DNA of 64,000 nt. Origin: Trichoplax adhaerens (Eukaryota > Animalia > Placozoa). The notes below the pieces were generated by a model. The model was not told the DNA's origin. It worked only from the letters and a program-made list of their open reading frames with translations, and searched no databases. The position numbers were made by a program, and so were the translations under genes. Positions 1-64,000 of the stretch are shown in pieces (position 1 is the stretch's first letter; each line of letters opens with the position of its first letter). The stretch is from the NCBI RefSeq assembly GCF_000150275.1, contig NW_002060945.1, positions 1,182,199 to 1,246,198 of the forward strand. Reading direction: 5' to 3'.

Positions 1-1937
1 TGAAGGAATGCTTGTAGACTGCTCTACTGTAATGTAGATTAGCTTATCATAATTGATTATTCTAGTGTTGGATGAGATTAATCGCAGAATCATTGTCCTT
101 AATAGAAATCTAACTTTATTCCGCTATTGCCAATATCAGAATATTTCATCCAAATTTTAAATATTATTCCCTGAAAGAATCCGCTTTTCTATTAATGCAA
201 AGTAATTATCATTAATGATATCAGTAGTAATACTTGTTAACTGTAGTATAATGAATTGATATCATTTTTATCCAATTTCTATCTCGATATGCTCTTATTC
301 AGAATAATGTAGTTCTAGTAGCTAATCTTGCAATATCTACAATTTCACATGATCTCTACGTGTACGTTAATCCCGGGAATAACCGATGTATTTATATTTA
401 TTTCTTTATTCATTCAGCTCATACGAGTATTTTCCGTCCTTAAAGTTAAATCAATAAATTTTAGAATGTAACTTGATCCCAGAGTTGACCCGTCGCCACT
501 TTCTGGGAATGACAGATTCTCGGGAATTGCCGAAATTGACTGTTCTTTCTCAGGATCGATCTTAACAAGTTAAATCGAGATAAGGAGCCTTAAAAGTAAT
601 ATCATCATCCTATATAGTTCAATTCTTAATCGCTTATAAAGATCGTTAAAACATATGTTGCAAGTATGGTATTATCTTGATTATTATAAATTTATGCTAT
701 AGTTACTATAGAGATTAGCGTACATGTAAGGTTTTAACCACGACATTATCGGGTTATTTTTTATTCGTATGGGCTATTTCAAATTCTTTGTGCTTTAATC
801 ACCACTTTTGCCGATGAATAATGTTACATCGAGTCATTTTTTAGAGTAAACCATGGACTACTATTTTTTTTTTTAGAAGTCTATAAATAAACCTAGGCTA
901 TAAATACGGCAATAGCCCAACATTAATTCATTCATTAAAGGAGTATAAGCTGTTAAATGATTTCATATTCCTTTAACCAAACCATTGTTATAACTGACTG
1001 CGGTATGTGCTTATTGCTACAGAGTCTATTCAATTTTGAAAGTAATATATATTTGTCTTAACTAGTACAGTTATATCATATTAGCAATTATCACTACAAA
1101 CAAGTAGCAACAGCCATAGCAAATTAATTAAGGGAAATTATGATTTATTTTAAATTGATATTGATGCGTTCGGTCTTCCTATTCCTACCATGATAATATA
1201 TGGCATTTTAGACTTAATAATCATGTAAACCCTGAGCTGTAAACTGTATTATTTAAAACGATTACAAAAATAGATTTGAGATTTGATAAGTTTTTAATGC
1301 TACAGCAATTTAAAACTTAGCATATTTATTAGAGACAAATTCGAAGATACTATATGTATTGTATATAGTATTATATATAGCGGTTTTAAATTAATCCCTG
1401 GAATAATATACGTTATTATAGCATCACCTCATTTTATCAATTATAAATAGCTAGTTACGGCATTTCTTATTATTAGACGATCGTTCAGGATGCACGTTGT
1501 AATTTTTTACTCTGTTATAAGTGCTTTTGTAATACTATTATCAATAGAATAGCTTATGGCATGTAGTAATGTGATTGTTTTACAATTTTGACTTCTGGAC
1601 GTAGTTAGGCTAGTTCATTGAGATATTATAACAAGAAAAGTAGTATTTAATATCAAATTTGCTAATCACCTCAATTGTATAAGCAATAACTTATTAAAAG
1701 TGGGTAAGATAGGTATAAAATATATAATTGACTGATTTAAACCGTTAGTTATAAATGCGTCCTAGTAAATGGGTTGGATCTGTTATCTTACCGAAGCTGA
1801 ATTTCTCTTGTTGTAGGTTATCAGAATTATTGAGTTATCATTCCATTACTACCGGAGCTGAGATTGTTAAGCTGAACCCTTCATCATAGATTATTTTCTT
1901 TGTTATATACCAATATTTGGAAAGTAAAGCTACAAAG

Positions 1938-4345
<2,408 letters not shown>

Positions 4346-7316
4346 TGTAGGTATTAGACGAAGCAGATGGTACGAGACTTTGTTGTATAAAATGCTGCAA
4401 GAACGCCAAGCAGACTGAATTGTACTGGTACTATCCAATAGTACTGCAAAAGAAATACTATATGATTATATCTCAATTAGCTATTTGCTATCTCATATAT
4501 AAACTGTTGATATAGCAAAGAATGGAGCTATTTCCTCTGTTGTAATTCAGTGCGTAAATTTACGGAGAATTAGTTCATTAAAGATGTAGTATTTAAAATT
4601 TCACATCATTTAACATAAATTATTATTTACTTTAGGTCAGAACACTTGCGCCTACTGCGCATAACTGATAGGATAAGTTTACTTGTATGTAACTGTCTAG
4701 ACATTTAATTTTTCGTATTGGTATTTCGTTACATTCCTACGGCTGTAGGAAACAAACGTAATAAGTACCTAATCATATCGTTTCATACGATATGTACTTT
4801 TATGACCTGCTTATCATCTTTAATCAATGAAAGACTTCTATTCTTGGCATAAAAATTATTAAACAGAGTACAGATAGTAGTTTTACTTATTAGTTATCGC
4901 CGGTTGCTATTGTAGCCTTGTTGGCGTACATTATATAGTTCTAAATCGCTTCATAGATAAATAGCTATTGTACTACTTCATTACTTAACATGCAATTATA
5001 TATTCTAACCCTCATTTTCCATATAAAATAACGAAAAACTGACTCTTCTGGTCTGAATATAATGGTATTGTGTGTTGAGCTTGCAGTGAACGCATTTCCG
5101 CTACCTTCCAATACATATGTACATGTTTTAACTATTCTCGCCTGCGATTTAAGTAGTAGTGATTATTACTCAGGCAATGCTGTCGATGGTACAGTATGGT
5201 GGCAATGTAGCACCTTTTATCAATGTAATCAGAAATACATTTTGATTAACTGATTCTTTTAAACACTTATGATGCCAAATAGGTCATAAACTGCTATTTT
5301 GAACGGTCTTGATTATGACTTGCATTTCGGTCATGGCAGTAATGCTAAAATATTCCGATTGTAAGCAATAATTCTATTTTGTAATCGGTAAAATAAGCAG
5401 TGCCTTTACTCAGCGAAATGTATTGTACAGGTTTTTGGACTTTACGGATGGAATTATTATATTCTATACCTTTTTTGCATATCTGAAGTTATAGTAATTG
5501 GAAATATTAATCTATGTAGGGATAACTGTTTAAGATGAAAATTATTTCTCGCTCCGCTTCTATTCCATGATATTTGTAATTGTAATTTATTCAATTCTAA
5601 TGCAAACTCAATGCGAAATGTAAATGGTAATGCAATAGTTGTCCATAAGTTCATTAATAATATCAGGAATGAGGGAGTATCTCAGGTGAGATCTCGGAAT
5701 TTGAAAGAAAGCTTGGATACTACTGGCTTGTAATAATAAAGATTATAATGATTACTAAAAATGATTGAAAGAATTGTTTGTAGAATTTATGTAATTGGCA
5801 GATTTAGATTATGAATATCATAATTTCTTATAGAATAAGTTTGACTCTATTGCGGCAGTTACTTTACAATTATTGGAGACGTTTAAGAACAGTCATACAA
5901 AATTGATTACAAGTATGTAAATTGGAAAGGTTCTAATTTGTAGTAGACCAAGTATACAGTAAAGAAAAGCGATTGTAGCAATTTTTACGGAAAGATTGTA
6001 ACGCTTCAACACTATGCCCTTTGCACACTGTAAATCAGTTAGAGTCAAAGAGCATCCCCATTTATAATCGATTGATGGAATACAATTTATAATTTATATC
6101 CTTGAAAATACTAAATCACTTAATTAAGCTTATCATAGGTTTAGAAGGTAATTTGTAATTTCTTACTATTTTGATATAAGTGTTATAAATGATATTCGTT
6201 ATGATTAATCGTTCGAAACTCTTACATAAATACTACATAAACTTCTATTCAAAATTAACGGAACGATACTGCTTTTGTTTAGAATTAACACATACTGTTG
6301 CTAGTGTATAAAAGAATGAATACGATAGTATTTACCGAATCTATTACTTTCTGCTTATTTCTAATGCCATCAATTCATATTTATTAATTACAAATCAAAA
6401 ATTATTAGGTTAGTTGCAAATATATACTTTGTATTATGCAAAAATACATCAATGAGTTAACATTTGATTTAGGTAGCATAATATAAATCAATAAGTTGAT
6501 TAAGCCAAAAGTTACTTAACAAATTCGATAAATCAGGAGTGCTTTAGGTAATCCAAATCAACAAAAATGATCGTATATCTATCTAGTCCATTAGCAGATA
6601 ATTACTATATCAATTTACAGTTTGTTTAATATACTCTCCAAATTGATAGCATTAATAAGTAGATTAAGCATAAACATAATTGATATAAACCCGAAAATAA
6701 TTAAACACTCTTTAATTTTTCATCAATGACAAATCTAAATCCAATACTACTGATACTTGAAAATTATTACTTCATAACAGGTTAACGTTTAACTTCAGAT
6801 CATATTATTCTGATGTAGTAGATCATCGATAGCTGAATAAAATACATGTATCTTAAATTTCTTATCTTTTCATTCAAAAATTTATAAATATGTTATAAAT
6901 TTCGCTACCAAAATAGTAAGACTTAAATCCAATCAGCTTGATACACGTACAGATATGATTTTATACTGTGCTGTTTGCCAACAGAGATTGATACATACTT
7001 TGCTATAGAATAAAGCTAATTTATCTGTAATTGTAATATAATATAAATGATCAAAAGGATTACATCCTAGAATATTTATATATTTCAGACATTTGATATG
7101 TACATAAGTATAGATATAATACAGTAGAAATTTTGCACAAGATCCTCAATCCTAGAAAATAAACAATATCTCAAATAAAAGAAAATATACGAAATTGATG
7201 TTTTGTGTGTTTTCTAGTAATTCATGTATATTTCTTGTCCATTCAACTAATACTGATACTAGCTGCTGTTGTCCTTGTCCTACATGACTACGAGTATAAC
7301 TAGTTGTAAATAGAAA

Positions 7317-10300
7317 TCAAGCCAGCGTCCCTCTTATTGATGGTGTATCATCTGTCACATTTGCTATCGAAGAATCAATCAGTTGTTCTTGTTCAGATTG
7401 TAGTGAAGCTTTCCTAAATTCATTAACATATTAGTTAAAGTCGTTCACCGTAAACCGTAGATTTTTTACTTTTTGATTATTATCACTGATACTCTGTAAT
7501 ATAGTAAATATTACTGGTGTATAGATATTTATGGTTAATTAAGGAAATACAGAACTCGACTATTAATTTCTTTTAAGTGATTAAAAAATCTTCATTATCA
7601 TTACCGACATGAAGTGAAACAAAACAAACGCAGGACTTTTCTCTTAAAACAGGTCAATAATTGACGGAAAATGCAGCATACAGGATCCCAATTATCGTAA
7701 TAACAAGCCCAACATAATGCCAAATACGATAATAAGACAAGAATACCGCCACCAACGTATATGGCTTCAAATTTTTCCTAAAGTATTTATAAAATGAGAT
7801 CAGTTCGTAGCAATTGTATCATTTATCTTGATGTAATGGATTACCTTTTTCACTACTACATTAACGATAACAGTTAGGGGGATGGTAAGATTCAAGGAAG
7901 CTACAGCCATTATTGATGATGTTAACACACTACTCCTAAAATTAATATATATGGATAAACAAACAATATCAGCTGAAAATATGGAATAAACTTTTGGTAA
8001 TTTATTCAATGCAGCGAATTATACCAGAGCCACAAGAAACCAATAAAGCTATTTAGTAAGGCGTCGATAAGTAGCAGCAGCAAAACTTGGATAGGAGGAA
8101 ATTCAAATGGCTCAAAATGGGCATAATTAATACCAATAAGCATAGGCCATGTAGTTAACATTGCAAATAGACCAACATAGCCTATTATAAAGAATTAAAT
8201 GAGCATAATTTTGACTGTCTTTCTAAGTAATATTTATGTCTAATAAATTTAATGTTAGGGTAGCGGAGTATAATTCATGATTATACTGAAATTTTATCTT
8301 ACCAAATATTAAAGGCGTACTAATCTGTGTCTTCGTTAGAACTGATCTTTTCACGAACAGTAGATAGCCCGTAAATCTATTTCAGGTGAGCATTTATTTA
8401 TTAGTTGTAAAATTGATATTGTATGCAAGACATCATGAGATTAATAATAATACAGGAAATCTTACGAGAGAGCGCCAATACACGCAAGAAATGCACTGAG
8501 TGGCCATTTATTTGTTATTTTTAGATTGCCAAATAGTAGCATTGCAACACCGGAGAGACTATATCAAAATTAATATTGATGTCAATATGTTGGAGATTTG
8601 TACTTCATTTATTAAGATAACGTTAATAAGTTAATAGAACAATACATAAGTAAACTAACTGACAACATAGGTCCAAAGTAATGGAAATTGATAAACTAAT
8701 ACACTGGTTAGATAATTGCTATTCTATTTAAAGCCTTACCTGACTACGATTGCCAAAAATTTAGATAGGGTAAATGCTTCTGATTCAGCATTATTACACG
8801 CAAAGCTTAAGACCATAACAAATATACCTACAGATACATTGGATGGTCATTAGGTCAGGTATTGAGAGTTACAAAGATAACTGATAAATTAAAAAATTGT
8901 TTATATAAATAGGAGTGCATACCGGACAAAGCAACAAACATATTGATCGTTAGAACATCAGTGCTTGTTAAGGCTTCCGCAAAGACTACATTCGTTACAA
9001 ACCACTGAGGTAATGATTATAATAGGATTAAAATTGGAATATAACGAAAGTAATATTTTGTATTGCTATCATGAAATTAGATTTGTATCATAGAGAAATG
9101 ATATAACAAGAAAAAAATAGTTCAGTTCAATTATATGCTGTAGGTTATTGAAAATATGCTATTAAAGATACATGAAAGTAATCCTGTTGAACTTTAATTA
9201 TCTTTTGTAAAAGTACTTCAGTTCTACTAAATTTAAAAAGTCTTTGAAAAGTAAAATCTCTTAATAAATATGACATTTAAAGACAAGCGTCGTAATAGCA
9301 TTGAACTCGAATCGATTTTTGTAAAAAGTATTTAGTTCCCGAAACTAAAATGTTATTATAAATATCGTCTCTTAAGCAATACGATATTTGATGATAGCGT
9401 CATAATATTGCATTGACATCTTCATTTTTATATAATATTTCAGCTTTACTGAATTGAATATCATCTCTTAACTAAAATAAAACATTTAAGGTAAGTATTG
9501 CTATGATATAGAATTCTAGTCTTTTTTTAGGTGGCCTACCGGTGTAACTACGAATATCGCAACTTTAAGGATAGTGAAGGTATACATTGGAGCCATGCTA
9601 TTATACAGTTTCTTTTCCAATGCTAGAGTATCATTATAGGATAATCTTGCTAAGCGGGCTTCTGCGGAGTAATTATCTGTGTTGAAAATAGAAATGAAGG
9701 AGATTTTCATGACATTTAATCCTACTTTGAAACTTTTTTGGAGAATAATATATGTAGTTTAGTACAATAAGCAATGGCATTGCTAAAAAGCTTGTTATTT
9801 AGTTATAGAATTAGACTTGCGGACCTAATTTATTGTGAAGGGTAATACGAAAATGCATCATAGATTTCTAGAATCATACCTGGCATTTTGCAGACCATTC
9901 GTTGCGTATTAAATGAGACTCGTTTTTTGGATTTCTTAGGATTGGATTTATCCCCAACTAGAATAGGATTGTGGAGCAAGGGTAAGGTATTTTCAAAATG
10001 AAACAAAGCCAAGATTTTATTCATAGCGTAGATAGTAAATTTATAGAAATAATAATAAATTTGAACGCTTTTATTTATCATTAGATAGTTAAAGATTATA
10101 CCTTTTCGTATTTCTTCACGCTTAGGCAGTTCGGTCCATTTAATTGTTTCTAACCAAGGTGTTTGCTACATTATTAAGAGATATAGAGCAACGAATCAGT
10201 GTCAAACTTTAGATACTGTTTCTGTAAATGAATTTTTGATGGTGTAAGTCGACTCAAAATACGATGATCAGGATTGTAACTCAATGCTATTCCTGCTATT

Positions 10301-13300
10301 AATCTGCAAGTCTACATGTAAAAGAAAACTTTTTTCACTTTGCTATTGTTGATATTAAGTTATGTACCAGAGGTTCGTATACGATATTGACTTCTTGTTC
10401 ATCTTTTGTACCATTAACCTAAGCAAAAGGAAGAGATAATATCATGAGTGGCCAATTGATAATATTTAGTTTTAACTGTTTGAAATGATAACGTCATCAG
10501 TCAGCAAGAATAAATTTAATTTATGGCTGCACGTTGAATACTAAATGATCATCGAAGCACATTAAAACATTCAATATTGTGTAGTAAGTTAAAAGAATCA
10601 GCCATTCTAAATGTAATCGATTCGAAATGCTCTCAGCGATGCTACGATTGCCTCAAGCTAATAACGGCCAACAAAAAGTATCCCATTACAGGCTGTAATA
10701 TATGCTATCTAGAGTACATAATTTACAAGAATTCCTGTGTAAATAATGTGTCGTAATTTAAGCTTTCAGGATTTTGATTACATCATATGGGCACATTCAA
10801 TATTTGCAATCGCATTCCATCATAATTGTTATTAACAGCAATTTTTAATCCTTTCTATACTCATATGGTTTGTATTCAATACGCCATTTAAAGGAATGCT
10901 GTTTACAACATGAATAGGCGTCTACCCATAGTCTATCTTATGTCAAAGTTTTGTATTGACACATTTACTCTAATATTGAACTTTGCCCAAAACATTTTGA
11001 TTACTTTTTTGATTACTGTATCATTCGGCTACGGTAATCTATTTGAGCTAGTATTAAATCTCACTATTTGATCGCTAAGAAATACTTGCGCCTTACTTGG
11101 TGATCTTCTTTTCCTTCAGAATCAGCATCAGTAGAATACTGCGAAGGTAGACAAGGAAAGAAAGGATTTTGTTTACTAGTGTACAACGGCCAAAGGATTA
11201 GAATGAGTAGGAAGACCACCATCATCGAAGATTTAACGTAGCCTATGAAACAAGGCTTGGAATAATTCATGCCATGGATGATATGCTATAATATTGATTA
11301 TAATTTGATTACGTAAAACATTGATTATTGAATATCGAATTCACAAGAAGAAACCATAGCTAAGAATAGTAACAATAATAAAGGCTAGAGTTGGCTGGCA
11401 TAAAGCCTTCTTATTGAAGGAAGGAATGGCTATTCCGAGTCGTAGTTAATTATATGAAAGCGTAAAATCATACAGCACACTTATTAGCAAAAACATACCA
11501 AAATCTCGAAATTTTGGTACTATCGTAGTTATCGATTGAATTCGCAGTGGAAATATTTTATACCGGAAGTAAAAGCAATTTCATCTACATGCATAGAGAT
11601 CTAGTAGTTGTTACGTTATTTTTGCTACTGAATTTGAAGTTTCTTATGGTAAATATCTCGAATTACGTGATTCTTCTACTATATAAGTTTGCTTAAGCTG
11701 CGCATTGCAAGATGATAATAATTTAATTCTTGAAGAGTCGTATTAGAAGACGAATGCTATCGTTTATTTCCCTGCTGAATCGATACCGAAATAGTTTTCA
11801 ATGGTTTTAATCAAAGATTGTAATCTAAAAGTGTTAATGATTGTTGATGATCTTAGGCTTAAAATGCTTATGAAAATAAGTCCGCAGATAGAAAAAATAG
11901 TTCCTTATTGCGATTAAAGATCATAATTTGAAACCATTTGATGATAATGAAGAACATTACAGTTAAGTCTTCATATATAGTAGAAAATTATTACCTCAAA
12001 AATGATTGAAGATCATGATCTACAAAGTGCTAGTGATTATTATTAATCAATCTTGCAGTTAACAAGTTCATAAAAGCAAATCTCTAGATAGGAAATCATT
12101 GATTTTGTGAAGATTAACTGAGACGAAAATGTCATCTCTGTCAGTATTGATTGTGTAGCTGTAAACAGTCAGTGTCGTAGTTAGAATTGTACTATTGAAC
12201 CTTGGACATTAGAGAATTGCTTTAACCTTGGCTTATTTACGAATAAAAACAAAATTTGAATGATTTTAGTATCCACTAGAGCTTGCGGTAAATGAATGGA
12301 AGATTTTATCAGTATTTAATACACTGTTTTCTCTATGCTGCTGCTACGTCTAGATGCAAATATAAGTACTAGTATAATATCTGATATTCATAAACGACAT
12401 AAACTAATCGAAGACTTTTAGATGTCAATTTTAACGAGTTTGATGAATTCCATCCCTTCTTCCCTCCTGCTGTTGCTAGCGTCCACCACGATTCCTGGAT
12501 TGCGGAGTTACTAATTTATCCACCCTGTAAGGACTAAAAATTTCACCATAGCGTCATTTATGTATCTCTATTTAATAGCCAAAAATTGACACTGTGGTGT
12601 AATTTCCTTTCCAGCTTTGATTTATGTCCTAACTTGTAGTTATCGTTATGGACATTTTACTATATCAATGATATCGATATAACCGATAACGCTACGGCGA
12701 AATAATGCTGTAAATTATCGCTTTCGTAAGAGTTAGTAGCAAAGGATAGACTATTAGTGATTTAACGAAGAAATTGATTTATACTATGATAGTCTAGGCG
12801 TACTATAGGATAGTCTAGCTATGGTATACGTAGACGGGGAAAAAGCGTAGAAGCTGTCTGTTGTAGAAAGTTAATTTAAACTGCAGTCTGTAGTAGATTA
12901 ATTAAGGATTATTCAAGAAAGCCATGTTCAAAAAATACTGTAGCTTGCTATGTCCAGTTGGCTACGATCAGTTGTTAATGAGATTATTATCAAGTTTTGC
13001 GATAATTATAATTAGCGTCTTTCGTTACAAATGATGTACAATTATTATGAAGAAATTTCAAAATGGACAAAGCAGTTCAAATTAGCCATTTTAAGACTAG
13101 CCTGCTGCGTTGATCAAGAATAGCCAAAAGAACCGTGAATAGCAAGAAAAAAAGTGATTAAGACAGCATTATTGATTTACTGTTCATCACATAAAGTTAT
13201 TATGTATGTTTAAAATAAGTTCATTAATGGTGATTGCATTTTGCATGGGTCCTATTCCAGCATGGGACAGATATGACGGTTGATAAGAGTGCAATTTTAA

Positions 13301-13493
13301 GTAATTGTAATAACACTGGAAAAGAAAATAGTCTTGATGATATGCTACATCAGGTTCAAAATGGATGCAAAATTGACTTGTATCTTACCTGTGTTAATTC
13401 GATGGAAATAACCCATAGTATATCAACGATGATGAGCAGTACTACACCTAGTAAATATTTTCGGCGATGTGTACAGTGTCGATAAGAAGGCAT
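7317..13493 (-). CDS. SLC35F5: Solute carrier family 35 member F5-like (EamA/DMT-fold transporter), multi-exon
   Basis: Exons translate to RRKYLLGVVLLIIVDILWVISIELTQ (13389-13493), NYSKPCFIGYVKSSM (11097-11285), KRVSFNTQRMVCKMP, DNYSAEARLARLSY, WFVTNVVFAEALTSTDVLTINMF and YDNWDPV, paralleling SLC35F5 motifs. Stop TGA at 7317-7319. Some internal exon boundaries were not individually checked. Confidence 0.88.
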
Positions 13494-16400
13494 CTTCAAA
13501 TCATGAAGCCTACATGCCAATGATAAAGAAAGAAAAAATTGAATGTTGTGACGTTAACATGAAACCTTTAGTTTCATCTTTTCCAAAATTGGAAAGATTT
13601 TATGCTATATATAGATCAGCATAGCCATATCTATTCAATAATGTCATTGATGATTGCCATTTAATTTCCGCAAGATTGAAACCATATTTAGGCAAAGAAT
13701 AAAGTAGGATCGTGGAAACAATAAAGTTTATGTTTGCTACTCTAGAGTATCATCTATGGACAACTAGTCTGTGGTCAATATATGTATAACATTAATAAAA
13801 CAAGTTGATCTATTGCTTGAATGATTGATCGATAAGATGAGTTAGCAAAGATGAAACAATGATTCATCTTTACCAAAGTATTTCAGTCCTGAATTTTGTA
13901 CTATTGAAATGAGAGAAGAAGATCATTCGCCTTTAATCTGCTATATCTATTGTAACTTGACAACTAGTTAGGATATCAGTTGATGACTTGATCCTGCTAT
14001 AATTGTAAGCGAAGAGTGAGAATGTTTAACGATGGCAGCAAGGCAAGAAGAAAGAATCGAGGGTAACGAGACTGTCCTGTGCAGAAAAAAAAAAAGAAAA
14101 AATAAGGAGAGCAAACCTCCAACGCCGGCTGTTGATATTGTCTCGCATTAGAGTATTATTGCCATTCCTTTTCCTGGTAAAAGTTGCTATCGTTGGATCG
14201 TCGTTGGACTTGTGGAAAGAGAGGAACGATAACAAATGAACAGGCACAAGCAGTGACTGCAAAATGAGAGGAAAAAAAAATGAAATGATGACAATCTGTC
14301 AGTCCAATCACCAGAAATTAAAGGGTCGATTTACAATCGCTAACCACCCAATACGTTCATGCAAGATCAATCGGTTATGGTAAGATGATGGATGATACAG
14401 TAATGCCGTAGTAAAAGAAATCTCTACTATAAACTACGCCTACTTGCCTTTCTCTGCTTTCATCAATATACAGTACAAATAATTAATTACTGTCAGCTAG
14501 ATAAACATGGTTTGATAGGCTGGCCTTAATTGTTCTATACGTTGATGATAAATCAATCAATAGCATTTATATCCTGATCGATGTACCTTATGTTACTAGC
14601 TTCGCTTGGCCAATCTTGATGCACGCGATGCTATAATCAATGGTACAATGGATAGAATGGAGTTTTAAGGCAGTTGAGAAACGTGAAATTATCTTTACTC
14701 GATCGAAGTTATGGTAGGCAGAAGGAAATTTCTACTATTCCAGTCGAAAGTAAAGAAATATGTGGCCAGCTGGGAACTGTAGGCCATTCAATAGATTTTA
14801 ACGATAGTACTATCAGAACGTCAATGACTAAAGTAGTCATACAGGAGCTTAACGTATGATTGCTGCCTTGATTAATGAATTAGTTCTGCTTGCTCTATTT
14901 TGCTTCCATTTGCAGTCAATAGTCCAATCGTTAGAGCACAATACTGTACGATGAAGAAATTTCGAAGCAGCTGGGAAATGTTAAACTCTAGAGTTCTCTC
15001 ATTTGATCGGTATTATTAGGGACGCTACGTTAATCCTAGGTGATATTGAATAGTATAGCCGATAGCATAGAATATGGAGGAAGGCGATTGCAACGTAACT
15101 TAATCGATGAGGCAGTGGTACTTGTACAGAGCTAGAGTATCAATCAACAAAACAGTTTTCACTTTTCAGGCAACTGAGAATGCCTGCAGTGTTCTCTGTA
15201 GAACACTACTGTCAGATTTGATCCATGTTCTTGTACTAATAGGAGTTACTTTAGTTCAAATATTAGTGGTATGGAGTAAGATGATCTATGTAGAATGGAG
15301 GAGCAAGAAAGGAGTTTCCTATAGGGCTGTAGTTAGTCAATATTGTAGATGATGAACAGATCCCGAAATTGCGAATGTCTCAGTTATTGCAACTATAATT
15401 TGACTGACAAGGAATGCTGTTCAAGTCACAAAATATTTTCTAAAACCATTCCATGAATTTCATTCATTTTGTTAGAACGAAAATTATCAATATGAATTAC
15501 AGCCGTGCAGATTTTAGAAATAAAGTCATCATTTAAAGCATCATTTTTCACTACATACTGTTCCGGACTACTAAAATACATCTAGAAGTCCATGATACTG
15601 TACTGTATAATGATAGAATGAAGGTAAACTGGCCAGATTAAGGCATCTAATCAGGCATTGGTCAACTTGGGGCTTGCCTATAATAATTCTTTTTCACCCT
15701 AGGGTCTAGGGAACTCTTAGTCCCAACGTACGATGTCTGTGTTATCATTATTACTCATCCAGTAAAAAAAATAATCTATACAAAATATTCAATTCAAATC
15801 AAATCAAATCAATAAACAATTATGTATTTGTACTTTACAATCCATGGTACTGTAAGGTGCGGGAAATCAAACTCAATTCGTAGAGATAATTCAAACATAT
15901 ACGTCTATTAATCCACGGTACTACCAATGTGGCTGGGTTGGCCAATCATTCACATCATTTCTTACTTGCAAGTATTTTCATTCAAGCCACATATTACTGA
16001 ATTTAAGACCAAAAGTGGATTGTTATAATTATCATCAATGTAGTTATAGATGCAGATAAACCTTGATAGCAATGAGAAACCCATGAAACTCCAATTTATG
16101 TCAAATATATTACTTTGAGACGCTTTACTGCCCTGATTATGTACAATAACAGGGCTATTAGTTAATTAAACTGGATGCAATGATGACAATGTGGTTCGAA
16201 ATCTCTGCTGTACTCAGTAGTCTGTATGTAGTCTCTGTATTAAAATAATACGATCGTAAATCCGTTAAAGAAGTTAACTATCGTTCGTTATGTCCCTGTT
16301 ATTAGCTTAACTTTTAGCCCATATCTTAGTACAGTGTCTTGGCTGAGTAGTAATGTCGACAGTAAATGGCAAATCTACGCGTGCATGCAATTGCCAACAC

Positions 16401-16817
16401 AGTAATAAGAGTGGACAAATTCGAATTGAACTGCTCTGATTTAATCCGAGGGCAAAGTCTGAGTTATGAGTTATTTCAATGCTTCTACGGCCTAATAGAT
16501 AGCAATGTAGATAGGACCATTGAATCCAGTATGCAGCATTAAACAGCTTATTGAATAGCAATACAGTATCTGCATTGCAAATGGCTGTTGGCCTATTACT
16601 ACTCGTATTATGCTGTACGCATTCTTGTTGATCAGTAGAATATAAAGAAGAGTATATTATTTGTATAGCACTTTTATGTGTATAGCTCAGCGTTTAGACC
16701 ATTCGATACTAAGCAGTAAGTTTTCTAATAACGAAGGGCTTTACTTGAGAAACTAAGCAATTCATCACAGTATAATGTACCAATTATGCAGGCCAAATTG
16801 CAGAGCCAAATATGCAG

Positions 16818-17369
16818 GTTGCAGATCTCTATATCTGTAATAACAGAATGATGCAGAGTAGTCACGACAGTTATAGAGTTCCTTTCTACAGATTCTACAG
16901 TATAGTTGCGAATAGTCTGCTGTCGATATTATATTATGGAAATTGATTTCTTTATAAAGCATCTGCAAGGAATGAATTATAACGGCATGTAGTAGTAACA
17001 GTTGTAGATCTCTATGCCTGTAATAGCAGAATGATGTAGAGTAGTCACGACAGTCATAGAATTCCTTTCTACAGATTCTACAGTATAGTTGCGAATAGTC
17101 TGCTGTCGATATCATATTATGGAAATTGATTTCTTTACAAAGCATCTGCAAGAAATGAATTATAACGGCATGTAGTAGCAACAGTTTTAGATCTCTATGC
17201 CTGTAATAGCAGAATGATGCAGAGTAGTCACGACAGTCATAGAATTCCTTTCTACGGATTCTACAGTATAGTTGCGAATAGTCTGCTGTCGATATTATAT
17301 TATGGAAATTGATTTCTTTACAAGGCATCTGCAAGGAATGAATTATAACAGCATGTAGTAGTAACAGTT
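16818..17369. repeat. Tandem repeat, 183-bp unit x3, high identity
   Basis: Units start at 16818, 17001 and 17184 (gtt..agatctctat..ctgtaata.cagaatgatg.agagtagtcacgacag). Confidence 0.95.
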
Positions 17370-17651
17370 AAGAGATGGTTTTGCTCCTACCAATTAATGC
17401 CATCGGCGATTTTGTTCCACACAGTGCAGCATTGCCTAAGTGTATTGACAGTATTGGTGCTAGAAACCATGATCAAAGTTGTACGCTTACACTAGCTAAC
17501 GAGACTTGACCTCATACTGTCGTTAAGATATCATACCAACATTGGCAAATAATTTTCCAAACGCCACATTACATCATCATTCCCTAATGTGCTTTTGGAG
17601 AGTACATTGCTACTGATATTCCAGCCAGGAATAAAGCAATTGTTGTTTATC

Positions 17652-20320
17652 ATGCGATTTCTGCTATTTATAGTATGTCTGACGAGTATCTTGCCATGTA
17701 GTTGTGGGCTAAAAGTAGCTATCTTGCCAATGATGGGTGGAAGTCATGTTCTAACTATGGATATCATCACACAACAGTTGATTGAGAGAGGACATGAGGT
17801 AAGAACAGCCATAACTAAATTGACTACAGAGTAAACTTTGATCGATCTGTTAAGGTTATAGAACAAATAAGAACATACTTAGTTGATGAAATTTCTTTGG
17901 TATCGTTTTTACTCTATGTCTATATCAATTAAGGTGTGAATAATCTTCATTACACTATATATCTATTCTGTGCAATCGTCAGATCGATGTAAACTGAACT
18001 GTGTTAACAGCAAGCTGCAACAACTTTATTACGTGTCTAGAAGAGATACAACAATGATTAACTAGATAACAACCATGGAGGAAGTGATATACTACAGCTA
18101 TATCGTAAATGTTTCGGTCATAGAACGTATTGTGCATTCTATGGTGCTCAAACATTCATAGTATCGGGACTAACTGACCTATAGAATTGAGCAGAAAGCA
18201 TTCAAGCAAATTATTTTGCTAAGGACGTCATGCTCAGCGCTTATTGAGCATGTGTACGTGTGTAAACGAATCTTCTTGGATTGCTAATCAAAGTAACTAC
18301 TTTATTCCATCGACAAATTACTTCTATCACAAAATATTGATGGTAAAATTAACAGTAAACAATTTTTTAAACAAGCAGGATGAATCGAGTCGCCTACAAA
18401 ATTTTGAACTCTGCTGAAAGATAATTTCAATACTTGGTATATTACTTGCCACGCTAGTAATTAGCTATGGATTGCTAAATTACAGGTAATTTAGTGATCC
18501 ATGAACTAATATCATATGCCATGCAGATATAGTAGATAAAATAAGTGTATATACATTGAATAAGTCAACTTGAGTATGTAAGTACACTGAAGCCCAAAGC
18601 ACATCGTATAGCGTACGAGTATATGTATTACAATTAGATGACATGCCATTATGATGCTTTTTATTAATATTATATACTTTTATTTATAAGCTTTTCATAA
18701 GCTGTCTCTAAATTGACAATACTGTTTACCACGTATTAATCCTCACTAAATGATATTAACACGTATCCTGATACTTTTCCTAGACTGTAACCATCATCTC
18801 CAATCAACCCGGTCAGCTCCGAAAAATGAAACCATCTCCAACCGTTTTATACAACGTTGAGAACCCAATTATTGCAGGCCAAAGAGCAGCCAATGTTACA
18901 AAATTATCTCTAATTGGCTTAGTTCAAAGTCTATTCGAAATACAACGACAGTATTGTGAAGCTACCTTAGCTAACGATACACTAGTCCGGTTGCTAGACG
19001 ATGTCGACATTTTCGTAACTGATAGCTTATATATCTGCGGCGTACTAGTACCAGAAATGCTTCAAAAGCCTAATATAATCATATCCCTTGGAGCAGATAT
19101 TATTGGTTATCATACATTCTTAGCAGATTATGCTGATTCAACTTATATCCCAATGCTGGGTTTTTTCCATTCTACAAAGTTAACTATGATTCAACGGGCC
19201 TTTAATGCAGCCATTAAACAATTCTTACTAATTACTTATTCATACATGTCATCGAATTTAATGAATAGTTTACGATACAAGTTCAACATTAGCACACAGT
19301 CAAGTCATTATAGAATAAAAAGAAATCCATCGCTTTTTCTAGCTGCATGTGATTTTGCTTTAGAATATCCGAGACCATTACCACCGAATATCAAAGTTAT
19401 TGGGCCATTATCTCCTCGACCTTCATCATCATTATCTAAAGAACTTGAAGATTATATGCAAGCTTCTGATAATGGTATCATCGTATTATCATTAGGCACG
19501 GAATTACAACTGCCTAAAGTTAAAGCTACAGAAATGTTGAAAGCTTTAGCACAAATACCATATCGTGTGTTGTGGAAAGGTAATCAACCCGAAGAAACAA
19601 TTTCAGATAACGTAAAAGTAATCAAATGGATGCCACAAAATGATATCCTTGGCCACAACAAGACGGTTGGATTTATCACACATTGTGGAGCAAACGGTTT
19701 ATATGAAGCTGCTTATCATGGAGTCCCAATGATTGGAATGCCCTCAATGATTGAACAAAAAGGAAACGCAGGTAGAATGGTTAGTGCAGGTATCGGCGTA
19801 CTTATTAACTATCATCAATTTCAAGCGAAGGATATAGTGAAGGCTGTTCAAGAAATAACTACCAATGGAAGGTATATGATAGTATATTAAAAGAGTAATT
19901 TATTCCTCTTATTTAGTTTACCACGGTCTAGCATAGTGTTATAGAAATAATATAACAACTTTTAAAATTATTTGTGCAATTGGTTTATGATCAACGTTTC
20001 ACTTGTATCGTTACTACTATAGTAAATTGTAATGGTCTAAATTTGTAACTAGATACAAAGAAAATGTTATGAAGGTTTCACGTATTTTGAAAAGCAGGCC
20101 AAGAGCTCCGCGAGATGTTGTCGTTGATTGGGTCGAATATGTCGCTAATACTAATGGAGCACATCATTTAAAAGTTAAGGGTGAAGAACTCTGGCTGTAT
20201 GAGTATTATAATCTAGATGTGTGCTTGTTTATCGCAATGATAATGTATTTTATATATCTTATGATGAGAGTGTGCAAAAATATGATGTTGGGAAAGCAAT
20301 CCAAGTTGAAAGATGACTAA
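17652..20320 (+). CDS. UDP-glucuronosyl/UDP-glycosyltransferase (GT1, animal UGT type), 3 exons: 17652-17798, 18784-19871, 20053-20320
   Basis: Signal peptide; GGSH catalytic His; L..RGHE; LEYPRPLPPN; UGT signature WMPQNDILGHNKTVGFITHCGANGLYEAAYHGVPMIGMP..EQ; C-terminal transmembrane helix and KLKDD dilysine tail. Exon phases are consistent. Confidence 0.95.
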
Positions 20321-22601
20321 AAAATCTTTATCTCGACCATTAAAGACCGACTTAGATAAAGCAATTAGCTTAAAGAGGATAATTAAAACCCTGAAATAAT
20401 ATCCATATTTAATACTTATTGCTTTCTTAATAATCGTTTATAAACTAAATGGAGCATTTTTAATGTTGATATAGAAAATTGAGGATTACTATCTTGTTAA
20501 TTTAAATTCAACTCCTTTAATGTACCATTTATTCGAGATTATTGATCAGTGAGTATAGTACGGTAATTAGTGAATTTCCGTTAAGTTATAATATACCATG
20601 TGACATCCCAATTTATATAAATGTGTCATTGCCTAATTGGAGCAGGTAAACAATTCTTGTTATATAATCGTCGCCACAAATATAATTTACCTGTGAAATG
20701 TTAAAAAAAAATTGTTTACTGAGCGCTTTGCTAAACTGTTACCGTTATGTCTCTCTAACTGAGCATTCCTGATTAATTAAAATAGAATTGAATTTTTAAC
20801 CTTGAGATACATGTAAGCTGTAAGTTATTTATCTAATTTACCGTGATTTACAGTCAACCCTTTTATCTATTGATAACTTGTGATAGTCACTTCCTAAGAT
20901 AGCCAACTCAGCTTTGACTAGATACAAAATATTCTTTTAAGTGTTTATGGGCCCTCCATTTAATGGTAGTCGTTCTGTCTGCTCTAGACACTTTCACATA
21001 AATTATTTGAAATATAAATTATTAGAAAGAGGCCTAGATCAGGGCTTAAGTTACGAGTCATTGTTGTATGTACTGTTTAGCGACGGGAAAATTAGATACA
21101 GAATACAACTGTAATTCAAATAATCGCTACTATACCATAGGGCTTTTCAGACGTAATAGTTACCATTAATAAAATGCATTATTAATCCGATTCGATTTTA
21201 AATCGTAAATTTTTTTCTTTGTAATTTGATTTAGGATATATAATTACTACAAATGATTTGATTCTCATTGTATCAACTAGCTGTATTTCATAGCTATAGC
21301 ATATTCAATTTATAACTCTGTATGCACATTTAAATCTGACGTAATTAGGATAAGTAGTAATGGTACGGCCGCTAAATGATCTAGTATTCGCTTTCTATGT
21401 AAATATTGCAGGTTTCTATTTTAACAGAACTAGATATATTCGTACTAGATTTTCAATTCAGTTTGGTCTCATCATCTTTCCTATTATGTTAAATTACTAG
21501 AAAGAGCTCTGGGTTATAGTTTAAATTACTAGTCATGATTTAAAGTCTATCTACGATAACCCTAAATAAAGAACATAACTCCAGTTTTAAAGTTAAAATG
21601 TTGCTATATCGGTTGCCTTTTTTGAAGATGAAATATTTACTGATGCTAAGCTGTTTTTCAAGCCTCTTAATTCGATTTCACGAAAAAATTTTAGTAGATC
21701 TAATATAAGAAATAATACTTTATAGCAATCATAGTTAGCGCATGATATAATTCAACTCAGCTAAAGTAATTGGTTATCCTCATTCTCTATACAGCGCTTA
21801 AGATCTATCGTTTATTGAAAACTACGCGGTAATGGTGGCTGGCGTTGTCTAGGCTTTCTTCAATAGTTTAAATTACTATGGTTACTTAGCAATACAAAAA
21901 ACAGAAAAATTCCGTTCACATAGTCAATATGTTATAGAAGGTTAGTTTTACAATCAGGCTGAAATTCGTTTACCGATAAAAATTCCTTTCTAAAGACATG
22001 AAAGTCCGCTATAACATTATTTTCGTATGTATTCATAACAACTGGCGTAAGGAAGCATTACGTAACGGGATCTTAATGATCGCAATTTTATTCATCAATC
22101 GTCACCGTATTGAATTTTATTACTATAGGCAGCGAGCAAGTTATCAACAAGATAGCCTGAATTAGAATATTAATGATCATTGATTCGAGTAAACGCCAAC
22201 TCCTGACAATAAATCCTATATAACAAAAATTACATAAGTACTACATTTATGACAATTATGACAATAGCGACGATAGTTGTTTACTTAGTTTGAAGGATAA
22301 CGATGTCCTCCAACAAAGCATTAATTATTTGTTGGCATTTGATTTAAACTATTGTTTTCCAAGGTATAATTACCTCATTTTTATAATTATATTGTTAATT
22401 TTGATGTAGCCTACAATAGCTAGCATTACGTCAAGCTCTAAAACATGAATTAGGCTTGCTTTCAAATTCTTTTATTCGCGTCGATGATTGCTTGTCACTA
22501 ATTAAAGTCATCTACTCACACTTCAGAATATTACCAGAATTGATTGAATCAGCTTTAGATAGTTTCATGTTGATACCGCTACTGCTATCCTTGCTGCATT
22601 C

Positions 22602-25600
22602 ATGATGGATTTGGAGAGAATATTGGAATTACATGTTACAGTATCAATCGGTAAGTCTCAAAATACAAAGTATCAATAAAGCCAAAATAACGCTGAACAT
22701 AATATTGTAATCTTATTTTAAGCGAAAATTACTTCCAACCTTGATTTTATAACAACAATCAATAAATAGTGCCTATAACTTGCCGGAAAACATTTTACAT
22801 GATATGACGGTAGCGGATACATAGAAGAATTAGATTATTAAAGGTTCAAAAAACTGAAAACATTAAATTAGTCTATATTAGAGACTGTGACTATCAAACT
22901 TAAAGACTGTTGACAAAGTAAAGCTACATTAATTTATTGCTAGATCTGCTTTATCACCCTCTAAAGCTACTAAGTAATGTAGGATGTTGTGAAACTCTTT
23001 GTTGATACAATGATTATTTCCCTGGATACATCGCGCTTACATGTAATTTTCAACATTAGCGATATTGATAGTCTTCTAAAATGAATTAAAATGGGTAAAA
23101 TATGTTCACTTTACAGTACTATATATCTTTCTTCTATTATCATCTATTAATGTTACAAAGTACTGTCGAACATTGTGAAAAATTTTTACTATAATTTACA
23201 TTCGCCTTGACAGCTATCGCTACTTGTAATATTTTTACCGTCATAAATAATTAATCGTAGCCTTGTCAGCTAGATTAGAACTTGTGTGAGAAGTAGTTCT
23301 AAAACCCCGCACTTTATCCCACAACAATCTCGGACAATTAAAGTCAACTTCCTTCCAATTTTTGAAATGCCTAATTAGAAATTAAAAATTTAAATTACAA
23401 GCATAATTTAATTGATGATCATGTTTATAAGTTGCTGACACTTGTATCAGTATTACTGTTATATCGCCCTTCTAAACGTACCATATCACAGTGGAAAATT
23501 TAATTCTCGAACTACGTATGATTATTAACTGATATAGCTAATACGATCACATTTAACTTTAGCGAGTATATTTAGTGACTTATGTCTCTAAAGCTTTATT
23601 TGAAGTTTTAAATTGGCCATAAGTTAGACAGAAGAAATTGCTCATCTCTGACTTTTTCTTTATTACCGTACATCTTTTTCACTGTGATTAAGAACTTGAT
23701 GTTTTGTTTATAATTAATTATAAATAGATCCAATTTAAAAGACTGTACCTCATTTAAATCAGTACTCCCGGTATAAGCGTTTATTGCGATCATTGTTTGA
23801 AGCTTCCCTTAAAATTTTACTTGGAGTTATAAACCGATCTAACTTAAAAAGGATTCCTTCCGTTTCATCCAGTACCTTATATTATTCGTCATGATTGTTA
23901 TTTGAAAAACATTTTCATTAATCAAAAAACATGTTCTCATCTATCTTTTATTCCAAACAGATGAAAACGAAGCATTAGATGCAGCTGTTGAACAATATTT
24001 TCAACAAGTGGAAAAAGATTTGGTAGGTAGATGGGAAATTCAAATCATACCGTAGAATATTTGTGTAGAACTCAATTATTTTTTACGTATTCGTTCTCAA
24101 GCGTCTTTTCTGTTTGACTTGATAAGATTATACTTGAAATATTACTTATGTTTTGGGCGTCGATATTAGTTTAGTCTTTGTTTACTGGAGTCTACTATAG
24201 TGTTCAATAGCAATACAATAACTTCAACAAAAGTAATAGCTTGCCTTAATTGTTTAGTAACTTGTACTGTACAGTATAGCAAGATTACCCAGGATATGTA
24301 CTATAGTTCGCTATTTAATTAATGATAACAATCGATTAAAACTTGAGTCATTTATTTAGCTAAGATTATTTTACCTTACATAGCAGTATCCTCATAAATC
24401 ATGAAGTTTGACTTGATCGGTATTAACAAACGTAATCGCCCAACCAAGTGCCGTTAACAGATCTAAAAATAATATTGTTAACTTAATGGATATTCTGCTG
24501 GATTAATCTCGTTAACAAAACGGATAAGTATGCAGAGTACTTTGCCTCGCATACTCTTTTGAGTCTATCATATAGACTGGGGTTAATAAATATTATCAAC
24601 TAGCTTATAATAATTAGATTATGGTCTAATCAAGAATTTATACAGCTAAAAATAGCATTGATTACGGCCATTCTGCGGGATTGATCTCGCTAACGAAATA
24701 GATAATGCATAGATTACTTTGTCTTGCATACTCTTTTGAGTCTTATCATTAGATGGGACTGATAAATATTATTCACTAGCTGGTAATCAAGAATTAAGAC
24801 AGTTTAAAGATAACATTGTTAACGGACATTACGCTGGATTAATCTCGCTAAGGATATAGATAAGGTGTAGATTACTTTGTCTAGCATGCTCTTTTGAATC
24901 TTACCATTTAGAATGGGCAAATGAATACTATTAGCTAGTCGATAATCTAATCAAGGATTAATACAGTTAAAAAACATTGATAACAGCCATTCTACTTGAT
25001 CTATCCATTGTTAACAGTATAGATATAGAAAGCGTTGATGGATTTACCTTATTAACTCTCTTAAATCGAGCTACTTTGACATGATCAATCTTCTTTATCT
25101 GATAATTAATTAACCCAATCAACGATTGAAATAGTCAAAGGCAGGATGGACAGGGGGCATTCTATTAGATGCATTCATTGTTAACAGCATAGATAAAAGA
25201 AAATATTGATAACTGAGCTCTATCAATTCTTTTAAATGAAGTCATTTTTAATCAATACTAACTGTCTGACATGTCTAATCAAGCGTTAATACATAGTTAA
25301 AGATAAGATTGATAACGGTATTCAATTTTTGATCACTTCATTTATTAGCAGTATTAGGTACAGGTAGTGTTGATCGCTATACCTTATCAGCGCTCTTCAA
25401 TCGACTAATTTTAGATCAAATAATTTTGAACGTTTATAGAAGCTTACTTTATAAGCTAACTTGATGATCTAATCACGATCAATTTATTTAATAAAGAAAT
25501 CATCGATAGTTAATGTTTTTACTTGATCAGCAATTTTAATTGTATTATCGGATGTTATAACATAACAGAAAAACTATATTGCAGTCGAATTTTTAACATT

Positions 25601-28600
25601 ATTCATTTTTATCTGAGTGATCATTAAAAGCTTCTTTTAAAATATTGTAAACATAAATAAATATGTTATCGTTCAATATATATTTTATAATCTTCTAGCC
25701 AAAATTCTTAGAAACTTTGGCAAGCCTATGGGCTGATAACAATCGATCCTATCTAGCTCGGATAGCGGTAGGAATGCTTATCAAGAATTATCTTATCTAT
25801 CCTTTGGATACCTTGAAAGAGAGATATTATAAAAGATGGAAAGAATTGGATAGAAATTCTAAAGATTGTATTAAAACCGCGGTAACGTAAAAATTATTAT
25901 ATACGTACGATATAACCTTGTTACGGTGTTGTCTTGTCATTAGGATAGTTTAATAAGTACGGTAGTAGCTAGTGTGGAGAATATCCATATTTGTAGTGCT
26001 AGGTAAGATAAGTAATACCTTAACGTGGATGTTGTTTGTGATAGTTCATTACATATTTGATTTGATATTGATTGTTATTGTGTCATAGATAACAGTAAGA
26101 TGATTCAAGTTCTAGTTGATGATAATTGAATTAGATAACCTACGTGCTTAGATTAAGATTAAGTATGAGTAAGAGATTCAAAATATTTACTGATAGAAAA
26201 GCTATGTAAGGGTAAGGTATAATAATAATACTGTTGTTGTTCACAAATTAGACGGTTCCTATATAAACGGGAACATTTGAGTTGAGTGGGGTGGTAAAAA
26301 CTTGTAGATGTATCTTTACTAATAAAAGTTTTATCTTTACAGTATTTTACTGTGTGTGTTTAACGTTAAGTAAAAGGGCGTTTAAGTCAGTAGCTACTTA
26401 TAGACTTTTACTGTACGTTACCTTATCGCAGAAGTGAAATTGTGACAATCCTATAGATATACTATGATTCTGTGGAGTCTTACCTTAATGATCATCTACC
26501 ACTTAAAAGATGTTACAAGCACTGGATACCGAGTCAAGCCGACCTTCGTATGTTACTGAGGTATTTGTTACCTTAATCATTAATAAATATAGTGTTTAGA
26601 ATGGCTATAATTACATTAAATAATGTAAAAATTTGAAATGATACTGTAACAGAATAGCGAAATCATAGCTATTCTAGACTTTTCTGTTTGATATTGTTAT
26701 TAATAAATATAATTTGTAAACGTGACATTATCAATTAACTAACGGTATAATAGGAATTTTAGATAAACCTTGGCTATAGTACAACATGGTTTTCCTAGTT
26801 AAATTTCTTCCACATGCTTAATTAATAGCTTATTGACATTGTTATTGCTTTCTGGTGATTTTAGTGTATTGGCTATGTTGTATACTATGAATTATTGGAG
26901 GATGCCGATCCTAAATTGATTCCAGCACTAGCGGAAAACATGATTAATAAGTCCAGTTCAAAAATATTAAAAGAATCATCTGCAGAGGCTATCGGTCATA
27001 TTTTTCGTTTAATGAAAAATGTGGTAAGATTTATACTTTTAACGAATTCATTCAATGGCTTTGCTACTTTCTATTTTGTGCCGTATTGCTCAGTTTTACA
27101 TTTACTGTATATTGTATAGGAGAATGATTATTTAATATTAGAATCCGATCATGTATTAGCTGCTTTATTAAATGGGATCAATTGGAAAGATGCAAGGTAG
27201 TATCTGTATAGCATTATGGACCAATCTTTTTTCGGTGTGCACAGTTGTTTGTGTCCTTATGTAGATTAAACCCTTAGGGAGTATTTCCACTTAATATGTT
27301 TCTAATCAATTAGTCAACGTGTTCAAAATACGATAATGACAGCTTTAAGTCACTTCCTGACATATGTGAAAGAAAATATCAAAAGAGACGTAAGTTATGC
27401 CTTGTTATTTTTCTATAAGTTGAGTTCGTTCGCTACGATTAAATTTTAAATTTAAGATTATTTAATCTTGTAGTAATATTTAATAAGAGGCCTTAATTAT
27501 GCTTTTATACGGTAATGGCTTATTGTGCACGATATTCATTCAATTTAATTAGAGTGCAGATTTCAAAAGTAGTTGGGCATATTTTAATTTTTAAATTCTA
27601 AAGAGAGACATAAACAATGTGAATCTTATCAAGCTTTACAAAATGTTTCCTTATTGTAGTTAGATTATGAGTTTTATATTTATGTATGTCTACTTTGGTA
27701 TTTAAGTTTTAACTACAGTAGATATCAAATATAAATACCTGTAATAACGGCTTCAATACTTTATTTAACTAAATTATAGTAAAGTATATATCTTAAGACT
27801 ATCCGCCTCAAATCCTATTACTATCCATTTCAACTAATATTTTTTAACTTAAATCTTTACGCTTTCATGGAATAATGACCATGATAGGCTATAAAGAATA
27901 CGCTACTATTTCATCAAGAGGAAGATGAAGTGATTGATATGAAATATATAAAATATAAAACTATCCCTGAACGCGATGATGACATATTTATTGAAAATAA
28001 TGGCGTGGTTAGTCATCATATTTGGATAGATTAGTTACCTATGAGCAAAGGCATTCCGTCATAGCTAAATTTTCCACCAAATAAATTTAAATAGGAACAT
28101 AAATCCAATGGATCATTATCAAGAATAAGCAATGTTGACTACGTGGTTAAAAATGCTCTAGGTTACATGGTGCCAACATTATTAGAATTAATGGCCATTC
28201 AGGTAGGAATTTCTCTTCTTCAGATATCAGAAATATTACGGTAACTTACAAGGTGGATATCATCACATTGATTAATTTGAAAACCATTTATAGGACGATC
28301 TTGATTGTGATGATGACTTCTTACCATTCGCAACGGTAAGACAGTGTTTTCATGCTATTGGTGCGATTTACCAAGTTGATGTCTTTGAAATTATGAAAGA
28401 TATAATGAAAGATAGCATTCACGAACATCAATTTCAATGCAGAGCGGCAGCCGTAATCGCTTTAGGTACCTACTGTATAGCCTTGAGACAGAACATATCA
28501 ATTAGCTATAGACAAGAAAAGATTCTAATGTTAATATTAAGGGTAGCTGCTAACTAAAATTGAATTTTAGGTTCATTTTCGGAATTTCTACAGATTAATA

Positions 28601-31600
28601 AAGATAAACATCAAGAATTTCTAAATTCTGTTAGTATCTATGGCTTACCAAGATGTGTATAGTTAATTATGTCATGAAAGAAACCTTATCTTTACAATTA
28701 ATACTATTTCCCATTTTAATTAAATAGCTTATACAGATATTAATGAAAATGATACAAGATGATAATGAAATTATACGTCAGTGTGTTGTATGGGCATTAG
28801 GCAAAATTGCAAGAAAGTCGTTGAAAATATTAGAGAGAAATGTTATAGAGTCGATTGTTGATGTCTTGATGGAGAAATTTCATGGGAGTATCAAGGTTAC
28901 AGCAAGTATTTGCAAGGTAATTCAGTGTTTTAATTTCAAAAGAGGAAATAAAGTCTACCATGATGGCTTAATAATAGCTTGTGTCTGTTGGAAATAAGGC
29001 ATTCACATCACTAGGTATAGAAGCTTATCGCCTTCAAGGTGGCGATCCAATCCCGTATTATTATCGACTATCACTTTATTACGAAGAAATTGTGATGGAA
29101 TTACTTCACATTGCCGATAAGTAAACAACCTTATAGGTTAATTAGCTATTCGATTTTAGCTCAAATTAAGCCATTGATTGCAATTCTTGATGGTAGGTAT
29201 TGGAAAATGGATGGTAAAGACGCCTGTAAAATGTTTCAAATTGTATATCAATCATTACAGCAGTTTATACAATATAGTCCGATTGTAAGAATTGTTACTT
29301 TCTTTCCATATTGACTCGATAATCTATATATATTGAAACCTGAGTAAATTTCAATCAAAATTTAATTATGATGTATAGGATTGCTATGATGATGTCAAAA
29401 CGGTTGCTACTATTATCAAGAATAAATTAAGAGTGACTTTACGGGAAGAAAAAGTCAGTTTAAAACAGTTGATTGGTTTTAAGCTTGCCTTCGAATTTTG
29501 ATATTTTTTACTTAATGACAGAATGAACAAGATCATGTTAAACAAGTTGAGCTGCAATGCAGACTGTGTGAAGTACTACAGGTTAGATGAAAAAGTAAAA
29601 TAAAACTGAAAGCAATGGAATAAATTTTAGATACCGTAGTAAATTTTTAAGTATTCGTACTGGTGGATTGATAACTTCGATTGCGAATTATAGAAATTTA
29701 TACAAAGAGCTCATAGTGATGATATTGCAAAATGGAAAGATGGCCTTATAACTTTAATAATATCGGTATTTAAATCATCTACTGACGGGAGTGGCAATCT
29801 CCAAAGCATAACATTATCCAATTTGGCTACACTTGCTGAAAGTAATAAATTAATATACAGTAATATCTGACTCTAGAGTTCTATTGAAATCAACTGTTCT
29901 TTTAAGATTGAATTAATATACGTGTAAAGGTGCATTTTTCTGCTTTATGTGCATACTAGCAGATGATGAACTTACCGAGTCTGATTAGAAGAATTTACTG
30001 TTTAGCTATATAGATCCAATAATTTAATATCTGTGCACATAAATTAGTATCTAGTCGTTGTGTGCTGTGTAATTTTACTGCATAGTAACGATACTCGAGT
30101 GCATCAGATCTGATTAAGTTTATTATTTTAATTCGTTTCGATTAAATATGATAAATTTGATATGCTGTACTATCGTTACTCTGTGTAGTTATAGTTATAT
30201 AATAGTGATGCATCGGGCTTAAATCCGTTTCGATTAGTTATGATAGATTTGGCATACTGTGCTATCGTTCTTCTGTGTAATTATGTAAGTAATAATGCTC
30301 AGTCGTATCAAAGCTGATTAAAATTTACTATTTTAATCTGTTTCGATTAGTTATGATGAATTTAATATACTGTACGTACTACTGCGTCATTCTTTAATAT
30401 TTTGAGTATGTATTACATGCACTAAATGAGATTGAGCAGTTGGTTCCTTTTCTTTTCCATGAGTTAAGATTAACATGACTATAGCCAGCATAATAACTAT
30501 GTTTAGGGTATATAATACTAAATGAATTATTATTTCAAATGTAATCTTATAATACAGGGATTAGAGTAGATCTATCAGATTACATAAAGCATATTTACAA
30601 GATGATACCATGTCTAATAATTGGATTAAAGGACACTTATCGCAATCAAGTGAGTATAATATTGCAAGTAGCAGCTAAAATAGGAGCTAATTATTATACA
30701 AGTGAATTTCTTATGTCCCTGTGCAGTTTAAGTTTCCAGTTTTATGCTTTTAGGGTCGAAAAAGTATGTGGTAATTCTGATAATTGACCTATCGAAAATC
30801 GATATTTTATCTGTAAAGGTATTTATTTCAGCGGTTCGCACACTGAAACCTGTCTGCAGGAAATTAAGAACTAACTTTGTTCCTTATTGTTTCGAAATTA
30901 TTACTATCCTACTTAATAAAATAACGGTAAGTTATTAACAGTTGTTATAATCTATTTGATCGCAAATAGGGTATATCATAGCATAGCTTTTGATATAGCG
31001 TAATCACCGTTATTGACATGAAGCTTTCTTCACGCTAGGATATTCCATTTTGTTCATGTTTTAATCAAGACATAATAGCAGCTCTTGGAAACATCGCTGA
31101 AAGTATTGGAATGTACTTTGAAAGCTATCTACAACCTGTATTGGAAGCCGTTGATCATGTAGCAGTTAATACAAATCCTGTAAGTTTTATTCAATTATTT
31201 CACCTTAATTCTGAAATTTGGGTGGCTAATAGAATCTCTAATCTATCCTTCAAATCATGAAAAATATTATTAAAGGGAGATCTTGGCATCAATTCTTGCC
31301 AATTGAGAGATCTTAGAACGACTTGTTTAGAAACTTATAAGCGCATCCTATCTATTACCGGTAATTTCAATAGTATTTTTGGAGATCGATTGATATATCA
31401 AGATGATACTAAGGGGTAGATAACATTATCCTACGTGTGCATTATCGATTTTTCATCCTTTTATACCAATTTTAGTGAATAGAGATTTAATTCGTTCCCA
31501 TATTGGCAATATAGTCAAGTTGATCGATATTTTGGCAACTTCAGAACAATTATCTCGTGAAGAACTCTCTAATACAGCACAAATATTAAGGTAGGGTTAA

Positions 31601-31823
31601 TTTTAAATCTCTCAATGTTTTTTTATTAACAAAATTTCTTAAATGAAAACTTATCGATATTTTCTCTAGATACTTATCGAGTAAGCATGGAAACTCAACC
31701 GTTCAATCATTTCTATCAAGTAAGATTATCAAATGGTTGAAATCTGGCATACAAGATATTGATCATCAAAAGACAGCCTACATATGTAGACAAACATTAG
31801 ATCAGCTAAGTCTGTCGATGTAG
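22602..31823 (+). CDS. KPNB1-like: Divergent importin subunit beta-1-like HEAT-repeat karyopherin, ~20 exons
   Basis: Collinear with KPNB1 from N- to C-terminus: MDLERILE, ARIAVGMLIKNYL, RW, LDTESSRPS, LIPALAEN..KESSAEAIGHI, acidic loop DDLDCDDD, RAAAVIALG, VVWALGKI, AFTSL..EAY, DCYDDV, LRTTCLETY. Spliced frame is open to TAG 31821-31823 if the decayed exon at ~27550-27690 is skipped. Confidence 0.85.
24480..25540. repeat. Degenerate intronic tandem repeat, ~160-180 bp unit, 6-7 copies
   Basis: Recurrent attct.c.ggatt.atctcg.taac / ctcttttga.tc / tctaatcaag motifs near 24490, 24666, 24823, 24986, 25157 and 25317, in intron 2 of the importin-beta gene. Confidence 0.75.
30060..30380. repeat. 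Intronic tandem repeat, ~90-115 bp unit x3
   Basis: gtttcgatta..tatgat..attt..at..ctgt motif at ~30135, 30227 and 30340. Confidence 0.75.
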
Positions 31824-32039
31824 AAGCTACTAATGTCCACCATATTTTGAAAAAAATTAATTCTTAACAGAATAAATTGGATGGCATTCTTAGATGATCC
31901 TCAATAGACTTTAACTTACAATGCTGATTATATCTTTGATAAAGAGGCATAGTTTCAGCAAAACTCAGCTATAATAAATAGTTCAATTAACACAAACATT
32001 TTCTATTTTGCCAATAAATGTGTCGCTTTCATTTAATCT

Positions 32040-33600
32040 ACTTCTCCCTTTTACATTCACCTAGTACCAGTTAGAATACCCTCGTAATAATGGTCCTCTT
32101 GTCATTGATTAATAATATATCAAGGTATTGAAAAAAGAGTTCTTACTTTTGTAACATCATGATGTGGTGTTTCATCTTTGGTATTAGTTTAGGAAATGAA
32201 ATACTATCGAGAATATTTTTATACTGAAAGAGGGAAACCTCTTAATCAAAATAGCAATTACAACGGGTTGACAGTTTTGTGTAGTTGTCGATCGAGATAT
32301 TAACGGAAGTCAGAAAAAAGCGAATCAACTATTTAGTTAACAAAGATTGGTTTTAATGCAATCGTATTATCGATGCTCTATTCCATTTTAGTAAAATGAA
32401 CCCTGTTGATTGTAATGGAAGTTAGAAGGGATGCAATAGTTATTTTGCATTTGCTAATTATGATTGGTATTAAATAATATCAATTATAAAAGTACGAGTA
32501 ATCATACTATCAGATATATTTCTAGTTAAACAAATGAAAACCCATGATTGCAAAGACATATATATAAATCAAATAGACCAGTTATTTGTATGTAATGGCC
32601 TAGATTAGTATTGATAACTTTCATATTTTAATTCTTACTCTTTCGGATTAATTTCAGCATCTCTTTCACGATTTTATCGTTAGGGAAGATTTTACACTAA
32701 TTTAGGATTACATTTAAATTAATAAACGACTAATTGTAGTCAATCAATGTAATTATTCTACGAGTGTTAAAAGACTTAAGAAAGTCGAAAGAAATTTCTA
32801 AAGTCCAAAGCAGCTTTTCGGATGACCTTGCTATTACGAATGAAATCACTAGTAATTTATGGAGAAGAAACTGAGCAATGTTCATGGCTTTCTGTCCAAG
32901 CATAAATGTCATTGATAGAGTACAGAACTTAAATGTAAGTAATAGATTGGAAATTTTTGTCTGGTTAATACTGTATCACTGATCGATTCCTGTAAAGTAG
33001 TGGAGACTAGATTGTAAATCAATTGCAGGAATGAAGAGGAGATATTAAGTCAGGCAGAAACATCAAATTCTTATAGATCCAAAATTTGACTACCTCTTTT
33101 ACTCATGTTTTTCAAGCAATTTAAAGAGGGAATTCTGTTGGAAGCCCCTGAGGTTTTCCTAGAATGATTGAGATGATCTCAAATACCTGATATAGAATTT
33201 TTTCTAGCTCCAGATGTACTTGATGGCAGTAATCAACATACTCATAGCAATTATCGAGATTACATAAAGTATAGTAACACAAGGAAAGAAAGCACTACCA
33301 AACATTGTAGATGTTTAAATTGTGACATATTTAATTTAGAACGCTCATTATATACTTGTATAACCAGGGACTACTACGCATAAAAAGAAAGAGACGTAAA
33401 GCGATCGTCGACTATACTAATAATGTGCAGGCTGATTATTTTACTGGTTATTTCAACTGTATCGCATATCTGCAAAGACACACTATCCTGTCCTTGATTG
33501 ACATCTAAATTAGATGCTAATATGTTGCTAAGTTGGTTTTGTGCTGTATGATGTGCGGTTTCATTGGTACAGTATAGTAGAATGATCGAAAAAATGATAG
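32040..33600 (-). pseudogene. Truncated remnant of an importin-alpha-like paralog (5' part)
   Basis: 32638-32910 aligns at DNA level to 45533-45800 (exon DEITEELLKLIRKS plus neighbouring intron, e.g. shared ctaaagtccaaagcagcttttcggatgacc). Splice signals and frames are decayed, and there is no room for the 3' exons before the importin-beta end. Outer limits are approximate. Confidence 0.65.
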
Positions 33601-33674
33601 GCCTCCACATTATTTTGCACTAACGGCCGCTTTACGTCCCTCTTGTTTTACTTTTAGTATCGTAGTGCCTGACA

Positions 33675-34130
33675 TAACAACGGCTCAAAAGTTATAGTTG
33701 TTTATAGTCTATACCGAATATTCTTGTATCATGTAGTAATACTATAGAACTAGAAAAATTGTTGCAATTTTGGAGAAATTAATAGAGATAAAAATATTAT
33801 AAATTATGATACTTTTAATTTAAAACGCTCGCTATACGTAAATATTAACGGTTCAAAAGTTACAGCTATTTATAATCTATACCAATTAGTCTTGTATGGT
33901 GTAGTAATACAGTAGAACAAGAATTATTGTTGCAATTTTGGAGGATTTAATTTAATTAACAGGTAGGAATATTTTAAATTATGACTTATTTAATTTGGAA
34001 AGCTCGCTATAAGATTCAAAAATTACAATTGTTTATAGTCTATACCGATTAGTCTTCTATCATGTAGTGGCACAGAAATATTAGAGCAATTGTCGCAATT
34101 TTAGATGATTTGATAGAAAATACTTGTTCA
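33675..34130. repeat. Tandem repeat, ~168-bp unit x3
   Basis: tcaaaa.tta.a...tttata.tctatacc ... gcaattttgga motifs at ~33678, 33847 and 34013. Confidence 0.85.
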
Positions 34131-34999
34131 ATTATTGCGCTATGCTCTTGAATACTATATTGATATATAGCACTAATGTGTACGCGTATACTCATATTAA
34201 GATATTATGATGCCGCAAAATCCGAACTTTCCACAATTGCAATCATAATGATTATATACTCAAGTGAAAAGGTTTAGCTTATCAAAACCTACAATAATAA
34301 TTACTTTACTGTAGTACTCGTATAGTATTTACTTTAAAATGACATTGCTTTTACCGTAAATTAGCTATGTAATTTTCATTGAACGTATGGTCCTCTAAAT
34401 ATTTCTTAGTACAAAAAAATGTAAATGAAATACCATACGTAGTTGTAGTCAGATAGAACTATTTTGTAAGTTCTCATAGTATACAATAGAGATACAGCTA
34501 ACAGCCTAATTTTGTATAAGATTTTATTGTTAATGAATGAAGCATGTTTAATAACTCTGAATAAGCATAACTGCTCATGTCCAATTTAACAAGGCTAAAA
34601 AAAAATTTATTCACAGCTACTCCCAGTTACCCTGCTACAACTAAAAAATATAGTCTAAATACTTTAAGCTAGCATAGTTTCTACAACTACAGTAAAGTAG
34701 GAGGAAAGAAGATATTTTACGGATCTCCTAATATTGTAAATATATGTAGTACCTAAGTAGTCAAATGATAGGCTGGGTATAAAATGTTGCACTCTTACTA
34801 TGATATCACATGATATATAGAGATTTCACAAATGCCAGTTTGTTAATTTATGGAGTTAAAACGGTTAGAAGATTGTTTTAAAACTTCTAAACACCGACTA
34901 AACCAGATCTGGAATGCCGCTAATAATAAAAAGTTGTCAGAAAGGGCGTAGACTACTCGTACGTATATTGGAGTAGGAAATTCCCAGCAAAAGATGATG

Positions 35000-37900
35000 T
35001 TAAATACTTATTGCATTAGGGATATTTTTCGGGTTCAAATGCAGGTATGGTTCCTTTCTGGTTTTATTCCTCTCATCGTTTTCTTTGGAGATTTTCTGAA
35101 GTCCCTCATGAAATCTATTGAAATAAAAATAATAATTCAATATTACTGAAACTAAAATTGTAACATTAATTGGAAAATAAATTTGAAAATGGTATTATTA
35201 ATGACTTAGAATTTTGTCTAATGGATGAATTGATTTGTTTTATTATATTGAAGACAAAAGTTTTGATAAATACGACGTAGGATTGGAGAACTTACTCGTT
35301 CAGTGCTTCTACTCCTATTGGATCATATAGGTAGTTGATCTCATAAGTGCCCAATGAATCTGTTGCTTTCTCACTAAGAATTCTAGTCATATCCATTATC
35401 TCTCAAGTCATTTCAGAACTAGGTAGGTACTTGACGAAATCACTATCACTGATAGGACTCTAAAGGAAGTAGAAAAGTTATACCAATTATCAATATATCA
35501 TTCTAGCTATTTTGTAGTGTTTTACAGATTTATGTTGTATGTAAATTGATTATATATCACTGAAGCACAAAATTTGATAAACATTGCTAAATTTTGTTGC
35601 TTAGTATTCTGGGCTATTATTATTATCTATTTAATTAAATTAGGAGAGATCAATGAAATCTTTTAATAACAATTATAATTAAGTAAGTAGATATTTAAGT
35701 GTTAATATAATGCATGCATTAGTTGATCTCGAATTAAACTGTGTATATTTTAGATACAAATTTTTAAATATTGTACTGTATGCACAAGTATTCACCTTCA
35801 TGTTTCCAGTTATGTCTATCCTTAAAAGAGAATACTATGGACTGTAATTTGTTAAGAGCTATGAATTAATAAGCTCTTTATTTTCTTGAGAACCCCCAAC
35901 TGGTACATTCTGTAGCATTGTTAAATCATAAATGAACATTTTCTTCGTCTTAATGGCCTGATCTAAGGTATTGCCTTCCAAGAACGGTTTAATCATGTTG
36001 TTGGTAACTTTAAAACTAATAAATTATAGAAGGACTCGTTATCAATTTGTCAACGATTTTTCAAAATTTCTTTTGGAAAATTGCTAGTAACATTGGTTGA
36101 TATAAGACAATTATCTTACGCAGATAGAATTGCAGTACATAATTCTAATACGACTGGATTAACGCCTTGGAGACGTTGATTGGTGAAATGGATGTTTTGG
36201 TCCCATGCAAACTGGCCCTAATGAGCGAAAGACAGAAATTATAAAGGTTGATATAAATCACGTTGTTTCCACGCGATGACTTTACACAGTTTTTTCTCAA
36301 TGTAAGCGAAAATAGTATTATTTTTCTTACTCTATTGCTTGTAATTACGGTGTATTCACACTCTTTGGAAGTAATTTTATGTTATTCTAATGAATTCTGA
36401 TTACCGTATACTGTAAATTCACCACATTGCACATAATATTTATTGATCATGCTAGGTCAAGTTTCCTTAGCTAATTATTTTACTAAAGTTAACCAGGTCA
36501 GCTTAGTTATTCTCTAAAATAACCATCAATTTGATTATTTAATTAAGTAACTAAGAACCTTTATAAAATAATCATGGGAAAAATTGTTTCCCTATTTGAC
36601 TTCTTGCTAACTTCAACTGTCATGGTTATTTTTTCCAAGGTGACCCGGTTTACTTCTATAAATAAGTACCGATTGTGCTATTTTATTAAATGACTGGTTA
36701 GCTTTACAAAATTAACAATGATGATTTGATGGCTTTATAAAGTAGTTTATTACTTTGTAAACATTATTGGCTCAGTAAACTTGACCTAGCAGTAACATCA
36801 AATTTTGCTACCCAAAATTTTGCTATCATCAAGAGATGGCTAAAAAAACTGCATAAAGCTGATAGCAAAACAGTTCCTATCTTACACTAGGCGTATGAAA
36901 GTCAGTCCCATCTCGATAGATACTGCTGATATCCGGCAATGACGACCATGATCCATAAACCCACCCAATGGCTGCGTCAGTTAATACTTTGCCAACCTTT
37001 TCACAGAAAATTTCGTTCTATATCCGAATAATATATCGAATGGCAAAGAGTACACTTCAATATAAGCGTCTAAACAAACGTATGATGTAATTTTAGTCTC
37101 CTAAATTTAATCTACTATCAAGTAAACTACTGTATCAACGGTCGAGCTACGGTTTCGTTAATATGACAAGAATTACGTTTATCCAAAAATTAAAAAAAAT
37201 AATTCTATATACTGTATACTAGAGATCCTTTATCTCTAGGATTGTGATCTTATACGCACAGAGTAGACTTCATTGAACATTTCTTCACGTGGCAATTGTT
37301 TCACCTGTAATCATAAATAAATAAGGATAATAAACAAGCGGACTAGAAGATGACGATATTTCAATATTAGCACAGTAATGTGTTCTATTCATTTTAAAAT
37401 TGAGCTTATGCAGTACTGTAGTTTAGATTGTGGAGCCAATTTTAAAGTGTCTTTCATAATACGAACTAGCGGTACCTTTATTGATGTCAGCTTACAAAAT
37501 TAAGAAAAAAAAATGAACAGAGTACAGTACATAACTGGGTAAATTGTCAATCATTACTACTCTTAGCGATACAGATATCATGCACATTATTAACTCGGAT
37601 TTGTTCTACTCTGGCGTAGGCCTGCAACAACGGAATAACGCTATTCTATTTGAAGGTATACTTACGACTCATTTTGAAATATTACCTGGATAGGAAAACC
37701 TGGAAATTTCAGATCAAGTACATAACGCTCTCGCCTCATCAAAAGCTCTTTAAGCAGGCATCACGCTGTTTATCCTTTTGGGGTAGGACACAATCCCACT
37801 TTTGGAACTGTCTTGGAATGTTCGGCTTTATCCAACGATGAATTGGGAATTCGGTTTTGACCAACTTGCTACCAGCAATATACTCGATCGATACATATTC

Positions 37901-38187
37901 GCAAAACCAGTCAGATTGGAATCCTCAGGAATTACGACTGAGCTCAATCGTTTCAATATCGCCTAATTTTTTTCCAGTTTAACAGTGACAGGGAATTTAT
38001 TGATTTGACCTTTTTCGAATGAGCTTCAAAGTAGCTGAAAATTTTCAAGAGTAGTCTTATGCGATTTATTGTTTTCAGCATCGATGAGAAATATATAAAC
38101 TGTGGCGCAAGTTTCAGCACCTTTATAATTGTCAGTTTTGACGTAAATAATATAATCGACTTCGTAATCGTCCTTGGTGCAGTCTAT
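35000..38187 (-). pseudogene. Lipoxygenase pseudogene (PLAT + LOX), paralog of 49851-54527
   Basis: PLAT exon (YIIYVKTDNYKGA...FEKGQINKFP...DWFCE...FPIHRW...KWDCVLPQ) has probable ATG->ATA, in-frame TGA stops and frameshifts. QRLQGVNPV exon and final exon HLNPKNIPNAISI* are present. Exons carrying the HxxxxH and HAAVN iron ligands are absent between ~35460 and ~35900. Confidence 0.92.
36450..36791. mobile_element. MITE-like element with long imperfect terminal inverted repeats inside a LOX-pseudogene intron
   Basis: tgctaggtcaagtttccttagc (36450) versus the reverse complement of gctcagtaaacttgacctagca (ends 36791), 20/22 match, with weaker inward symmetry. No coding capacity. Confidence 0.6.
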
Positions 38188-39756
38188 GTTGTGATTTTAT
38201 TTCAACCAAAAAAATGCTCGGTCGGCAATCAAAAAGAATTGTAATCAACAAAATTGAAAGTCTATTGCTTGACGTTTCGGTGCAGATTGATAGGATTGAA
38301 TTGCTGGTCAGGGCAATGCTCGAATCGACTAGGTTTACTATAGTCGGCTGGAGGCGATGATTCTTTGCGAATAAAAATGAGCAAAGTAACCTCTAGCTTA
38401 ATCAGGAAAAAATAGCTTTATCCTTACAAATGTCTAATTAACCACGTGCAGTTGATCATTGACCGTTTATGTTTGGTTTGATGACGTGGAATTGAAATAA
38501 CCTCGAAAATTATATTTATGTAACCCTCTTCACAGTGTGACATCTAACCCTAACCGAATTGTTTATTTGTTAAGATCTTCCGACCTATTATTATTTTTAT
38601 CACCTTTGTCGTTGGGGTAAGCGTTCTATTTACATATCAGGTCAAAAGATTGTGATTATTCTCGGAAAGTCGAGATCATTAAGCGGATATATTGTACCGT
38701 ATAATCAACTGGAATATATTAGAGTAAAAAGATTGCTGAGCTATTATCTTCGATAGTGTATAGTACATGTATATTGTATAAATTCAATTTTCGAACGTGG
38801 ACGAAAAAGGTATTCTAAACAAAAGACCTGTCCAGTTACTGACATGAATGAGCGGACGGCGTCATATTAAACAGACAAATAAAAAAATAAAGAAAACGGG
38901 CTGTGGTGTTGTTCTGATTAAAGTAAAGTTTAATTCTGGGGGCTAGTGCATTTCGTGTCATGACTGTCAGTTTGTCACGGGTGTCGTTGGAGACAACTAC
39001 AAGGTAAAAATCGAAAACGGAGAGAACGCACAGACTCCAATCTTCACTTTTGTTAATTTTCAATATTACGGATTTATATATATATGTCCAGAATATTCTT
39101 TTATAAATAATCTCATGTAGCGTATTAAATTTGATAAGCAATTTGCTGTATACAGTACTGTAAAGTATATTTTAATGATAGCAAATGGACGATAAAAATC
39201 GTTGGTTAAAAAAACCAAAGCCAGCTTATTGTGATAAATTCCGAACAGCCAACAGTATTTTTTGCTGCTCGTCACTTGGACGCTGAATGCTAGGAGATCA
39301 ATGTTGCACTTAACTTAATGAGAAGCAAATATTAATCCGTATATGATAAAACAGTCTGCTCTTAAACGGATATAGATTTTAAAAGGACTGGTGATAGAGG
39401 TGTTGTTGCCTAAAAAAAAAGGTTCAATCGTCCATTTTTATCCTCTAAATACAGATCTTTACAAACAGCTCGTTAATTTCCCTTGAATCATGCTGCGTTA
39501 ATTTACTTCGGCAATTTCATTTCTCGAATCCCTGAAGCGAGCAGTGTAATATCATGGGTTTGTTAATAAAAATTAGATCACGAACGGATACCTACGCAAG
39601 CACTTGTTAATTAATAAAATGGATATTAAGATTTTATTCACCGAGTAAACGAGGAACGCCCATCATCGGAATTATATATCATACATACGCATAGATTGAG
39701 TTATCGAAGTATTGTACACTACAAAACCATAATCTAATTATTGATGGCTCTAGGAG

Positions 39757-39858
39757 GCACGGACTACTCGAGAAATTCCTTCCCCCAATCGCTCTATTAA
39801 TTACAATAAAGGGGATAGAGATAGGCAGGCAGGGAAAAATTTCTCGAGTAGTCCATGC
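39757..39858. mobile_element. 102-bp MITE: 21-bp TIRs and 5-bp target-site duplication
   Basis: gcacggactactcgagaaatt (39757-39777) and aatttctcgagtagtccatgc (39838-39858), 1 mismatch. Flanked by AGGAG on both sides (39752-39756, 39859-39863). Confidence 0.75.
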
Positions 39859-41982
39859 AGGAGATCGGATATATCACAGAAATTATCTGTTTACAATATG
39901 GAGCCTTCACAACATCAGTTGTTTGTACGGTATGGGTCCGTTCGCCGTCCCATTTCTGTCTACTTCAAGGGACGAGAATTTTTGGTTTAAAAGTCCCTGA
40001 CAAGCAAAAGAAAACACATGATTGCTGAGATTATACAATATGATACTGGCAGCTTGTTCGATGAAAATCTTGTTTTTAAAGTGTCATATGGAAGTCCAAT
40101 TCGATTGGTGTTCTTCTAGTCTTCTACTGTTCGACAGTATAGAAATAGGGACTACGAACCATAGAGGTAAAAAGAAAATTCTTTTCCTTTTATCTCTATG
40201 CTACCAACAGACGAGAGAGACTTTGCATAGAACGAAAATTTACTACACAACGCCTTAGAGACTAAACTCTAAAGTAATTAACCCTCACTGCTATTCAAAT
40301 CAAGATTGTAAAAGCTTTGACTTTATAATACTAATGATTGATTGCCATCTACTGTAGTCCAATTCTATGGTTACTTATTGTTAATATGATTGATGTATTT
40401 ATTTATTTCGTACTAAATGTTTAAACCAGGGTATGCTTGGCGATTAGATCTCTACGTTCTGAAAAAAGATAAAAAATTGACTGTAGTGAGACTGCCCATT
40501 GTCGCTACTGTCCTCCTCTTTGAGTTTGTATGCATGGGTGTGTTAAATGTACAATTCAATTTAGGCTTCCAAGCCAATAACATAACTAATTCTCCAATAT
40601 TTAACTTATTAAGTATATTATTACTGTACATATATATTTGCTGTACTTACAGTCTAAACTGCTGCTACTTTACTCACATTAGATTGATGATGATTACCAG
40701 TGTAAGATAATCATTTCATTTTTACAATCTATAGCCGGTAAATGACATTTCACACTTTAAATATAACCTACTACACACCACTGATTCTACCGTATTCAGA
40801 TCTTAATGTCTTAATGCTAACGTATTAGAGCACATCGTTTGCCGCTGCAATTAATGCGATCTCTATTAGGCTTAATACTTGCAAACAAACCAGGCACCAA
40901 TTTTACAACCAAAATCAAGTGTAGTTTCCACGTCTTCAATTAATTAAATACCTTTACTAGAGTTAAATCATATTTCAGAATTCTAAATTTCTAATAGCCG
41001 AAGGTACTACAATTTCAGTCATCAATAATGCGATAATCACAATTTTACTACCTCTGTGATCATGATTGCCGTGTTTTTTTAACAATTTTAAAATCATTGT
41101 GTGAAAATTCTAAACTGATAGTTAACTTGTTAAAATTACTTATGACACTGACACCTGTTATAATGCTATAGTTCACTGCAACATGATCCCCTACGAAATC
41201 TGTTAGCATCTCATCTAAACTGCTACTTCAATCGCCTGTTGTTTCCAGCCTATTCTCTACGATAAAGGCTACATTACTCAGCAAGTTATTCCTAAGAATT
41301 ATATGCAATCGCGAATGATTAGTACTTATTGGATGAACCTAAAACCAAGAAACACTATTGATCTTCACATAATTTCTATATTTGTAAACTGCAACACAGC
41401 TGCGACTATACTTTATGCAAACGTTTGTCTAAATTACTTTAAATTGTAATCGAAGTTACATTTTGTGTTACTATAGTACTTGGCGTATGATGGACAGGAC
41501 CACTAATTTAACCACTTAATGTTGTCTACAGTTTTAAAATGTAAAGTTAAAGTGACTTACACAAAATGATAGATCCATTATTATTGGGTGTCCTCGCTTC
41601 GACACATATCATTTATTAATAACAAAATCTTTTTACTGTCGATATTGCATTAAAACTACTTTAAACCGTTTTCTGCGCTGCAAATAATTCATATTCGAAT
41701 TAAGATAACTGATGTCAGCACGGCTAAGTATAGGGGTAAAGCAGCAAAAATAACTTTGACAAACTGAACTTTAATAAACAATTTCTCTAAAATCACTTCC
41801 ATTTGTATCAAAGATAGGTGATATCAAACATCCAGTTGCCGTTAAGTAACAATGACTTCCATAACTGAGCTTAAACAATTTTCTAAAGTTACATAACACT
41901 TTGACCTGTGCACTGCATCACATCAAGAAATTCTACTAACAGGATACAGTTTTCAAACTTGTTTACCTTTGATAATTTTAAA

Positions 41983-44900
41983 TTAGTAGCGAATTGCTTC
42001 TATATCATCTTCAGTACTATTACAATAACTGTCTCTCAACCGGTAAAGTATGCGTTTACTTAATGGCAATTACAAGATAATTTATTTTTTTTTAATTCTC
42101 CCAGTTTCCAGAAACTTACGAAATTTTGCTACGTCGGGTCCTTTGTCACCATATCCACGATAATATTCCATCGTGGTATCAATCGCATCCAGCACTAGAT
42201 CATCAATGAAATTCAGTTACCATTATAATATAGTTTACATAGCATAATTACGTACGAAAAGTAACTATTATTCCAGAAATAAATGCGTTGAGGTGGCTGT
42301 AGTACGCAAACCTTAGTTTAATTTATAGTTAATAGAAACATACCATCACCTTTGAGCTTTTTCTTTAACTTGGGTAATTGCTACAATAAACGTATAACCA
42401 AGAAAAAGGTGCGAATTATATATGAATTATATTCAAAACATAAACCCTGTATTTTAGCATCCTTGACCATGTGCATTTTATCAGATGTTATACATAAATA
42501 CAAACGATAAAGGAACGTATCCTTTTCCTATACAAGTATGACTGGTATAAACTGGGATACAAAGAAGGTATATAATGCTGAAACAGACATTTGCACTAAC
42601 AGATGACAATTACTTGTCATGAATGCCCTTCGATTTAAAAATGATATCTTTATAACTACAAGATTTTAATATTTAGCAACGAATGACATTTGATCAAAGA
42701 CATCGAGATATGGAGTTTATATATATAACATATTGATGATAACTTCAGACGTCAGTGTTATGCGACTATGAAATCATATGAAATCATTTCAAATATTTTA
42801 GGCAGTTCACTAGAATGTAAACTTGTAATTGCACATTATACTGTAAAGGGTAACTAACCTTGCATTTTTGAACAATCACGTTCAATGCTAGTAATAAGTA
42901 CTTAATAACCTGGGAACATCATAATATTTAATATAAATAGTAAGAAGATAAGAAAACTTTCATATGTCAAAAACAATATATCCTACGTTGCATACTAATC
43001 TAAGAATGCGTATAATTTTCAGTGCTTAGATTGAATTTAAAATTCATTGTGGGTTAATATGGACGGTAAGGAATCGGTACTGACCTCGTAGTCGTGGCAT
43101 CCCGTGATTAATTCGCAAGCTTCCTTAAAGACATTTTCTCGTTTAATCAACTCATTAACCTATCAAGGTACATTAATTTATACACTTTGCTATAAGAGAT
43201 TAGAGATTATCAACATAGTTTACGTTTAATGTCATATTTGGCTAGCAATATATCTAACTTGTTTATTAGTTCCACAAACGACGATTGTATGGAATACTTC
43301 TGTAGGCGGATGAAAATGCTCACAGGTCTTTTTAAAATATCAAAGTTTTATTAAAGACGGAAGGTAATTAATTTACTGTTACCGAAATTGAAAACTATAA
43401 GTGCTCCTTAAAACGTACCACATCTATCCAGGAGAAGATAAACGGCACTACATCATTAACAATGAGCTTCTACAATAGTAAGTAGTTATCATAATCAAAT
43501 TTTTGTAGAGATCAAGATTGAACTTAAGTTAACTACAGTAACATAACGTAGATATTTTCACACACAATGCATAGATTAGCTAACCTGAATCATGTTGTTA
43601 TTATAACGAGCCAAGTTGTTGAGAAAGATAAACAGATGCTGCAAGAAAGTAAATTTGGTATAAAATGATCGCAGCATCATAATAAAAAGGAAAATCATTT
43701 ATTAAAGAATGCTGTGATATTTGTTTAAACATTAACTAGTCAAAATTACATCACAAAAAGTTCGGCCTTCCCAATATTCAATTGCATACAAGTTGCAGAT
43801 AACATGATCGATTAAACCATCAATATTCGCTATAAACTGTAACAATTTCGCAAAAAGAGAAGGTATGACTTTATGTACTAAAATTTTAAAAATTTTAACC
43901 TGCTACTTGACATCTTAATAGTGGTATTATACCTGTTGCTGTTTCCGGTCTTTTACGTGTGTAAATATGGTTGTCAAAGTCAGCAATGCCTGATCCTATC
44001 AGAGGATTGCCGATACAAGTAAAAGATCAGTTATAAGTTATATTTGTTTGATAATATGAATATAGAGGCAGACTTACATGCAGCTGAAGATCCATAGTCT
44101 TTAATATCTCAAATATGCGGTGACAAGGTATGGAAGCTAGAGCTTGCTGTTTAAGGTCATATCAAAAAAATAAATAATTGACATACGAGTAAACAATATG
44201 CAGACTGTGTATCCTAGTCATTTTGCATAGTATATCAATGAGATTTATTCTAGTTATTTGATATTGTGGCAAACAAATACAATCAACAAGCACCATTTTC
44301 ATGCATAATCGCAAGGTTTGGTTTATAACTATCACCACACCCTTATATCTTTTTTCGTATGTTGTAATCTTATTCCGTGTGCATCAAAGGTTAGCAGCTC
44401 TTGACTTTCTTCGCTTAAAAAGCTTATAATTTTTAACACGCTACTCAAGACCTATCGATAGAATCGGTTAAGAAAATTAGCTTGTAAAGTACGTATAGCA
44501 TTGCAATATAATGTAATTAATTGAAACCATTGCGATATTATCTGTAGTATAAAGGTTACCACAATGTCTTCTGACTGTAACAAAACATACACTGCATTCA
44601 TCAGCTTTGAATAGAAAGAAAGCATTGGAGGTTTAAGTTGGCGTATTAACATTGGTAAATCATCTTTCGTAATGGTTTTAAAGAGATCATTTCATTTCTT
44701 TATGCAGCTAACCTCGACAATGTTATTTCTTATGGCATTGCGATAGGCTTCAGTGGTATGCCTATAATAACATTTCGTGCATTTCTTCAAAAGCGCGGCA
44801 GCCTCTCGAAGGTATGGTAGCTATTTCAGATTAAGAGGAAAATAAGCATAAAAATTGGATTCAATAGATCTTTTTAGTATTAGCATAAGTATACGCTTGC

Positions 44901-46926
44901 ACCATTCTTTCTAAAGTTACAGCTTTAGTTATTTCCCGAATGATTTCGCAGTCAAACACCATTTCTTGATCTGCTAAATTAACATCATACTTAATTCGCT
45001 GAGAATGTAAAGTCTTGTGTAAGATACGAAATTATCGTCACAGATGCATTATTGAGCTTTCAAATATCGGATACTGTAGTTGTTTAAAATAAAGTAAAAA
45101 TTTCATGTTTCTTTACCGGAGACAATATAGCTTTTTAAGACCTTGAATGCTGCCTCACCCAGTTGGTCAAATGGAGATGAAAAGAAGTTTATGAACATTA
45201 CAATATCATCGCGAAGTCTTTCTTCTGCTTAGTAAAATAAGAAGATTAGCATTCATGTTTTAAAACCACATACGATACGAAATGTTCAAATTATGTATCA
45301 TATTCGTATTCACCTTGCAACGGTTTCGTGTAATAAAATATCAGCCAAACATGAGTTTGGTCATCAAGGCAAACCATGCATTTCATCAGTTCTAGTTTAA
45401 GTTCAATACTATACAGAAGCATTTTGTCGTTTAGCGCTACATGCAAGACATATCAAGTGTTTATGTATCCCAAGATGAAGCTACTGTTAATTGCTCTATT
45501 GTGTCTTCAGTGCTGTCGAGCTTTACCTATCGCTCTTTCGGATTAATTTCAACAACTCTTCCGTAATTTCATCCCTAAGAAATATTTTATAATAATTTAG
45601 TGATACATTTCAGTTATAAATTACTAATTGGTTTCAATCAAAGGGAATAATCTACAAGTATTAAAAGACCTAAGAAAGTCGTAAGAAATTCTAAAGTCCA
45701 AAGCAGCTTTTCGGATGACCCTGCTGTTTCAATTAAGGCCGTTAGTAATTTATCCAGAAGGAATCGTGTAATATTGACGATATTCTATGCGAGCATAAAT
45801 ATTGTAAATCCTATAGTTAACTGTAACCATGAGACAGGTAATGCTAACATCATCTTCCTGGTACATTATTGAATCTGCTTAAGTTAAGATTAATCAAACA
45901 CTGAATTGCTTACCGATTCCCACAGAAGGGCTCTTTAAACACATGATCGTTACATAGTTGTACAATTTGTCTAATGGTGGCGTATAAATTAAGAATCTGT
46001 TTAATTTCACTACAAGTGAAATAATTGCTCAACCTCATACTTACGGTAAGGTATTAAGGCGAGAGATGATATCTTTGTGTGATGGCGATGTCTGTAAAGT
46101 CTTTTTAATGCGGTGGCAAAGTGTAAATAAAAAAATATGAGTAACTTGTAGCAGTTTGGAGGATAAAAAATACTTCATTATTATAGTATATACTGTTTAG
46201 GTAAGCTCAGTATTTTCTTTATCCGCATTTGCAGCTGTAACAAAACAGATTGAAAAATACATCATTTTAGTATTTTCCTTTCATACTATCGTTTACCTCG
46301 GTGACCAAGTCGAATTCATCCAATAAGTAATCCTAAGAAAAATGAATATGACGATGATAATTACTACTTTATGATCATGCACTAAAGCAGGATCATCGAT
46401 ATACGGCGCAAGTACGTTTAAAGCAAGTGGATAGTTATTAATTTCAAGTTTAAATCTACTATAACAGCAACGAGCATATTTTAGATGAGGATGGATAACT
46501 TGGCAATACTGTAAATGAAAAATACGGAGTTAACTACATATTGGATATTTCCCTTCTTCAAAAAGAGCAAACTACGGGCACAATAATGCTAACAGCCTAC
46601 ACAGCTTTCTCTAGCTGATTGCTTCTATTCTCTGTGTTTATTATTGGCCCTGAATTCAGTTTCTATACTGTACTGTCATTAGTCAATCATGATTAATAAC
46701 ATTCGTATATATCCTATACCTTGGTGATATCTTGTTCTTGGTTATTATCATCACAAAGGTAGCTCGCTTCTATCCATGAATTATTTTTGTAGAAGGTACG
46801 ACAAAAATCAGAATCAAAGATGTAGGTAATACCATCGCTATCAAAATCGAGATCATCCTCAGTCAAGTCGCTCATAGAATCGCCTGATTCTTGACCAGCC
46901 ATATCTTCTGCCTCGTCTTCAAACAT
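41983..46926 (-). CDS. KPNA-like: Highly divergent importin-alpha (karyopherin alpha)-like armadillo-repeat protein, ~20 short exons, apparently intact
   Basis: Hand-spliced open frame collinear with importin-alpha ARM repeats: IVMFINFFSSPFDQLGEAAFKVLKSYI / DQEMVFDCEII..LPYLREAAALLKKC / VYVLLQSEDIVVLSSVLKIISFLSE / QALASIPCHRIFEIL..DQALLTLTTI / HLFIFLNNLARYNNNMIQKLIVNDVVP / FKEACELITGCHDYEVIKYLLLALNVIV. The last exon boundary and the 5' exon choice are uncertain. Confidence 0.75.
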
Positions 46927-47714
46927 CTTGCTGCTTGATTTACTGAATAAGTTGATGTTTCGAAAGCATTGATTGAGATCGGTCGATCAGCAATGCAACT
47001 ACTGCATAAATCGTTCCTATTGTCAATCTAAATGTAATAAAAAGGAATACTCAACATATTGACAACTGTACCTTTCGGTCGTAGAGCAATATGCGCCAAT
47101 TAAGTTGATATTATGATGACAGATGAAGAAGAGCAGTTTAAATGCTTCAGCTAGTTATCGCAGTATTCCTATCTTTCCGGTTCAGAGTAATCCCCACTAA
47201 CGGTGTTGATGTTGTCAATTTTAATGAAGAAGTGATTGACAAAGCATTAGAAGATTTCTCCAACCTATTCCCCGTTTGAAAATCGTACCAAGATCGAAAT
47301 GCTCAACGAGGCAAATATGGAAATGTCTAAATCAGCAACCGCGAGTACTTGCGCCAAAATGATGTTGTTTACGGCAAATCAACGAGGTAACAGGGCACAA
47401 ACCTGAAAGGGAAGGAGTGAAATAGGCTAGATATCTGTTGGATGCCACTTTCGTATTGGCCAAACTCCAGCCACGTGCGGCACGAGTAGACACGAGTAGT
47501 AGCATGTGCACTTGTGCAGTTTTCCATGCAGTCTGTGATGGAAGTAAGAGCTAAAAGTAATTGCTTTTTCTTTCCTACTGCAGTATACATACTGCCAAGC
47601 AGGATGGCAAGTTTCCGAGATTGTATACCGGTGTATGCTAAAGCCAGTTTTCTCTCGTTACCTTGAGGGGAAAATGTCCTTTTCTTCTTTACTTTTTACG
47701 CCCTGATCGGACAC

Positions 47715-48420
47715 TTTACCAATAAACTATCCTAGTCTTAAACCTCTTTCTATAAATCTATAAATGTTCGGTATTGAAGGAAAGAAAAAAGTGTATTCGT
47801 CTTCCCTCTATGACCTGACCTAGGACTTGTCCAATAAACTAATTCCTCTTGTCTATTAATTCTACCAATATTCAGATGAAAGAAAAATGTGTAGCCATTC
47901 CCTCTATGGCGTGACCAAATGACGAGGACTTCTCGAATAAACTGCAGTATTTCCTCTTTCTAGTGTTAGATTAGAATGGTTTTATCCAGATGGCGTTGGT
48001 CTGACATGGGCAGACTACCAATCTCCAGGGTACTCTTAAAAATGAGAGAGGGGATAAAAAGTGATGGGAACATTTTATAAATTGATTATGACATGATGTC
48101 ACAGACATGTTGTCGAAGAATAGGAGTTATAGGACCTATGGCGTTGAGATAAATATTGATGACATTGAAGTAAAGAGCGTAAACATAGAAGGAAGCTAGA
48201 GAAATGTCCAAAAATATAGACAAATTCGGAAATTTGGCCAAATAGTGGCAAGAAGTTGGAACTTGTTGCCTATTCTTTATTAGAGATGTTAATGGTACAG
48301 TATAGAGAAATTAAGGAATTGAATGAAATAGATGGTAGGAAATTGTCACTCGTTAATTATTCGTTATAGGAGATGTTAACGATATAGAGAAATTAGGCAA
48401 TTTAGTGAAATAGAATGGAA
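47715..48420. repeat. Two short degenerate direct-repeat tracts
   Basis: caataaact ... gaaagaaaaa..gtgta ... ccctctatg.c.tgacc repeated at ~110-bp spacing (47720-47945). tatagagaaatta.g.aatt repeats at ~48213, 48301 and 48383. Confidence 0.6.
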
Positions 48421-49850
48421 TATACTGTACGGATAATATTTAACTTTAGCTGTTTAATATTTATTTATTGAAGTTTATTAGAAAGGTAGTACTGCCATTG
48501 TTACAATAGCAGCCTACACCAATTCGCTAGGATAAAATAGAGATGGAAATATTTATAGATTGATTATGATATGATATTCTTGGATATTGGCCTATCCAGA
48601 TGCAGAATCTAATGCAGTAGACAGTGGTTGAATTTAACGGAAGGAGCGAAAGTGTTTAGTATAGCCATCCAGTGTAATAGATTGTTTGCGAGATATTTCA
48701 ATTTTTTTGCTAGTCAATCACTTGAGCAGAAGTTGTTACCACATTTAATCGATCTCTTTTAAGAAACGGCCATTAAGATTCTATGAAATGTTGCTTCTCC
48801 TCAATTTCAGTCATAACTGCATACAGCGAAACTTTGGTTGTTTATCAAAACTTATTTTTATCAAGAAGAGGGAAGAGAGGGAGAGGAGTATACGATGGAA
48901 TAAGGATAACATTTATACTTGAGTAGTCCCTGTCATTATTCTGCACTAAAAGTTTTCCGAAGAGATCACTGCTTTTCCTGTGGAGTGGATACGTGTATGT
49001 AGCTGTGTAATTTATTTTTCAGTGAGCACAAGGTGCTGGAACTATTTTTTTCACTACAATTCATCAGGTAAATTGGCTTACACAAACACATACACTACTC
49101 CATCATACGAGTACTGTATACCAGAAGAATATAATACTTTGCGACTGGAATTAGCACAGATCTATCTACGCTAGTAACTGTACAAATAGCATCGCAGTCA
49201 GTGTTGGGATCCTTAGTCTTACAGCATTTCACAATAAAGCAAAGTCGCGTCTTAGTTGCGTTTGGTTTACACTTTTTTTAGTTACAGTTAACTATGATTG
49301 CTGACAACGTGCTGGGCAAGGAGGGAATGAAAAACCGAAGAAAAAGAGCCTAACCGCATTTTTATAACATTTCGAACATTGAGAGCGGTAATTTCCTGTT
49401 TCATATTACAACATACGAACATTGATATACAGTACTGTAATGATAAACTACATTTTAGGTATCAAGATGCAGTTTATGTAGTTTGAACTAAAATTTATTG
49501 TTAGTGAAGAAGCTACTCATATAACCTTGGGTAAGTTTAGTCAATCACATTTTATTTAAAGAAACATCACATCCAATTTAAAGAAACATCACATCGATTA
49601 CTCCTTATAGTTAAAAGTCTATTTTAAGTAGTTCAGTCTTCGTCAATTTTTAGCATGATATTTAGAAGTTGCACCAAATACCATCTACAGTAGTGAATTT
49701 ACGAAGCTGAAGCTATTAAGAAAGTTGCTGACAACTTTTTTAAACGATGAATAAGAAAGTTTAAAATACTAATAGCAATGAAAATTATCTAGATGGATGT
49801 AGACCTTATACGCCTTTGCACGAGTAGGATATGCAAAACCAAATAAGAAG

Positions 49851-52800
49851 TTAAATACTTATGGCGTTGGGAATATTTTTCGGGTTCAAATGATTGTAAG
49901 CTATACGTCTGTGCTTATTTCTCTCATCAATTATTGCCGAAGCTTCCTTGAGTTCAATATTAAATCTATTGAATAAGAAAATAACAATTTAATCTTGTTA
50001 AAATCAAATTCTAGAAATAGTACGTGAAGTATAGGTGAGAATTTGCTCCATTTATGTCATAAACTAAAGGCTATTGGATGATTATTTGTGCTGTTATAAT
50101 TCAGATTAAAATATCGATAATACCATCAAATAACTTACTGTTTTAATGCTGCTACCCCCACTGGATCATAGGTGTAATTGACCTCAAAATCGCCCAATGA
50201 TTCCGTCGCACGCTGACTAAGAACCCTGGTAATTGTCATTATGCTTACATCATGGGTTTGTTAGGTAACTGCTTAAGGAGATCAGCTTCAGTGATGGGTG
50301 ACTAAAGTTTAGGTATCAAGGATAGAGCAATTATGAGCATATTTTGATATTTCCGTAGATATACAGTATTGTAGTATTCGTACATCCAATCACTAAAGTA
50401 TAAAATTTAAAAAATCTTGTACCTCAGTGAATTGTAGGCTATTGTACTAATATTATACTAAATTACGTGGATTAATTAAGTCTTTAGTAAAGTACTTTCG
50501 AGTCCAAGTAACTTACTGTACATAACTACCAAAATTACTAACGAAATAGTTATCGTCATGTTTTCTTAATCGGTACAAAAACTAAGATACTATAGTAATC
50601 CAACGATATCTAAATCACTTCTAATAACTTCAACTATAGTTTTAATATTTAATTTGTATCGATACGTACTAATAGTTTAACAACTAACTAAATGACTTTC
50701 TATAGTAGCTATCAACACGACGATCTCTAGAATATACAAAAATATACTTTATCTCGTGGTGCTTTCCCGTTCATAAATGCTGGATAATTAGGGGGGAAAC
50801 CATATTCATCGTATTGGCCAAAGTTAACTGCTGCATGGATAGCACTAGAAGTAAATATGAATGATGTGAATGCACTAATAATTTCTTCCTGTGTTTCAAA
50901 TTTGCCGTTGCCGGGTACTCCTTTAATTTCACAACCCTCAGGATAAGGTGCTACAAGTATTTCAGCAAAATTTTGCAATTCGAAATCATTGGCTATATCA
51001 TTCTTATTTTTATAATGGCCATTAACAACCCCGGCAACATAATTCTTGATGCAGTTCCAAACAAGTAATCCATCATCTCGATAAGGATAATCTGGCAGTA
51101 TTTTGGGATCATCCAGCTATTTAGTTGGAGAATAAAAATCAACATTAAATAATTGTAGTTTATAATACGCTAGTGGTTAGATCGAAGCGATATATAACTT
51201 ATTTATAAAATCATAAATGACTTCCATGATAATCTCTTAGCTGCGTGAATTAAACTATCTCGCCGTTATAGCTATACTCGTACCTTACGGGCTTTTATTT
51301 CTTCCGGCAGGGTACCTTCTACATTTAATCGCCACACTTTGAATTGGTGAGCGATAATATCTAATACCCCATCACGGCCAGCTGTCATAGTTGTGTCTAT
51401 CCAGCCATCAGGTGCTAATAGGGATGTAATCGCTAAACTATATTTAACGATTGAAGGAGAAATGATCAGAGCACTGAATAGCAATTTAAGTTTTAAGTTA
51501 CATCGATGAATGTACAGTATTATGTATTAATTTAGTTTATAATGTTGATAGGATAATTTAGGGTATATCAGTATTGCGCTAAATCGTATCAATTTAGGGT
51601 TCTACCTGTTGATAGCCATAAGGTAAAGGAAATGAGGTGCGATCAGACGATGCAAGGGATGAGACATGCTTAGTGTGCGATTAACAGCCACTGCAATGGA
51701 TTCAATGATCAAGTGGGTGAAGCCTGAATTTATAGTAAATTTAGATAGAATTCAATAAATTGTATACTGTACAATGTATACATACTAATGCAATGACTAA
51801 AATAATAATTCTAATACTATATTAAATATCGTCACAAAACAAAGCTCTGATAGTATAAAGATTGTAGATTGTAGAAAAGAACCTATCTTTACGTAAACTT
51901 TTACCTAAATGCGTGCTAGATTGATGAACCATAGCATCAGCATTATTGTAAAACATTTTGGCTAACTTCCAGACATTTCCATCGGTCGGCAGGAAAACCT
52001 ACAGTACGTGCGTCATAATTCAAATAGCGTCAAAAATTAAATTATATTATATTATTGAAATTTTAAACAGTACATTATCTTATTAAAGAGGTAATGGTGA
52101 AGTGCCATCATGCTCTCCAATATTACTATCATTTGTTGTATTTACCGTATGGGGATATCTCTTGTCGGTAGTTGCAAACAATTGTATCGCAACGGGTGTT
52201 AATTCATCTTCTTTATTTAAGTAGAAGAGTGCATAAGGATGTACCAGCTAGGAAATATAAAGTAGCAAGCAGATGTAGAGTCTTAATTCAATATGTGTAC
52301 TAGATGATTTCAAATGCTATAGAATATAATGGAGCAGATGATATTTTAGATAGAGATTTTTTAAAGTTTTGTATCACATACATACATAGTTCTGTATGTG
52401 GATGATCTTTCTATAGGAAAGAGTATAGTACAACAGCTTGTTAATAACTATGAATAGCTAACCTCTTTGTCAAGCGGAACACCCGCAAGCGGTACACTAT
52501 GTAGCATTGATAAATCGCAAAGGAAAATTTTATTCTTGCTGACAGCGTCATCTAAAGTGTAGCCTTCCAAGAATGGCTTAAGCATGTCGTTCGTAACATC
52601 GAGACTAATTAATATATAGAAGGTTTTACCGTTAATTTACGTACAATCTTTAAGTAGTCTTTTAAGATTATTAAATTTGCATCTTACGCTGACGGAATTT
52701 TGGTACATAATTGCATTATAACCGGATTACAGCCTTGGGTGCGCTGTTTGGCGAAATAGCTGTCCTCATCCCATCTATATCTGCCCTAATAAGCAATAGA

Positions 52801-54527
52801 TAGTAATGGGAAGGGTTAATCCATTACAAAGGATATTTTTCTGGTTTCCCTACGAATGTACAACTTCATATTGATACCAACATGAATGAAGTTCTAATTA
52901 TCAACATTAAGAGGCGACAAAACAGTATTTGTCAGTAATAGTTCAACTTCCTCTAGCATACCTGAGGAACGTCAAAGCCACACCCTGTCTGATAGAGGTT
53001 GCTGATATCATCCACTGACTTCCAATCGCCGCTGAAAACCTTTGCTAGGTTGCCCACAATGCCTAAACTGGCTCCTGATAGTATTAGAACATCATTCTAT
53101 ATCCGAATAAAATATAGGACGGCAAATAATTCTCTTAGATACACACGTATAAATATCTGAAAATTACCGCGAGAAATTCATAATTTATTTAATCTTCTTT
53201 AATCATTAATACCTTAAATTAAAGTACATCAAATCTATTTAACTACAACATTAGTAATATGATAAGAAAGACAGTAATTTAAAATCTCAAACGCTTTACA
53301 CCTACTTGGTAGTGGTCGGTGAACATTTCTTGTTGAGGTAAATCTTTAACCTGCGGTTAGTTAATAAATAAGGGTATTAAAAAAAACTGAACAGTAAATT
53401 ATCACATTGCCACGCCAACACATTTATTATATTATTAAGTAAATAACTGTTCAAATGAACAGCTCGAAGTCAAATACATTATATAATAGTTTTATGTGTC
53501 ATAACTATAAAGTAATTTCAAATGCTGTGATCGTATTTGATAGAATACAATATATAACAATGCATAATTGCACTTGTGGCGTTGCAGACAACTTGATAAA
53601 GGCATAGCTTAGCTGATTGCTTTAGCTAATACTATCATTGATTGCTTATACGATCGTTACTCAAGTAATAAGGATTTACTATGCATATCTCGACGTCATT
53701 TAGACAATGTTTATGGTAATTTCTTGCTATCTAATGAAACAATAGGTTTCATAAGCATGTAATATAATATCAATCTTCGATATCTAACTCGAATTAGATA
53801 TAATTAATTACAATAGACCATAGTACATATCTGATCTTCATTTACGTCCGCTTACAAGACTGGGAAATTAAATTGAATTTATAAAAAAATTTTTACAAAT
53901 ATTTAGCAGTAATGTAAAGGAATCGTGATTTTTTCTACTTTTTACGACCCCAAAATCATAAAAATTTGTCATTTGAGTTGATACTACTATTGCGTTGGCT
54001 TTTAAAAGTTGTACACCAGAAGATATTTGCTGTTATTTATTTAGTACCTGTGCAGGAACACCAGGAAATTTCCTATCAAGTACGTAGTGTGTCTGCTTTT
54101 CCTGGATTTCTTTTGCACGTTGCTGAGGTGATGCATCATTTTGGGGTAAGGAGCAATCCCACTTTTGAATTTTTAAGGTAACATACTGTCTTAACCAACG
54201 ATTGATTGGGAAGTAGACTGGTGCGGGCGTACCTCCGACCTGTTCATTGACGACCCAAACACATTCACAAAACCAGTTACCACCAAATCCCCAAATGCCA
54301 CGACTGATTTCAATAAATTTAAGATCAGCTAAGCCAGATATATCGCTAACAGGGAACTTATTCGTTTGGCCTTTTTCGAATTTACCTCCAAATATATCAT
54401 CAGTAAGGGTAATATTGCGTGATTTTTTACCGTTGACATCGATGAATGTTATATAGATACTGACATCAGTGCTAGCGCCTTTATAATCTGCAGTTTTAAT
54501 GTAAATGGTGTAATCCGGGTTAGACAT
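49851..54527 (-). CDS. Animal-type lipoxygenase (N-terminal PLAT domain + non-heme-iron LOX domain), 12 exons, with one -1 frameshift in exon 11
   Basis: PLAT exon 54048-54527; QRTQGCNPV; LTPVAIQL; WKLAKMFYNNAD..HQSSTHLGFTHL; HPLHRLIAPHF; YPYRDDG; HAAVNFGQ; C-terminal IPNAISI*. All iron ligands are present. The frame breaks at ATG ATG TA AGC (50245-50247). Confidence 0.93.
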
Positions 54528-55194
54528 GATGAAGCTGATCCTGTGATTCCTATTTCAATGATTAACGCTGAGCTCGGGATAAGAACATTCACGTTTAACG
54601 GTAGATCAGTTATTGACCAGAGTGGCACTTGAATCGAATGACAGATCGATTGGGTTGCTCCGCCGAATCGATAATTCGTTCTGAATAAAATTTCCAGGTA
54701 GTCCACTAGCATTTAAATACGCGTATAAAACAATAGTGTCTCTGCCACTTATCTTGTGTAGCCTGATCATTGGCTATTTCTTTTAGTAAACAAGTTTTCT
54801 AGCTAACCAATAGGTGATTTGTACCGACCTCTAATAATTAATTACTAATTATAATTGACCGTCCATGGTATTTGTTTTAATATTACAGTAATTCCACCTT
54901 TCAATCAATGCGAATGTTTAGGTCTTTTGAAATAGAAGCACCTTGTCTTTATAATGTTATCCGGCGCCATTATGTACTTAAACAATGTAATTATTTTTTT
55001 CTCAGTTTTGTCGTCAATTTTATCGCATATCAGTGATTACTCCAGTGCATTTTAAAATCACGTTATATATAAAAATACGATTAGGCTAAATCTTATTAAG
55101 CTATTATTGTCTATGTACAAAATTAGCTCACTTGGAAGCTGATTGCTTTTTAATGCCTTCTTGAAATTGGCTCTTTATACAATTTAAATATTAA

Positions 55195-57370
55195 GCCATA
55201 TTGTGTGTTGTCTGTTTGTATCATCATCGAAGACGCGAGGACTGCCACCCTCTATCATAATTACGTATTTTTCTCGTCCTTACTTTAGTTGTCGATTTTA
55301 TGTCTTATAAATGATTCTAGTATAAATTATAGAGTAAGATACTATATACTATTCAGTGTAAATGTAATTGTACGTTATGCAAATGGGAGTGAAGATACAG
55401 AACACTACTTTGCAAAAGTAATCAATTAATTGAAATTGATCTAGCTCGAAATCGAGTCACTAAGCTGAGCTAATCTGACTCGCAAATGTGTTATTAGTCT
55501 CTGATTCCAGTATTCAGAGAACAGACTAGATCAGAAATAATTTTAATGTTCGAAATACTTCATGCATGAGGAGCTAGAATAGTTATAAAATGTTAACGCC
55601 TTTGACATAAAAAGCTCTCGTTGTATTAAAACCTTCTTATTATGTGTACATGGAGTGTGTACGCGTCTGTGAACACCATACACGCAATTGTAAGATTGTG
55701 ATTAGTTAACTTTGTAAGCCCCCACTTATTGTCATTAAAGTTTTTCAAGTTCCTTACGCCATTGTTCTATGAAATTTTGAAATCTACTTTGATTCGTTCT
55801 ACTGTATATAATTCAATTCCATTAAACAGAGTACGAAATGATCGATTTTTCTTTTTGCAGTAGTTTCGCTTATAGCGATCCTTTCTCCCTTTCAGCCACT
55901 GAAACTATAGCAATTATCGCCAAAAATCACCTAATTTTATCGTCGACACTTCCCTACGCTATACTAAGCGACTCCTCTTTTCATTTAGACCTGCAATCAA
56001 ACTTTATTCTTCAAAGTTCCCATTTGTGCTTGTTGAAGTTTTCTGTTACTTGGACGAGATAATTGTTTGCCACTACAGCGGAAAAACATTGCTTTAATTA
56101 AGTTATTGTTCTATGGTTAGAGGAGGTGTGGCATAGTTCTTGCTATAGTACTGTACATATTGTACAGTACAACATACAGTACAGTACAGTACTGTACTGT
56201 ATGTACACTTAGGATTTAAGGAGGTGTGGCATAAGTGAGTAGGAGGTGTGGCATGAGAGTCTGAAAGCTGTGAAATCTCGAACACGTGACCATTAATGTT
56301 GGTCTTGTTCCTGTTTCCCCTTCCACATTTTTCGTCGCCTTTTATATTGGATTTCTTCATCAGTGATCGTTCTATTTTCCAATCAATGGATTACCCTTGT
56401 AAAGTTGCAGTAGCAATACTGTAAATGAAAAATACGGAGTTAACTGCATATTGGGTATTTCCCTTCTTCAAATAGAGCAAAATACGGGCACAATAATGCT
56501 AGCAGCCTATATAGTTTTCTCCAGTTGATTGCTTCTATTCTCTGTACTTGTTATTGGCTTTGAATTCAGTCTTTATACTGTACTGTCATTAGTCAATCAT
56601 GATTAACAACATTCGTATATATCCTGTACCTTGGTGATATCTTGTTCTTGGTTATTGTCATCACAAAGGATATACTGTGCCATATTGTATGCTGTTTGTT
56701 TGTATTAACATCGAGGACTGCCACCCTCTATCGTAATTACGTATTTTTCTCGTCCTTACTTTAGTTGTCGATTTTATGTCTTATAAATGATTCTAGTATA
56801 AATTATAGAGTATGATACTATATACTATTCAGTGTAAAAGTATTTGTACGTTATGCAAATGAGAGTGAAGATACAGAACACTACTTCGCAAAAGTAATCT
56901 ATTAATTGAAATTGAGCTAGCTCGAAATCGAGTCATTAAGCTGAGCTAAGCTGACTCGCANATGTATTATTAGTCTGTGATTCCAGTATTCAGAGAACAG
57001 ACTAGATCAGAAATAATTTTAATGTTNNNNNNNNNNNNNNNNNNNNNNNNNNNNNNNNNNNNNNNNNNNNNNNNNNTGTTTGGCACTACAGTACTGTACA
57101 GCGGAAAAACATCGCATTAATTAATAAGTTATTGTTCTATGGTTAGAGGAGGTGTGGCATAGTTATTGTTAGAGTATAATACAACATAGGATGGAGGTGT
57201 GGTATGAGTGCTGAAAGCTGTGAAATCTCGAACACGTGACCATTAAGAGCTCAAATGTTGGACTAATTTCCTGTTAGCCTTCTACTTTTTTCGTCGTCTT
57301 TATATTGTATTTCTTCATCAGTGATCCTTCTATTTTCCAATTAATGGATTACCCTTGTAAAGTTGCAGTA
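55195..57370. repeat. Local tandem duplication with a fragment of the importin-alpha-like 5' region at the junction
   Basis: 55195-55549 matches 56680-57026; 56064-56411 matches 57077-57370; 56413-56669 matches 46503-46759 (end of importin-alpha-like exon 1 plus intron). Confidence 0.9.
57027..57076. other. Assembly gap (50 N)
   Basis: Run of N characters. Confidence 1.
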
Positions 57371-58079
57371 AATAGCGTCCAGCAGCCTACTTTCCTATAG
57401 ACAATATACTATTATCATGATTAATATTAAAACATGGTAAAGACTATGATTATAATCAGGTTAGCTATGGATTAAGTCGGCTTTTAAATAATGCCGTTTT
57501 ACGCTCGAGGCTATTTTTGAGCAGCATCAGGGGTAGCGGAGTCAATGCCTGTATACAACGATTGTAAGTGATAGTTTGAGATCGAAAAAGCACAGAAAAA
57601 TACGACACAGTATTGATTTAATTATGCAACTCCGTATATAGGCTAGAGGGAGAAGGATAATGATAGGCAATGTATAACATATATACAACTTGATTCAATT
57701 TGCAGTATTCATAGCGTATCTCATTTATATTTTGAGGGTTAATGAGTGGATATGTGTCAGGGATTTTTTATTCCCTTCGTAGAATAGGATAATGATATCC
57801 CAATCCAATCTCGAACGTAAGAAAGGGCCAACGTACTATAGTGTATCATTATTGCAGATACTTGTTGCATAGCATATGTATTAATCAAAAAAGTTCAAAA
57901 TTTGTTTAGTGCAATATTTAGACGAGAATAGTTTTTGTTTGCAGTGAAATTAAAATGTCAGATGGACCCATATGAATCTTCTTGCGTAGACCTGTATTGT
58001 GTCTATGGGATACATTTTATTGCTTTGCTACTTGAATCCTAGAATCACAATGAAGGTACTCGTGATCTAGAATTGATTA

Positions 58080-60390
58080 TAAACCTCACTTACTGTACTT
58101 TGAATTACTGTAACCTTTTATGACCTTTCTGCTATTAGAGTGATTAATAATCTCATACACTTGCAAATGATCCAAGTATCTCTTCCTAGAATAATTAGAA
58201 ATGTAAACTTGAACAGTCTGTAGATATGCGAAATAAACAGCCATATTGCTATTTAAATCAAGATTAAATATTAGTTGCGTCTCTATTATACTTCCAGTAA
58301 ATGATTTTTGTTTGAGCGCGTAATAAATCTGCTGCTTTTTTATTTTCCAAAAATTGTAATCATGAACAGTTCGTGTAGAACAGCTTATTGCGGGGTTTTC
58401 GTCAACAAAAAATCTCTCCAATTAGCTTGTTTACGATCTGAAGGTCATAAACAAGAATTATAATTTTTGAAAACATCGATTAACCTACTGGTACATCCTT
58501 TGGATTAACAACCTAATCACACTTGGACTTGTTATTGCTAATTGTAAACAACTCTATAATGTTGACAACGGTAGTAATACATACATTATAATCATTGTAG
58601 ATTAATAGGGTAGGCTTTTAAAAATGTGATAAAATAGTGTTACCAACTATCGGTCTTTGTATCAAAGAATAATACTACTACTACTTACTGTTTATTTTCT
58701 TTTATCTTTATGGCTATGACTTGTTGCTAATATAGTTGGTCGATTTTGTTTATTTAAGTATTTAATGTTCCAGATAAGTTATGCACAGTGATTAATCTCC
58801 AAATAAGTTCCAAAAAAAACGAGAACTTTATTTGGAAGCTTCCATCTACACAATGCTAGCTCTTTTCAATATTTTCATCTGAGGATGAGTCATACGTATG
58901 TCTTCTGATTTTATACTAAAACTACTGATTTTCTAATTTAGGCTAAAATAAACTCTATTCATAATGTTTACGCCTTCTATTCGCTGAAACTCTCTAGTAC
59001 TTGGATGAGATAATTGATTATATCAAGAGGGATGCCAGTTTTGTCAGCCCAGCTCCTGTTTCATACTAAAATAACTATCAGTAATTTTCTGTATAGACAA
59101 ACGATAAAACTTTATTCTCAGATTTCTCCCCTTCTAGTTTTACATTAGATGATCTAAACCAATTTAGTACGGCAAGGACGATAAAATCACTATCTGAACC
59201 CAAGGAAGGTAAAAAAAAACTATTACATTTCATCCTCCGAATTTGCTGCATTAACTGTCTGTAAATACTTTAATCTTCTGTATAAGCTGTAAGAAAGGTT
59301 CATTCTTTAAGCTAACGCCAAATTGTAATTATCGAAGCTAATTAGTAGAGCGAAGATCTAAGTTAGAGTCCTTAATCTGACAATATGTTTTGGCCAATAA
59401 ACAAAAAAATTAACAGATATAAATAACACTGTAATTTTAAAATTGATCATAGAATAATTATCTAAATAGTTATTCAAGTTAATAACACGCTCAAAATCTG
59501 GTCATAGACAAGATAGGAATAAAATATTAGCAATTGTGTGTTGTATTACAGTTGCAATCTTGCTGCTCTTGGCTACCAGGAGCTTGATTTCATCAAGATC
59601 TGACGTAAAATATTGGCACCAAGGCAACTGCAATAACTATCGGTTTATAATGTTAACACAAATGATTATTCAAGACAGAGATATGAAATTGTGATAAAAT
59701 TGCCATATTACTAATGAGAGAAATTTGACTACCTTTAACTATCAAAATCTTAAAATCATTAAAATGTGACTTAAAAACTATAGCAAAAATCATTTTTATT
59801 CAAGACATATACGCTATCCTGAAAATACAATTGATGTCTAGTTTGTTTGGAACATAGTCAAAATGAACCGATAATACTATGTACTAGATGTGATCCAGTT
59901 ACTATTCATACAAAATGTTATGTAGCCTACAAATTCCTTTTAGAGGTCTGTAACGACGGCATTAATAGCTTTGACAGCAACTAGCTCTTCTATTTTAAGA
60001 CTTTAAAGTTGAGTAAGATTTCATAGATTTTGTATCCTACCTTTATTGTCTGTTACCATATTGGCTTCTTTCGATAATTATTATTTTATAGCTACGGTAA
60101 TAATGACTACATGTATCAATAAGCTTCAGGTAGATTAAATTTGACTATACGATATTGCAAACATATGGGATAAATTTTACCCTTTGATGAGCTCTTATGA
60201 CATACAGTATTGATTGATTTAGGTATTGAACAATACAAGGATTCAAATTATTTAATAAGGTAATTCCCACCCTTTTTACTACTGTGTAAATAAACATTGT
60301 ATAAATTACCGTATCGCCAAAGCCACGACGTGAAAGTGGTAAATTAACATGAAGAATAAAATCATCAATTATAGATAGCAAATTATACGT
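58080..60390 (-). pseudogene. Possible decayed multi-exon helical-repeat gene, perhaps another importin-alpha-like copy
   Basis: Several AG..GT-bounded amphipathic stretches with stops (LKIEELVAVKAINAVVTDL*KEF ~59935-60000; IPLDIINYLIQVLESFSE* ~58975-59055; LSIIDDFILH ~60348-60380). No firm homology. Confidence 0.25.
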
Positions 60391-61878
60391 ACCGTTACTT
60401 AAAGTATGAAAGAAAACAATCTTTTACAAGCTATAGATTGTGAAAATAAATTTTAGATGGCAATCAACGCACGAAACAATATAACTTTTCAAGATATAAA
60501 GTGTAAAGCAAGCTTATCATGATAAATATACGATTATTTTGTAATTTATCGGATTTGATCCTACCAGAAAATTTTTTTCTTTTATATACAAATTCTATAT
60601 GGATACAACTATTTTATCAATTAGTAGCAATGAGGCAATCAATTTACCAAAGTAAATACCACTTTTCGACTGGCATCAATTACATTATCGAAATCAAAAT
60701 CTGATTTCTAAATGCACATGACTAGAGTTTTAAAATCTGGATTAAGATGTTATGCAAATATTATTATATGATAATAATTGTAGCAGCATGAACCATTCTA
60801 GAAAGGACTTAGGTGCTAGGAGCTCATAATGTAGGTCCACGTTACTTAACATAAATGTGAGGAATCAAGATTTTATTAGTACTTTAGAGGGCGATGAGTT
60901 ACCAGTATGGTAGGTATAGCAGTTTGTCAAATTTTAATTCTCCATAACACTATGTAAAAAATAATTACAATACAGTATGTCTGTTTCCAACACTTAAATA
61001 TTGAACCTTTACGGTAATTCTTTGGTTATGTGGATTAATTAATTGGTTCATTGTTTCATTTTTTATTAATCTGCTGAAGTTAATACTGGCATTCGTTATA
61101 AGTGAGCTATTTCACGGATTTGATCAACTGCTGAGTGCATTTCATTCAGTATCCTTATAAATTGTATCTATTATGGGTCTGAAGCGAGGACTTTAGCAGG
61201 AGATACGCAACATCAGTTAGGCTAGAATTGTTACCGGACCATCGTTATTACTTGCATAATTTTACAGGTATGTATAGCTAAAGCTTCGTTTCTTTTGGGT
61301 TATTTGAAGTCTTAAGCATAGGAATGAAATGACTTGTGATACACTATATGTGAATGGAGTAGTCAAATCTTAGCTTTAGCTGTGTAAAATTGTAGCTGAT
61401 TAGAAATAAAATTTATTTATATAATACAATAGATCGATTAATAATAAACTCCTCAATTTGTCTTCAGAATCTATTTATCATAAGCAATAAACGGGATTGA
61501 AACGAGTCATTAATTTTTTTCGGAGGTATCCAGAATAAGATGCATAATCATACATTTAAAAAGATAAATAGATAAAATTAGTTATGTATTGCCCATGTTA
61601 ATTTATGTTGCTTCTTACAGTACTGATATATTTAACCCAGTCTTGTAGATACGTATGTTGTGACTTTGATGTTGTAACAGATACATTATCAAATACAAAA
61701 TATTGGCAATGATGGTACGCATTACTGATTGTAGCTCTGATAATGATAAATGGTAGATAGCATCACAAATTTTGATTAAATTACAATATTAATAAAATTA
61801 AAGCTTATAAATAATAAATTACTATCATAGTACTGGTAGTTTAAGAACATCAATGTGCCTAGTTAAAAAATTTCAACT

Positions 61879-64000
61879 CTATTTGTGGTATTTGTTTTCC
61901 ATGGGGTGCAATAGGTGAATAAGTTCCATTGCTAAAGGTGCAACGGACCACCACGGACCATGTCTTCTCATCATTTCAAGCTTTAATAGTACTAAAACAA
62001 AGAAATTGAGCAATTTTTCAGTGATTAGCTTGAATTTTATTGACTGTAATAAGAATATCAAAATAACAATTGTTTACATTTTATAAATATAATTTTCTAT
62101 TTTGTAATCTAGATTACATAATTTTCTATTTTGTGATCTAGATTATATAATTTTCTTAAATTTTTCAGATACAGTATATCATACTTTCACTTTTGTTATT
62201 TTCCAAAATTTTTGGCAATTGCTGTAATAGTGAGTATAAAATGGATAAGATTTCAAATTCGCCGTTTCTATCAAGCCAACACTGTTCCGGGTATAAGACC
62301 ACAGCGAGATCGTATGTATTACATATTTGTTATCTAGTAACGAAAGAATAGTACCTTGCTCTTCTTGACAATTTCTGCCATTCCTTCTATTATTTTTCTC
62401 ACAATCTAGAATTTAGATAAATAAAAGAAAATTTGTGCACTATACTTTCCCAAGTAACTCTCTAAGCTATTATTGATAACATTAGTATTAGAAAATTTGT
62501 AAAGAATAGCTTCTTATTTATTAATCATCAATAATTAATGGTAAGCTATACTGCCATAAGTGAGAATTATACCGCGCGGTCTTCACTTTTCATCAGTGTA
62601 TCGTGTAAATATTGTATGATGTATTGATTTATTACTAATTGTTCCATCTATAGAATAAAAGATATCCTTTCGTTAGGGCGAATCTTTGATGTAGAAGTTC
62701 AATATAGAGTATCAATAAATTTGATACATAATTTTGAAAATGATACCTGCTCAGTAGTTGCTAATCTTGCTATATCAGTCAGAGCTCTTATTGTCAGTAC
62801 GGTTGGCAAGTCCGAAATCTAGAAAAATATTAAAGAATTATCATCTTGCAGTTGCAAGCACATAGATTATGAAAAAATTGATGGAGTAAATGTGTAAGTC
62901 TGTACTACGGTATTTATAGTATAGACAAACCTTGCGGGTTGCCGTGAAGATAACGGAGAATAGATCGTGATCGATTATACCCTTCATTTAGTTGTAAAGC
63001 GCGATAATTAGACGATAGAGTACAAGTTAATTGTTATGCGCATGATATTGATATACCTGTAATAACATGCTATCCGAACTAGCCAGGCCATATAAAAATT
63101 GTAAAGCACTCTGTCAATTCAAATGCATAAATTCGTATAAAAAATGAGTACAATAATTCTAGTCAGTAAATATTCTTAATATTGTATAAGTTGCTATTTC
63201 TGACATGAAATTCGTTATGAGTATCTAGAAGTGTTATTTTCAGTACAGGAATCACTTTCAGTCCTATTAATATCTGGTAAAAACAAAAACGTAAATTAAT
63301 TTTTTACTACGTAGAAATAATTCGAGTTGCATATTTAAATTTTTAATATACTAATACCTTAACATCATGACGATCATCAAATCCGTGAACTAGCAGCACA
63401 TGTAATATTTCTAGTGCATCTTTCTAGAGTTTAAAAATTTTTCAATTTTCAAAATATTTTGAGCATTATGATCTGATATTTGATAGTAATACCGAATTAA
63501 ACAATTTTTAGTTCTTACACATAAACGCGGTGATTGACTTGCTAAAATCTCGTAAATACGAACGACAGGTATTTTCTTAAGTGCTGCCTATTGCGTGCAA
63601 ATAAAATTGCATATAATCACACAAAAAGATAGCAAAGACTCAATTTAACGTGTTGTTATTTGGCTACATGATCAGTATTAGTCTATATCGAAATCATGAC
63701 ATAGTATACTAAACTTTCAATACAACACATTTTCATTCATTATAAATACTGTAAGTAATAGGATGGATATCTAACCATAACTTCTTCATTGGAATGTTGT
63801 GATAAATTTGCAATGGATGATGATAAAATTTGATTTTTTTCAGTAAGTAGAGAGTGTAAAATCTTCGTAACTTCAATACATATCTATGGATGAAGAAATT
63901 TTATATTACTGTAATTACTAACCCTAAATTAACTGTAACAGATATGATTTGGATGATGCTACCATACATCGATATCGTTTGACTTTAAGAAATCGGACAG
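61879..64000 (-). CDS. KPNA-like: Second divergent importin-alpha-like ARM gene, 3' half (5' end beyond window)
   Basis: Exon series matches 41983-46926 in length and phase: AALKKIPVVRIYEILASQSPRLC (vs QALASIPCHRIFEILKTMDLQLH), SALQFLYGLASSDSMLLQ (18 aa), GIIDHDLFSVIFTATRK (17), MEQLVINQYIIQYLHDTLMKSEDRA (25), IVRKIIEGMAEIVKKSK (17), QLPK. The final exon frame is ambiguous (stop at 62018 or 61879). Confidence 0.72.

What the first reader, a model, noticed from the sequence alone, without database searches (positions are those of the whole stretch)
22602..64000. Clustered non-canonical karyopherin set: divergent importin-beta facing an expanded family of divergent importin-alphas
Seen: one importin-beta-like gene (+) converges on at least three importin-alpha-like loci (-), at 32-33.6 kb, 42-47 kb and 62-64 kb. 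Established: importin alpha and beta1 are normally very conserved, are unlinked in most animals, and bind via the basic IBB domain. Here both partners are extremely diverged, and both sides of the interface appear altered (see separate findings). Inference: a lineage-specific, co-evolving alternative import or decoy module. It recalls the fast-evolving duplicated nuclear-transport genes linked to genetic conflict in Drosophila.
Basis: partly seen in the sequence, partly recalled or inferred. Interest (0 to 1): 0.8.

Follow-up and report, generated by a model that had tools for sequence, protein, structure and literature searches.

The report
Importin-beta duplicate beside divergent armadillo-repeat genes
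This placozoan (Trichoplax-type) region holds a real, strongly diverged extra copy of the nuclear-import receptor importin-beta1 next to members and wrecks of a fast-evolving 10-gene armadillo-repeat family, but nothing shows these repeat genes are importin-alphas or partner the beta copy.

Summary
Partly confirmed.

**Importin-beta copy.** The + strand gene (about 23.95-31.82 kb) is an intact, full-length paralog of importin-beta1. About 17 stop-free exon matches are collinear with the canonical KPNB1 gene on the same scaffold. Identity is 28-67% per match, about 37% on average. PDB matches are importin-beta1 only.

**Minus-strand loci.** They belong to one family, but they are unequal.
- 61.9-64.0 kb is the 3' part of an intact gene, C1. 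It has a tandem twin and eight further relatives.
- 42-47 kb (X-B) is a very distant member with a frameshift.
- "32-33.6 kb" is only a 270-bp relic.

**What the family is.** It is ARM/HEAT-like. Its best exon matches the designed armadillo consensus in the correct register, and its exons score above background with an importin-alpha repeat model. No IBB domain, no localised Arm_3 match and no Pfam Arm score over threshold was found, so "importin-alpha" is unproven.

**Other points.**
- Canonical importin-alpha and -beta genes exist elsewhere in the genome.
A LOX + ARM-gene block duplication explains the layout.
- The assembly gap lies in a non-coding 1.48-kb tandem repeat and touches no exon.
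- No evidence supports a co-evolving alpha/beta module.
- The scan noted this family before on adjoining DNA (s1-742979) and similar genes elsewhere (s1-766205, s1-766210).

The parts
23951..31823 (+). Diverged importin-beta1 (KPNB1) paralog. About 17 recognised exons run from the second coding exon (23951-24025) to the last exon and stop codon (31647-31823). The ATG exon was not located.
   Evidence: Collinear stop-free HSP chain to the canonical KPNB1 locus L001 (C1412:1581.5-1586.1 kb), 28-67% identity per HSP, mean about 37%. PDB phmmer returns only importin beta-1. Pfam HEAT 25.1 bits; TPR_IMB1 E 0.0011.
28297..28485 (+). Exon of the beta paralog that holds the HEAT-8 acidic loop. The loop is partly kept (four Asp), and the Trp that follows it is replaced by Phe.
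   Evidence: Alignment to the canonical Trichoplax-type KPNB1 exon. PDB match to importin beta-1 residues 334-392.
32638..32907 (-). X-A: a 270-bp relic of an ARM-family gene, covering two small exons and the intron between them. The acceptor AG of the second exon is lost.
   Evidence: 77% nucleotide identity to 45533-45800. Exon and intron are equally conserved. These are the only two copies in the genome. No other family exon was found in 31.9-34.9 kb.
34971..38196 (-). Lipoxygenase paralog A (PLAT + LOX). Not part of any karyopherin set.
   Evidence: Exon-wise 36-64% aa identity to paralog B; about 64-67% nucleotide identity. Weak Pfam Lipoxygenase hit.
42085..46926 (-). X-B: a very divergent member of the ARM-repeat family, probably a decaying copy.
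   Evidence: The family exon-3 HMM hits 45106-45228 (E 0.0025-0.007) and the exon-7 HMM hits 44030-44161 (E 0.002). The two hits are collinear with family spacing. blastp links to two members. Splice phases of the SSP exon are conserved. No Pfam, PDB or representative-library hit.
45627..45784 (-). Frameshift in X-B. One exon reads in two frames (45784-45641, then 45728-45627), while X-A reads it in a single frame. A 1-bp difference in an A-run causes the shift.
   Evidence: DNA alignment A3, column 141. Translations of the stop-free pieces.
49822..54527 (-). Lipoxygenase paralog B (PLAT + LOX).
   Evidence: Pfam PLAT 66.5 bits and Lipoxygenase 89.2 bits.
55195..57370 (.). Local tandem repeat with a 1484-bp unit. 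It contains the assembly gap 57027-57076. Part of the unit is also copied at 46503-46759.
   Evidence: Self-blastn. Genome search found only local copies plus unplaced contig C607.
61891..64000 (-). C1: an intact member of the ARM-repeat family. The 3' two-thirds lies in the window. Its 5' exons, including the best-conserved 'SSPYE' exon, lie 0.4-0.9 kb beyond the window end (L006:403-889).
   Evidence: About 15 collinear exons at 35-71% aa identity to tandem paralog C2 (L006, about 5160-8380), with introns that cannot be aligned. dN/dS about 0.35 against 0.80 in a shifted frame.

Best explanation
Two unrelated kinds of helical-repeat gene lie side by side because of local duplications. They are not a demonstrated transport pair.

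(1) The + strand gene is an intact, fast-evolving duplicate of importin-beta1. It was most likely copied within the chromosome from the canonical KPNB1 gene, which lies about 370 kb away on the same scaffold. It keeps the full exon order, the N-terminal Ran-binding region, most of the acidic loop and a conserved groove Trp. Inference: it probably still works as a RanGTP-regulated transport receptor with changed cargo or adaptor preference.

(2) The minus-strand loci belong to a placozoan family of 10 rapidly diverging ARM-type repeat genes, 8 of them in a 107-kb cluster that starts in this window. These genes have no IBB domain. In the one repeat that could be aligned to the ARM consensus, the NLS-binding Trp and Asn positions are replaced. 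Inference: the intact members most likely act as protein-binding scaffolds independent of importin-beta.

Inside the window, a block of 'lipoxygenase + downstream ARM gene' was duplicated in tandem. The ARM gene of copy A has decayed to a 270-bp relic. That of copy B (X-B) is highly diverged and frameshifted. Only C1, at the window's right edge, looks functional.
For: Beta paralog:
- Collinear chain of stop-free exon matches covering KPNB1 from exon 2 to the C-terminus.
- The only genomic relative of the acidic-loop exon is canonical KPNB1.
- PDB hits are exclusively importin beta-1, at matching residues.
- Pfam HEAT is over its cut-off.
- About 600 aligned codons contain no stop, in a window where 7.5% of codons are stops.

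Family:
- C1 and C2 share about 15 collinear exons, with dN/dS about 0.35.
- The SSPYE-exon profile finds exactly 10 places in the genome.
- X-B membership is shown.

ARM nature:
- The A4 profile hits designed armadillo proteins in the H2-H3 register, and beta-catenin weakly.
- Pfam Arm gives E 0.036 in the right register.
- hhalign gives P 0.0016 in the right register.
- The 53 family exons score above background with an HMM of 22 importin-alpha repeats from this genome (Mann-Whitney p 2e-5).
- The language-model neighbours are all HEAT/ARM clusters (a lead only).

Duplication and decay.

Canonical importins elsewhere.
Against: - No transcript or full-length protein evidence could be used. 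All comparisons are exon by exon, so exon limits, start codons and the intactness of C1 and of the beta paralog are inferred.
- One HEAT exon of the beta paralog (the equivalent of L001:6520-6639) was not found.
- The X-B frameshift is a 1-bp difference in an A-run and could be an assembly error.
- The ARM signal per exon is weak (7.9 bits per repeat; probability 16%).
- A descent from importin-alpha is not excluded. One intron position and phase is shared with one canonical importin-alpha. One member has a weak Arm_3-like exon (E 0.055). One unlocated exon hits Arm_3 at E 0.008.
Confidence: 0.7

Rival explanations
1. The beta paralog and the ARM genes are a co-evolving, lineage-specific alternative import or decoy module: diverged importin-alphas that pair with a diverged importin-beta.
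For: The beta paralog lies within 1 kb of the first family relic and 30 kb from the first intact member. Both gene kinds are strongly diverged. The family's repeats resemble the importin-alpha-type ARM consensus. One intron position and phase is shared with a canonical importin-alpha.
Against: No IBB anywhere in the cluster; the genome has only two IBB hits, both in canonical genes. No Arm_3 hit in the cluster. The two family loci nearest the beta gene are a relic and a frameshifted copy. Lipoxygenase genes are interleaved, and the layout follows a block duplication. No co-evolution test was possible.
Confidence: 0.08
2. The ARM family descends from importin-alpha by loss of the IBB and of the NLS groove. 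It acts without importin-beta, for example as a cargo or CAS decoy or as a scaffold. The linkage to the beta paralog is coincidental.
For: The 'LL-SSP...' H2-H3 motif resembles the importin-alpha repeats of this genome. Exon scores are enriched with an importin-alpha repeat HMM. There is a weak Arm_3-like exon in member L018 and a weak Pfam Arm_3 hit in one exon. The summed exon matches are roughly the size of ten ARM repeats. Other IBB-less importin-alpha-like genes with Arm and weak Arm_3 hits exist in this genome.
Against: The family exon HMMs find nothing in the canonical importin-alpha loci or in L013 at E<1. The best natural PDB hit is beta-catenin, not importin-alpha. ARM repeats of different families share the same consensus, so the signals do not discriminate between them.
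Confidence: 0.3
3. Most of what the reader saw is dead DNA. The beta paralog and the ARM loci are pseudogenes in neutral decay.
For: X-A is a 270-bp relic and X-B has a frameshift. The codon-usage score of the X-A and X-B pieces is at background level. An X-B exon finds nothing in 1.84 billion representatives.
Against: About 600 aligned codons of the beta paralog and about 430 of C1 are free of stops despite 60-65% amino-acid divergence (against the stop rate). C1/C2 exons are conserved while their introns cannot be aligned, with dN/dS about 0.35. Splice sites and phases are kept.
Confidence: 0.07

Closest known systems
Importin subunit beta-1 (KPNB1; canonical copy of this genome at C1412:1581.5-1586.1 kb)
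   Same: Same exon order over the whole length. The N-terminal Ran-binding region, the HEAT repeats, the acidic-loop exon and the C-terminal exons all align. PDB hits are only importin beta-1.
   Different: Only about 37% identity within the matched stretches. Pfam IBN_N and TPR_IMB1 fall below threshold. The Trp after the acidic loop is Phe. One HEAT exon was not found.
Importin-alpha (KPNA; three canonical genes in this genome: C1410:1.250 Mb, C1410:5.916 Mb, C1411:0.936 Mb)
   Same: ARM-type repeats with a similar H2-H3 motif. The overall size is about ten repeats. One intron position and phase is shared with one canonical gene.
   Different: No IBB. No localised Arm_3 match. No Pfam Arm hit over threshold. 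The Trp and Asn positions of the best-conserved repeat are replaced. There is no direct sequence hit to the canonical loci.
Duplicated, fast-evolving nuclear-transport genes of Drosophila (importin-alpha, Ntf-2 and Ran paralogs). From my own knowledge, not checked here.
   Same: Lineage-specific duplication and rapid divergence of a nuclear-transport gene, here the beta paralog.
   Different: No evidence here for germline expression, positive selection or genetic conflict. The Drosophila cases are mostly retrogenes, whereas this copy keeps the parental introns.
Designed and consensus armadillo repeat proteins, and beta-catenin repeats
   Same: The family's best-conserved exon aligns to the ARM H2-H3 consensus in the correct register.
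   Different: The match is 7.9 bits per repeat. The consensus Trp and Asn are not kept.

Membership tests
Importin-beta1 (KPNB1) | Collinear similarity over the whole HEAT solenoid to a bona fide KPNB1 | tested here: met
   About 17 collinear exon HSPs run from exon 2 to the last exon against the canonical gene (L001), E down to 1e-10.
Importin-beta1 (KPNB1) | N-terminal importin-beta (IBN_N) Ran-binding domain | tested here: inconclusive
   Exon 25699-25884 aligns to the canonical IBN_N exon (31% identity, E 1.6e-8). Pfam IBN_N did not reach E<=1 on the exon and was not reported in the genome scan.
Importin-beta1 (KPNB1) | HEAT repeats and the HEAT-8 acidic loop | tested here: met
   Pfam HEAT 25.1 bits against a cut-off of 23.5. 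The acidic-loop exon matches importin beta-1 residues 334-392 and keeps four Asp.
Importin-beta1 (KPNB1) | Binding of RanGTP, FG-nucleoporins and IBB | not testable with these tools
   Needs a full-length spliced model and a binding assay or complex prediction.
Importin-alpha (KPNA) | N-terminal IBB domain | tested here: not met
   A genome-wide six-frame scan with PF01749 found only two hits, both in canonical genes on C1410. No IBB hit appeared in any scanned piece of the loci.
Importin-alpha (KPNA) | Array of Pfam-recognisable Arm repeats with the Trp/Asn NLS-binding ladder | tested here: not met
   The best Pfam Arm result is E 0.036 (14.6 bits, cut-off 20.6), in one member outside the window. 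In the best-conserved repeat the consensus Trp and Asn positions hold other residues.
Importin-alpha (KPNA) | C-terminal atypical repeat (Arm_3, the CAS-binding region) | tested here: inconclusive
   No hit in the cluster in the genome scan. One unlocated exon of 53 hit at E 0.008. A local HMM gave E 0.055 on L018:8464-8631, which Pfam did not confirm.
Armadillo-repeat superfamily | Repeated units of about 42 residues matching the ARM consensus in register | tested here: inconclusive
   Profile A4 hits designed ARM proteins (summed E 1.6e-12, but 7.9 bits per repeat) and beta-catenin at E 0.2. hhalign P 0.0016, probability 16%. Exon-score enrichment p 2e-5. Together these favour ARM, but no single match is significant.
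Lipoxygenase (neighbouring genes) | PLAT domain plus lipoxygenase catalytic domain | tested here: met
   PLAT 66.5 bits and Lipoxygenase 89.2 bits in paralog B. Paralog A is collinear with it.

The most novel reading that the evidence does not exclude
A placozoan-specific nuclear-transport side system. A retained, rapidly evolving importin-beta1 duplicate works with, or is antagonised by, an expanded family of IBB-less ARM proteins derived from importin-alpha. These proteins bind it, or its cargo, by a new interface. This would be a second import or decoy pathway kept together in one chromosomal cluster.
Probability: 0.07. Interest if true: 0.8.

Novelty: new member of a known kind. Interest (0 to 1): 0.4.

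Why it matters
Importin-beta1 is usually a single, highly conserved gene in animals (stated from my own knowledge, not checked here). An intact copy at about 37% identity in one of the simplest animals is therefore a candidate for a specialised transport receptor.

The 10-member ARM-type family with no recognisable domain hits has no assigned function. Beyond one exon search I could not test whether it is confined to placozoans. Knowing whether these genes are expressed, and in which of the few placozoan cell types, would show whether nuclear transport diversified early in animals or whether these are ordinary fast-evolving duplicates.

As it stands, the striking part of the claim, a paired alpha/beta module, has no support. 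The finding is of moderate interest.

Tried and rejected
- **Pfam on hand-picked X-A and X-B exons**, and on every stop-free piece of at least 33-36 aa on both strands of 38.4-49.8, 31.8-34.9 and 57.3-64 kb. Only a weak PHD finger was found.
- **blastp of window pieces against four importin-alpha/ARM loci of this genome**. No hit for the minus-strand loci.
- **Exhaustive HMMER search of X-B exon 44455-44691 against 1.84 billion representatives**. It returned only two spurious repetitive proteins. I first read the missing self-hit as 'not annotated'.
- **PDB phmmer with X-A and X-B exons** and the exon-7 profile: nothing.
- **Codon-usage log-odds**. The discriminator is too weak: the positive control scored 0.03 against a background of -0.1.
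- **Stop-density scan**. Stop-poor stretches also occur outside genes.
- **Rfam and tRNA scans**: nothing.
- **Exact-product look-up of the UGT ORF**, to reach the public annotation: not on record.
- **Literature searches** for Trichoplax karyopherins: nothing relevant.
- **Transposon idea for the repeat around the gap.** Rejected, because the copies are local only.
- **Locating the exon that gave Arm_3 E 0.008**: not found among the 21 exons rescanned.
- **Left out by the operators' rule.** I made no search, family scan or structure prediction with joined (spliced) models. Everything was done exon by exon by reference. The large word-index protein search was not used, because its length window cannot reach full-length relatives from single exons.
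Full report
**Setting.** The window is C1412:1182199-1246198 of a 105.6-Mb, 1414-contig, AT-rich (about 31% GC), intron-rich genome. Earlier notes of this scan call it Trichoplax adhaerens. I did not verify the species name independently. Exons are short, and a random reading frame hits a stop at 7.5% of codons. Open frames of 45-80 aa therefore occur by chance on both strands, and only homology counts as evidence.

**The gap.** N 57027-57076 (and one N at 56961) sits in a local tandem repeat.
- The unit is 55195-56678, and a second, partial copy is at 56679-57370.
- The left flank of the gap aligns to unit position about 356 and the right flank to about 880. About 520 bp of a unit is therefore missing, and the stated 50 N is an underestimate, or further copies are collapsed.
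- In the genome the unit occurs only here. A 257-bp piece is copied at 46503-46759, and the unplaced contig C607 carries copies at 98-99% identity.
- The gap lies between lipoxygenase B and gene C1. No exon discussed here crosses it, so nothing below depends on it.

**The importin-beta-like gene is real.**
- Stop-free pieces of the + strand between 23.95 and 31.82 kb match the canonical KPNB1 locus of the same scaffold. That locus was found with Pfam IBN_N and TPR_IMB1 at C1412:1581.5-1586.1 kb and fetched as L001.
- The matches are strictly collinear, from the exon after the start exon to the last exon. There are about 17 HSPs, 28-67% identical, about 37% on average, with E down to 1e-10.
- By eye, three more exons in 27.1-28.0 kb line up. 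One HEAT exon was not found.
- The acidic-loop exon has only itself and canonical KPNB1 as relatives in the genome.
- Two exons searched against the PDB hit importin beta-1 and nothing else, at residues 112-158 and 334-392.
- Pfam gives HEAT over its cut-off and a weak TPR_IMB1 match.
- About 600 aligned codons without a stop, against a 7.5% background, argues for long-term selection on the reading frame.
- The acidic loop keeps four Asp, but the Trp after it is Phe. A Trp that is conserved in the canonical Trichoplax-type gene is kept. From memory, it corresponds to a groove Trp of human importin-beta; this was not checked.
- The claim that the IBB-binding side is 'altered' is thus only partly visible.

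**The minus-strand loci.** At first they looked like noise.
- No Pfam family hit at E<=0.01 for any piece on either strand.
- No hit to four importin-alpha/ARM loci of this genome.
- Nothing in the PDB.
- Nothing for one X-B exon in 1.84 billion representative proteins. This blank may partly reflect withheld records of the window's own genome.

A note of this scan on the adjoining window (s1-742979, 'four-gene tandem family') made me extend to the right. That changed the picture.
- The 62-64 kb locus is the 3' part of a gene, C1, which runs to about 64.9 kb.
- C1 has a tandem twin, C2, 7.5 kb further on. About 15 exons match collinearly at 35-71% aa identity, while the introns no longer align.
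- dN/dS over the matched codons is about 0.35, against 0.80 in a shifted-frame control.
- The best-conserved exon has the motif D.I.LLI.LLSSPYE.LAIKS..IL..YAS (alignment A4). As a profile it finds exactly ten places in the genome: eight between C1412:1,227,316 and 1,333,870, one on C1410 and one on a small contig.

**X-B (42-47 kb) is one of the ten, but an outlier.**
- The exon-3 HMM, built without X-B, hits 45106-45228 at E 0.0025-0.007.
- An independent exon-7 HMM hits 44030-44161 at E 0.002. Strand, order and spacing (about 1 kb) match the family.
- Two pairwise blastp links exist.
- The SSP exon has a good acceptor and donor in the family's phases.

X-B also carries a defect. X-A reads the exon at 45.63-45.78 kb in one frame, whereas X-B needs two frames. 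The cause is a 1-bp difference in an A-run. Only the X-A frame splices in frame to the next small exon. This is either a real frameshift or an assembly error.

**X-A is only a relic.** The '32-33.6 kb' locus is only 32638-32907. It is 77% identical at the nucleotide level to X-B 45533-45800, with exon and intron equally conserved. The acceptor AG of its second exon is lost, and no other family exon lies nearby.

**Why the loci sit where they do.** They are paralogs. Each is followed downstream by an ARM-family locus, X-A and X-B respectively. The layout is therefore a tandem duplication of a 'lipoxygenase + ARM gene' block, after which the ARM copies decayed.

**Is the family importin-alpha?**

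Signals that favour ARM-type repeats:
- The A4 profile hits designed armadillo repeat proteins in the H2-H3 register. The summed E is 1.6e-12, but each repeat gives only 7.9 bits. Beta-catenin is hit at E 0.2. No natural importin-alpha is listed.
- Pfam Arm matches one member's SSP exon at E 0.036 in the right register.
- hhalign against importin-alpha repeats of this genome gives P 0.0016, probability 16%, in the right register.
- An HMM of 22 repeats from the three canonical importin-alpha genes scores the 53 conserved family exons above 3370 background pieces (p 2e-5; 25% against 7% positive scores).
- The language-model neighbours are all HEAT/ARM clusters (a lead only).

Signals specific to importin-alpha are absent or marginal:
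- No IBB: the genome has two hits, both in canonical genes.
- No Arm_3 hit in the cluster.
- One unlocated exon of 53 hits Arm_3 at E 0.008, where about 0.4 such hits are expected by chance.
- A local Arm_3 HMM gives E 0.055 on one member outside the window. Pfam did not confirm it.
- One intron position and phase is shared with one canonical importin-alpha.
- In the repeat that aligns to the consensus, the Trp and Asn positions carry other residues.

I therefore file the family as ARM-type. Descent from importin-alpha is possible (about 0.3) but not shown.

**The proposed module.** Canonical KPNB1 and three canonical importin-alpha genes (IBB, Arm and Arm_3 hits) exist elsewhere. Nothing, however, links the beta paralog functionally to the ARM family.
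- The family lacks the only known handle for importin-beta.
- The two loci nearest the beta gene are decayed.
- Unrelated genes are interleaved.
- Co-evolution could not be tested.

**Limits.** All tests are exon by exon by reference, which costs much sensitivity for repeat proteins. Start codons, exact exon limits and expression are unknown.

**Verdict.**
- Observation: partly confirmed.
- Interpretation: partly supported. A lineage-specific extra beta copy and an expanded divergent repeat family are real. Importin-alpha identity and a co-evolving pair are not shown.
- Novelty: new members of known kinds.
- Interest: moderate.

Noticed in passing
window 34971-38196 (-) and 49822-54527 (-): Two tandem lipoxygenase paralogs (PLAT + LOX, about 64-67% nucleotide identity in exons), each followed downstream by an ARM-family locus.
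   Followed up: partly
window 55195-57370; also 46503-46759; unplaced contig G000:C607: A local 1484-bp tandem repeat contains the assembly gap, where about 520 bp of a unit is missing. A 257-bp piece is copied next to the supposed first exon of X-B. A small unplaced contig holds copies at 98-99% identity and probably belongs in the gap.
   Followed up: yes
window 59835-59981 (+): A stop-free piece with a weak PHD-finger match (Pfam PHD E 0.0012, below the cut-off). It may be an exon of an unrecognised + strand gene between lipoxygenase B and C1.
   Followed up: no
window 18826-19887 (+), continuing to about 20317: UDP-glucuronosyl/glucosyl-transferase gene (Pfam UDPGT 202.6 bits) just upstream of the beta paralog.
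   Followed up: partly
window 24463-25025, 33679-34117 and 16818-17369: Tandem repeats of about 170-185 bp. The first lies in the long intron after the first recognised exon of the beta paralog. The second lies between X-A and lipoxygenase A.
   Followed up: no
window 25911-26189; L006:9722-10000; near L011:8388-8920: Dispersed repeat of about 280-450 bp (78-83% identity). Copies lie in an intron of the beta paralog, upstream of C2, and next to another family member.
   Followed up: no
window 39450-40350 and 47170-48430: Stretches that are unusually poor in stop codons in several frames at once. They have no Pfam or Rfam hit. The first is single-copy in the genome. Their nature is unknown.
   Followed up: partly
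G000:C1410:975370-977354 and C1410:1281950-1283476 (L013): Two further genes with Pfam Arm hits over the cut-off and weak Arm_3 matches but no IBB hit. They are IBB-less importin-alpha-like genes, distinct from the SSPYE family.
   Followed up: partly
window 3320-4345 (+): A 341-aa open frame rich in Asp, Glu, Ser and Gln, overlapped by long antisense open frames. Not examined.
   Followed up: no
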